Source of the DNA: Orbicella franksi
Taxonomy: Eukaryota
Length of the DNA: 64,000 nucleotides
Direction: 5' to 3'
NCBI GenBank assembly: GCA_964199315.1
Contig: OZ116711.1
Coordinates: 21,886,001 to 21,950,000 of the forward strand
Shown here: piece by piece, positions 1 to 64,000 of the stretch
Layout of the letters: every line of letters begins with the position of its first letter
Numbering within the stretch: position 1 is the first letter of the stretch
Notes under the pieces: generated by a model
The model's input: only the letters and a program-made list of their open reading frames with translations
The model's database searches: none
Told to the model about the DNA's origin: nothing
Position numbers and translations under genes: made by a program

Positions 1-404
1 CTTAAAAGGAGATTCAGATAATTTTTTATAGGTCAAGCCACAGATAACTTTTTAATTCACATCAGAAGGGTGAGGAACAGGGCAAAGCAACACAAAGCAG
101 CGTTTTTGAAGGTTTTTCAGTAAAATCAGAAAATAAGAACGTTGACAAGAGTTTTAACATTCTAGGCCATAATATCATATGGCTTAAATTCTAAGTTCCT
201 ATCTTTCGTCTTTGTGGTTTTATATTGATAGAAATTTGCATATCTTGTGCTAAACAAACAGCATAATTCTGAGATGAATTTTGTTTCGGTTTTTTTCATG
301 GTTTGCTGGAAGAAAAGACTTTTATCGCGCGGTTTTAACAAATATGCGTAAGTCAGCAAGTTACTTTATTCACTAACTGTAAGCACAATAGAATTACAAG
401 GTAC

Positions 405-953
405 CTTAGCCGTCGAGGACGAATACGGATCATCCAGAATTTCCCAAACAATCGGCTGGTTTCTTTGCCACCACGACGAATTGGGATGATTGTAAAACCG
501 ATCTCGAGGCCTCTCATCCGCCGAGTTTTCATATTTTGGCCTAAAATCTAAGGCCTGCAAGTTTTCTTGAGCGTCCCTGTGTTTCGTGTAATTTGGCCAA
601 CAACACGATTCCATTTGTTGCTCATCTAAGCCCCAGTAAGCGAGCTCTTGCTCGAATAATGGACCGCAAATGTTTCGAGGACAGTGAAGTTTGCCCGTTT
701 GTAAATAGTTCAAAACCTGCGCGAAAACGCCTGGATGTCGATCGAAAAAATATTCCCCTGTTTCTGGATCGTAATCAAGTTTGCCTCGGTTCTCTAAGAT
801 CCTCGAGAGCGGAATATCTGGTATATTTCTCAGCGTACTTATGTACGGCTCAAAGAGTTTTCCTCCGACATTCAAAACAACACGATCTCGCATGTCCTTC
901 TTTGAAGCGAGGGCATCAAGCTTGCTCGTGTCTCTTCTCTCTAGAGGTGACAT
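405..953 (-). CDS. KCNC: Shaw/Kv3-family K+ channel paralog A, first coding exon only (T1/BTB domain); remainder lies left of the window
   Basis: ORF 366..953 encodes VVLNVGG...FFDRHPGVF...GKLHCPRNICGPLFEQELAYWG...MESCCW (HX5CX20CC Zn motif, Shaw-type T1). A phase-0 donor AAG|GTAC at 405/404 is at the same position as in the other paralogs. 183 aa in the window. Symbol is family-level. Confidence 0.9.
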
Positions 954-3900
954 TTTTTCCTTTTAGTCTGTAATTTACGGCATGAAGCTCGCTTGAAATT
1001 CCTGATCTTAAACCGCAAATTTAAAGAAAAGATGACCAGAATTTCCCCCGCTTGTAAATCGAAGATGTTATTTTCTTATCGCATCCGGGTCTTTATTTTT
1101 CCATTGCACCTGTCTGGTTGGCGTTTCCTAGCAACGAATGACATCGATGATTTTATCACCAAGCCTTGAATTAGTTCTATTTCTTTTTCCTCTAACGGTG
1201 ATACAATCTAAGAATAAATGCTCTCGATCAGTTTGCCAAAAAAAAAAAAAAAAGGCAGATTAAAATCAGGAGGCCCCAGATATTCGTCTTATTATACGTC
1301 TATCGATTCTAGGAAAAAACTACTAACGGAAAAATAAAGTGTGGACTCAGTTCACACATCAGTTTAAAAGGAAGCTTCTACACTTTTATGATAACAAATC
1401 TCTTTCTTATAATCTTCCAAGTACAAGTGAAGTGGTGGGGATGTAAGTATCTAAACTTATTTTTAGATCAGCTTATTATTATATACTAGCATAAGTTTAT
1501 TCTTTTATCACTTTGGTTTCCTACGTATGACTATGCAACGAATTTAATTAAGTTAAAGTTAAAGTTAAATATCGTTAGTTTGGTGATGTTCTTTGAAAGA
1601 CCTCGTTGCGTCAACGATACTTTTTAAAATCCTCTTTCAAAGTGATTATTAAAACTTTAAAAAAATTACGGGAACGGCTAAGAAAAAATTGATTCGTTGC
1701 ACAGCAAGGTTAAGTTGTGCCTCTGAGTCTAAACTTTTAGCGAAGAGGACTGTTTATATCGATCAATAAACCATCTCTGCGTATTTGAAGATTTATCGGA
1801 CACTCGACCATCGACCTTCAAAAGCAATATTTTGCACCAAAATACTCCTGTCAATTAATTGTTCTAATACTTTATAACTTTGCTCTCAATTTCATAAACG
1901 TAATCCCTGAATTCATAACTATTCCAGGAATTATTCAAACAGCCAAACAAACAAGTTTCTCTTTTGCTTCGACCACCTGATATATAATTGTCTGTACAAA
2001 CATGTTCACAGTGGTCTTTAACGTTTTTGCCTAATTATACCTTACGTCTACAAACTTTCCATAGCAAAGCGCCTATTTTGGAGTTATTTAAAAAAAAAAT
2101 TCCTGATTAAAAATGAACCCTGAATGCATTTCATTTCAACTTCGTTACAAGGCCTATTTGTAGTTCTCATGATTTACTTGCCGGTAAAATATAGTACACT
2201 GTCTTCGTTCAAGCAAGAGACGTCCATGCTTCTATGCCCGTTATAAAACATTTGGAAGTCTTCGGGCCGAGTAACACGTCTCTCAAGTGCGCGCAGTCAG
2301 AAGGGGATGGAGGGTGGGGAGAAATGCCCTTCCTCGCTGCACTTTACGTTAATTATTCTCCAAACCTGGGATAGCGCACGCATGCGCACTTGAAGATAAC
2401 TCTGGTTATATTCACACCATCTGGAAAATCATTTGCTCAGTAACCTTAGCTTCAGATTTAAAAAAAAAACCTTCAGGTTCGGATCTGTCTCGGAGTGACA
2501 TGAAGAACTAATTGAGAACTAATTAAAAAACGTCCTGCAAACAATCTGCAATCAACACAATTTAGAAAAAATTAATTGCTATGCGTTCAAGAAAATGAGT
2601 TCTTACCTTAAAATAATTTGGTATTCAGTCGTCAGGCAAAAATTCTCGCCAAAGACTGAGAAAGCTTAAAAATATGTTAATTATAGAGTAACTTGTAAAA
2701 TACTAAAATTGCTAAAAAAACAACATTAGTGACCATCTTTACGAGCTCAATAGTTTTATCCGCTCAAGGGAAGTTTGGCATTAAACTTTAACTGAGCTCA
2801 CATTTGCCTCCCCCCCCCCCCCCCCAAAAAAAAAATGCCAGACAAAAAATGGAAAAATTCTACACCAATGACAAGAGGCTCACTGGATATTTTTGTCAGA
2901 TGTCCAATGGTTGTGAACATTCTTAGCTAACTCTCTTTTCCGCCAAAAACATCAAATTGTATTATAAAAGCTGCTACCATGCCTCGATGATAATTTTTAA
3001 CTTAGCCTAGTTAGAGTGACTGGTGCTTAAACTTCCGTGTAGCGTCTGTGATTGGCTGTTTCTTGGTTTTGAATTTTCCCGCGCAGGTAACAGCCAATCA
3101 GATGGAGTCTCGCATCTCTGTAAGGCTGCGTCATTGGCATGGAAATGTTTCTACTCGAACCTAGTTATCTCTCTTGAAAAGTTTTGAACTTAGAAAATTG
3201 TAGTTTTTATCCTCAGCCTCACACATATATATACATTACCAACTACATGGAGAGGCGGCTGGGAGAGTGAAAGGTAAATGTAACGATACGAATTTATTTA
3301 TTTGTTTTATTTATTGTCTCATCATGGCACGAATGTGGAACAAAGGTAAAACCTGTACAACTGACGGGCTCTTATTACTATTTGTCCCACGTTCCTGACA
3401 TTCACGGAGCTTAAAATTTACTATCTTTCATGGTCGCATTAAATTAAATTTCCTTTGTATAGCAGTATAGCATAACCCAGATTCAAACTTTATCTTCAGA
3501 AATAGAAAAAAGTAACATCGGTTTAATAGCAAATGGCCCAGACCATAGTACCTAGAGGAAAATGGCTAAGAAGCCCGGTAAACATCAAAGAAGCAAACAA
3601 ACAGGCTAAGATTTATATTGGAAGGTCTGTGACCCTGTACATCTTTTGGTACTACGCATGAATTACATAATCGCAATACTTCTATTGGTTGGTTGTATGA
3701 GCACACATAACTGTCTTCTGTATTTTACCAGGTTTTGTGCAGGGTCAACTCCTAAAATAGCCAACAAAACATACAACAAGAAGTTTGCCAGTTTTCATAA
3801 TCATTCCCTCTATTAACCATGCCCAGACACTGCAAAATTATGCAAGTGCCTCACAGGGCAGCATTTGGCACGTTGCCCACGCGGCGGCGTGCAATATTAC

Positions 3901-4106
3901 AAAGCCAAAATTGCGATGGTAGCTGGATCAAGCAGCCGAGAAAATGTTCTGCAGACAATTAGAATGTTTGCTCTTAAAAAGGTGGCAAACAGTCGTCTTG
4001 CTTTGATAAGTGGGCAGAACATTGCTGATATTTTTGACACTGCCTCAGAATCCACGTGAATGTTGCAACGATTGACTCGCGTCAAAATTGTTACGCACAT
4101 CAATCA

Positions 4107-4286
4107 ATAGAACGTTTTCACTCACGTGGCCAGGACACATGCACATTTATTGGAACAAAAGAAGTGTTCACCTAAGAAAAGAGTTCAACTCCCACAGGAT
4201 TAGTTTGGTACGCAAACAAGGCCCCTGTTTCATTGTTTTGAAACACCATTATGGCTGCTATGAAGTCAGGTGAAAAACCGCTCTAT
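4107..4286. mobile_element. About 180-bp MITE (ATAGARCGTTTTCAC terminal inverted repeats)
   Basis: TIRs atagaacgttttcac / gtgaaaaaccgctctat; second copy at 7991-8157. Confidence 0.7.
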
Positions 4287-4491
4287 AGCTGAAACTTTGC
4301 GCGGAATTTTTTTTAGAAGGGTTTTGGGGCAATTTCAGGAAGGCATAATTCAAACATTGCACAATGTGTCCGGGTATTTCTTTATATACAAAAAGAAGTG
4401 ATCTCTATATAGAACGGTCGATGAAATGGGTCTGCCATTCACCAGACACCTCTCCCACCACCTCTCGTCTCCTTGTGTGTCCGAGCTAGGA

Positions 4492-7400
4492 TCATACACG
4501 GGTCATATTTTGAATGTTGTCTCTTTTATGTCCTCTAATTGCCGACCTAAGCATATCATCCCTGCCTTCAGATTCCAACACGTTATTGCTCTGTGAAGGC
4601 GTAGAATGCTGCAAATGTTTCAATTCTTGGGGAGAATTGTTATCTGCATATTGCGAATTCCTTGCACTGTCTATACATTTTCTACCCTTTAAATCATCAA
4701 AAGATCCATTTGCTGGTGGCCTGTGTACCTTTTCTTCCGATCTCACCAGAGGCGATATTGGCAATGACGTAATACCTCTGTTTCCGCCAATCGCGTTTCG
4801 TCTCTTGCCTGGCGGAGTGTCACTGGACGCGAGTTCGCTTCTAGACCGAACCCGAGGCTCAGCCGAAAGTTTGTTGGGATTTTTCTCTTCGTTTAAGTTT
4901 TCTGATGATCTCCACGGCGGTGCAGGTTCTATTTTATTGTCTTGTCTTTCTTGTCCCTTTTCATCGTCATTGTAGTCTTTGCTAGAGTCAAACGTTACTC
5001 CTCGTAAATTAACATGAGCGTGACCGGAGTCACGGCCGTCACCAGGGTCACGCAGCGGCCGCATTTCATCTTCCGTTTTTTCGTCCGAAAGGACAGCTCT
5101 TCTACCCTCGTTATTTTTGTGTTCTGATGTGTTTGATTCATTTGACGATTCGTGCGTTCCACCGTATCCTTCCTGTGGCGAGGTTTCACTTGGAGATTTC
5201 CCAAGGATTCCACTCTCCCCCGCGCTATCCCCGTCGGTTGTCGTATAATAACTGTCTCTCTCTTTCTCGTGTGACGATACATCGCCGTTTCCACGGTTAG
5301 CTAGACGTTTACTTCCGCCTCGCCTCCTCTTGCGCTGACTCTGTCTCTTTCCCGAAGGGGTGGGTGCGGGAGAAATTGCCATTCGGCGGTGCGAGGGAGC
5401 CGTTATATGCAACATGACGTCACTGGCTCCTCGGAGGCCACTGGATATGTCCATTGCACTGCCCGTAGGTGGAGACGAAAATAACTCCTCTGCGCTCTTC
5501 TTCACATTGGAAGCATGTTCCACATCGGAGGTGTCCGACTCTAGCCGAGGCAACGTGGAGGGTGGCAGCACCGCTTCCCTACGAGTCGAGCGACACCGAG
5601 GAGTTATCGACGGATTCCGAAGACTCTTTCGCGGCAGAGGCAAGGTTTCGTTGCGTGGACTCGGATTACTGACTGCCTCTGAACTGTCCGAGTTTCCTTC
5701 GTTGTTGTACAAAGTCGACTCTGACACGAGAGCGCCTGCAGCACCAAGTAAAATCGGCGTGCGCTTCTTTTTAGGCAGTTTCAACTGCGCTTGCGCATGA
5801 GAATAAAACAAAGTGAAGTTGCTGCCAATCACAGACACAGGAAGTGCTACGATGAGCACCCCTACGCATGCGCAAATTGCGCCAAGAATCCTTCCAAGAA
5901 GGGACTTAGGATATGTATCACCATAGCCTACTGTCGTCATGGTGATTACAGCCCACCAAAAGGCTTCTGGGATGCTGTCAAAATCTGAATCCGATGGTGG
6001 CTTTAGAGTCTGCAGAAAAAAAAAATACAACCAAATAATAAAACCAAACTTTGATGGCTTTTGAAAGTACTTCTCAATGGTTTTCAAATAAATGGCCGCT
6101 CACCAGGATTTCCTCCACAAACATAACTGAAAGGTTAGGGCCGTATATTACTTCATAGTAAACTGTTCCATTATGGTAAATAGTAGCTTTCATTTGAATG
6201 GTCACACACTAAGATTTCATCCACAAAACTTAAAAGCTAGAACCACCTTGTATAGTATAATAAACAGTACCACATGAAAGTACTGCTCAAAGCTTTCATT
6301 TGAATGGTCACACACTAGGGTTTCATCCACAGATTAAAAAGGTAAAGCCGCCTTGTACACTCGGGGGGGGGGGGTACTCCCTTATATGAGCTATATAGGT
6401 ATGTACGGCCCCAAAGGGTATGATTTTTCAGCCGTTTTGGTCATAATTAGGGTATGGTTTTTGCACTCTAACCTTGATATGGGTATGTTTTTAAGAAGAA
6501 GCCACTTTTTCATTATTATCAAGTTAACAAAAGCCCTTCAAAAATCATGTTTACGGTGATTTAACATTGGTCTAAACTTTTTAGGGAACTTATTATGACG
6601 CGGTTCTGAAACAGGGTTTTAATTTAATGGTTAGGTCATAAATAGGGTATCGAATATTTGGTCAGGTCATAAATAGAGTAGGGAATATCGCAGATCTTGG
6701 TGAAACGGGGTGAAATGTCAACTTTTCTCACCTTTTCTGCATAGAAAACCAACGTCGAGAAAATGACCATGGGAATCAATAGGATAAGGACCAGGAGAAA
6801 TAACTCCCGTGCACTGGCTCTCAAGGTATGTCCAATCACTTGCATGCCACTCATGGTCCGAAAAAACCTGAATAACCGGAAAATCCTGATCAGTCGGAGA
6901 ACGAACAGAAAGGTTAGAGTGCCTGTCACTGTACTTGACAAGTTGACGTAAAGGGGAACCACTGATGTTATGTCGACCCATGTCATAAATGTTTTAAAAA
7001 ATTCGGGCAGTGAAGGGCATGTGCAAAGCCTGGCCAGAAAGTCGGCTGAAAACCACACCAGGTAGAAATATTCCATGCCCTCGAACAAAGACTTGTAGTC
7101 CTCACTCAGGTCTTCAATTGATTCCAGGCAAAATGTGAGCACTGATAAGACTATGACAATCAATGACACCATAGCAAACATCTGAAAAAAAAAAAGAGAG
7201 AGTAGAGATGTAATGCTGGTCTGTGCAGATCTCGGTGTGCTCTCATCCCCCCGGGGATGCCCCCTGTAATGGCCTATCGGGGAGGCTCCGCCCAAAAGGG
7301 GTTACCTTTCCTAGGGATTTCACAAGTTGGGGTATAGAAAAGGGTTGGGCAATCGGAATATCTTGACTCCGGCCACAAGATGAACTGAAAAAATAATACT

Positions 7401-10400
7401 TGTTTTTCTGGTTAACATCTCTTCTGGTAATGCTCGATGTTCCCCGGTAATGTTATTCATTAACTTCATTCGAAGGGTGCAGTTTTCTTAAGTAGGTACG
7501 TGAAAGAGGAACCCGTTTTCCAGTAAAAGGTTTACCAAAGGAGTACCTTCTCTGTCGAAATGGTATACAAAAGGACAAGGGGCTGAACCTCGGTGCGGAG
7601 CCTCCACGTAACAAAAAACTTTCTAGAGTATCTCCCCGGGCTCTCATCTCATTAGCATGTAATTCTTGGAGTTTCCTCCCGTGGGAAATGGAACGGACTT
7701 TTTGCTAATTTTGAGCCCAGTTTTCTCATACTTTTGAAAGTAATGTTCACGTCAGAATTGGTGAAACACTTTTTCTCTCCTCTCCGTCGTCTACTTTGAG
7801 AAAAATGACTTTATTAGAAACACACACTTGGTCGAATGTTTTCTTCCGAAGAGCCACGCGCCAAAATCGTGGTACACGGCGAATGACACATTTAATTAAT
7901 ATTCCTTAGCGGACTGTTTTCACGGGTTACAACTTTGTTAAAACAGTTGATGCAAGTCTAAATCAAATAGAAGGGCGTTGTACATCACTAATATAGCGTT
8001 TCACTTACGTACACATGCATATTTATTGAAACAAAAGGTACATAAGGAAAGAGTTCAACTCCCACAGGATTGGTTTGGTACACCAGCATGGCCGCCGTTT
8101 CATTGTTTTGGAACACAACCAATATGGCTGCCGTAACGTCATGTGAAAACGCTCTATAACGCCAAACGAGCCAATCCGCAGTCGAAGCAAAAATATCCAA
8201 CGAGTGACGGGTGCCAAAGGCGGGAAAAATAGATAACCTGAACCACGATTGATATAAGTTGAATTAAATTTAGCCGCTCCCAGCTGGTTTATCTTAATCT
8301 TGGTTACTATAAATTTGCGTTCATTCTGTTTGTATAGAGCACGTTGCAGAACAAGCGAATTCATGATTTTGGCTGAGTCAGTAAAAACCGTATGCGGCCT
8401 GCCGCCAAAAAGGCTACACTCGTTCAACTTCGTCACTTTTGTGTCTGTAATTTAAATTACAAATTACAAAGACTATTGTCGTAATTAAAAGTCAGTGTTG
8501 CTATCAGATTGTTAAATCGATGCCCCCGGGCTAAAATCAACCACATAGAGGTTTTTGTAGCCCTATAATACGAAGATATGTACTTTTTCTTTTTTCCGCG
8601 GGCAAGAAGACTATTTCAAAGACTTCCAATATTATAGTTGAACTGCTTAGTAGCTTTTGTCATCTGGCCCATCTATTGTAACAATTATAATCAAGGCCAA
8701 ATTTTGGCTGCAGTCAATTTGTGTACTTGCCACGGGCTTGACAACAAAGCCACGTTGTATGCAGGAATAATCTTTTTCTTTTCAGTCGCATTAAACCAAA
8801 CTACCTTTCTTGGAATATTTTGTGGAAAACAAAGTTAAGCATAATCTGTATATAATGCGAACCTCAAATTTATATTCCTTTCTTTTTCACTCAAGACACG
8901 TTATCGAAAATGGCGCACGTTCGACAAAACACTACCTTCTGCCTTCGTGTCAAAGAGCGTTAGTAACAATATTGCAAATAGACACGTATTGAATGGTTCA
9001 ACACGGTTATAAAGCTTTCGGTTTTAATTTAATACAAGACAAAGGTGTCAAGACTGGGGATTCGTGTGACCATATTTCGTACTCAGCTGGTGCCCATGAA
9101 TAATACACTACAGCAGGCAGCTAGTTGTGGTTCATTTCCTGTGCTACTGCATTCGAGATCTGTTAAAGTACTTGAATTGCTAACAGCCTTTGCTTCAATT
9201 ACATTCGCTGCGCATACACTTTTTTGTTATAAGAATATTGTTTTTTTCCGCCGAGGCTGAATATTCTTATTTTTCTGCCGATTTCAGGCTGACCTGATAT
9301 ATTCTTGTGAATATTCTTAGATTACAGCGTATGACATTTCTGTTTTCGAATGTATGAGGTGTCTAGACAGTGTTTTAAAAAGCATTTGGAGCCAGCCTGC
9401 AGGCAAAGAGGCCTGATATGACGTACATAACTTCTTGCAGAAATGTTTTTAGCATCGAACATACGACCAGTACAGATTTTGGTGCTTTTTGGCTGGTTTC
9501 ACCGTTAAGAGAAAGGAAGAATTCCATAGTTTTAGTTAGAAACATATAATTGTATTGTATTTACAAATTTTCAACACAAAAAATTATGTTCTTTTCAAAA
9601 TCTCAGCCTCAGGTTTTTTTTAAATATTCTTAAAATCTTCGATATTTTTATAAAATTTCTTATAAAAAATGTCAAACATTTTAGCCTCGATTTTCTTATA
9701 AATCATATATTCTTAGAAAAAAAAAGTGTATCAATAATACATATACTACTTCAAACACAAGTTTGTCAAATATTATTCTTCGTACATTAGTGTTAATATC
9801 ACATATATGAGACTTGAAAGGTAACATTCTGTTAATTTCACCGGTCAGTCGTTTAAATTGATTGTACTGAAATAAGCTCGCATGATGAAGGTTTGTTGTA
9901 AATAACATTGTACGAAATCAGCATACTGATTGTACTGAAATAAGCTCGCAAGGCAAATTTAGCATTAGAGAGTAAACAAATTGGCAGATGAAGGTTTGTT
10001 GCAAATAACATTGCACGAAATCAGTATACATGCATGTTTAACAGATTCGACTGTTACTGTTTAACGCTAAATATAACAGCAAAAACGATTGCGATTTCTT
10101 TCACTCTGAGATACTTGGAATACGAAAAATAAAAATACATAACGGTACCCTTATATCTAAAATAATGTGCAAGATGTATTGTACGACTCCACGACAGACA
10201 CTGAAATTGTTTGTTTTGAAAGCGGTAAAGCGTTTGAACTCCGCAGCTTTTTTTATGTAATATCGTCGGATAGAGCGAGTAATAGCACTTCGAGGGATGA
10301 TCGCAGTTCATGGCATATATAAAATGGTGTAAGAAAAATAATATTTACATGGGATGCATCGAAATTTGTCGCGTTAACACAAACATGGACCGCAACACAG

Positions 10401-12825
10401 GTTTCAATACTTTGCTTTCTCTTAAAACATTAATAATAAGTGTCGGCTGTAAGTAGCTTTGTTATACGTTCGTTGATTGCAATTTCGTGCCAGGGATAAC
10501 AGCCAATACGTCTTTTGCACCAATAAGAAAGTTTTCGCGTGGACAAGGAAAATAAACTATGAAAAAGAACATTTTGTTGTTGGAGTCATGGACATACCAG
10601 TGACTCTGTCAAATGCGTTTTATATATATAAAAAGCTCAAGATCGCGAAAAAAGTATTAAACTCGTGGACAGGTATGTTTTTGATTATTAAGTAAACAAT
10701 TTGACACGGATCTACTTTAGAGCAAGACCCAAGGCGATTCTTTATTTCACCTGAATACATATTAAAATTATGTTTCGCTGAAGGCTGATGAAAACAGTTC
10801 CTCATTTCTTTCCCCTGAAATGCACTGAAAATTTACAGATGGCCTTGAACTCGCGAGCGAATCAATGCAATTTCTTTTTTGATACTGCATAATTTTACCT
10901 TCAACGATACTTCCTGGTTTCGAGAAAAATCCTTGCAAACTCGACTGTAGATTTAATTTATATGAACCGTAACAGTGAAATGAGTCCATTTAGGTATTTT
11001 CAAATGATAGGGGTCGATCGATTCAAAGGAGTATTCTATCATTGCTTTCATTAGATAGTTAACAGTAAATATGAAGAAGGGGTCGAACTTAACTGTTATA
11101 TGTCGTGTAATAGGAAGTATGCCCTTTTTAGACTTTTAGAATGTATTTTGTTGTTCCCGCAGTAGACGGTTTGGCTATTGTTTATCGGAGCCAAAACATA
11201 TATTGTATCAAAATTGTTTCGACGCAAAATTAAAATGCACATTTCTAGAAATACTGGTGTTGAGCTGTTGTTGGTTCGATCTTAAGAGCCCGTTTTCAAA
11301 ATATCGAATGCAAAGCAAGTAGAGATAATAATATTTATTGATGAAGAAGAAATCGTCTACAAGATGATATTTCGCAAGCTGATGCAAACAGTTATTACCA
11401 TAATTAATAATGAGAGAATTTTCTTATAACTGCCATGTTGCTATAGCCATCGGGTTTCATGTCATCATTTTTAACAGTAGGCCATTGTGTTGACATGTTT
11501 TCTGACAGCGAAACGCGCTTAAAACTCAGAACGCGATTCTACATACACAGACAACAATGTTGACGAATTTTTAAATATAAATAACATCAAACAACACCAT
11601 CGCTTCGAGGCTTGGGTTCTGCAGTGAGATATGTGACCTCTACACAAGTTGGAAGCAAATTTACGTTTAATTTGACGTAGTCTGCGTTAAGATGACTTTC
11701 AATTTAAATGCTTAAAAATAAAAAAAATTGTTTTGAGTGGTAAATCGATACGCACTCCCACAAGTATTTTAGCTGTAGTTTCAAAACGCATCCACTTGAC
11801 AAGTCAAAATGCCAGCTCGATTTTTTAATTTGCATACGCGCAGAAACGTGCAAAATGAAAACCGAAAAGCAAACGAAATTCCGTCTTTAGGCACAAGCTC
11901 CGACTCTTATCGATTTAGCCGGAACAACTAAAATCACGATTTCGCACTCAAACGGTAGAAACTGACGACGGTTGTGCAACTACATCTCACTTCCGTCCTA
12001 AATTTGAAAAAAGAAAAAAAAAAAAAGTATTAAATTCGATCTATTACATGTAAATTAGTCGCCTGCCCTGGTTGAAGTAAAAGCGGAAAAAAAATCGCGA
12101 TACCTTCACAAGAAACTTGCTGAGTAAAATTGCTTTTATAAACATCAAAATTTTTGTTGTTATTATTATTATTTAATTTGCCTTTAGCAGTGAAATGAAA
12201 AAAGAAATAAGGTAAAATAATGTAGATTCCAAACCTGCGCGTATTTTGAAGAATATGGCTGCTCCAACATGGCCCAAATTTCTTTCTTCCATTTCGTTCT
12301 TGAAGATTCCTTGTGTCGAACTTTGAACGCGCTGGCTTCATTTTCAGATTCCTCGACGCTTTTTTGCAATCCTTCGAATGCCTTCAGTGTCGCTTGTGCA
12401 TCTCGATGCTGGGTATAATTACTCCAGCAACACGGCTCCATTTGAAGCTCGTCTATCCCCCAAAACGCCAGCTCTTCCTCAAACAGTGGTCCGCACACAT
12501 CACTAGGAGTATGAAGTTTGCCGGTCCGATAGTAATTGATAATGCTGGCGAAGACCCCAGGGTGGCGGTCAAAAAAGTACTCGTTGTTTTCCGGATCGTA
12601 CTCGGCTTGTTTAGAAGCATTTTCCGCGATCCAGGCTAGCCTTGAATCCGGTACAACCCTAAGCGTGCTTAAGTACGTTTCGTGGCGATAGCCGCCTACG
12701 TTGATAATAACCCGGTCCTTCGCTAGGACGCGCGCTGGCAACGAGTCTTCGAAGTTGGACTCGGATTTCGCCCGCGCAATTCCCAGTCCTGGCTCGAGCA
12801 TCGTTCGAGTTTGGTCCGTCTGCAT
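4492..12825 (-). CDS. KCNC: Shaw/Kv3-family K+ channel paralog B, 3 coding exons, about 852 aa
   Basis: Exons 12825-12235 (T1; donor CAG|GTTTGG), 7181-6732 (S1-S5; acceptor TTTCAG|ATG, donor AAG|GTGAGA) and 6009-4492 (pore [19 protein letters not shown]6, [15 protein letters not shown], long tail; acceptor CTGCAG|ACT). All junctions are phase 0 and the frame is continuous. Confidence 0.93.
6185..6358. repeat. 106-bp minisatellite, about 1.6 copies, in gene B intron 2
   Basis: agctttcatttgaatggtcacacacta...tttcatccaca starts at both 6185 and 6291. Confidence 0.8.
7247..7640. mobile_element. MITE of a CCCGGG-terminated family (related copies or ends at about 6359-6712, 18292-18611, 38244, 49564-49856, 59082-59341)
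   Basis: Ends read ccc(c)gggg...gagt..ccccggg; several copies share ctccc(a/t)tataaaa(a)ggacggg-like and gggagt motifs. Family assignment is by eye. Confidence 0.55.
7991..8157. mobile_element. Second copy of the 4107-4286 MITE
   Basis: Shares the core gagttcaactcccacaggatt..tttggtac and the end gtgaaaacgctctat. Confidence 0.7.
9215..9673. mobile_element. About 460-bp MITE in gene B intron 1 (inverted sister copy 53671-54196 in gene D intron 1)
   Basis: Ends tacacttttttgttataagaa / ttcttataaaaaatgt. The interior (ccagcctgcaggc..agaggcctgatatgacg; ttagattacagcgtatgac) is reverse-complemented at 53.9-54.1 kb. Confidence 0.75.
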
Positions 12826-15800
12826 GGAGCGGATATCTCAGCTGTGCACGGCCATTTTCTCAATTAAAAAAATCACTTGAAATGAAAGTGCCGCTCGGCT
12901 CAACTCACAACGCATAGGTTACATTCATCATCACTCGCGCTGGCTGGCCACCTGTTTGGCCGAGTCTCCATGTAATTTAAACACATTTGCATTTGAAACA
13001 TAACGTGGCCGATTGCTGGCCTTTCTGCCGTTGTTATAAGAAGAGGGTTATCGCTTCCAGAGCCTGAATTATACCATCGATTAAATTACACCTTTAAATG
13101 ACATCTGAGCGTGCAGAATATATACTAGATTACGGTACAGGCTCCAGAAGTACTCTAGTTAATTTATTAAGGCCCCAAGGTTTGTTTTACATCGTAAATC
13201 AATATTTAAATACAATGGACCGCACTATTAACCAATCAAAAACCGACTTTGACCTATGGACTAAAAGCTTTCAAATCTTCATCTTTCGCATCGATTACCG
13301 GCGACTTTTCCTATCAAAACAGCAGTCTAAAGCTTAACACATCAAGATCTTGCAAGAACAAACTAGAGGAACACAATAACGCGCGGTTGAAGGAAAACCG
13401 AACAAAAGCGATTCTCCCGAATCACAGACCTGAGCTAGATTTTGCGGCAAAGACCACCAGGAGGAAATTTGTACGTCTAGCCAAAATGTCGTCTACTGAC
13501 TCAACTGCGAAAGGAATTAATATTCTTGTGTTTAAGCAGAACAGTTTAGCTGTCAACACCCTACACTAGATGAGAGTTAAATTCAAAGCTGGCAAAAATT
13601 ATAAAACTCACAACAATTGTTAATTAGTTTGTTGTTAGTGGCTTAAATTTTTTTGGAAATAGAACTGAATATCCAAATCAGGCGCTTTGTACCTAATGAT
13701 ATGAAAAAAGAATGGAGAAATTGAATTTCTACGGGAACCCCTTGCCAGTTTCTTAAAGAATTTTAATTGAAAATGAGCCCATGATGGAAATGACGGATAA
13801 AAATAATTACGCATTTCCAGAGTCATTTTATTCCTAAGATTTTTAATTTTCGTGGACCACCCGCTAACGCCAATAGTTTGATTGTACTAAAATAATCGAC
13901 TTGATATGGAGAAATCCTCTTGTTATTCGTCTCATTTAAGGTAACTTTTGAAATGCTTAAGCCATAGGGCTTTATTGCGTCAGTTGCTGAGGTATCGTTA
14001 AAAACCAGCCCGAGGAGCCGTTGTTTGTTACGATGGTGGTTTAAATTCTTTACCGAGCAGTTCGGAAACCTAGGAGAAGATTTAGCATCACTGCAATAAA
14101 CGAGGATTAAGAAACAATAAGGATTCGTACTGTCCTAGCGGAAATATCACAAATAGCATCTAATAAAGTCGATGTAAAATTCAGACTGAAATTCGAAGCT
14201 ACAAATTAATGTCCAACCATTTGTAATTATTTGTTTGGTGGGAATGTTTTGATTCAAGTAATTTAAAACAGCTCAAAGCCGACCTTAATTAATCATTCCA
14301 ATGAGCTTTATCTTTATTTTGTCAAAAGAGCTTTTGACGGGCTATTGCGTAAGACCTAATGATTCCACATTAAAATATGACTCGCTGGTTTCTACAGCGT
14401 GAAGCACTTAAACATAAAAGAGTATAGCTTTTAAAATTAATGTAAATGCATACTTGGTGATGGTTTTGAAGCCTTTTTACGCCTTTGTTTTGTCTAAAAC
14501 ATTTCTTCTTGTTAAGCAAGCAACCAAACCTAGAATAGATCTTTTAAACATGTATGAGAAAGAGGCAGTTCTACTGGAAATTAACAGAAGTAATCGAAAT
14601 ATATTTTCCACCCTTAGAAAAAAGCCCTTTTGTAAGCACTAGATCGACAACGGTCTGCGGGGGATAAATATGGCGGGTTTATTATTAATTAAGATACCTT
14701 TTCTTGTACACGAGAAGAATATCATTAAATTCCTTGCTAGAAACAGCAGTACGCCCAAGGCAAGTGCGCCGCGGTATTGGATTGCGTATTCTTGCTGAGC
14801 AGACTATCACGCACAATTAGCGCGCGCACATGAACAAAATGGTGGCTTTTTCTAAACGGCTTGGCTTGCGAGAGACAAATCATCGTTTTTCTTCTCGGAA
14901 ACGAGTACCGGGACCTAGTTATTTTTTCATTTAGTTTGAATGCAGCGATCACCTTCTTTCTACACAGTGAATATAGATCAGTTTCTATCTCAGAGTAAAA
15001 CAATATCACTGAAAATTAGAGCATAGCTAACACTCGTAAAAGATAATACATATATGTGGTCTCAAGAACACTGCGTGCTTGGAACATACTGAATCCCTGT
15101 CGACTAAATATGGACATACATCAACGTACATAACGTACATCAAATTGCTCCTTAACATTGATTCAATACATCCATTGATGTATTTCTCGCTTAACTTTCT
15201 CGCTTAACTTTCTCCCGGTCATTCTGCGCTCACAAAACGTTAAGTAAATGGTTCAAATATATACGTTCCTGAAAAGTTCTCCTGCTCCTAACACCGGAAG
15301 ACCCTCTTTTTATTTCAAAATTTAAGTTCTCTTGATATAAGCAGCCAATAGGTAAAGTTTGAAAGAAAATCTACTGTGAATTCTACTGTGAATTCTACAC
15401 ACATGCGCACTTTAGGCGCGGACACATTTGCTTTGAAAGCGACTCATTTTCATGAATTGGAACTAAGTTCCGATACTGAGTTTCAACAGATTCTCTCTTC
15501 TTTTACCTGAAAGTAGATCGCAAAATTTGCACGGACAAAGCTATTTTGTTCATATTCTGTCGTTTTCGGTCCCATCCGTTCCCACCCTTAGCTTGTTTTA
15601 CCCACTTATGACACCATTTTGCAATTTTGTTTACCTTGCGGGGAATGTCACGGAATGAAATGTAAACTCTGTGAGAATTACTCCTTTGGTCGGGAAGTTT
15701 AAATAAGCAATCTTTGAAGATTGTTTTGTTGTCATGACATCACACAAAATTCAATTATACCACACGAAATTGTTGGTACGACTTCGATAAAATTGGCTAC

Positions 15801-15939
15801 TGTATACAGTTGGGCTTTCAAACGTGCTCGGACCATGCAGGTAGAAAGGATGAGGATCATATGGGAGGAAATTGATATAAGTACCAATATATTATATTCA
15901 AGCCATGCCAAAAATCCCGTGTGATGTAAATGGTAGGTT

Positions 15940-16226
15940 AAGTCTATATACGAGCCAAGTGGCCCATCAGGCCGGAGCTTATCCCGGTTTCCGTAGCATG
16001 AAGAGACTAGGAGTATTTCTACTCCTCCCTGGATGGGACGCTGTCCATCGCAGGGTTACCTCCCAGCATTAAGTTTACAGGTACCCATTTGTACACCTGG
16101 GTGGGGGGAGGCACTGTGAGAGTAAAGCGTTTTGCCCAAGAACACAACGCAATGACCCCACCCAAGGCTCGAACGAGGACCGCTTGATCCGGAGACAAGC
16201 GCACTAACCATGAGGCCACTGCGCCT
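15940..16226 (-). mobile_element. tRNA-derived CORE(MIR)-like SINE
   Basis: On the minus strand: A box tggcctcatgg, B box ggttcga-like, then the CORE-like gtgttcttgggcaa..actttactctcacagtgcct..aaatgggtacc. Five copies in the window. Confidence 0.8.
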
Positions 16227-16783
16227 GCGATCCTCGTTCCCAGGGCCTTTTCCCTGGCTTTGTAACTAATTCCGGATTTGTTTTTGAGGATTTTAGAGGG
16301 ACCGGGTTTTCTAAGAATTCATGCTTGATGAATACACTTTGAAATGTTCTCCCGCACTTTGAATTTATTGCTTTAAAATGAGCAGAGTAGGGTTGTGTAA
16401 AAAAAAAAAACATACTCAGAGACGTTTTCTGTTTGACGGCTAACCATTAATTCAGAGATTTCAAACAGCATGGGCTTATAAAAGTGGAAATAAATTGAGA
16501 CTGATAAGGTGTGTTTTTCATTTCGCTCGTGATGATCCTTTCTACGCCTCGCCGGATAATAAAACTTTATGTTTGGTGGCGTTCTCGTTGTCGTTCCCCT
16601 TCCTGGTTTGCTTAATGTCGCTAATGTAATGTTTGTTCCAGACAGTACCCAGTCCAACCATGATTTGAGAGTACACTAGCAACTCGTACACTTAAGGACA
16701 ATTCGGGCGTTGTGCATGTAGTCGAGTATAATGCAGAGAGGGGGTGGGTTAGGGGTCGCATACCACTTGTTATAGTTCATGAA

Positions 16784-17016
16784 GGAGGCGCGATAACCTC
16801 ACGGTTAGTGCGTTCGTCTCCGGATCGAGCTGTTCGGATTAGAGCCCTGGCCGAGGATGCTGTGTTGTGTTCTTGGGCAAGACACTAACGCTGGGGGTAA
16901 CTCTCGAATGGACTGGCATCCCACCTAGGAGGAGTAGAAATAGTCCTAGACGCTTCATGCAACAGAAACCGGGAATAAACTTCGGCTGCATAGATTGTCT
17001 CCCCTGACGCAGACTA
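16784..17016 (+). mobile_element. Same SINE family, internally deleted
   Basis: ggaggcgcgataacctcacggttagtgcg...gtgttcttgggcaagacact...agtagaaatagtcctag. Confidence 0.75.
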
Positions 17017-19917
17017 TTTAGACTTTTGGCGGGAGATTTAGGTCATTCTGGGTTTGTCAGTCTTAGCGTTCGTCCATTTATATCTATTAAGCTCTTGTTA
17101 TAAAAACTTGTTTGTATAATTGTAAAATGTTCTACGTTATTAATGATTTTACACTCTTTCCTCGGGGTCTTGTGCTGCTGCTTTAGATGAAGAATACGCT
17201 TCCAAATATTTTAGGGGCCACATTTTATGGGTGGTTTTTTTAGTGGTTTTAATTTCGTATCTGGCGTAGTACAGGTTCTAATTATTAGAACCAATAGTTG
17301 TAATTTGCAAGGATACAGATTTTCTTATTAGACGGAATGTATCTGCATCAGATGCCTGACTAACGCTTCCTCAATAAACTACAGTCACACCAGAATGTCT
17401 CGTGTTAACATAGTCCGAATTGAGAGTTTTTCGTAGTCTGTGTGAAAGTAACTTATTACTAAGCCATTAGGTCAGTGAATTGTGAGGTTTCAGCACCAAC
17501 ACATACAGGCAGTGGGGCACCGGTAAAAACGCTGTTTACCAAGACCTCGCTTTGGCAACTAGAGTGCGGAAATACTGCAGCAACAATAGGCGATGTTCGT
17601 ATTCTCGGGATTTGGACTGAAACTAGCTTGTAATGGAGGCGGGCTCACGCGGTGGAATATCATTAAAAAGAGAACACAACATTTGCATTTGAAAAGACTC
17701 CCCGCATTAGCCTCAAGGTCAACCTACTTCCAGTTTAATACCGAAAATACAAAAATGGTCCATTGTCAAATCATTTTAGTTAAGAAAAATTGATTCTTCA
17801 GTTGGTAGAGGCCCTGATTTTAAATCAATTCAATCCCCATTTTTTTTTTTTTTTTTTTTGCTTTATTCTCATTGAAGGTCAACTGACTTTCAATTAATCG
17901 TTCATTTTATATCGAAAGGTACATGAATCATGACACTGGAATAATTACTACTAAATGTAGTTACTTTAAAAACTAGCACTCTATTAAATAGAAGCTCTAT
18001 AGAGCGAGACTTCAGCAGTTTTCATTAGTCAAACGCTCCAAATCTCAACGTCAAATTTAATTTCTGTTCATAAACAGAGTTAAACAATCACTATTATTTG
18101 TCATTTACATAACATTGGAATCAATTAGTGAGATTCGTGTGAAACCTTGCAGCCCTAAAGTTAAAAAGTGAAATATTGACAAGGAAATATTTCAACTCTG
18201 GAAACGAGAATTATCTCTTTTAAACTGTGCGTTTGTATCTCAGTCTTCCACAATATACTTATTTTTGTTGTAGTTAGGCGTAATGACCAGTCCACCGGGG
18301 ATGGACTCCTGTATAAAAAGGACGGGGGTGCTTGTCGGAACTGGCTGTGGAAAGAACCCTTGAGAAGTACCAAGATCCTGTTTTGTGGGCGTGGCTTGAA
18401 ATTTTTCTCCCTCAAGCCGCGTACCAATTTTAAAACAACACATTAAACAGACACTGACTTTTTTCGGCTCAATACCCTAAAAAGTACCGCGAGAGATCCC
18501 CCTGTGGACCTTTTGAGGCTGACTCCCCAAAGAGGTACTACAACCGCTTTTTTAACCCCTAAATGGTACGAAGAGCACCTCCGTCCTTTTTAAATGGGAG
18601 TCTACGCTGGGTTCCCATAGTGGAAATTTCAATGATCTCTTTTATGACTCGCGGGCGTACAAACCAACAGTATAAGCCGCTCAATTATGCTCTACTAGTA
18701 ATGTTTATGTTACAATAGGAAAATATTCTCTCAATTAATTAAGATAGACGTAGAGACCAAATTGTACAAAATTTACAAAATGTAACTTGGATGTAATTTT
18801 TTCCAAGTTGAAGTAAGTCGAAGTAACTTATTTTTTTCTCATGATGTGCAGTTTAAACGCTTTGCATGGTCTGACAAGCGAAGCACACCGCAATTTCAAA
18901 ACTACTTTTGGTTTACCTAATGAAGTTGAAAATTCTGAAACGAAATCGAGTAAATTAAATTGACCTTCGCAAGAAATGATAATCTTTCCCTTGGCTTTGC
19001 AAAAGTCTGTTGGATCTACTCTGGCCGTCGATATCCTAGTTGCGACAAGCGTGCTGTTTCTTGGCCAATCAGGTTATAGGACTAGAGTCATTTCCCGCCT
19101 TTCAATGTAAAGGACTTCGCTTTACAGGAAATTATTTGCACTAGCAAATTTATACAAGGATTAAAGATAAAATTGAAAAACTATTTTTATGGAAACCAGC
19201 TTAATTTATGCTACTGAACGTTGACATGTGGTTGATTTTGTTGTGCATTTGCAAATTCTTTTAAGACAACGAATCGAAGCTGTTTTCTCCATAGTCTTCT
19301 GGCCTTTTCTAACAATAATATACATAAAATCACTTCATTATGTTGGTCTACTGAGAAAATATTCAGTCCATATCAAAGTAATTGCCAGAAAATAGGGCAA
19401 GGATATATTTACACGATATTAATATTAACACTACTATTAATATTAATATTGAAATTCTCATGATGTAAAAAGATTTTATGGTTGACTGTTAACCTTGCTG
19501 CATGCTGTCTAGTACATTTTCCATTGTTTCCTCAAGCTGTAGGAAGAAAGGGCCTTTGAGCAATGCTGCCCCAACCCGACCCATTGCAGTGTTGTAATGG
19601 CACGGTTCAGCTTGTTTCCCACTTACCAGAAACCAGCCTCTTGCTTGTTGTAATTAGTTGCAACACAATTTCTTGTGACACTCACCAAGTCATCTCGGTT
19701 TTGTATTGTGCACCATCTCAGTTTAGATCAAACTTTAATGACTGACACCACGCGGCACGAGAGACTGGAACTCCAGCAATTTTGCCATTGACTGTATCAA
19801 GCAATGATTGAGTCGACATTTCTACAGGACTTAGCGAATCAGTGAAAACAGGCTTTCATGTCTGCGTTCGTAAGATATATCGCGCCTTTCGCCATATCGA
19901 GATCGACAATTAAGTTT

Positions 19918-20096
19918 AGGGTGCGTTCCTTTGGGATGATCTGGATCAGGATCAACGACCCAAGATCAATCGAATCATGTTTCATGAAGGGAACCGACGA
20001 ATCCGTTACCAGAGTGGATTCATCGATTCATTTGATGTACCATGATCTGAGTGATCTTGGATCACTGATCCAGATCAATCTAAAGGAACGCACCCT
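19918..20096. mobile_element. About 180-bp MITE (Harbinger-like GGG termini) just 3' of the gene C stop
   Basis: Perfect 15-bp TIR agggtgcgttccttt / aaaggaacgcaccct, with internal gatc-rich inverted motifs. Confidence 0.75.
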
Positions 20097-20283
20097 CAGT
20101 TATATAGTGTATCAAACAGACCCTCAGAAACAAAAAAAAAAGAGAACTCAACCCTTTTCAGAGTATTTAGTGCTTTCCACGACTATGCCATTTTCTATTC
20201 CTCTCTAACCGACAACTACCAGAATTATCGATTATCGACTCAGTTATACACTAATCACTGATTCACCAAATCCTGAATTTATA

Positions 20284-23200
20284 TCACGTCCGATGAGTCT
20301 GTAAGTCTGTTATTGACGAGAGGCCCGAACTCCGTGCTGTCCGACGTCTGGAGTACTTAGTTTCAACCGGTGACATTGGTTCCACGTTCTTTTTGGGCTC
20401 TTCATTCTCATTTTCATCTTCTTGTGTCTCCTCATCGAATGATTCATTTACCATTCCTCTACTATCTGTATTAAGAGTCACTGTTAATGTTGGTTTGACA
20501 AACCGGACTGCATGGTTCTTCTTTACTGGGGTCCCCGGTCTCCCAGGGGTTCCCGGTCTACAGGGAGAACCCGGCCGCGCACTGCCATTTACCAAATGTT
20601 CCTTGTTCTCTTTCTGTTTCATAGAAGCGAGCACGTTGTCGATGTCATCAATTTCGAACTCTTCACTCTCCCGGTGAACAATAGGCGGGCATTTTGGTGA
20701 TGATTGTTCAATGGGTTCATCTATAAATCCTGTGATAGCTTCCGAGAGCTCCGGTGGATCCACCGTCAAGGTATTCCCGTAGTGAGGGGGGCTTTTGGGA
20801 GGAGTGTCAATCGTAGTACTCTGAGTACTGGTGTGGCTCTTTTTTCTGTCGTCCAGAGGTGGACTGTTAACTGCAATGAATTCTTCACTGCTTCTAGAGC
20901 GAACTGGGAAAGACTGTCGATGAGCCATGCCCCCAGCGTACAAAGAGGACCGTGCTCGTCTAGCCCTAGAGAAGACGTGTAAATTATTTGTTAGTTCAGC
21001 AGGTAGCGCAGAGAACCCGGAATGATTTACTATTTGTTACACTGGATTAGAGGAGCTTATTTTGGCCACATAGAAAATCACCTTCAAATTGAAGTCATAA
21101 AGAGTCATTTAATAAGATAGAGAAGCATTATAGAGATAACAAAAAACCATAAAGTAACAAGAATGGTTAAGGATGGAGAAGATTGACACGGATTACAAAC
21201 GACGAAATTGAAAAATTTAGGCTTAACTTTTCAAGATGCACAAACCGTGACGTAGCTTCTTTAAAATATTTCAGTTACCTCCAAACGTTGATTTAGTCAC
21301 ACGGTATACGACGCGTGCGCATTTCATGTCCAATTCCAAATTATTGTCGCAATTCAAGCTTAAGGTGTCCCTGTAGTTTTACGATTGCCCGCGCGCATAG
21401 GACAAAAGCTCAAGTAATCTGCGCGCGCTCAAAGGAAAACGTAAGTGTTTTTCGATTTTTGTGACGTCAACATGAGGACAAAAAGCAAAACTGACAGTGA
21501 ATTTTCTCGGGTTTCCTTTGGTGATTTTTTTTTTAAATTTGGCTCAGTTGTAACCACATACAATTACTATAAAATACTCTACTTTTGTTAAAATCTGTCA
21601 GAGCTAATCTAATATATTTAGAAGAATGACAAATTACTGAATATTGGAAAAACCGTCTGAACAACCTTGACTTTTTAGCAATTCAAAATGTCAGGCAATA
21701 TCATTTCCATGATGTCGTAAAGTATGAAAAAATTTTACCGAAGGAAAATATAAATATTAAGGAGTTTAGGCCAAAATGAGGAATATATCTGCCTGTCATT
21801 AGATGAGATGTTGCCATGGTAACGGTCTTAATCCAAAAATTGACAACCAAAAAAATAAGCCTTATTTTAACAGTACCCATACTGGTAAATCTCGACAGGG
21901 AAAACTTTAAGAGAAATTAACTAAGTTTCCTTTTCTAACTCGCGCTCTATAGGGCGAGTGTTTGTAAATACTCTAGGAAGCCACCTTAAAGACGAAACCT
22001 TGCAAGCCGAATAAGTATATACCTGATACAGAATTTTATTATTGTTGTTCACAAGCCTGGTACCTCGTGTTTTGGCTTGCCGCTATGTTGGATAATGTTT
22101 CTTTACAAACGTCCTGTTCTTGCACTACGAAGTCTAAACGAATTCATGAAAATAAAAACTGGTAGTGGCCTGTAGCTGTCTGCGGCATTCCAGCTGGGGT
22201 TTTTGACGATAAGCCCTTTGCAGGACCTGGTCACTCCATGGTACCAAATCAGCCATGCTGGGACGCAAGTTACACAGTGAGACTTCCAAAACAGTGAAAA
22301 GTCAAGCTGGACTGGTGTGAGTTGCTTTGGTTTGAAAGTCCTACCGTGTAACATGCGTCCCGGCAGCATGGCTGATTTTGTACCATGAGATCGGATCGTG
22401 CAAAGAGTCTATCAGGGAGAATCCTTGTTTACAAAAATTGCCTCTTTAACATAAGCGATACAGTTTCTGACGGAGCTAAAGAAAGCATTAGCTCTGAATA
22501 TTGAACGGGCATAGCACGGTTAACTGTCTCAATGCAAGGAATTTGAGCCCGATGTATTGAATACTTTTTGTGCAACGCGGGTTAAAAAGCTCAAAATTTT
22601 ACAAAGAATGTATGAGCTCATTAGCGCTTTTGCCACCCATAAATTTTGCAGTTTTTGAAAGTCAATTTTTCCTCGAATTTTTACATCCAAAGAGTAAAAC
22701 ATTTTACCAATTACTAAGTTTCACAAGTTCTTTAAATGTTTGTAGTCAATTCATTTCTAACGTGATGCCTTCATTGTAAAAAGTCATATGTTAATGAGGA
22801 AAAGTACAAGCAATGACGTCATTGAATGCTGAGCTTACCTTCCCCGATATGGGTGTACTTTCGTATCTCCACCCAGAGATCCATTAACAACGGGTGACGA
22901 CTTTCTCGTTTCCAGCCTTCCCTCTGTCATATCTGTACTAGTCAGGTCCTCGCTTGGTCTTGCGGACTGCAACATCAAGGCATTTGCAGCACCAACCATG
23001 GGACGCTTTGATTTCTTAGGGAGTTTCATCTGCGCCTGTGCATGCGAGTAGTATAGTGAGAAGTTACTGCCGATGATAGAGATTGGAAGCGCAGTGATGA
23101 TGATTGACAGCGCGGCACAAAGCGCACCAAAGACTTTCCCAGTGGGTGTTATTGGAACATCATCGCCATAGCCCACCGTGGTGATAGTGATAACGGCCCA

Positions 23201-26200
23201 CCAAAACGAAGCCAAGATGGAAGAAAAGTCGTCGGGATTGGCTCTCTTCTCCGCCAGATAAGCACAGCTTGCGAATATAATAACCGGTACGATCAGAAGC
23301 AGAACCAGCAGCATCAATTCACGTGAGCTGGCGATCATTGTTTGCTTAAGAATCTGGAATCCAAGATTAACTTTAAAAAACCTGAATAGGCGGAACAACC
23401 GGCATATTGCTAGGATATCGTATTCGATACGAGGTTCCCCGTGCGGGTAATCATTTGTCGTTAAAATACGAACATAAAATGGCCAGATGGCAATAAAATC
23501 AACCCAGTTCATTATTTGCTTGACAAAGTCCTGTTTGCTTGGGCAAGTTGCTAGTCTGAGTGTGAACTCAATAGTAAACCAGATTCCGCAGACGCCTTCG
23601 ATAATTACCATGGCCAGGCGGGCTGACGTATTCCCAGATACCTGCTCAAGAGTTTGCACACAGTAAGCCAGGACAGACAGAATTATAAACATCAGTGACA
23701 CCATAAACATCATCTGTGAGCAAAGAGAGAAAATTACTAGTAAATTTTTATGATGCATAGATCTGTCTTCAACTCCATGAAAACTTACAGAGAGTTTTGT
23801 TAGGTAGAAAAGCACAACAGAGATGGTAATAATCACCCAAATTAGTACAAGAGTGCTTAAGATCGGTGGAGATCAATTGAGACGTAATATATCAAACACG
23901 AAAGACCGTGTTTAAGCACATTTCCAAATACCGAGAAAAGAGTAGAAAAAACGACATGTATTCGGAGCACTTTTGACTTCGAAGTATTTGAACATGTTGT
24001 TAGACACTGTCTTGAGTGTTTGATAAATCTTCTCAATCGAAACTAAACTAAAACAAAACACAATGCAACAAAACAAAAGGAAACAAAAACAAGATTGGAA
24101 TCTACCAAATGCGGTATCGTAGCAACCGCGCGTGTGCCCGCGTGCAAATGAAACACTGAAACACATTCATGATACATAGAAGCTCGAAGGTCCTGCTATT
24201 GTTAAAAAACTTATAGGCTCAAACAACACTCATAAGGATAAATCTGGTGTTAACTTTTAGTATCTACTTCTTCATATAGGTCCATACAGTATGCACATAG
24301 TATCCACAATTATAGTTTCACATTGCCTAATCCACCGAAACTTCTAATATATTGTCATTACTTTTTTTTTTATCTTCTACTGAGTGAAATCAAATTCTAC
24401 TCAATTGCAACAATGTAAACTACTTCAGATAAAGCTCTCTTTTGCATGTTATAGATGCAACCTTGAGAAACGTTTTGCTCAACGATTAGATTTTGATTAA
24501 GCTCTCTCGTCAACCAAATTTTTGGAGAAAAACTTTAATTTAACTGACAATCTGATGTGTCTAGTTCGCCAATATGGTGGCCATGAGATGATCTGAAACG
24601 AAAAGTTATGAACAGATTTTACCAAGAAGGTTAGTAAACGTTAGTTTTCTCCGCTTTATAATGCCGCAATAAGGTTCGACGTTTGACCCAACTGAGTTTG
24701 TCCAACTGAATTTAGATCTAAATTCGAATTAAGTTCGACGTTTGATCCAACGGTCAAGCGTTACCCGTTTGGTTCGACTCAAATTGCAATTTAGCGCGTC
24801 TCATGTGAAGTTCAACATTTGACCAGGACCTTAAGTGATACTTAAAGACAGTTATACTGTTCGAAAATTTCTCGGGCACTATGTATGTACTAACCTTACT
24901 TGTACGTACGAAAGTTGTGTAATTATTTTTTTAAAAACTTCATTTTAATTTGAAAACTATTATAACTGTTTGGGCTGGAAAACATGCTATAAATTTATAT
25001 ATTTTCTTGGTTTACTCGATCGCTTTTGGGTGATAAGTCGTTAGAATTTCAACGATGAAAACCAAGTAACGTTAGATCTCTACAAGTTGGCGAGGAAGCC
25101 TTGAACAGAAAGAACCTTGCTCAGGTAAAGAGACGAAATGGATTTGGCACTTTCGAACGTTTACTCAAGGTTTTCATGTTAGCTTGCTAGTTACGTAATC
25201 CTTCTCGTTCTTTCCATGCAACATTAATCATTCTTGGTTCTTTTTGGTTTATCATTGTCTTTCGATATTTTCAGTGGCAACTTAGGCACAATTAATAAAT
25301 AAAGAATTAGTTGCATTTGGCTGATGGAAATTACAATAACAGAGAAAATACAAATTGCAAAGAGAGAAAATAAACTAAAAATCCGGAACGACTTCAGCTA
25401 AACATCAAGAGGATCAAAGCCCAGTTTCCCTCTTTGGGTTCCCGAACAGGAATGATGAGAGCCAGTTGATTTTTGTAGTTTATATTATAATATTTGTATA
25501 ATAGTGTTTTTTTTTAGCATTTGTAACTAACGATTTTCCGTGCATAAATAAAGATAAATAAATGTTAAGTTTGGGCCAAAAATCAGTTATAAACGCACTT
25601 CACTGTCCAATGACAAAACTACCAAAAATTATCCCTTCCTCATTAAACAATAAGTCACAAACCAAACTGCTTGGTTTTCCTGTAAGGGGCACTTAACCAA
25701 ACCTAACAAGAAACTTCAAATTTTGAATTCCCTATGAGATTTTCCATATTTCAATGATAAAGTATTATTTTAAGTTTCGTTCTCGATTTGAAAGTAATTT
25801 TGATACAGTTCTTCATTTAATAGCAGAGTTAAGTAACGGTATGAAGCAAGGGCCGTGTACATCTAAAAACAGAGTAGGATTAATTTCAAATATTTTCTTT
25901 CATACGGCCATGAGGCTAAATCGCGGGGAAAACACGCTGGTATTAATCAGTAATTGAAAGCAATGTGGACACTGTGCCATGTTGGAGTTTAAAAGCTATT
26001 TTGCAATTAATTATTTATCAAGAAGTTACATGTTCAGCATAGGCGTTCGTTTAATGAAGAAAACAGATGCTCCTAGTATCAAAAATGAAAAATTATAGTT
26101 GTTCATCAGCCAGGTAATAAAAGTTTGTTCATCAAAATTATTTACGTGAACTTCAAATCAAGGTTTTATTAATTTTTTTGTAAAGGATTAGAAGCAAAAT

Positions 26201-26398
26201 CAAGTACGAACCAGACTCCTGAAGTTGAAAATTGGAGAGAAAAATAAATAGGGTAAATGTGTTTCTATCTGATGAATTGAATTGAAAACCTTTTCGCTTA
26301 AGGCACGAAACTCACTGTGAAATGACTTCTTTTGTACAAACCAATATTAGCCATAACATCTCATTGAATGTAATAGAAAAGTGTAATATATTAATATT

Positions 26399-26460
<62 letters not shown>

Positions 26461-28599
26461 GGGAACGAAAATTGTTACTTTTACTGGGTTGAAGAAGATT
26501 GACGTAGCGATGAAAATTTGACGACTTTTTAGACAAGGAAAGTGTAGAACGATAATTAATCCATTTTAAATGCCCGACTATGGCAGTAATTTGTTTATTA
26601 GAAGGCGTGCATGATTCAAATGTCCTGGTTCACCTAGAGACTAAATTGTAATTTACATCTGTGTGAAATTCTAAACCCAGCACCGGTAGTTGTAATTCTA
26701 ACGTTTTATTTTCCGTGTATATGTTAACAGTGTTGATAGAGAATTAAAAACAACATTAATAACCTTTTCAGAATTAAAAGCCCGGAAAGTACGTCTGAGA
26801 AAAATAATGTCACACGAGACTTTCTCAGTTAGGCCCTCGGGATGTTTATGTGACAGGCATTCGTATGAATATACCATCCTTTTGTAACTGTTTATCTTAG
26901 AATGATGAAAGATTAATCGTTCTAAATGTTGTTTTTACTTCAGATTAATAAAACTATGAAATGCCTCCGCTAAATTGTTGATAAACGAAACTGACTCATG
27001 AAAAGAGAACATCAAAAAAACATACATTCATCAAAGCGGAATTATAAATATAGTGCTGACTCTTTTGAGTTGAAGTTTTATCCGGTGATGCTTCTTTCAC
27101 AGCAAAGCTGTTTATATCGAGGTATATAAACAACATTTACATTTGGATATTTCAAATTCAGCTTTACTACATCTATATGGGGTAATATTATGTCACAACG
27201 CGTTTATTTTTTTGCCGGGAAAGTCGTGTATAATATCGATTACTAAATACTCTCTCAAAACTAAGAGCGAATAAATGCGACACACACTTTGGTTTGAATT
27301 TATTCAAGGGATAACTTAATGTACGATTGCTACACAGTTGTATAAATATATATGAATGTTTAAACGAAGGTTCTCAGTATTCATGACAAGTCAAGAAAAG
27401 AGTGAAACAAAAAACTAGAACGCGCGCATGCATTTCTCGAAAGGAGATTTGCCACAACAGATGTTTGGAAAATTCCGGGTTTAAACAAAAACTTTAACTG
27501 CCCGAAAGGAAAATATCACGATTATTGCACGATAGCAAGTTACCGCTTCATGAGAATTCACGTATTTTAGGGATATATACAATAATACAAAAGTAGATAA
27601 TTCTGATATCAGCTTTTCATAAAAAGGACTAGATTGATGAAATTATTTTTTTCCCAACAATGTCTCATTTGCCTTCGTGCTAAATTCAAAACGGCTGAAC
27701 CTTTTTTTTCTTTGTGATAATTATAATGTTATTTCTTGGGTTTGAACGGTTCGCAGATAGCATCATTTTAAGTAAAAACGAGTGTATTATTTCGAAAAAA
27801 AAAGATAAAACCAGAGATCGAATTTCACCGAGAACGGGTGGTGTTTTCTTTGCTCATTTCACAGACATTTCTAGCCTGTCAGCACGATACTTTCGAATTA
27901 ATTCATGAAACGCCGCCATAACTCCCAGTGTAGAAAGGAGAAACCGCGCGGCACGTTAAACACTCATTAATAACGGTATATATGATCACCATCCTTCCGA
28001 ACGTTTTTTCAAACAGATCTTCAGTGTTAAAACAAGGGTCTCAATCGACTTACCCTAGCTAGCTTTGAAGATCGCTGGTGTTCCAAGACGTTCCATATCC
28101 TCGGTTTGTATTTTTGCCAGCATGATTGTTCCCCTCCAAAATTCTCAGATACAATCTCGCCAAGTTCAGAATTGCAATCGTCATCATCGTCCGACATCTC
28201 CGCCGCTTCGAAAAACTTCAAGTTTTCTTGCGCTTCGCGATGCTGTGTGTAATACGTCCAGCAACATGGTTCCATCTGCTTCTCGTCGATCGCCCAAAAC
28301 AAAAGCTCATCTTCGAAGAGCGGTCCGCACACGTCGTGTGGACTATGTAGTTTGCCTGTGCGATAGTAATTTATAATGGCTGCGAAAACGCCTGGATGTC
28401 GATCGAAGAAAAATTCATTCCTTTCTGCATCGTAGAACTCCGCACTGTTATTTTCGTTTTCTATGCACCAGGCAAGCCTTGTTCCGGGGAAATTTCGAAG
28501 AGTGTTCCTGAAGGTTTCGTGTCGAACGCCGCCGCAGTTAATCACAATGCGGTCCCGTCTTGTAGGACTTGGAAGATTTTCTTCTGTTTCTTCGGACAT
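20284..28599 (-). CDS. KCNC: Shaw/Kv3-family K+ channel paralog C, 3 coding exons, about 700 aa
   Basis: Exons 28599-28054 (T1; donor AGG|GTAAGT), 23713-22839 (S1-S6, TITTVGYGDDVP; acceptor CACAG|ATG, donor AAG|GTAAGC phase 2) and 20965-20284 (acceptor CTCTAG|G; joins in frame to ORF 20284..20943). Total 2103 nt. Confidence 0.9.
21364..21985. mobile_element. TTAA-flanked non-autonomous DNA element (Kolobok-like) in gene C intron 2
   Basis: TTAA|GGTGTCC ... AAGCCACC|TTAA; related ends at 37840, 46073-46194 and 46211. Confidence 0.6.
22209..22412. mobile_element. Fold-back MITE in gene C intron 2
   Basis: Arms ccctttgcagg..catggtaccaaatcagccatgctgggacgca / tgcgtcccggcagcatggctgattttgtaccatg..gtgcaaagag. 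Confidence 0.7.
26403..26457. repeat. (TA)n microsatellite, about 27 units
   Basis: Direct reading. Confidence 0.95.
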
Positions 28600-30859
28600 C
28601 TTTCACTCAGGTTTCCACCGCATTAACATGATTTTTCTCGTTCGTCGTCTCCCCTGATAAAAATATAGACAAGGAGAGTTTTATTTGGTAGGTTTCCACC
28701 AAGTGTTAAGTCATCTTTACCAAGAAAAGCCTCAGCGTGGACCCAAACTCGGCCAAAACTAAACTTGAAGTAATCCCGTATGGTAATTTTTTGTATAAAC
28801 ACAGAGCGGCTTCTATGCTGTAAATTAAAATTTCTTGTGTTTTCCTTCGCGTTATCTATACCTGCTGTTGAAACTTTCTCTTTATTCGCATCTCGACGTT
28901 GATCAGCCTTTTTTTCGCTGGTAAAGAAACTTCCCTTGTACGCTTCACTGTGTTGCAGTGTTTTGCTAATCGTTGCTGTGCGCAGATCGGTTCCCTCACA
29001 GGATAGGTTAGTACAAGTAATTTGTGGGGCGATATTACAAAGCTCTCACATCCTGCTTTCCACCTGCACAGACATAAATATTCATGAGTCCATTGGGTGA
29101 TTGCCAATTAGAAACTTTAATAAAAGCGCGCGTTGAACAATATCCATTGAGTCATTTTATTAATACAAGACTGCCTTGTCACACTTTGGTGTCAGTTATG
29201 TACCAATCACCGTCCAGGACTCTGCGAATTTCGCATCAGTTTCAAAAAGTCCTCACCTCTGAATGGTTAAAATTTAAATTAATGTCCGAAAAAGCGAAAT
29301 GGTGTTATGTAAATTTGCTCATAGAAACGGTCGCAATGGAAAATAAACAGTGGAAGGAGTAACAACAGAATAAGACGCGCGCTTCTCCTTGGCTTAAATA
29401 TAATTTATAATTCTGAAAGTTTTCAACCAAAAGAATAATCCGCAGATCTTAGGGGCGGAAAGTGATCGCTTTAGCCTACTAGCCATATTAATATTTTTGT
29501 TTTTTAATGATTGAGGCAATATAGCCACTTCGTTTTATCGCTTTAAATTTTGAGGTCAAGTTGGTAAACGGTTTATTCCGCTTATTTAACCGAAAACGAC
29601 ATGCGTATAAAACAACAAGGGTAGATATGGCTTGTAAGCCGGACTTGCAGGGATACATTTTCTTGTGAAATCGGTTATCCCCTAGCTGTTTTGACGTCAT
29701 CACTGTCAATAACTTATCTTGATGACAAAATTAACGCGCGTGAGCCTACATAAATTTATGTCTTTTTGCGTATTTTTTCTCAATTTCATCTCAGCTGTGA
29801 CCGTGACTTACGTTTGCTGCTTCAAGTTCAAAATATTGACCACTGTTCCGCTAAAGCTTGTAAAACGTTTAAAAATTAAACACGACTGAGAAAAGACCAG
29901 CGAAAATGGTAAAATAACATCCTTTCTCGTCACGGAAGGCGAAGACGAGTCTGAAATCGATATTTCAGACCTTGGCAGAAATCCGTTTCCTTGGCGACAT
30001 GAGTTCTATTTATTATTATTTTTTTCAGTTAATGTCTGAGGCACTATTTGTAGATAGTCAGATTCTTGTTTCAAGTACGCCAGTTCATGACTTAAAATTC
30101 CACTTTCAAACACAGCATTTACTGAATTCTTGCCTCGAGCGATGAAAGATATGGTAATTGATCCCACGGAGAATCCATTTCATCTCTCAGGTTTCACTCT
30201 TGACGAAACTTATGTTGTTATCACATTTTCGTAGCTTTAAATTTTACTGCTTTCATCAACAGCTGTAACAAGACGAGTCTTTCGTATCCCGAAGAAAAAT
30301 TTACGCAAGCATTTACATTTTTAAGTGAAATTATATTTCTACGTCTCATTTCAGTTGAGTAGTTAGGTAACGAGATGTTTTTTTTCTAGAATAAGGCTTC
30401 AATTAGCCTCGCAATTGTTTAAAAAAGAAATAAAGTTTTGTGTAAAAGCAATGAGACTAGTTTTGGTTAAAGAAGCACATGTTACGTGGCATACCGGTAG
30501 CTTGGAACGGAAGCTATAAAGAAAATCTTTATTAAATTGAAATATTTTGGAATAGCTATATTTTTTTGCAACATTTCGATTTGTTTCGAATAAGTAGGCC
30601 AATAACACTGAGTAAAGCCCAAGCTTTCTTTGGTTGATTATTTTCCCCTCCTGTTTGGCGCAACAGGTTTAAATAGCTTTTAAATAAGCAGCTAGGCTTT
30701 CAATAAATGTAACGATATACATACGAAAGGAAAAAAAAAAACGAGCGAGTTTGCCTCATGGTTTTTTGCCCAAGACCAGTTTCTCTGCTCGTTTTCAGTC
30801 GCTTCTCGCTCGGAACGTGACGAGCGTTCCTACTCTGCTCAATAACCAATACATTCAAA

Positions 30860-31056
30860 GAGGGATGGCGGAGAGGTTTTTGAATTGGGGGGCGGGGTGT
30901 GTGTGGGGGGGGGGGTGCTTACAAGCGAGCGCCATAGGCGCTAACTTGTAGGAGGTCTGGAGATATTTGTAAAATTATTATTTTAGGTATTTTTTGCTTA
31001 AAATTGGGGGGTTGGGGGGGGGGGGGGGAGCAGCCTCTCCGGCCCCGCCGTCCCTG
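30860..31056. mobile_element. G-rich MITE with (C)AGGGAYGGCGG TIRs
   Basis: agggatggcgg ... ccgccgtccctg. Confidence 0.55.
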
Positions 31057-33001
31057 TCAAAAAGTCTCCCTGATAGTTGATCAATTGACGTGAACAAGTT
31101 TGCCGACTGCGTATTGAAAGTGTCCGAAAAAAAAACAATTGAATCTTTCTCTAAACCTAATTATTTTCCATTTGCGCCAAAAAAAAAATTTATTTTTATT
31201 CTTAACCTATGAAAACAGTAACAGGATGCTCAGTAGTCCATACTGGCCTTATTGGAAATAATATTTAGATTCTGTTACGGAAGACGTCGGCAATAATCAC
31301 CAGCTGCTCCTGAAGACTTAACGGATGGAAAAAATAAATTTAATTATTTTCCTTTGCTGCATCGAGATCGAGAAACAGCTTTAGTAAAGCCAGGTTCCAT
31401 CTTTAGACGACGAATATTGCTTAGAGGGCTCTACGGTTTGATTCCTTATCAGAAAAATGCTAAAATAAAATTCGCCTTCCGATTCATCTCACAGGAAAGC
31501 AAAACAAATGTTACGAATAGAAGCTTAAGTATTAAATCGTCGTTGGTGACGTACGACCGTGACTTAACAGTCACGTTTAAATTGTTGACGATCTATGAAA
31601 AAAAAAATCAATTTGTTTGTCATTAATCGAAAGCCAATCATATTGTGTTTTCACAATGAACGCAGGCAGATTTAGATTCATTATTCACGTTGACTTAAAC
31701 AATTTTATACTTATACATTTCTAAAAACTTGGTAAAAACGTTTCCTTGTCAGTTTATATTGTTTGTCTTTTAGCTCTTCCTGTGTCGTCATACATTTTGT
31801 AAAAACTGCCTGTGTCTTTTTTTTCCGGCCATTCTCGTCAGCATTTATTCAAGCGGTTTGTGACTTAATCTAATCAGACCAGCCTTCTCACCTCTACTAG
31901 GAGCGGCAGAGGGCCCGGAATCTACCCCACCCCTCTCCCCCTGGTTACTTCAATACAAACTGACAAGCAATGATTCTGAAACTTAGAACGTGGAAAAAGT
32001 TTCCTCTTAACGCAAGTAGCATGGAATGATGACGTCATTTTTTGTAATAACTGCGTCATGTTAACCAAACAGTCGCCATCTTGGATCCGTCATTTTGGAT
32101 TTATTTATTTTTTCAACACGTCCACATAGCGCCAAAATGCCTCAAAAGTAATCAAAATCAATAAAAAAGGATAAAAGCTCTCAAATGTAAAATTAATTGC
32201 GTGGAAGCCAAATTTTGTCAACATCAACAAGGAAAAAAAAGGAGAGAAAATGTTGACTGTTCTGACCTCATACTTTCAAGGAGACGAAATTGTTTATTTT
32301 GTCATCTAAGCATACTTACTAAAACGTTTTTCCAGCGATTTTTTCGACGTCGTTCAATATAAAGAATTGAGACACAGCACGGGCCATTTTGCAAGGCATA
32401 AAAATATTCGACTCTTTGTTACGGACACACAATCATTTTAGAACATTATGGAAGATTTTCAGCACTGACTGCTCCTTTGATGCACATTGTCATAATATCG
32501 GTATTAAACGGTGGCAGCGTCGAGATGCAAACGAACGCACGCCGGTGCCGTTAAAATGATATCTGACAAGTTGAGTTTTATTGTGTTACTTAACGTTAAT
32601 GGCTTTCTGAAAAAGCGGTTAGAAATGGAAGTGACAGCTGGGCAACGAAATTTTTTCCACATTCATTAATTCCATTGTAAAGTTGAGGCTCACAATAACA
32701 TGACGAATCAAGTCTTACGGCGAAAGATTCCAAGAGGAAAGGAGTCAGGGACATTTTGTTTCATTTCGTTTAGCTAGCTAACAGTTCTTTATAGTCTTCC
32801 TTCTTATTATTCTCTTCGCCATTTTCAAGAACTAGCTGCCGACATGCTATTTATTGTTTGAAAAATGAGCTAGGAAACTTGACCCCTAATTGATAACAGA
32901 TTCGCAAGAACGAGTCGGCTTTTTAAACACACCACACGCGCAATAATTTTGTCACTTTGACAATTTGTTTGTGTTCTTTAGTCTGTGGTTATTGTCATCA
33001 C

Positions 33002-33232
33002 GATGGTCTCCAGATCAGGAACATCATCATGGCGGCGGTCCGATTTTGAGTCCTGGCCGGGGTCATTGTGTTATGTTCTTGGCAACACAATTTACTCTCA
33101 CTGTACCCGTCTCCATCCTGGTGTATAAATGAGTGCAGGCAAATTGAATGCCGGTAGCAACAACACAGTGGACTAACTGTGTGGGGGGTGGAAGGTGGGA
33201 GCGGATACTATACACTGAATAAGCTTAGGCCT
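33002..33232 (+). mobile_element. Same SINE family, degenerate
   Basis: tcctggccggggtcattgtgttatgttcttggcaacacaatttactctcactgt...gtgtataaatg. Confidence 0.6.
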
Positions 33233-33270
33233 AACGCAGAATTTACCATACGTTTTATCTTCCGTTAATC

Positions 33271-33330
33271 TGGCTTTTCAAATTAACTTCAAAATTATAT
33301 ATATAATTTTGAAGTTAATTTGAAAAGCCA
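33271..33330. repeat. Perfect 60-bp spacerless palindrome
   Basis: tggcttttcaaattaacttcaaaattatat|atataattttgaagttaatttgaaaagcca, checked base by base. Confidence 0.95.
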
Positions 33331-33795
33331 TATGTAAATCTCAGTCACAGTATGCAACGAATTTCCATTGTGATTTCTAAAGCCAACTCTCGCGACATTG
33401 GTCAGCACTATCATGGATAAAACAAACGTTATACGCTTCGGCTACAAAACCCAAAAAGATCAAGAGATCCACTAAGGCATCTTTTACATAACCATTCCCG
33501 GTAGAATCTTGTGGCTTTGAACACGATTATCAAAATGTAAAACATAGACTATCTCCGTCGTCTTATTTTCTCTAGAAGAGTGGGTGGCTGTAGATAAGCT
33601 ACCTTTAATTAACACATACGGGCGGACTGAAATACAGGCGACAGGCCTGATTACCGGTTATAAATATTCATCATTCTAAATTGTTTGTTTTGTAGAAAAT
33701 TCTAGTCTTGTTGTGTTGTGGCAAGAACCAGGGCCCTATTACCGAAGGACATGTCTTCCTTTGCCCAGAGGTTTGTAATTCTGCTTTGCAAACGA

Positions 33796-34161
33796 GGGTG
33801 TTGTTTACCATTTACCCAAAAATTTCGGAAATTTTGGTCAGAATATAAATGATAAGGAAATTTTGTCTCAACCAACCGGAAAATACGAAATAGACGGAGC
33901 GTCTTGAAAGGTAGTCCAAAATTTCCAACCGAAATTAATATGCGAATGGAAAATGTGCTTACCATTTCAATTCTTCGCCAGTTCCAGCCGCCATCTTGGA
34001 ATTATAATCTGGCTGAACTCATCTTAGGCTCTCTCGGTAAATTAAGAGTTAAGTAAATGGTAAATGGCCAATCCGAACGGAACTTACCACCAAGGAGTTC
34101 TGCTTACCATTTGCCCAAACCGTTAACGAACCGGTTTCTCGGAGTAAATGGTAAACAGCCT
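33796..34161. mobile_element. About 365-bp MITE with GTTTACCATTTA TIRs
   Basis: gtgttgtttaccattta / taaatggtaaacagcct, with repeated internal ttaccattt motifs. Confidence 0.65.
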
Positions 34162-36997
34162 TTGATACCATTAAGGTTACTCTAATGAACCTAACTTGAC
34201 TAACTTCTAGAATTTTCTTTACACACTATCATAATTAGCGGTGTTTAGCGATGGTGACCAATATAAATGAATGACATTATGAATAAATTCGCTCGATTTC
34301 TTCTCGTGTGTTTTGTACAAAATTCTTCGGCTTTGTCGAAATTTTTAAGTTAAGAAATACCTGTATGTTTTAGTACGATTTCACGTGTTATGTATTCTTG
34401 AAAGAGAGCATTCATTATCACAAGTTACCGGTGGCGTTAAATTTCACCTTTAATTTAAGATTTCTTTCCAAAACATCGTGAAGATGTCATTCTTATATTC
34501 CTTCTAAAAGTTCCTTTGTCTGCAGTGTAGTTTCTACGTGCGAGATGGCACTTTTAGTTTATAAGAAAAAAAAATTTATTTTGAAAACATAAAAAAAAAT
34601 GTATTCACTAATGGACCCCTTTATCAATCCATTTTGAAAACAACATGAGACCTTTATGTGACGTTGTTATTAAACTATTTGGAAATTACATTATTTGTCG
34701 TACATGTAAGAATGGAGAGAAAAAGGTTGCAATATTGCTTCGTTAAATCTGCGTTAAATCTTTCTATTAACGTTGTAATTGTCCTACATTTCTTGTAACT
34801 TAGTTCTGAAAGAGAGATTGAGTAGTGCAAACATCAAGACAATACCCCTCATTTTGAAAAGTTTATTATTTCATTTATTCCTCTCATAAAGAACGAGTTG
34901 CAAATAAAATTTGGCGAATTAGGTGTAATTAAGGAAAACTTTCATTTTGCATTAGTCCTGCTGTGGCGAGACAAAACAAAGATTCGGAAACAAAGAGGAA
35001 AGGCATTTGCAATGTGGAACTTCCTAATGGAGGCTAATTGTATCAATTAGATTGTTTTTCAGCCATCAGATGAAATTTTCATTAACTCCAAAATAGGATT
35101 TCCTTTGACGCAGTTAGATACAAAAACATCAACATCTCTGGAATTTTCTTGCATTCGAACCCTAAAGGTGGTACAAAAAGTAAATGATTTCATTAAATCA
35201 CCAATTCTCAGCGGGTTTGTGTCGTTGTCAGTTACGACAGGTTGCTAGCCTTTTACAAAATTGACAATTCTTAAGTTAAATAACAATGAATCTGTAATAT
35301 TTTTATGAATATCGAGATAAGATCAGCATTAGCCGCCTTGTACTGAATTGATCCACTGATAAATATATAGCTTTTCTTTAGCATCGATAATTTTTAACAT
35401 TTAGAAGGATACTTTTTGTCAAGGTTTCTTCGCACCGTTTCACTAGCCTTTTGCAAAACATCGTTGCTGTTAAAAACCAGTCTTAGACTGGGTAAACCTT
35501 ACTTGGACCAGTGCTGCAATCAATAAATGTTTGACCATATTTGGTTTGATTAACCGCAATCTCGCATCTTACAATTTTGTTAGGCAGTCTGGCAAAAAGA
35601 TGATAATTTTCTCCTAAATATCGAGAGAAACCTTACCTAAAAAGGGCTAATACTAACATATTTTCGGCGTCTACTTCTGTTGATTCCAAATGTTCCAAGA
35701 ACCATGAAATCTTTAGGTAGATCAATGAAATAAGTTGCTTACTTTCTGATGGTATTGATACTTATGAATTTATTGAGTCTATCGTCACATATTCAAGTAT
35801 CAACTTTACAGCAATAAGCTGTCAGTTTCGTCATAAAAACAAAACCGGTACTTACTGAAAGTGTCTAAATTGCAGACAGATCATTGTTAAGAAGTGAGAG
35901 CAGATACAGTACGTCTTTAAACGTTGAGCCCAAAATTTTAGTAAGGGCTTTGCACATGATCTGTGCCAATCTTCTGCAGCTTCAACCAATTTTTATGCCT
36001 CTGAATTTATCGCCAGTGTAACCACGGTTACAAGAAATATACTGGCGACGCACTGAAGAGCTTTCGCAGTGGACAGCAAACATCCTGAATTGGCACATCT
36101 TACCCATTAGTTTCTCGAAGGCAAAGACCCAGGTTATTACTTCTGGCTGAAAATAAGCACCAAAAAGGCTGAACAAAATGCGATTTTTGTGAAAAGTAGT
36201 TGGAGACAATAATACGGCTCTTTTCCTGCTGTACAAAAGTGTGTATGTTTTGGGACGATTTAAAGGTCGTACTTTGAAAATCTTTAAATGTAACTGTTAG
36301 GTTGATATAAAGGATGTTCATTTTGAGATTTTAGATACGAGTAAAATAAGCATTCTTGCCAACTACATTCGTCTTCAAAGTAAATATTTTATTTACCGCT
36401 ATAAGTTAAGTAAGGGTTCTTTATCTTTAAGATGGTTAGTCGATAAATTAAAAAAAAAAAAAACGTTGCAAACCGAACGTCTTATTGCGGAAAAAATAAC
36501 AAAATCCATTTATAAGAATCCCTTAATTACTCTTTATTTTATTCAAGTTAAACTGAGTTAGGACTTATTATTTAGAGTTGCAGAGTTTCATGGTCTAAAA
36601 TTCGCATCGTATCATGCCAGATATTGCCGGATTATGTCCTCGATTGACTTTGGCTTCCTAGTTCTCCTCCAGATCTTCTTGTTACAGCCTCAGTAGACAA
36701 TAAACGATGTTTTGATTTTGAAATTATTTTTGCCTGGTTTAAATTACCGGACGAATGATCTTGTAGTTAGCATTTGTGACAACAGTTGTTACTTGCGCGC
36801 TCTCATATCAGTTTAGTAAAGTGATACTTAACAGAATTTGATTGGTTTTATCTTTGTATCATTTGAAACAGTACGTAATAGCATCACACATTGGCTTTCA
36901 ATAAGCTTAGAATATAAAGATCTCTCAATCTCTCTCTCTGTTTGGGACTTACTCTTTTTCAAAAGTAATATCTGGTACTTTATTTACGGTTTCGCTG

Positions 36998-37783
36998 ACA
37001 AATTGGAACACATCAGGACAACTCCGCTGACCTGCTTACCAGAGGTATCAAATCTCAGCAAAGTATATCCTCGGAAAATTGGAAACAAGTTGCTTCCGGG
37101 CTGCCTCACAAATGGCAATGTCTTTCTTGGTCCCCAACGGAAGGCCTTCCTACTTCCACTCCAAGTTGCTAACCCAAAATGCATGGCCCTTTGCTTTGCT
37201 AAACCAGATACAAGGGACCAGCTCATCTTCAGCTTGCCTCAGTGCCAAACTTTCCAAGCTTCTCAGTGTCGCAGCTTAGGTCCTGCAATTTGTTTAAAAT
37301 TTAAAGAAGTAACGCAAGAAAAACAAAAGCTTTAACTACACAAGAGTTGAATAATACAAGAAACGAGTTGATGAAGACCTGTCAGGAAGTGACCTACCAC
37401 AAAGAGATCAGCGGCATGCTATCCAAATATTCATCTCAAACAGCAGTGGTTTGCACACTTCGGCTTTTCCTAGATGATGCAGGTCTCCCCCTGATTTGTT
37501 GCGGTGGCAGGCCGAGAGGACTCACAATGCATCAGCCTCTGGATCTTCCAAGTTTCCACACTTGTTACCTCCAAAGGATCCGTTTACAGAACTGCTCATT
37601 TGTTACACTCATGTCCGTCGATTGCATGCTGGTGTGAATTCAACTCTGAATGCCTTACGTCTAAGGTACTGGATTCCTCCAGGACGTCTGCATGTCAAGA
37701 ACGCGATCACTCACTGTGTCACTTGTGAGAAGATTTCGGGATTAGCAAGTGACATCCCAAATCTACCACCACTTCCGAAATCT
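36998..37783 (+). pseudogene. Degenerate BEL/Pao LTR-retrotransposon pol fragment (RNase H end to integrase Zn-binding domain)
   Basis: N(S)ADLLTRG near 37020, LRLFLDD.G...GGR near 37460-37510, and H-x4-HAGVNSTLNALRLRYWI..GR..VK..I..CVTC (HHCC) in ORF 37496..37843, with stops and frameshifts in between. Confidence 0.8.
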
Positions 37784-38130
37784 GGAGGCAGCGTGGCCGA
37801 GTGGTTAGGGCACTGGACTTGTTTGAAAGTTTTGAAAATTTAAGGTGGCTCTGAATCCTATGTACAGAACGTTTTTAAACTTTGCCAAAAGTTAGGTCTT
37901 ATCATGCTTACTAAACTTTGATGATATAAAAAAAATGCACCGTGCCGTTTTTGAATTATAAGCTCCTAAAACTGTAATTAAGGGTGTTTTTAGCAAGTCG
38001 TACTGTTGCTCTGGTAGCCTATTGTGTCACAAAAATGATAACGTGTTCACCGATGATTAGGCACTTTTTAACTTGGAAAATATCTATTATTTTCCAAGTT
38101 GTAGTGGTGGAACGATTTCATTCCATCACG

Positions 38131-38222
38131 CACCCCTTCACTCCTTCACTCCTTCACTCCTTCACTCCTTCACTCCTTCACTCCTTCACTCCTTCACTCC
38201 TTCACTCCTTCACTCCTTCACT
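38131..38222. repeat. (CACTCCTT)n octamer tandem repeat, about 11 units
   Basis: Direct reading. Confidence 0.95.
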
Positions 38223-39769
38223 TCCCGTTAGACATTCCGAAATCCGGGGGAACTCCCATACGAAAAGGCAAGTGATTCTCGTCGGAAATTTGAATTTGAC
38301 TCCCAAGGGAGACTAATATGGACGTTGCTTGAGCTTCATTAGACCCCTAAAACGAATAGGTTCGATTACTACCCACTGTTCAAGAAAGGATCCCGCGCGT
38401 ACGTGTAGACCCGACTCGCGTACTCGAGAGATTAGCGGAAATCGAGACTGAAAACAGAAATTAAATGAGAGCGTTTCTTTTATTATTATTTCGTCTTTAA
38501 TTTCGAAATTAAAGAAGTCGTTTGAGAACTTCTTTTGAGGGAAAAATTAGAAGGAAGTCATCAAAGCGCGTAAATGACCCGCGAATCACGTGGGTATCCA
38601 ATTACAGTTATCCAATCACAAAAAGTCGTAATGGGATACCTGTGGTTCGACACCCACGTGATCGTGCGCCGAATTCGTGATAAACAGGCGCGAAGGGAAC
38701 CAATCAATATCGAGAATTTTGTTCTAGATACGATTGATGAGTTAATACTGTACTATGTGCGGTCGCCGCTGGGAAATGGGTGGGTAGCAGGTATGACAAT
38801 TAAAGAGGCAGACCTTTGACGATAAGTGCCAATGTCCAAACGTCCAAGGGATGCTAATTCAGGAATCTTGCTGCCCAATGTGTGTCTTAATAACTGAAAT
38901 GGCTACGTGGCCAAAAGCAAGCGCAGTGACCAAGAACGGAATAAAGCAGAAACAAGTCTTATTAAACCGCAGTTGAAGTTTAGGCCTCAATGCTGAGTGA
39001 GCTCAACAGACTCACGCCGAAAACGATTTAAATCTTTAAAGGCAAACTGAACAGTATTTACTAAACCATCAGTTTAACATTAGTTGAAGTATCTTTAATC
39101 TTAGTTCTAGTTTTAAACCATAGTTTCATTATTAAATTTTTAGCTTTTATTACTCTACTGTATGTTGAACTTTTTATGTATTTTAGACCTTTATTTTTTA
39201 GGGGATCCTCCCAAACACCACCAGGATTTTTTTCAATTTATCAGGAGAAACGCTTATCAAAGTTGTTAGATGCGTATTGCGGCTAATAAAACCAAATATC
39301 GTCAAATGTGTATTGATTGTAACTCTGATCTAAGTAATTGCTCAGTCTTATACTGGTTTTTAACAGGAACGATGTTCTGCTAAAGTTTAATGAAACGGAG
39401 CGAAGATAAATAAACTCTTTGAGAATCAAGGTTAAAAGGGTTTATCATAATGTTTAGGGATTGATTGATTGATTGACTGATTGATTGATCAATTGGTCCT
39501 AACTGAACCTATAACGAGTTCATTACGTAATGGACCACCTAGCATCGCAATCGTCCACCGCTGACACCACACCCTCCACATGGAAAGAAAAGAGAGAAGG
39601 AGAGTCAGGTTGACTAGTGTTATTTTCACTGTTGACCATATTAGATCATGTGACATTCTGTGAATAATTGATCCGTTGTCTATCTCAAAATGTCGCCGGC
39701 GGCCTGGAGCAAACGGCAGCCTATCGTGAAATTGAGAAGTAACATGTGATTATGACATAACAAAGAGCA

Positions 39770-40046
39770 GTCGCGGTGGCGTTATGGTAAGTGCGCTCGT
39801 CTCCGGATAGAGCGTTCCGGGTTGGAGCCTTGGCCGGGGACACTGTGTTGTGTTCTTGGGCAAGACATGTTACTCTTACAGTGTCTCTCTCCACCCAAGT
39901 GTACAAATGGGTACCGGATAATTTTTTCTGGGGGTAACCCTGCGATGGATTAACATCCCATCTAGGGGGGATAGTCGCTTAATGCCACAGAAACCGGGAT
40001 AACAGTCCAGCTTGATGGGACCCTCAGCTCGTATGCAGACTTTACC
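39770..40046 (+). mobile_element. Same SINE family, near full length
   Basis: gtcgcggtggcgttatggtaagtgcgctcg...gtgttcttgggcaagac...ctcgtatgcagacttta. Confidence 0.8.
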
Positions 40047-40190
40047 TACTGTGTAACATTGATAGCCTCGCTTGACACCCTTTTGTGGATACTGGCTTTA
40101 GCCAGTCACCAATATTTCATTAGCTGCGTTACTAAGTAAGAAAGATAATCTGCGACTTTTCGGAAGCTTTCTGAACAAAGAATCTCACCA

Positions 40191-40512
40191 AGGCCCCGTC
40201 CACATTACGCCGAAGAAATTTGAAAACGCTGCTTTATTTCTGCGGTTAGGCCTACAGTCCACATTAATCCGTCACGAAAACGGAGCTTTTCGAAAAGATT
40301 CTTCAAACCGGAGGAATTTGAGAATGCTCTCGTGTAGACGGAAAACATTTAAAAACAATGCTTTTCGAAAACAATGGCCTCACGATAACCATGTGATTTC
40401 CCTGACCGAGTTTTCCTGAAAACAAATCTAAAATTGGTGTTGACTGTTGCGTTTTTAAATTCCTCCGGCCATAGTTAGTCCCCTCCACTAACTATGCTCC
40501 GGCGTAGTGTGT
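40191..40512. mobile_element. Harbinger-like MITE (aggccccgtccaca start), right end eroded; hosts a 27-bp micro-insertion
   Basis: aggccccgtccacattacgccg..aaatttgaaaacg ... aaattcctccggc[insert]gtagtgtg. Confidence 0.55.
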
Positions 40513-40569
40513 TACTAAGTGTTGGTTTTCGATTGGTTCGCGGGCTCAAGTCAGGTTCATTTGTTTAAT

Positions 40570-40798
40570 CAGGGCTAGGTTGTTCGGAAGCCGGTTAACG
40601 CTAACCCATAAATTTCTCTTGTACACAGATGTTTTTTTACTGTTTTACTGTTTTGTTTCGTGTAGTTCGAGATTATTCAAACTCAAAACAGAAGGCCAGA
40701 CAATGTACAGCAAACCTCAACGCAAAGTTATTGAAGTCAAATCAAAATTCTTGCTTATCCTTGGTTAGCTTAGTCGGGCTTTGAACAACTGGACCCAG
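40570..40798. mobile_element. About 230-bp MITE (cagggc..ggttgttc TIRs)
   Basis: cagggctaggttgttcggaagccg / cgggctttgaacaactggacccag. Confidence 0.6.
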
Positions 40799-40834
40799 GA
40801 GCTCAGCCTTTAGACTTGGCTAAGTCCATATTAT

Positions 40835-41009
40835 TGCTGGTTTTCAGTGTCACGCAATTCAAAATAGATCAAAATCAAAATCAAAACCGGTCAATAGATA
40901 AAGTCCAGAATCTGGGAAATGAAAGAAGGTAAATATGCAAAGATTCTCGCCAAAATTCTGGCCACTGCAATGTTTCTTATGCGAGATATGCGGAGAAATT
41001 TTTTACCCA

Positions 41010-41051
<42 letters not shown>

Positions 41052-41262
41052 TCCGTATGGGCACCAACATGGCGGCCGGAAACCAAGAGAAACATCTGTC
41101 ACCGAGTTTTGCTACAAAAGCGTGAATTTATCCCTCGAGGAACTCTAAAACATTAAAATAATACTTTTTCTAAGACATGAACTGCTCAGATAGCCAAGTT
41201 CCCCGAAATAAGTCACTTTTTTAACCATCATGACAGCTCTCTAGGCCGTCATGTAAATGCCG

Positions 41263-41295
<33 letters not shown>

Positions 41296-41541
41296 GTATC
41301 ACAAAACCAAGAACCCATTCGGAGTGAAAATTTGTATGAATGTTAGTTTTCAGCTGCTCTTATACATCATTTAAGTAAAATCTCAGAAAGATCAATAGCT
41401 GGTTTTCACATGACGTCACTAAAATTCGAACTACAAAACTATTGATCTTCCTGAGATTTTACTTAAATGATGTATAAGAGCAGCAGAAAACTAATATCCA
41501 TACAAATTTTCGCTCCGAATGGGCTCTTGGTTTTGTGATAC

Positions 41542-41574
<33 letters not shown>

Positions 41575-42037
41575 CGGCATTTACACGACGGCCTGGAGAG
41601 CTGTCATCATGATTAAAAAAGTGACTTATTTCGGGGAACTTGGCTATCTGAGCAGTTCATGTCTTAGAAAAAGTATTATTTTAATGTTTTAGAGTTCCTC
41701 GAGGGATAAATTCACGCTTTTGTAGCAAACCTCAGCGACAGCCGTTTCTGTTGGTTTCCGGCCGCCATGTTGGTGCCCATACGGATGGGCACCAGCATGG
41801 CGTCGCCATACAAATCTCTATAAATTTGGGTAAAATATTTCTCCGCATATCTCGCACAAGAAAAATTGCTGTGACCAGAATTTTGGCGAGAGTCTTTGCA
41901 TAATTACCTTCTTTCATTTCCCAGATTCTGGACTTAATCCATTGACCGGTTTTGATTTTTATTTTGAATTGCGTGACACTGAAAACCAGCAATAGTTTTG
42001 TACTTTGAATTTTGGTGACGTCATGTGAAAACCAGCT
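40835..42037 (+). mobile_element. About 606-bp MITE (copy Y) interrupted by an inverted copy of itself
   Basis: AT|TGCTGGTTTTCAGTG ... CATGTGAAAACCAGCT|AT; its last 44 bp (41994-42037) are displaced beyond copy X. Confidence 0.85.
41397..41991 (-). mobile_element. 595-bp MITE (copy X), same family, inserted in opposite orientation inside copy Y
   Basis: AT|AGCTGGTTTTCACATG ... CACTGAAAACCAGCA|AT; the interior is the reverse complement of 40835-41396. Confidence 0.85.
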
Positions 42038-42967
42038 ATACTACCCAGTCCCCACCAATGTCCCCACCTTGAAATCCTACTGAAATCCACGGTTGAGAGA
42101 TTGGGGTCTAGTGTAATCATCCTATGTCGGCCGTTATTTCAGTCGAAGACCCCGTTGCTGGTTTATAAAGGTAAGAAAGTCTATAAGACTGCATTTTTCA
42201 TGTCTAGCTAAGATATAGAATACAGCGTCACTTCTTTTCATCTCATGGGATATAAAAATCAGTAGAGTCTGTGTTTTATAATGTAGCAATTTACCGTAAA
42301 GCCCTCGGCTTATAACTTCGTCATGGCTTTTAGATGGGGTATCTGAAAAACTAAGACCTAAGATCTAAGATCTAAGACCTAAGACCCCCTCCGAATCTCG
42401 AAAACTGAAACCTAAGACCCCTTCCGAATCTCAAAAGCTAAGGCCTAAGATCCCCTCCGAAACTCAAAATCTAAGACCTGAGTTTGCTTTAATATGAGAC
42501 TAAAATCAACAACTGTTTGCTTTCGAAGATCTGTCTCCTGTTCAATCAATGAATCTTTCATATTTCCAGACATGGGACTCTGTCATTGTTCAGGACGATA
42601 TAATAGGGTTCGAGGACGACAAAATGATAAACATTTCATTCACAACAACGACAATGATTTATTTACAACGACAGCAACATAATCGGAGACGAAAAGAGGT
42701 GACAGGTCAGTCTGGATCAAATGTAACACAGCAGTGTTATGTGCACGAGTTTTGGTGCGAACAGACACACTATTTTACGTGCATTAGTAGGTGTTAATTT
42801 TAACAGCTTTATGTGGGTAAACGGCCTGCAAAAATTGAATGTGACTTCATAAATTTCTCAGGTTTATTTTACCACGCAAATTAAGTGAACAATTTTATCT
42901 TAAGTAGTGATAAGTTAATAAAGATGGTGAATTTTAAGCTCGGTAGTGGGACAAAGAAAAATTCTGA

Positions 42968-43039
42968 GTCCACGACAGGAATCGAACCCATGACCTCCCG
43001 AACACCGGGCGGGCGCTCTATCCACTGAGCTACGAGAAC
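42968..43039 (-). ncRNA. tRNA-like cloverleaf (anticodon GGT), copy 1
   Basis: Reverse complement of copy 2 with one acceptor-stem mismatch. Confidence 0.6.
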
Positions 43040-43277
43040 TCATGAAGAGCAAGGTCATTTAACTGAGTTCATATATGATAGGTGTCCTGCATACTGCTAG
43101 GATCAACGCTATTGAATTCATCGTGAGTAGTGATAAGTTAATAAAGATGGTGAATTTTAAGCTCAGTAATGAAATGTGAAGGTCAATTAATCAACATGAC
43201 ACGAGCGTGGGACAAAGAAAAAGTATGCAGGACACCTATCATATATGAACTCAGTTAAATGACCTTGCTCTCCATGA

Positions 43278-43349
43278 GTTCTCGTAGCTCAGTGGATAGA
43301 GCGCCCGCCCGGTGTTCGGGAGGTCATGGGTTCGATTCCTGTCGGGGAC
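43278..43349 (+). ncRNA. tRNA-like cloverleaf (anticodon GGT, C33), copy 2, followed by a TTTTT Pol III terminator
   Basis: Acceptor GTTCTCG/CGGGGAC, D arm GCTC/GAGC, anticodon loop CCGGTGT, T loop TTCGATT; A and B boxes intact. Probably repeat-derived rather than a decoding tRNA. Confidence 0.65.
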
Positions 43350-43538
43350 TCAGAATTTTTCTTTGTCCCACGCTCGTGTCATGTTGATTAATTCACCTTC
43401 ACATTTCATTACCGAGCTTAAAATTCACCATCTTTATTAACTTATCACTACTCACGATGAATTCGATAGCATTGATCCTAGCAGTATGCAGGACACCTAT
43501 CATATATGAACTCAGTTAAATGACCTTGCTCTTCATGA

Positions 43539-43609
43539 GTTCTCGTAGCTCAGTGGATAGAGCGCCCGCCCGGTGTTCGGAGGTCATGGGTTCGATTCCT
43601 GTCGGGGAC
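43539..43609 (+). ncRNA. tRNA-like cloverleaf, copy 3 (1-nt deletion in anticodon stem)
   Basis: Same sequence as copy 2, with ttcgg instead of ttcggg. Confidence 0.55.
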
Positions 43610-43704
43610 TCAGAATTTTTCTTTGTCCCACGCTCGTGTCATGTTGATTAATTCACCTTCACAATTTTATCTTAGTGTCCGACAACTGGAAACAGTATAA
43701 TTCC

Positions 43705-43778
43705 CAACCTTGTTTCCAGGGTCTCTCATCTTACTGCTCCAGGGGGCAGTAAAATGAGAGATCCTGTGAATGAGGTTG
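43705..43778. mobile_element. 74-bp hairpin MITE (CAACCT..CCAGGG family; fragments at about 16232 and about 63930)
   Basis: caaccttgtttccagggtctctcatcttactgc / gcagtaaaatgagagatcctgtgaatgaggttg. Confidence 0.7.
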
Positions 43779-44802
43779 TATAATTTCTTCAGCAGTCTAA
43801 AATTTTGACAGATTTTCGATGGGAAGTCTACTCAACTGAGTTTGTTTCTAAGTGCCAAGCGAGTTCAAAAATTTCAAGAGCTTGAGCAGACTAGAAAATC
43901 ACTATGTTCTCGACACTTGGTTTTGGTTGTGTGGTGGACAAATCTTCTGAGCTTGGGCATACTGAAAATAATTGTGGTCAGCCATGTTTATTTCGTTCAG
44001 ACTCATACTCACAGATACAGGCTTTAAAATTTAAGCCGATTGATGTTCATAAAATAACGTGACAGCCGAGTCTAACCTGTCCGAACAGGAAATATCAGAG
44101 ATTTCGAAAGCATACTAGGTCTTAGTTTTTGAGAATCAGAGGGTGTCTTCAGTCTTAGCTTTTGAGATTCAGAGGGAGTCTTAGGTTTTAATTTTTGAGA
44201 TTCGAAGGGGATCCTGGGTCTTAAATTTTGAGATTTGGAGAGGGTCTTACATCTTTTAGATGGTCTAAGAAAAGGAGGGGCTTATATCTGAGGGGGCTAA
44301 AAACCCGAATAAGAAAATCATTTTGAAACGAGTTATAGCTGTGTTGATCAAAATAGGTTTTTCATCTACTGGTTTTTAATTAAGTTAATTAAAACATGAT
44401 GATAAAACAAAATCAAAACAAGGAAAACTAGAGGGGGGCTTATGCCTGGGGGGGGGGGGGGTATGACCGGATTAATTTGGAGGGTACAGGTAGATGGGCC
44501 TTGAACTGGGCCTTTAACTGGGGGGGGGGGGGGGCTTATAAATGGAGGGGTTTATAAGCAACAGTTTAAGGTATACCATAGATGGTTTTTCGGGCTTTGA
44601 GGTGCACCATACAGTGTAGATTCCTGTATTTCCTATCATTGTTTTCAACATGATTCAAGGGACTAAAACTAGCAGTGATAATTAAGAATAAATATTACAA
44701 AAGTGTGATGGTCTTAAGGAATGACTATTGCACACATTGATCAGATGTGTTGAATTGTTGTAGTTACTAATGATTTTGTTTCATTTTTAATAAAATGTCA
44801 AC

Positions 44803-45187
44803 CGGTCAGTGTAAAACACAGTCTGCAGACTGCTGACAGACTATGGACTGCAGACTAGAGACCGGGGGTAAAATGCAGTGTTATTTTCATTATCAAGTGC
44901 TAACCAGAAACAGGCTAAACTGGCCATTATTCATGCTAATCAGAGTGAAATGCTGCAGTCTGGGTGGCCTGAATAGCACCCCCATTAGCCTGAATATTTT
45001 GTGGGTTAGCCTGCCAGAATAATGCTTGGGTTAGTCTGTTTTACAGTTAACATTCAATAATGGAAATGGTAACATGATGCAGTAATTTAAGAGTCTGGAA
45101 TTTGCAGTCTGCATTTTACCCTCAGTCTGCATTTTATCCTGGGCATTCTGGAGTACACAGTCCATGGTCTTCACTTTACATTGACTG
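44803..45187. mobile_element. MITE with GGTCAGTGTAAA TIRs and GCAGAC subrepeats
   Basis: cggtcagtgtaaaacacagtctgcagac / gcagtctgcatttta...actttacattgactg. Confidence 0.6.
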
Positions 45188-46072
45188 AGATGAAAATGTA
45201 AAAGTGCTCGCACTAGTTTAAACAGTGTGCTTTTTGAGAGTACAATGCACACAGCTTATGCCAACATCAGCCATTTTTCTGTATGTGCAGTTAAGGTCAT
45301 TACAGAACTCACCATACTGAAACAACAGAGCTCTACCACAAAATTAACAATGGCCCCCGAGTGGTGTGTATATTTATTGGAGGAATTCTTATGCTCTTTG
45401 AAAAAGAATTGGCAAACCATTAATGCAGTCGTGCATGATCCATGAGGTCCTAACTGATAACATGACCTAAGAGACCTGGAAGAATAAGACCTGTTTGAAG
45501 CCCATTCTCTGAGAAAAATGTGAAGCTAAATATTGTAAACCCAAATACAAAAAGAGCCTTGATCTTGCTTGATAAAAGGTCTTGATAAAGCCTCCAAGGT
45601 ATTAAAGAAACCGCCAGTGAAGCTGGGAGAGATGCTCCTCTGGGGATTGTGTTTTACCCAACATTACTTTCCGGCTCTCTTCACTTTATTGCCTGCTTTA
45701 TTACAGACAAAATGATTCTTTTATTTGGAAACTAGTATGTTTAATGAGTACCACTACACAGTCGGTGTTTAATAGTTTTAAGTAACAAAAAACAGAGAAA
45801 CACTTGTGGCTGATTTTAGTAGTGTATTCTGATGAAAACAACAGTGCATTGACTGGTTAAGGGTTATCTACAGAATACAGTGTCGTGAAAGCTATTCAAA
45901 TAACTGGTCAAATTGTAGAACTAATGTGCAGTGAAAATGAATATTGTCATTATGATGTGTTGATTTTGTCAAAATTCATCTTCAGTGACATGACTCTGTA
46001 GTGTCAGAGTAGCCATGATTAACACCCTTTCATCATTTTTATCACCAAAATCTCATGAGACAGAATGGTTAA

Positions 46073-46194
46073 GGTGGATCAAAACAGTTTTCAGCATTTT
46101 CCAAGATGTATATTTTGATGGGTCATTACAACTACTCGATATTGGCTGATGCCAAATTCATGGCATCAAAAAACTGGGTGAGTTCAGAGCCACC
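46073..46194. mobile_element. Short TTAA-flanked Kolobok-like element
   Basis: TTAA|GGTGGATC ... GAGCCACC|TTAA. Confidence 0.55.
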
Positions 46195-46496
46195 TTAAAT
46201 TTTCGAAAATTTAAGGTGGCTCTGAACCTACCTAAGATGCCTTGGAACACCAATGAAAACATGTAAATCGGACGAATTAAGTCGGGTTTGCAATGGACTG
46301 CCCGTTAAGTGACAAAACCTTATGTGATATTTTCTTTTTCATTTCGGTAGGAATATATGGGGAAACATCTATAGTGACAACACAGTTGCAAAAATACCCT
46401 GAAAGGGAATCAAGTTCAATATCCAGGTTAGCTTACAAAGAAATTTGACGTAAAGCGGCCTAAAATTTAGACGAATAAAAATCTGGTTTGATAAAT

Positions 46497-47501
46497 ATGG
46501 CGACGACGATACGAGCGAAAGCAAACGAATGCAAGTATTGCGGCCAGGTGTTTGCTCAAATATCAGCTTATAAGGAACATGAACGAACTCACTCAGGGAT
46601 CAAGCCGTGTTCATGCAAGCATTGTAAAAAGTGTTATAGCCGGTCACCAGATTGCAAGCAACATGAACGAACTCACACAGGAGAGAAGCCATATTCATGC
46701 AAGCATTGTAAAAAGTGCTTTAGCCGATTAGCAGATTCCAAGAGACATGAACGAACTCACACAGGAGAGAAGCCATATTCATGCAAGCATTGTAAAAAGT
46801 GCTTTAGCACGCTGTCAAATTGCAAGCAACATGAACGAACTCACACAGGAGAGAAGCCGTATTCATGCAAGTATTGTAAAAGGGGCTTTAGTCAGCAATC
46901 AAATTGCAATAGACATGAACGAATTCACACAGGAGAGAAGCCGTATTCATGCAAGCATTGTAAAAAGTGCTTTAGCCAGTTATCAGATTGTAAGCAACAT
47001 GAACGAATTCACATGGGAGAGAAGCCGTATACATGCAAGCATTGTGGTAAGTGCTTTAGCCGATCATCACAGTGCATGGTACATGAGCGAATTCACACGG
47101 GAGAGAAGCCTTATTCATGCAAACTTTGTAAAAAGTGCTTTAGCACGCTTTCAAATTTCAAGCGACATGACCGAACTCACACAGGAGAGAAGCCGTATTC
47201 ATGCAGGCATTGTAATAAGTGCTTCAGCCAATCATCAAATTGCAAGCAGCATGAAGAAAAACACGCAATACATGTAGACAGTTCGTTAAAACGCAACCAG
47301 CGTGGCCAGAACCGAAAACTTAGAAGACATCTGGAGGAGCCAACGACTACTCAAGGTAGCAAAAAGTATGGTAAGTTGTTTTCTTCGACGGCAGAAAATT
47401 TAAGCCAAGTTGAAAGCCTCACCTGTTGGATCTGTCAGGAAGAATTTAGTAATGAGACATGTCTCATCCATCATTACGATGATCATATGAGATCAAAATG
47501 A
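46497..47501 (+). CDS. Tandem C2H2 zinc-finger protein (9 linked fingers plus 1 C-terminal finger), 334 aa
   Basis: ORF has repeated TGEKPYSC-x2-C...H-x3-H units with 84-nt periodicity and a final CWIC...HHYDDH finger. First ATG is at 46497 with an in-frame TAA at 46476-46478. No effector domain is visible. Confidence 0.9.
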
Positions 47502-48205
47502 CGCTTGTGTAAACCTTGCCATTAGCTTTTTTCGTCCTTGTTTATAATAATGTTGGTTAGGTTAAAAGGGCTAGGTCACACAATTATAGGCAGTTTCAGC
47601 ACTGATCAAACGGTCATAGAATTAGCTAAAACGTCACAATAACGGCTCAAAACTATAGAAGAACTCAAACAAAACATAGGAAAGCCAAGAAGGGACATGG
47701 ATGGACAAAACTGGAGAGGATTAAAATGGATTGCATTTGGCTAAATTTGAAAACCGTTGGCCCGACTTTTTTGCAAGCTTATCTCAGTTTATATCAAAAT
47801 GCATTTCCACAGCTGGAAAATCATTCTCATCTGTTATGTGGCCGTGATTTTGCAAATGAAAGACTCCAGCTCTGCTAATTTAACATTTAGAACTCATCAT
47901 GGACAAAATTAAACAAAATTACCTAAAATAGCGTGACCTAGCCCCTTTAACCACGACATAAAGCTTTCAAAGTCTGTTTAAGTTCGTGCTTCCAGAATGG
48001 TGGTGATTTTTTTCTTTTGAAGCACCAAATTAAGGCAGCAGTGAAATGGTCAAAGTACTTTAAAGCAAACGTAACCTCCAGAGATGAATTGTACGTTTTT
48101 CCTTTTTGGCTGAAAACAATTGAATTTAATTTAAAATATTCCATTTGCTACTTTGCCTGTACAAAATGTTTTTCAGGTTATAATAGACGTAATGCACAAA
48201 GGTAG

Positions 48206-48486
48206 ATTGAGCGGTTTTCACTTTAATGTCGAAAAGTAATTGGTTTCGCATCAAGTACGCTACACGATTGGCTTAAAAAACTCGCGCCACTTTTAGCCGC
48301 CCAGTCAGAAGTAAAACCAAAACCAATCGTGACCACTCGCACACGTTTTCCCGCGCTTCGCGCCAGCTACATATAATTACTGGGAGTAGAGACTGGTTTT
48401 CTGGACTGTCTCACTGTTGCGATTGGCCAGAGTGATTACTTTTGGTCTGGTTTACGACACTCAATAACAATTGAAAGCCATTCTGT
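48206..48486. mobile_element. MITE downstream of the zinc-finger gene
   Basis: gagcggttttcactt..tgtcgaaaag / acgacactcaa..ttgaaagccattct imperfect TIRs. Confidence 0.5.
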
Positions 48487-48848
48487 AGTGTCTTGATCAT
48501 AACTTGTTAATTTTCTTCAAAACTGCCGTAAACGCTCACTTTTCTCACGGTTTCTTAATTTTATTTTACTTTCAATTAGGTATTATGGATCATTTTATCA
48601 TTTAATATGAGTGATTTACAATTCAAGAAGTAATCGTACTCATAGTTTTAATTCGCCCTCGCGCTCATCCGATTTTGAAATTACTCGTGCAATTACTCCC
48701 TGAATTTTACTCCGCTCGGTCCAATTACTATTACTAATCATTTAATTATTGCCGGGTCAGTAAATAACAGATGTCATGTGAATAGAGGCCAGTGTTGTTT
48801 ATTATATTTATTTATTTATTTATTTATTTTTTCATCTATGTATTTATT

Positions 48849-49089
48849 AATAGACCATTTTACAGTTGTGTGCTTAGTGGTCTGGCCTTTGAATGGCAGC
48901 GAGGCTGGAGGTGACCTTGTTTTGATACAGTCCTTACTGCTTTTGTTGTGTAAATTTAGTTGCTCTTATGCTAACTAGCTGGCATTTAAATGAGAAAAGC
49001 AGAGAGGTCTGTATCAAAGTAAGGCCACTTCCAGCCTCGCTTGCATTCATGGCCAGGTAGCTAAGCAAACAACTGTAGAATGGCCTATT
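48849..49089. mobile_element. 240-bp fold-back MITE between the converging ZF and gene D 3' ends
   Basis: aatagaccattttacagttgtgtgcttag / ctaagcaaacaactgtagaatggcctatt; inner arms gcgaggctggaggtgaccttg..tgatacag / ctgtatcaaagtaaggccacttccagcctcgc. Confidence 0.8.
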
Positions 49090-49932
49090 AATGTATTAAC
49101 TATTTATTTGCGTTCTCTGATTGACCGGTTCTTTCCATAATGCATTGCCATTCTTCATAAGTTTTATTTTCAAGCCTGTCTCAGTTTTGAAAGCTAATTT
49201 CCAAAGTCGAAGAGTTTGATAAAAATCAAGATCTGCTAGTCGTGAAAAACGAACCTGCGTTCTCAACAGAGCAGCATTAATCGAGCCCGCAAGCACTTAT
49301 AACTTACATTTCATTTTCCCGCACAGCGGTCACTTGAACGACGCAAGCGCAGTTCCTACCAAAACTGCCGCCACCAAATTATGCTTTTTTTTTTCTAAAA
49401 TTACTCTGCTCGAGGAAGCGTACTCTCTGTACGCCAAATACCGTCCACGCGTTGATAATTTGAAATTATTATCGACCTATTTTCGTCACTTGTTTCTCTG
49501 GAAACTTTTTTGCGCTTAAACATAGTCTTCATTTCATTAAATTTTCTCGACACTGAACTTGTACCCGGGTGGGGAGGGGGGCGGGGGGAATCCCATTTAA
49601 ACAGGACCGGGATGTTTGTCGTACCTTTTAGGGGTTAAAAAAGTGGATTTGGTAGGCGTCAAGCTTCAAAAGGTCCCACAGCAGGAGCTTTCGCGAAAAA
49701 AGTCAGTGACACTGATTTGTTGCTGTAGAATTAGCACCTCTTAAGGGTGAGAAACATTTCCAATCACGCCCACAAAACAAGGTCTTGGTACTTCTTTTCT
49801 TTTAGAAAATTTCCGACAAGCACCCCCGTCCTTTCCGTATGGGAGTCTCTCGCGGGAAATTTTATTATCGTTGGGCTTTTGTATTTGACCGCTAGGTGCG
49901 TTACTGACTTAAACAGTGAGCTTTTAAATTAA

Positions 49933-52900
49933 TTAAGCTTTAAATCCGTTTGCAAGGTCATGCTCGTTTCCCTTTCCCGTTCTGTGGTGGCTATCCCTCA
50001 CCACCGTCGACGACATTTCACTCTTATCAATACTGTTTTCACTAGGTAAGTTTAGAACACCAGCCTTGTCCAACCGAGTCATCTCAACGCCAACTTTAAA
50101 CGAGGGCACAGAGTATATTTGAGATGGGGATAAACTTTGAGGACTTTCTAACTCCAAAGCAGGATTTTTATAACTCCCCCGCGCGTCCGCGGGTGACACG
50201 CGGGCCTTGTTCCCGCGGGAACTTTGGGGGCGCCCGTTTTTCTGCGGAGAATTTTCAGTTTTTAATTCCACCCATGACCTGGATAGAGAGCTACTGGATT
50301 TTTTACGACGGGATGAAGGGATGGTGGTGGACATTTTCTTTCTCTTCTTCGTTCCACGGCGTTCGGAAAGAACCGACGGAGGTCTCGTGTCTTCTTCAAT
50401 GATTTCCTCGCTCTCGTGCATCGAGTTTATAAGTGTGAAATTTCTGGGGAGGGCGGAAATAGTAGGAAGTTCCTCCATTTCATGAGCCGATGGCAAATGA
50501 GCGATCTTTTCTGATCTGTTGTCCACATCCCCGCTTCCCACTGTTTCTTTTGTGGTTGGACTTTCTATCTTTGTTTCGCTCTCGCTTTCATTTTCATTTT
50601 CTTCTTCATTACACGTGTCATCTCGACGAACCTTGTTTCTCTCGTACTTGCTTGGACCGATATACACATCACCATGAGCAAAAAGAGTGTTTCGAGAGCG
50701 TCGATGATAGCGCCTAAACTTAGTAGCCGAGCCTTCTCTTGACTCCTGGGTCAACACCTCCGGCAATTGCCCGTTCTGTTGTAATGACGTGGTGCTGGTT
50801 GGTGACTGACCATGTCTAGGGTTCACGCGCAGTTTAGCCTCACAAATTAAGCGTCGCTTTTTCTTCGGTAGGCTAAGCCTGGCTTGTGCATGGGAGTAAT
50901 ACGTGGAGAAATTATTTCCTATCACAGAGACAGGCAAAGCTACGATGAGCACGCCGAAAATGGCGCATATTCCACCAATGATCCTACCAGGGATTGTCTT
51001 AGGCACCATGTCACCATAGCCAACGGTTGTCATGGTGATAATCGCCCACCAAAATGCTTCTGGGATACTTTGAAAATCAGGTTCACTTCCCTGTTTGGTT
51101 TCGATCTCGAATAAAACGCTGGAAAATACCACAACTGGAATTAGCAAGATTATCAAAAGAAGGATAAGTTCTCTGAAGCTCGCTTTGAGCGATTGCACGA
51201 TAATCTGCAAACCGCTTGTAAAAGCGAACACTTTCAATGCACGGAATGTTCGTATGAGCCTCACCGCTCGCAGAAAGTTTAGGTTTCCACTACCAAGAAT
51301 GATGTTTTCGTAAAATGGAAGCAGGGATATCAAATCGACCCAGGTCATGATTTCCTTAAAGAAAGCGATCTTGTCGGGGCAAAATATCAACCTGGCTCCA
51401 AATTCCAGCGTGAACCAGGCACAGAAGGCGTACTCAAACCCTTGAATGTATTTATTATTTTGGTCCTTTACAACCGACCAGGCACACATTGAAGCAACCG
51501 AGGCTAGAATCATGAACAGGGACACCATAGCAAACACCTGAAGAAAATAAACAAATTAAATGTGAAGGTAAGTTGGGTTGAATGTTCCTAAAGTAGATAC
51601 AGTGAACACCCCGTTAATAGGGCCACATCGTAATTGCGGCCGCTTTGTTCTGGCCCAAACAAAAGCTCAGTCAGTCATTTTGTTATTTAAAGAACCCCTT
51701 GAATCCGGCCACCCGTTAACACGGCCCCGCTGGAGACTGTACTTATTGGCAGGTATATTTATTAGTCTTTTGTTAAGTGTTCTATTGAACTACTGTTTTC
51801 GGTTGGTTTGGCTGAGCACATTGCAAAACTGTTTCTTAAAAAATTGATGAGCTGGACAACAACAACACCAAAAAAAAAAAAAAAAACTGCGCCCGAACAA
51901 CCATAGAAAACAAAACAACAACAAAAACTTATAGTAAGAATGAAAAACGTTCTCTTGTTAAAAAGATTAAAAACATTTAAAACATTTTTTAATCGTTTAA
52001 GACTGATAGGCGAAACTTCATGTTTTAACTCCTTTTTAACCAGAGAAAGTTTTTGTTAAAAGAAAGTTAAACGTCGAGTTTATAGTTGCGATGCACTCGG
52101 CTACAGCTAGCTAGTTTTCAAACATGCCACTTAAACTGAAAGAAAGAAATATTGCAAATAAACATAATAGGGTTAAAAATTTCAACTGATGAGAGGCAGA
52201 CCAGCTGGCTATTTACAAGCATGACCGAGGAGCTGAACTAGGTTCTACCAAGAAACAACTCCAGTTAAGTGGTCAGAGCGGGACTTGAACCCGCGACGTC
52301 CGGTTTTCAAGTCCGGCGGCCTCACCACTCGGCCACGCTGTCTTATCCTGGTTAATGCTCCGTTTTTGTGAACAACAACTTGCATGTGCTATATGTAACA
52401 GGACGCCAGTTTTAGAAAGCGTTGAATGTTGTCCGTCAGTACGTACGTGGCATGTTGGATAATCTAGTGTTCTTTCGAGTGAGGCCTTTGATTATTGTAT
52501 TTTGTCAAGTCAATGTTTTAAGCTTTCGCCGATCGACGGCATCATCGATCAGGGATAGAAAATATTTCGCTCTAAAACTATATATTGTAAGGCGGGTAAT
52601 GATGTGTGCAAGTTTTCGTATGCACGACTGATGAGTTTAAATAATACGTCATATATAGGAAAACTGAAGAAAATCTTCGAATCCCTTTTCTTTTAATCTA
52701 GCAGCAGGAATCTTTTTTACAAGTGTTTTTTTTTCTAACAAAAGGGGTCATCCTGCGAAATATTATGTATATGTATGTATGTATGTATTGGCATTATCGG
52801 ACAATCTAGTTCATATTATCATCATTACCACTGAACCATTTATTCAACATTGTTAAGAAGGAATCCTCCACAAGTGCGAGTAACTGAGGTGGACAAAAAT

Positions 52901-55900
52901 TGTACCAAGGTCATTTACATTGTTTTACAAACTTCTGTACGAGTGTTTTACATATCTTCTCAAAAGAAATCATTTCTAACAACACTAAATGACGAAAACA
53001 AATTTTGAAGTTCATATGAAACATGAGGTACTGGTGAAATGAAGCTGATGATGAAATTTTACCTGTGATGTGACAGTTTCCCTGAACTTTGAAATTTCAC
53101 ATTTTCTCGAGTCCCCATGGTAAATTTTATTGATGTTATTTCAGCGATTATTTATATGTTTGGCTTTTAGAAAATACAGAAAGGATTGTAATATACTTAA
53201 AGTTACTCTAGTACAGGGTTTTTGTCCATTAAAAGCTGATTTTCCCTCGGATTTCGTCTTAATAGTTTTTGCAACGTCCAAAAATTTCGCTGACCATACG
53301 CTTTCATTATTCCATTACCTTTTTGTTTCTTGATTTTGATTGCGCAAATGCGGAAGTGTTGGTTGGGGGCCCAAGAAAATTGTTTCCGCTTACAGTTCCG
53401 CGCAGCCGTTCATATAATTTATTGCGACAACTTTTCATCAGGCATTCTTTTCAAATTCTTCCCGGAACCTCAGTCAATTTTAAGAAATTGCTGGAAATGT
53501 CGCCCGGTTTACTCTAAAGAAAATATATTAAGGGGTGTTTTCCCAGTGTGCGGTGCTGGTAAATAAGGGGTGACAAATTCATCCTGTGAAAAATTAGATA
53601 TTCGAATTCTGCTCACATTTGCACTACGTAGGAGGACTAATTGTACGCTTGCGGCGAAAGTCTGAGACTTTAGACTCTTTTTTTTAAATATCTTTTATAA
53701 GAATATTGGGGCTGAAATTTGCGAAATCTTAAGAATACTTTAGGAATAAACCTGAGGATAAAATTTTGAAAAGAATATAATTTTGTATGTTGAAAATTTG
53801 TAAATATAATACAATAATATGTTAAATTTACGTAAACCGTTTAACATTCTTCCTTTTTCTAAACGGAGAAAAAAAAGTACTAGCCAAAAAGGAACAAAAA
53901 CAGCGCTAGCCGTATGTTTGATGCTAACACATTTCTGCAAGACGTTATGTGCGTCATATCAGGCCTCTATGCCTGCAGGCTGGTTCCAAAATTACGTACT
54001 TTAACACCATCCAGACACCAAATACATTCGAAAACAGAAACGTCATACGCTGTAATCTAAGAATGTTCAGTGGAATATTTTCAAGAAAATATTCATGAAA
54101 ATACTTTTCAGCCTAAAATCGGCAGAAAAATGAGATCATTTAGCCTCGGCCGGAAAAAAACAATGTTTCTATAAAAAAAAAAAAAGAGAGTGTGTATTTA
54201 CTGCACGCGCATAAAAACAATTTTGTTATTAGATGAACTTTCGTTTCCAAATTTGATGTCGATGCGAACCTAGCCTTAAATTAATTTGACACGTTCGCTT
54301 CTGAGCATTATGTGGTAGGTTGTGGCTAGCCACTTAGAATACATAAGTCTTTATATTTATTTGCAGAGGTTAAAATCTTAAGGGTATCACGGCCGTCATT
54401 GAAACTTGAACACACACAGAAAACAAGAATTGGCGTCTCTAATTTCAAAGTTTGATTTGTAAATATATATCTTGTCTGAGTTTTACGGTCGATAAGTATT
54501 CCTGCAAGAGATAATTCAACAAGCCACTAAAATTAATTCCAAAGTGGTTAAAAGAGGCGTGATTCACCATGACGAAGAAACTTTTCTTTTCATTTTACAG
54601 CAAAACTAGCCTGTAAGGTCAGTTTAATTTTCGTCCATTTACGATTTTACGTCTTTCGCTACTTCCAAGGTTTGTAAGGATTAGATAATAACAAAGCAAT
54701 ACTGATCTGATAGCAGACTTCGGTAGATAAAATAAACTACAGCTGAAGACCCTTCACTGGGAAACTAAACAGCTGCATAACAAAAAAAGGAAGACTCTAA
54801 TAGGTTCGTCAAGTTGTTTTTGTTCGTAATTTTTTATTCATTTTTTTTAAACACCGGAGGTTTCTGGAAAGATCTCTACACTTTTGACCGTTTACCTATT
54901 TTCCCAGCCTGAATTATTTTCTCTAACAATTAGTTTCCATAAATACGGAACTGGACCGCTTAATCTAGAATTCCCGCTGGTAAAAACCAGCCGCCCTAAT
55001 TTAAAAGTTGAACAAAGTGAGTAGACATTGAAAAACATGACTATGCAAAAAACACAAAGGCTATAAAAATATTGGAATATTAAAGCATTAATGCTTTCAA
55101 TTCGCTTCCAATGGGAAACTTTTATATATAGTTTTGCGTGCAAATAAGCAGGGCTAAACTTAAGGGGATTAAGATCGCATCAACCACATTTATAATTCTT
55201 CAAAAAACATTAAACTAGCCAAATTCGTCCATCTACACAAAAAGCCCCTGGATTTGCCAGCACTCCACGAAATCCTGCTTAAGAACATATTTTACGTAAT
55301 TTTAATATTGCTGTTTATATTTAATAATTCCTATTGTGTACAGGCGTTGTTTTTTTGTGTATTTATTCAGAGGTCGTGGGCAAAATAAATAATTCCCCAT
55401 GTATTCAACTTGCATTACGATAATTCAATTCATGGCGTCTTGTTTTATCAGAATAGATTTTTTACGTAAGGTAGGAAAATATTAAAACATTCGCGGGTTC
55501 ATAAAGGATGAGAACACTGGATTAGTGGAATGAAATACCGGTTAAGAAGCTAAAATCCAATATTTCTTCAGCAGCACTGGCAAAATTGAAAATGAGATTG
55601 TTTTCGGGATGGATTTAGAACTTTACTTTGCTGAAAAAAATTCAAAAAAATTCTACGTTTTTCTAAATATGTTTCGCTACCTTTGCCCTGGTTGATGAGT
55701 GAGCATCATCGAGCACAGCCCAAATCTTTGGTCGGTAGATTGTCCAACATGAAAGCGATGACATTTGGCGATACGATGAATCTAAATCTGGGGACGAATT
55801 ATCATCGTCATCATCCGAATCCTCAAACTCAGGTCCGACAAAATCTTTCAAATTTTTCTCAGCATCTCGATGTTGACTGTAGTACGGCCAACAACACGCT

Positions 55901-56184
55901 TCCATCTCTTTTTCTTCGATTCCCCAGAATGTTAGCTCCTCTTCAAAAAGCGGTCCGCAAAAATCCCTGGGAGCGTGCAACTGGCCCGTGCGATAATAGT
56001 TGAGAATGATACCGAATATTTTAGGGTTTCGGTCGAAAAAATATTCTTGCTTGGTATCCCCGTTAATGAAACTCCCCGCCAGCCAAGCCAACCTGGTATC
56101 GGGAATAGTTTGTAGAGTGCTTGCATATGTTTCATGGCGTTTTCCTCCAACGTTGATTATAATTCTGTCACTTTCGGTATCCAT
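49933..56184 (-). CDS. KCNC: Shaw/Kv3-family K+ channel paralog D, 2 coding exons, about 702 aa (possible 61-aa longer N-terminus from ATG 56367)
   Basis: Exons 56184-55681 (T1; donor AAG|GTAGCG) and 51537-49933 (acceptor TTCTTCAG|GTG; S1-S6, [34 protein letters not shown], long tail). Phase-0 junction. Confidence 0.93.
52170..52342 (-). mobile_element. Second tRNA-derived SINE family (head fragment also at 37785-37821, + strand)
   Basis: Minus strand reads gacagcgtggccgagtgg...ctTGAaa...gcgggttcaagtcccgc followed by a non-tRNA body. A and B boxes are present; the acceptor stem does not pair. Confidence 0.7.
53671..54196. mobile_element. MITE, inverted sister of 9215-9673
   Basis: Reverse-complement similarity along the length of the element. 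Confidence 0.75.
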
Positions 56185-58299
56185 AGTTGCAGACAGAGAT
56201 GCGAGACAACCAAGCGAGAAATCGCAATAACTTGTTCTTTCGCGAATTGTTCGACTGAGCAGTGGTATTGAAAGTGTTCTTGTCAAACTGCGAAATTCGT
56301 TGCGTGAAAATCCTCGATGATAAACTTCATTTGGCCTCGAGGTATTCGTGGGAACATGAAGGCACACAAACGCACAGCTACTGACGGATATTAAACTTAC
56401 TTCTCTGAAACATGATTGACAGCTGTCTATTTTCCAAAACAGGTGATATTGGCAAAAAGAACCGCATATTCATTCAAAGGCCAAAGCTTTGTTTGAAAGA
56501 AATAATAAAGATATATGTGCATAGTCACCAATAAGAGTGGGTTTTTTTTCCCATAACGTTGAAAAATTTATGAGTTTACTTAGGAAATTTTCGATTCGCC
56601 TTCTATCATAGCCTCAGAGGAGATAGAGAAACAATAGTGAAACGAGAGGAGATGCCATATTGACAATTCATCTTGCAACTCGTGTCGTTGATAAACGAAA
56701 GCTGTCATCCGTTGTCGCTTATGCAAACAGTGAATTTCGACATGTAAATTACGCCAGTTGAGAAATGGCAGTAGACACATTTGCTTTTAGCGTCAGCCAT
56801 ATGAGTATAAAGGACTTATTCTCCTGCCGCGGTTTTGCTCAGAAAAGCTTTCAAATTGCAGCATACAATTTTTATACCGCCGAATTAAAATCACACTGTC
56901 CATCTAAAATGTACGAAGAATATTGATTTGGCATGTCTAATTGTTTTATTTCCAGGGCACATTTCGTGTTAAAATAGCTAATATTAAAAACTTGTCAGCA
57001 AGTTAGATCGCCATTGGTTTCATGTACTATATGGTGATATTTTCACCAGTTTTGTTTTCGTTTTAATGTTGCTTACTTCCCACTGTGAATGTACGGTCTG
57101 TTGCCAACAAAATCATTTCTAATTGAAATTATAAACAGGCCATTTGTGTTTTTCTTGGTTCGGCGTTGATCTATAATGGCAAAAACCCACAGGTATTTTT
57201 CCGTCGTTTTCTATGGTTCATTAGAGTTACCTAGGGGAATGTTTTCCCAATTAACAAGGCATTATTGGGTCCAGTGCACGAAAATGCAAAGGTGAATTAC
57301 TTGATGGAGGAACACCCATCACTGACAAATGAACTTGTTTTTTCAATAGATATTCTGGATTCTGGAAACACCCACTTGATTAAATGGTTCCTTTATCAGC
57401 CAAGTGAGGTGTTTTCATTACTAATTACAGGAACCTTTCGCTAAAGTACATGCGTGGGACCGGATCCTAATTTGCAAGCAAAAGCTGAATGACGAAGGTC
57501 TTTTAGCGTTTGTTGTGGCTACCAGGAACGTAAGGCCAAATATTCAGAATTTTCGACTTCCTCGGTAGAGTTCATCGAGCAAGGATCTGATCAAGTGCAA
57601 ATTGTAAAACTGATAAAATGAAACAAGAGAAAACCGTGACGAGGCCAAACAAAAACAATGAAAATAATTTCTTCAAATTTCGGAAAGACAAATAAAACGT
57701 AGGAAAATATTACTCAACAGTTCCATTTGTAATGTCACATGTTAGAGTTTCATCCAGGCAAGTACTTAATAAGTTGGAGTTAAATTAATTGACTGGATAT
57801 TTGTGTCTCAAACTAAAAGAGACAAAAGCTTTTTTGACAAGAAATTTGCCGACAGCGGAAGAAAAAAATTAATGATTACCAGCTGAAAATCGTTACAAAA
57901 AACACAAAATATTCAGCAATGGTTCTACGATGTCTGTAGAAAGGACCAGATTGATTGAAATTTAAAAAAAAAATTTCAAAAGCGAAAAACGTATTTGAGA
58001 ACAGTTGGAAGAAATTGCTTATGAGAACGTCATTAAACAGCGGCTGTATCGAAGAAATAAAAAGCAACCGAGTTTTCATTTTCCTTGTTTTATTGGCCAT
58101 GCTTGCTTTCAAAGATACTGATAAAAACCGTCGTAGACTAAGGAACATATAATTTCCAAAAAATGAAATTTGAGAACTAAATTAACTCGAGTTATTTTAT
58201 ATTTTGAAACTGGGGTGATGTCGGAATAAAACGAACTTGAGATGGCAAGCTTTTAAATGCCGTAATATTTAATACACATTAAAGTGAATAGAGCGTTTT

Positions 58300-58559
58300 A
58301 CTTGACGTCACGAGTAATTGTTGCCAAACAATGCAATTTCCGTCCTTTGGGAAATACGTTTTCAGTTTTTGCATTAAAATTTCTTTCGAGATCTAAGAGC
58401 CAAGTGCGCTGGAACTGGGACTGGGATTTGAGCCATAAGTCATATTGGTCATCGGTATGGCAAGACAGTTGTCATTGTCAACAAATATGGCGGATACGGG
58501 TTGTTATGGCGGACATGGAAGTGAACCGTAATTTACTTTATTTTGAACCATTTTAAAAG
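58300..58559 (+). promoter_or_regulatory. Putative TATA-less promoter / non-coding first exon of ARMH1
   Basis: TGACGTCA near 58302, YY1-like AATATGGCGG at 58484-58493, ETS-like GGAAGTG at 58517-58523, candidate donor AAG|GTATGG at 58559/58560, and candidate acceptor TTTTAAG at 58726 just before ATG 58728. Motif evidence only. Confidence 0.35.
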
Positions 58560-58727
58560 GTATGGGGCTAAATCGACTTATTCTTTTAGAATTTATTGGT
58601 TTGGGTTTGAATTTCGTGGAAGTCTCGTCAACTCCGCGTATATAAGATGTGAACTGTAAACTACGGGCGAGTGATCGCTTCTAGAATGGCGAGAATTTTA
58701 TTGATTACGATTAACTTGCTTTTAAGA

Positions 58728-63703
<4,976 letters not shown>

Positions 63704-63854
63704 GTAAGATGACTTGGTGTTTTTGTGGACACTTGAAGGAGCTCAGTCACAGTATTTTGAATTATTTTGGCTAGGCACAAAAGTGCATTTAATTGAGGGA
63801 AACCTGAAAATAATACCTTACTAAGATATAAAAACACCAATTGAAAGAGATAAT

Positions 63855-64000
63855 GGTAAAGTCTGCATACGAGCCAAGTGGCTCTTCAGGCTGGAGTTTA
63901 TCCCGGTTTCAATAGCATGAAGCGGCTAACCTGGGAACGAGGTTGCCCCCAGCATTAATTTCGCCGGTACCCATTTATACACCTGGGTGGAGAGAGGCAC
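63855..64000 (-). mobile_element. Same SINE family, cut by the window end
   Basis: gtaaagtctgcatacgagccaagtgg...ggtacccatttatacacctgggtggagagaggcac. Confidence 0.75.

Follow-up and report, generated by a model that had tools for sequence, protein, structure and literature searches.

Voltage-gated K+ channel genes are as numerous in cnidarians as in mammals, and the majority of the cnidarian genes encode putative regulatory subunits. Within the Shaw (Kv3) subfamily, hexacorals have 10-12 genes, which have been named Shaw1 and Shaw2 for the alpha subunits and ShawR1-R10 for the others (Lara et al. 2023, PMC9989356). The regulatory (R) phenotype, in which no functional homotetramer is formed and an alpha subunit is required, has been reported for the Nematostella regulatory clusters (PMC9989356, PMC6279357); there, verification was per regulatory-subunit cluster and need not cover R8, R9 and R10 individually. 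Degeneration of the S6 gate has been seen in regulatory subunits and is absent from alpha subunits (Pisupati et al. 2018, Lara et al. 2023; PMC6279357, PMC9989356), and it is considered a marker, not the cause, of the R phenotype (PMC9989356).

Mammals offer two further points of comparison. The silent subunits Kv5/6/8/9, which assemble with Kv2, and Kv3.5, a silent subunit described recently, resemble the coral genes described here in their proposed mode of action, in which the T1 domain guides assembly into heteromers with an alpha subunit from their own subfamily. They also have degenerate S6 gates. Their evolutionary origins are independent, and their genes are not reported as a single tandem array, unlike the coral locus. 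The mammalian Kv1 arrays (Kv1.3-1.2-1.8 and Kv1.6-1.1-1.5) are likewise local tandem triplets of Shaker-family genes, kept since the gnathostome ancestor. Their products, however, are alpha subunits, and the genes are far younger and mostly lack introns; the coral array consists of Kv3-type genes for putative regulatory subunits. As for bilaterian Shaw genes, the first-pass annotation of this DNA had described them as few and dispersed; that they are few is only partly true, with 13 listed in Lottia and 9 in Capitella (Jegla 2012).

The locus lies on chromosome C14 of a 497-Mb genome, and its closest named proteins are those of the stony corals Oculina patagonica and Desmophyllum pertusum. We consider it likely that an ancient tandem array of five intact Shaw (Kv3) genes, all on the same strand, is present here, with products that we infer to be regulatory subunits. 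This reading builds on what the analysis established: the structures of the genes, their place in Shaw, their orthology and expression, the purifying selection on them and the synteny. The window, meaning the whole stretch of 64,000 nucleotides that was analysed (C14:21886001-21950000), was extended by 40 kb on the left and 50 kb on the right for the construction of gene models. Within the window, the ORF listing and Pfam reveal four BTB_2/T1 exons (E values of 1e-26 to 1e-28), all on the minus strand, and for three of the four Pfam also finds matching Ion_trans exons downstream inside the window. Following the minus strand, the order is ShawR1 ... ShawR9 - ShawR10 - ShawR8 - ShawR2 (genes E, D, C, B and A; Table 1). 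The window contains the R9, R10 and R8 genes along with exon 1 of R2; position 405 is the final base of gene A exon 1 and 56184 marks the start codon of gene D. The fifth gene, E, is found 34 kb to the right of the window, bringing five ShawR genes together on one strand within 100 kb. Full models were built for all five; all their introns are GT-AG and none of their ORFs is interrupted.

Table 1. Gene models of the ShawR array. Positions are counted from the first base of the window; negative positions lie to its left.
Feature	Positions	Strand	Product	Description
Gene A	953-405, -489..-621, -1367..-2313	minus	542 aa	ShawR2 ortholog
Gene A exon 1	405..953	minus		N-terminus and T1; BTB_2 E 1.8e-26
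Gene A exon 2	-489..-621	minus		S1; left of window
Gene A exon 3	-1367..-2313	minus		S2 to stop; left of window
Gene B	12801-12235, 7181-6732, 6009-4492	minus	844 aa	ShawR8 ortholog
Gene B exon 1	12235..12801	minus		T1; BTB_2 E 8.9e-29
Gene B exon 2	6732..7181	minus		S1 to S5; Ion_trans; GT-AG borders
Gene B exon 3	4492..6009	minus		Pore, S6 and tail; Ion_trans and Ion_trans_2
Gene C	28599-28054, 23713-22839, 20965-20284	minus	700 aa	ShawR10 ortholog
Gene C exon 1	28054..28599	minus		T1; BTB_2 E 1.6e-27
Gene C exon 2	22839..23713	minus		S1 to S6 and proximal C-terminus; Ion_trans E 8.7e-37
Gene C exon 3	20284..20965	minus		Remaining tail; RNA joint
Gene D	56184-55681, 51537-49933	minus	702 aa	ShawR9 ortholog
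Gene D exon 1	55681..56184	minus		T1; BTB_2 E 7.5e-27
Gene D exon 2	49933..51537	minus		S1 to S6 and tail; Ion_trans E 3.6e-42
Gene E	98339-97758, 96028-95072	minus	512 aa	ShawR1 ortholog; beyond right edge, window-equivalent 95072-98339

The four genes of the window share a common architecture. In each, the T1 exon ends at a phase-0 GT donor at the same alignment position, after ...SS(x)3(K/Q/R) and directly preceding S1, and the acceptors of the S1 exons (polypyrimidine-AG) are likewise phase 0. Pfam, donors and acceptors agree with the first-pass annotation, which had described four Shaw-type T1 exons on the minus strand with a common phase-0 intron before S1. The first introns, given there as 4.1-5.1 kb, measure 5053 nt in B, 4340 nt in C and 4143 nt in D. 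The same three genes had been called complete, with unrelated tails, and indeed their post-S6 tails of 424 aa (B), 284 aa (C) and 308 aa (D) have no significant similarity to one another in tail-vs-tail comparisons among the paralogs (best E 0.26). The expectation that the array continues leftwards did not survive: only exons 2 and 3 of gene A are found there, its left neighbour is a BCCT-family transporter gene, and the next 40 kb hold no further Shaw-like gene. A leftward extension of the array is thus rejected, and the extra member is on the right instead.

Searching the entire genome with the T1 domain and the transmembrane core returned 11 Shaw-type genes. These comprise the array of five, pairs at C14:10.37-10.40 Mb and C4:30.89-30.92 Mb, and two lone genes on C6 (2.15 and 3.60 Mb). 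The alpha genes with a canonical gate, Shaw1 and Shaw2, sit on chromosome C6, outside the array.

Spliced transcripts support genes A-D. For gene A, whose exon 1 donor reads AAG/GTACCT (phase 0), a transcript-derived protein of matching size (P0172) is 97% identical to the model over its full length. A transcript-like sequence of 844 aa (P0041) spans the gene B junctions AQ/MFAMV (exon 1/2) and AEK/TLKPP. Gene B has a further in-frame ATG upstream, at 12825. The gene D junction AK/VFAMV is spanned by transcript-derived P0001; gene D has the same starting Met as Oculina P0003, and its core is 92% identical to Oculina. Splicing of gene C was checked by mapping RNA runs on 20250-23750. An RNA joint from 20964/5 to 22838/9 skips 1873 nt (GT..AG, minus strand), and this intron is missing from five raw poly-A reads of X23 and from contigs of X5 and X1. 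One of these contigs also joins the start of exon 2 to the end of exon 1 (loose end 23714), and a Desmophyllum model (P0132) has an exon 2/3 join identical to that of gene C. Exon 2 of this gene ends at a phase-2 donor, AG/GTAAGC. We rejected the stop that would close its ORF, as the TAA belongs to the GTAA donor and is removed by splicing in the RNA. Unspliced ORF calls terminate at this TAA.

All five genes have the hallmarks of the Shaw subfamily. Their T1 domains score 166-200 bits against human/rat Kv3.1 (166 for A, 200 for B, 187 for C and 170 for D) and 142-173 bits against the Shaw T1 structure 3KVT, compared to at most 106 bits against Kv2.1 (87 for A and 106 for B), 90 against Kv4 and 58 against Kv1. 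The core has six transmembrane segments, the Ion_trans and Ion_trans_2 domains and, as its filter, T(V/L)GYGD. None of the five has lost the zinc motif HX5C...CC, GYGD or the S4 basic repeat. The zinc motif, six-transmembrane core and filter are shared with Kv3.1 (KCNC1; PDB 7PHH, 8F1C) and the Shaw T1 domain 3KVT. In contrast, the canonical PVPVIV gate of Kv3.1 is replaced in the array genes, four of the five have a deletion of three residues after S4, and the long C-terminal tails are unrelated to it. A maximum-likelihood tree of 72 sequences, rooted on Shal1 and two Shaker-type genes of the same genome, recovers a Shaw clade (support 100/96) that contains all five. In other words, T1 scores and tree alike place the genes in Shaw rather than in differing Kv subfamilies.

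Within Shaw, the five array genes and the pair at 10.4 Mb of C14 belong to a clade of 57 members (96/98); Shaw1, Shaw2, the C4 pair and insect Shaw fall outside it. The seven genes of this genome that fall in the clade are all on chromosome C14. Four of the genes have one-to-one partners in Nematostella with bootstrap values of 99-100 (A with P0188, B with P0042, D with P0030 and E with NvShawR1), and gene C groups with unnamed anthozoan sequences at 100/100. Identity to NvShawR1 (P0206) is 68% for E and does not exceed 44% for the remaining four; gene A has 72% identity with P0188, the Nematostella gene at the R2 position. Comparison of the N-terminus and core with published Stylophora sequences equates A with SpShawR2, B with R8, C with R10, D with R9 and E with R1. 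Judged from their sequences, genes A-E are orthologs of the published cnidarian ShawR subunits and new members of that published family. They share with it orthology, the degenerate S6 gate and the Shaw-type T1 domain (Li et al. 2015; Lara et al. 2023), and differ in being the copies of another coral species.

The common strand, the common position of the first intron and the alike lengths of the first introns could be taken as signs of duplication in the assembly or between alleles, or of a single Shaw gene with decaying pseudogene copies. We give this virtually no weight. Core identity among the five is just 43-53%, not above their identity to Shaw1, and they are therefore not assembly or allelic duplicates. 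Also against such an origin are the lack of mutual similarity between tails, the Nematostella orthologs of four of the genes and the separate, strongly supported ortholog clade of C. Intact ORFs, spliced transcripts and dN/dS values of 0.05-0.13, together with the divergence, lead us to reject both duplication artefacts and pseudogenes. Measured against Desmophyllum, dN/dS is about 0.13 for gene B (425 codons, exon 3/tail) and, for gene D, 0.05 in the core and 0.10 in the tail. These values indicate that the tails of B and D are under purifying selection relative to Desmophyllum. Because these tails are conserved, with dN/dS of about 0.1, we argue that the tails may have paralog-specific functions.

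The old local expansion proposed in the first-pass annotation is borne out by the 43-53% identity, the one-to-one Nematostella orthologs of four of the five genes and the kept order and strand. The tail of gene C is recognisable in Nematostella, in another anthozoan and in Desmophyllum, and the gene B clade is sister to hydrozoan sequences (100/99). In published taxon lists (PMC9989356), Hydra and scyphozoans have ShawR2, R8 and R10, an octocoral has R1, and R9 is confined to hexacorals. At least three lineages (R2, R8 and R10) would, as reported, be older than the cnidarian ancestor.

Linkage of the genes can be followed across anthozoans. On Nematostella scaffold DS469515.1, the R2 ortholog is 4.5 kb downstream of the R8 ortholog on the same strand, and R8 is preceded, 9.7 kb upstream, by a sequence matching the R10 tail; both R8 and R2 have three-exon structures there, as in B and A. 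In another anthozoan, R9-like, R10-like and R8-like genes follow one another in that order on one strand of a single ENA contig, within 18 kb. Synteny among anthozoans, which the first-pass annotation had proposed to check, is therefore found as R10-R8-R2 in the former and R9-R10-R8 in the latter. Based on published identifiers, all five genes are on scaffold NW_019218096.1 in Stylophora, and R8, R9 and R10 share one scaffold in Exaiptasia. Outside the anthozoans, the scyphozoan locus numbers for R8 and R2 are 016428 and 016429/30 in Rhopilema, and 011529 and 011531 in Sanderia; these consecutive or near-consecutive numbers, taken alone, are suggestive of R8/R2 adjacency in the two scyphozoans. 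Desmophyllum differs, with R10 and R8 followed by an inverted R9, so either the order is not invariant or the Desmophyllum assembly is wrong.

Alternatively, the clustering could reflect a later gathering of dispersed paralogs, or lineage-specific rearrangement, rather than an inherited tandem array. In the tree, neighbouring genes do not come out as sister paralogs; R8 pairs with R9, from which R10 separates it in the array, and in Desmophyllum R8 has a different neighbour. Nevertheless, we find such a history highly improbable, as order and strand are repeated in both Nematostella and the other anthozoan, the jellyfish locus numbers hint at adjacency of R8 and R2, and every clade member of this genome is on the same chromosome. 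The papers searched make no mention of tandem linkage or synteny of ShawR genes. The conserved clustering is a modest, apparently unreported addition. Since both the family and its regulatory nature were known from earlier publications, what is added here is the models of the genes, the evidence of their expression and their conserved linkage.

The S6 gate bears on the function of these genes. Only Shaw1 and Shaw2 have the canonical gate, LPVPVIV(N/S)N. The corresponding residues are LPVSVIG in B, D and E, LPISIIG in C and STSASVIG in A. In all five, the second proline is changed to serine and a valine to glycine, and A is also without the first proline. Genes A, B, C and E, but not D, have the deletion after S4, which removes a basic residue. 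The number of S4 basic residues ranges from three to five across the genes, with E having only three arginines. Because of the ShawR orthology and the S6 gate marker, the five genes are inferred to encode putative regulatory (silent) Kv3 subunits.

It could instead be that the genes encode ordinary alpha subunits that form homotetrameric Kv3-type channels of differing kinetics. The GYGD filter, the T1 zinc motif and the S4 arginine repeats are intact in every gene, purifying selection is strong, and the gate changes merely mark the R phenotype. Yet the genes are orthologous to ones named ShawR from functional work in Nematostella, the second gate proline is lost throughout (both prolines in A), all but D have the deletion after S4, and gate degeneration is reported to be absent from alpha subunits. 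On balance, we think ordinary alpha subunits unlikely and favour a regulatory role. A predicted fold of the Shaw1 T1 domain with the ShawR8 T1 domain scored 0.02, a result to which the tool attaches no verdict in either direction. The description of the locus in the first-pass annotation as a kit of co-assembling subunits is retained in part: the array holds a putative regulatory set, but the candidate alphas, Shaw1 and Shaw2, are on C6 and outside it.

We suggest that the array was built through local duplications; part of its order and orientation is retained in the sea anemone. Each regulatory subunit would join a tetramer with Shaw1 or Shaw2 via its Shaw-type zinc-binding T1 domain, as the orthology and the gate imply. 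There it would probably supply one or two of the four positions and alter gating, and the conserved, paralog-specific tail could bring its own trafficking or modulation signals. More speculatively, the R10-R8-R2 core, with R9 and R1 added later, may be a microsyntenic block of the cnidarian ancestor held together by shared cis-regulation, with cell types choosing among regulatory Kv3 subunits out of a single regulatory landscape; we regard this as a doubtful proposal at present. Collinear conserved non-coding blocks are found between C and B in two corals; conserved blocks of this kind lie upstream of gene B, at 12.8-19.5 kb of the window. These blocks, and the consecutive R8/R2 locus numbers in the two jellyfish, are compatible with shared cis-regulation, without showing it.

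Taken as a whole, the locus gathers five of a coral's nine putative ShawR genes, in an order of which a sea anemone, and perhaps jellyfish too, have kept a part. It may provide a handle on the co-regulation of ShawR subunits and on heteromeric Kv3 channels selected early in nervous-system evolution. If true, a block under shared cis-regulation would constitute a combinatorial excitability locus, loosely like other clustered, co-regulated gene families.

Looking across the whole Orbicella franksi genome, the Shaw genes that lie outside the array number six, and they comprise two same-strand pairs and two genes with the canonical gate (coordinates in the table). Based on the sharing of scaffolds in Stylophora, the two pairs are probably ShawR3/ShawR4 and ShawR6/ShawR7.

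The left end of the array is marked by a BCCT-family transporter gene that lies downstream of gene A (ShawR2). Gene order in this part of the array differs in Desmophyllum, where the contig MU827797.1 carries an inverted ortholog of ShawR9, not of ShawR2, downstream of the ShawR8 ortholog (positions 28432-30042 of our copy, L038). This could be due to a rearrangement. Alternatively, it may be the consequence of a scaffolding error.

Other open reading frames occur between the array genes. Genes C and D are separated by a spacer that holds an intact C2H2 zinc finger frame, on the strand opposite to theirs, and an integrase fragment that is probably the remnant of a retroelement. Between genes D and E, the exon-like frame with a DUF5578 domain is probably part of an unrelated plus-strand gene.

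Features within and beyond the array (window positions unless a chromosome or L029, the stretch fetched to the left of the window, is named)
Feature	Location	Strand	Remarks
Same-strand Shaw pair	C14:10.37-10.40 Mb		
Same-strand Shaw pair	C4:30.89-30.92 Mb		
Two canonical-gate Shaw genes	C6:2.15 and 3.60 Mb		1.45 Mb apart
BCCT-family transporter gene	L029 1280-3256 + 6667-7239 (window-equivalent -18.7 to -12.8 kb)	-	with PLAC8 domain
Short repeated element, gene B second intron	6062-6359		78-92% identity to several sites in orthologous Desmophyllum intron
Integrase_H2C2 ORF fragment	37496-37843	+	integrase zinc-binding domain, E 9e-10
C2H2 zinc finger ORF	46488-47501	+	337 aa, about ten fingers; Pfam zf-H2C2_2, E 1e-47
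DUF5578 exon-like ORF	58671-59018	+	E 4e-29

The second intron of gene B contains a short repeated element. Within the second intron of gene C, three segments (21069-21302, 21420-22000 and 22473-22706) are covered by contigs from the RNA runs whose summed depth ranges from thousands up to 30,000, and these contigs have many loose ends there. The segments look like abundant transcribed repeats that are also present elsewhere in the genome.

Comparison with Desmophyllum also revealed collinear non-coding conservation around and upstream of exon 1 of gene B (11553-13941, with further blocks up to 19500). One alignment of 2.4 kb within it reaches 72% identity, despite a dS of about 0.9. The conserved blocks may be promoter or UTR elements.

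Follow-up and report, generated by a model that had tools for sequence, protein, structure and literature searches.

ShawR-type potassium channel genes with an altered S6 gate in a tandem array of the coral Orbicella franksi

The window analysed here, a 64,000-nt stretch of the Orbicella franksi genome (G000:C14:21886001-21950000), carries genes A, B, C and D of an array of Shaw-type potassium channel genes that extends into both flanks. All genes of the array lie on one strand, spanning 366-56184 (minus strand) of the window, and are the orthologs of ShawR2 (A), ShawR8 (B), ShawR10 (C), ShawR9 (D) and, after a gap, ShawR1 (E). Table 1 lists the exons found inside the window. The S1-S6 exon of gene A, with the gate sequence STSASVIG, sits just before the window (L008, G000:C14:21883975-21884559), and gene E lies ~31 kb past its end (L006/L037, G000:C14:21981291-21984288).

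Table 1. Exons of the ShawR-type genes inside the window, with positions counted from its first nucleotide
Gene and exon	Position	Strand	Evidence
Gene B (ShawR8 ortholog), exon 1: start codon and T1/BTB_2 domain with H-x5-C-x20-CC zinc motif	12235..12825	minus	Pfam BTB_2 E 7e-29; GT donor right after ...SSKYAQ; AdShawR8 supplement row has the T1 string of B
Gene B, exon 2: S1-S5, S4 with five arginines	6732..7181	minus	Pfam Ion_trans E 4e-22; acceptor TTTTTCAG/ATG, donor AAG/GTGAGA
Gene B, exon 3: pore helix, TVGYG filter, S6, long C-terminal tail	4492..6009	minus	RNA contigs
Gene C (ShawR10 ortholog), exon 1: T1 domain	28054..28599	minus	Pfam BTB_2 E 1.5e-27; donor AGG/GTAAGT; NCGGVRHETF string in common with EpShawR10 supplement row
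Gene C, exon 2: S1-S6 core with TVGYG	22839..23713	minus	Ends at GTAAGC donor
Gene C, exon 3: C-terminal tail, completes 700-aa product	20284..20965	minus	Desmophyllum ortholog P0385 crosses the junction ...HPYRGR/ARRARSSLYAGG; join in frame
Gene D (ShawR9 ortholog), exon 1: T1 domain	55681..56184	minus	Pfam BTB_2 E 4e-27; SpShawR9 supplement row has the T1 string of D; RNA contigs span the 55681-51537 junction
Gene D, exon 2: S1-S6 core, TVGYG filter, C-terminal tail	49933..51537	minus	92% identity to a 700-aa Oculina patagonica protein; RNA contigs
Gene A (ShawR2 ortholog): T1 exon, the sole A exon inside the window	399..953 (also given as 366-953)	minus	NvShawR2 T1 sequence match; NvShawR2 and SpShawR2 gate rows match

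In A, B, C and D alike, T1 is encoded by an upstream exon of its own, and in all four genes the junction between T1 and S1 is a phase-0 intron at the same position, after ...SS(K/T/S)xA(Q/R/K), with GT donors and polypyrimidine-AG acceptors. The complete spliced products are 852 aa long for B, 700 aa for C and 702 aa for D. In B, an extra intron falls at the boundary between S5 and the pore helix (AAG/GTGAGA ... TTTCTGCAG/ACT). The apparent stop of C, an in-frame TAA at 22835-22837 (minus strand), is part of the GTAAGC splice donor. We also noted that many database predictions of C orthologs stop at ...HPYRGR and are probably ~226 residues too short.

For D, RNA contigs from three runs belonging to two studies contain the 51537-55681 junction exactly as modelled. 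The contigs covering this gene are 2354-2604 nt long with 0-2 differences and identical gate codons, and no variants at the gate codons of D were detected in four RNA runs. The last exon of B was present in contigs from 14 RNA-library runs, which suggests that B is expressed. RNA-contig cover was also seen within the 4.1-kb intron of D, at 51630-51815, 52188-52373, 52932-53117 and 53862-54233; the summed depth of these stretches, ~80 to 1100 as against 12-27 for the exons, probably reflects transcribed repeats with copies elsewhere in the genome.

At the S6 gate, the sequence is PVSVIG in B (5824-5841, minus strand, aa 404-409; codons CCT GTG TCT GTG ATT GGC), PISIIG in C (23069-23086, minus strand, aa 392-397; context ALPISIIGSNF) and PVSVIG in D (50917-50934, minus strand, aa 370-375), as translated from the ORFs at 4492-6087, 22835-23836 and 49933-51537, respectively. 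The corresponding gate in Kv3.1 and in the Shaw alpha subunits is PVPVIV. The TVGYG filter is intact in all three genes, and in each the gate lies 31 residues past the start of the filter. The original prediction had pointed to 5810-5880, the stretch within which the gate codons of B fall, and had ascribed a P(V/I)S(V/I)IG gate together with an intact TVGYG filter to B, C and D; all three motifs were found, on the minus strand.

Domain content, structure comparison and phylogeny agree with the earlier proposal that the cluster consists of Shaw (Kv3) genes. Pfam detected BTB_2 in every T1 exon of A-D (E 1e-26 to 1e-29) and Ion_trans or Ion_trans_2 in every core, giving the Shaker-like Kv (Kv1-4) organization of an N-terminal T1 domain followed by a six-helix core, with TVGYG in B, C and D. 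The T1 domains also carry an FFDRHPGVF...NYYRTGKLH signature. The intersubunit zinc motif H-x5-C-x20-CC, which is a feature of the non-Shaker subfamilies and is missing from Shaker/Kv1, was found in the T1 domains of A-E and, genome-wide, is conserved in every Shaw T1 exon that extends as far as the CC position. The best match among solved structures was human Kv3.1 (PDB 7phh, E 9e-50), whose PVPVIVNNF aligns column by column with PVSVIGNNF of D and on through the post-S6 LPKKK. In the tree, with two other Kv paralogs of the genome as outgroup, the genes formed a clade (100/99) that also contains NvShaw1 and an insect Shaw. The S6 flanks and the post-S6 LPKKK are shared by B, C and D with human Kv3.1, NvShaw1 and jShaw1; however, PVPVIV is retained in Kv3.1 and the Shaw alpha subunits, which assemble into homomeric channels, whereas B, C and D have serine at position 3 and glycine at position 6 of the gate. 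Some T1 domains of the array are themselves unusual. The T1 domain of D deviates at sites where the Shaw consensus is normally conserved, and that of A has KLFEPY and NYLQTG in place of the RHETY and NYYRTG of the others. These deviant sites could bear on T1 self-compatibility.

A clade of 42 rows with 99/97 support unites A, B, C, D and E with a deposit named 'ShawR1 [Nematostella vectensis]' (UniProt A0A0C5GFJ1, P0277). Gene E pairs with this named NvShawR1 at 100/99 and is 69% identical to it, and the gate of the deposit is PVSVIG. The remaining names come from a survey of eight cnidarians, among them Acropora digitifera and Stylophora pistillata, in which ShawR1-R10 are named and their gates shown in figure 6 (Lara et al., 2023 GBE; PMC9989356). 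T1 strings in its supplement matched those of our genes, AdShawR8 corresponding to B, SpShawR9 to D, EpShawR10 to C, AdShawR1 to E and NvShawR2 to A. The supplement gives PVPVIV(N/S)N as the gates of NvShaw1 and NvShaw2, ALPISVIGSN for both NvShawR3 and NvShawR4, and STSASVIG for NvShawR2, and its supplementary table contains 33 occurrences of LPVSVIG, 35 of LPISVIG and 12 of LPISIIG (PMC9989356). Between the coral genes and Nematostella ShawR1-R10, which belong to the same clade and have the same T1 type and gate, we see no difference of substance. An article by Li et al. in PNAS (2015) is said to be the primary functional paper on the Nematostella ShawR subunits.

That a lost second proline and an altered gate mark regulatory Kv subunits, as the original prediction also held, is an already published rule (PMC6279357). 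Eight independently evolved regulatory clusters of mouse and Nematostella, one of them a Kv3 cluster, were compared by Pisupati et al. (2018 JGP; PMC6279357), and unusual substitutions in PVPVIV were reported for 42 of 43 regulatory subunits, while none of the homomer-forming Shaker-family subunits of the two species had an atypical gate. The second proline, P3, is lost in all nine Kv6-9 subunits and replaced by serine or threonine in eight of them, and the regulatory phenotype of each cluster, that of Nematostella Kv3 included, is reported to have been verified experimentally (PMC6279357). Both studies regard the gate changes as a marker of the R phenotype and not as its cause (PMC6279357, PMC9989356). 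The family, the motif and its meaning are already known, two corals included. R8, R9 and R10 may carry the 'R' label by clade membership only. The tandem order R2-R8-R10-R9...R1 is not discussed in the texts of Pisupati 2018 and Lara 2023.

To place the gate changes in time, maximum-likelihood trees were computed with the six gate columns removed. In a first, smaller tree, C was weakly placed on a long branch; its placement became firm once C orthologs were added. In the larger tree (54 rows), all rows with Ser or Thr at gate position 3 form one clade, with 99/97 support, and a single change is needed at this position. Because this clade holds together without the gate columns, the shared changes are taken to be inherited and not due to chance. 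Glycine at position 6 requires one to three changes, a range that arises because an R5-like lineage (PISIVN) and an R6-like lineage (PVSVVA) fall at the unresolved base of the R clade; the well-supported branches permit a single origin. C and D each have sea-anemone orthologs of their own in the tree, and the B clade (100/97) includes sequences from Nematostella, Hydra, Clytia and Hydractinia. The mutual identity of B, C and D is only ~40-45% over S1-S5, and they are therefore old paralogs. These results bear out the claim that the shared P-to-S and V-to-G changes predate the duplications, with one origin for the serine and one to three changes for the glycine. As judged from the trees, the gate changes date to before the anthozoan-medusozoan split and before crown Cnidaria.

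A search of the 497-Mb assembly with the core of D and a Shaw T1 domain as queries yielded 11 Shaw-type genes, two of them alpha genes with PVPVIV and nine of R-type, in agreement with the 10 to 12 Shaw genes published for hexacorals (PMC9989356). Serine occupies gate position 3 in all nine R-type genes. Both alpha genes are on contig C6, one Shaw1-like (L003; T1 86% identical to that of NvShaw1; PVPVIVNNF) and one Shaw2-like (PVPVIVSNF), so the canonical partner does lie elsewhere in the genome, as had been anticipated, and these two genes are the likely partners of the R subunits. Seven of the R-type genes have a gate ending in ...IG, namely A to E and a pair at ~10.4 Mb on the same contig. 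The gate of the other two, a tandem pair on C4, is PVSVVA. This pair consists of L051 (G000:C4:30909000-30918999, ~7200-7800, plus strand) and L007, and one of the two genes has an intron that interrupts the filter (TTV / GYG).

These counts add one more stony coral in which about four fifths of the Shaw genes (9/11) are of R-type, and five ancient ShawR paralogs remain linked in one array. An annotation as Shaw-type regulatory subunits fits these genes, and 'subfamily A member 1-like' does not. The linkage of ShawR genes seems to be conserved in other corals. AdShawR1 and AdShawR8 are on one scaffold in A. digitifera, with protein accessions four apart; the B-like and C-like genes of Desmophyllum have the locus tags OS493_025046 and OS493_025044; and SpShawR9 of S. 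pistillata is on a common scaffold with a second D-like (PVSVIGNN) protein, XP_022798642.1.

The gate motif is strongly conserved beyond this genome. Among 258 proteins from the D searches, ~130 read P-[VI]-[ST]-[VI]-[IVM]-G, with serine in 127 of 133, and PIS(I/V)IG persists in C orthologs with as little as 56% identity, the one exception having serine at position 6. Among the paralogs of the O. franksi genome, the serine codons (TCT, TCC, TCG and TCA) and the glycine codons (GGC and GGA) differ synonymously, which indicates purifying selection. According to a published model, the gate changes of silent subunits drift under relaxed selection. The ShawR motif, P-[VI]-S-[VI]-I-G, is relevant to this idea: it is strictly conserved and looks selected and not drifting. 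We also noted five proteins of 800-1750 aa (P0122, P0125, P0206, P0207 and P0253) that contain three or four separate Kv-like stretches, with gates such as PITILG, PITIIG and PISILG; tandem genes may have been fused in these predictions, or the proteins may be genuine multi-repeat channels.

A similar gate was found in the KCNQ gene of this coral (FALPAGILGSGF, ALPAGILGSGF; L054, G000:C8:7470200-7480199, ~3670-4400, plus strand), in which an intron splits FALPA/GILGSGF. As in ShawR, the second proline is absent from the KCNQ (Kv7) gate, position 3 is occupied by a small residue and positions 6-7 are Gly-Ser. However, KCNQ belongs to another family, one that lacks a T1 domain, and the likeness, which covers three positions, may be coincidence. 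KCNQ channels conduct as homotetramers, and a gate of the ShawR type therefore need not be disabling. A literature search with the KCNQ gate string gave no match.

Taking these observations together, we think it probable that B, C and D are intact, transcribed ShawR members that are most likely silent as homomers and retune Shaw alpha channels in heteromers. Homomer silence and a heteromer-only behaviour are ascribed to the coral genes because of their orthology with the Nematostella subunits. The T1 domain, the voltage sensor and the K+ filter of ShawR subunits are normal; in the S6 activation gate, P3 has changed to serine and V6 to glycine. P3 is the second hinge proline (Shaker numbering, Pisupati et al.), and V6 seals the cytoplasmic end of the gate. 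Serine at position 3 and glycine at position 6 would alter the bend of S6 and leave one seal side chain fewer for each position that an R subunit occupies. As homotetramers, B, C and D would most likely pass no current. Through their Shaw-type T1 domains they would instead co-assemble with the Shaw1-like and Shaw2-like PVPVIV alpha subunits, with R subunits filling one or two places out of four and retuning the gating. The published model, in which atypical gates are tolerated in one or two of four subunits only, sets a corresponding limit on stoichiometry. A predicted complex of the Shaw1-like T1 domain with that of D scored 0.01, a value that counts neither for nor against binding. The vertebrate Kv5, Kv6, Kv8 and Kv9 subunits, which are related to Kv2, offer a parallel: they bear T1 domains, need an alpha partner, have serine or threonine in place of the second gate proline and are altered at position 6. 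They differ in their independent origin within the Shab/Kv2 subfamily, in having an aromatic residue at position 6 where ShawR has glycine, and in their partner, which is Kv2 and not Kv3.

The conservation of the motif could also be read in another way, with serine at position 3 and glycine at position 6 forming a working alternative gate, so that B, C and D would conduct alone or with other R-type subunits and their apparent silence in oocytes would come from a missing cofactor, such as a lipid, or a missing partner. The near-invariance of P-[VI]-S-[VI]-I-G in ~130 cnidarian sequences and the synonymous codon changes point to selection for the motif instead of decay, and the small non-proline residue at position 3 and the Gly-Ser at positions 6-7 recur in the coral KCNQ gate. 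However, the KCNQ resemblance is confined to three positions, NvShawR1, which has the same gate, was deposited and described by its authors as a regulatory subunit, and of the Shaker-family subunits of mouse and Nematostella that form homomers, none has an atypical gate (PMC6279357). Among the sequences and papers examined, no functional homomeric cnidarian Shaw channel with a PVS-IG gate came up; jShaw1, a functional homomeric jellyfish Shaw channel and the reported ortholog of NvShaw1, was judged for this purpose through the PVPVIV gate of NvShaw1. We consider such a working gate unlikely. A version in which the ShawR gate would be a selected, KCNQ-like alternative held for >500 million years, with R-R conducting channels or cofactor-dependent Shaw gating as its consequence, strikes us as unlikely too.

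Two further readings are harder to maintain. Convergence, with P-to-S and V-to-G arising separately in each paralog during a recent local amplification, would be easy at the level of the codon, as both changes are single-base steps (CCN to TCN and GTN to GGN). At position 3 it was rejected by the single change on the gate-free tree, with its 99/97 support, and neither the ~40-45% identity of B, C and D over S1-S5 nor the presence of sea-anemone orthologs for each, and of hydrozoan members in the B clade, fits a recent amplification; we regard this origin as very improbable. It is hardly credible that B, C and D are decaying duplicates, that is, pseudogenes whose gate changes are mere damage. 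The long low-complexity C-terminal tails, and a gate that is non-canonical although the motif is normally invariant, could give that impression, but the reading was discarded since the ORFs are intact over canonical, phase-matched introns and polyA RNA contigs of several studies contain D in spliced form. The 14 RNA-library runs with contigs of the last exon of B also stand against it, as do ortholog identities of 80-93% across coral families and the recognisable hydrozoan orthologs. The reading of B, C and D as silent regulatory subunits of Shaw channels remains the one that we favour.

Finally, we noted two features on the plus strand of the window that are separate from the channel genes. 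At 37347-37843, overlapping ORFs encode an integrase-like zinc-binding motif, H...H...C..C ('HAGVNSTLNALRLRYWIPPGRLHVKNAITHCVTCEK'), and are probably a retrotransposon remnant. Between C and D, at 46488-47501, an intronless ORF encodes a 337-aa protein with ~9 tandem C2H2 zinc fingers.
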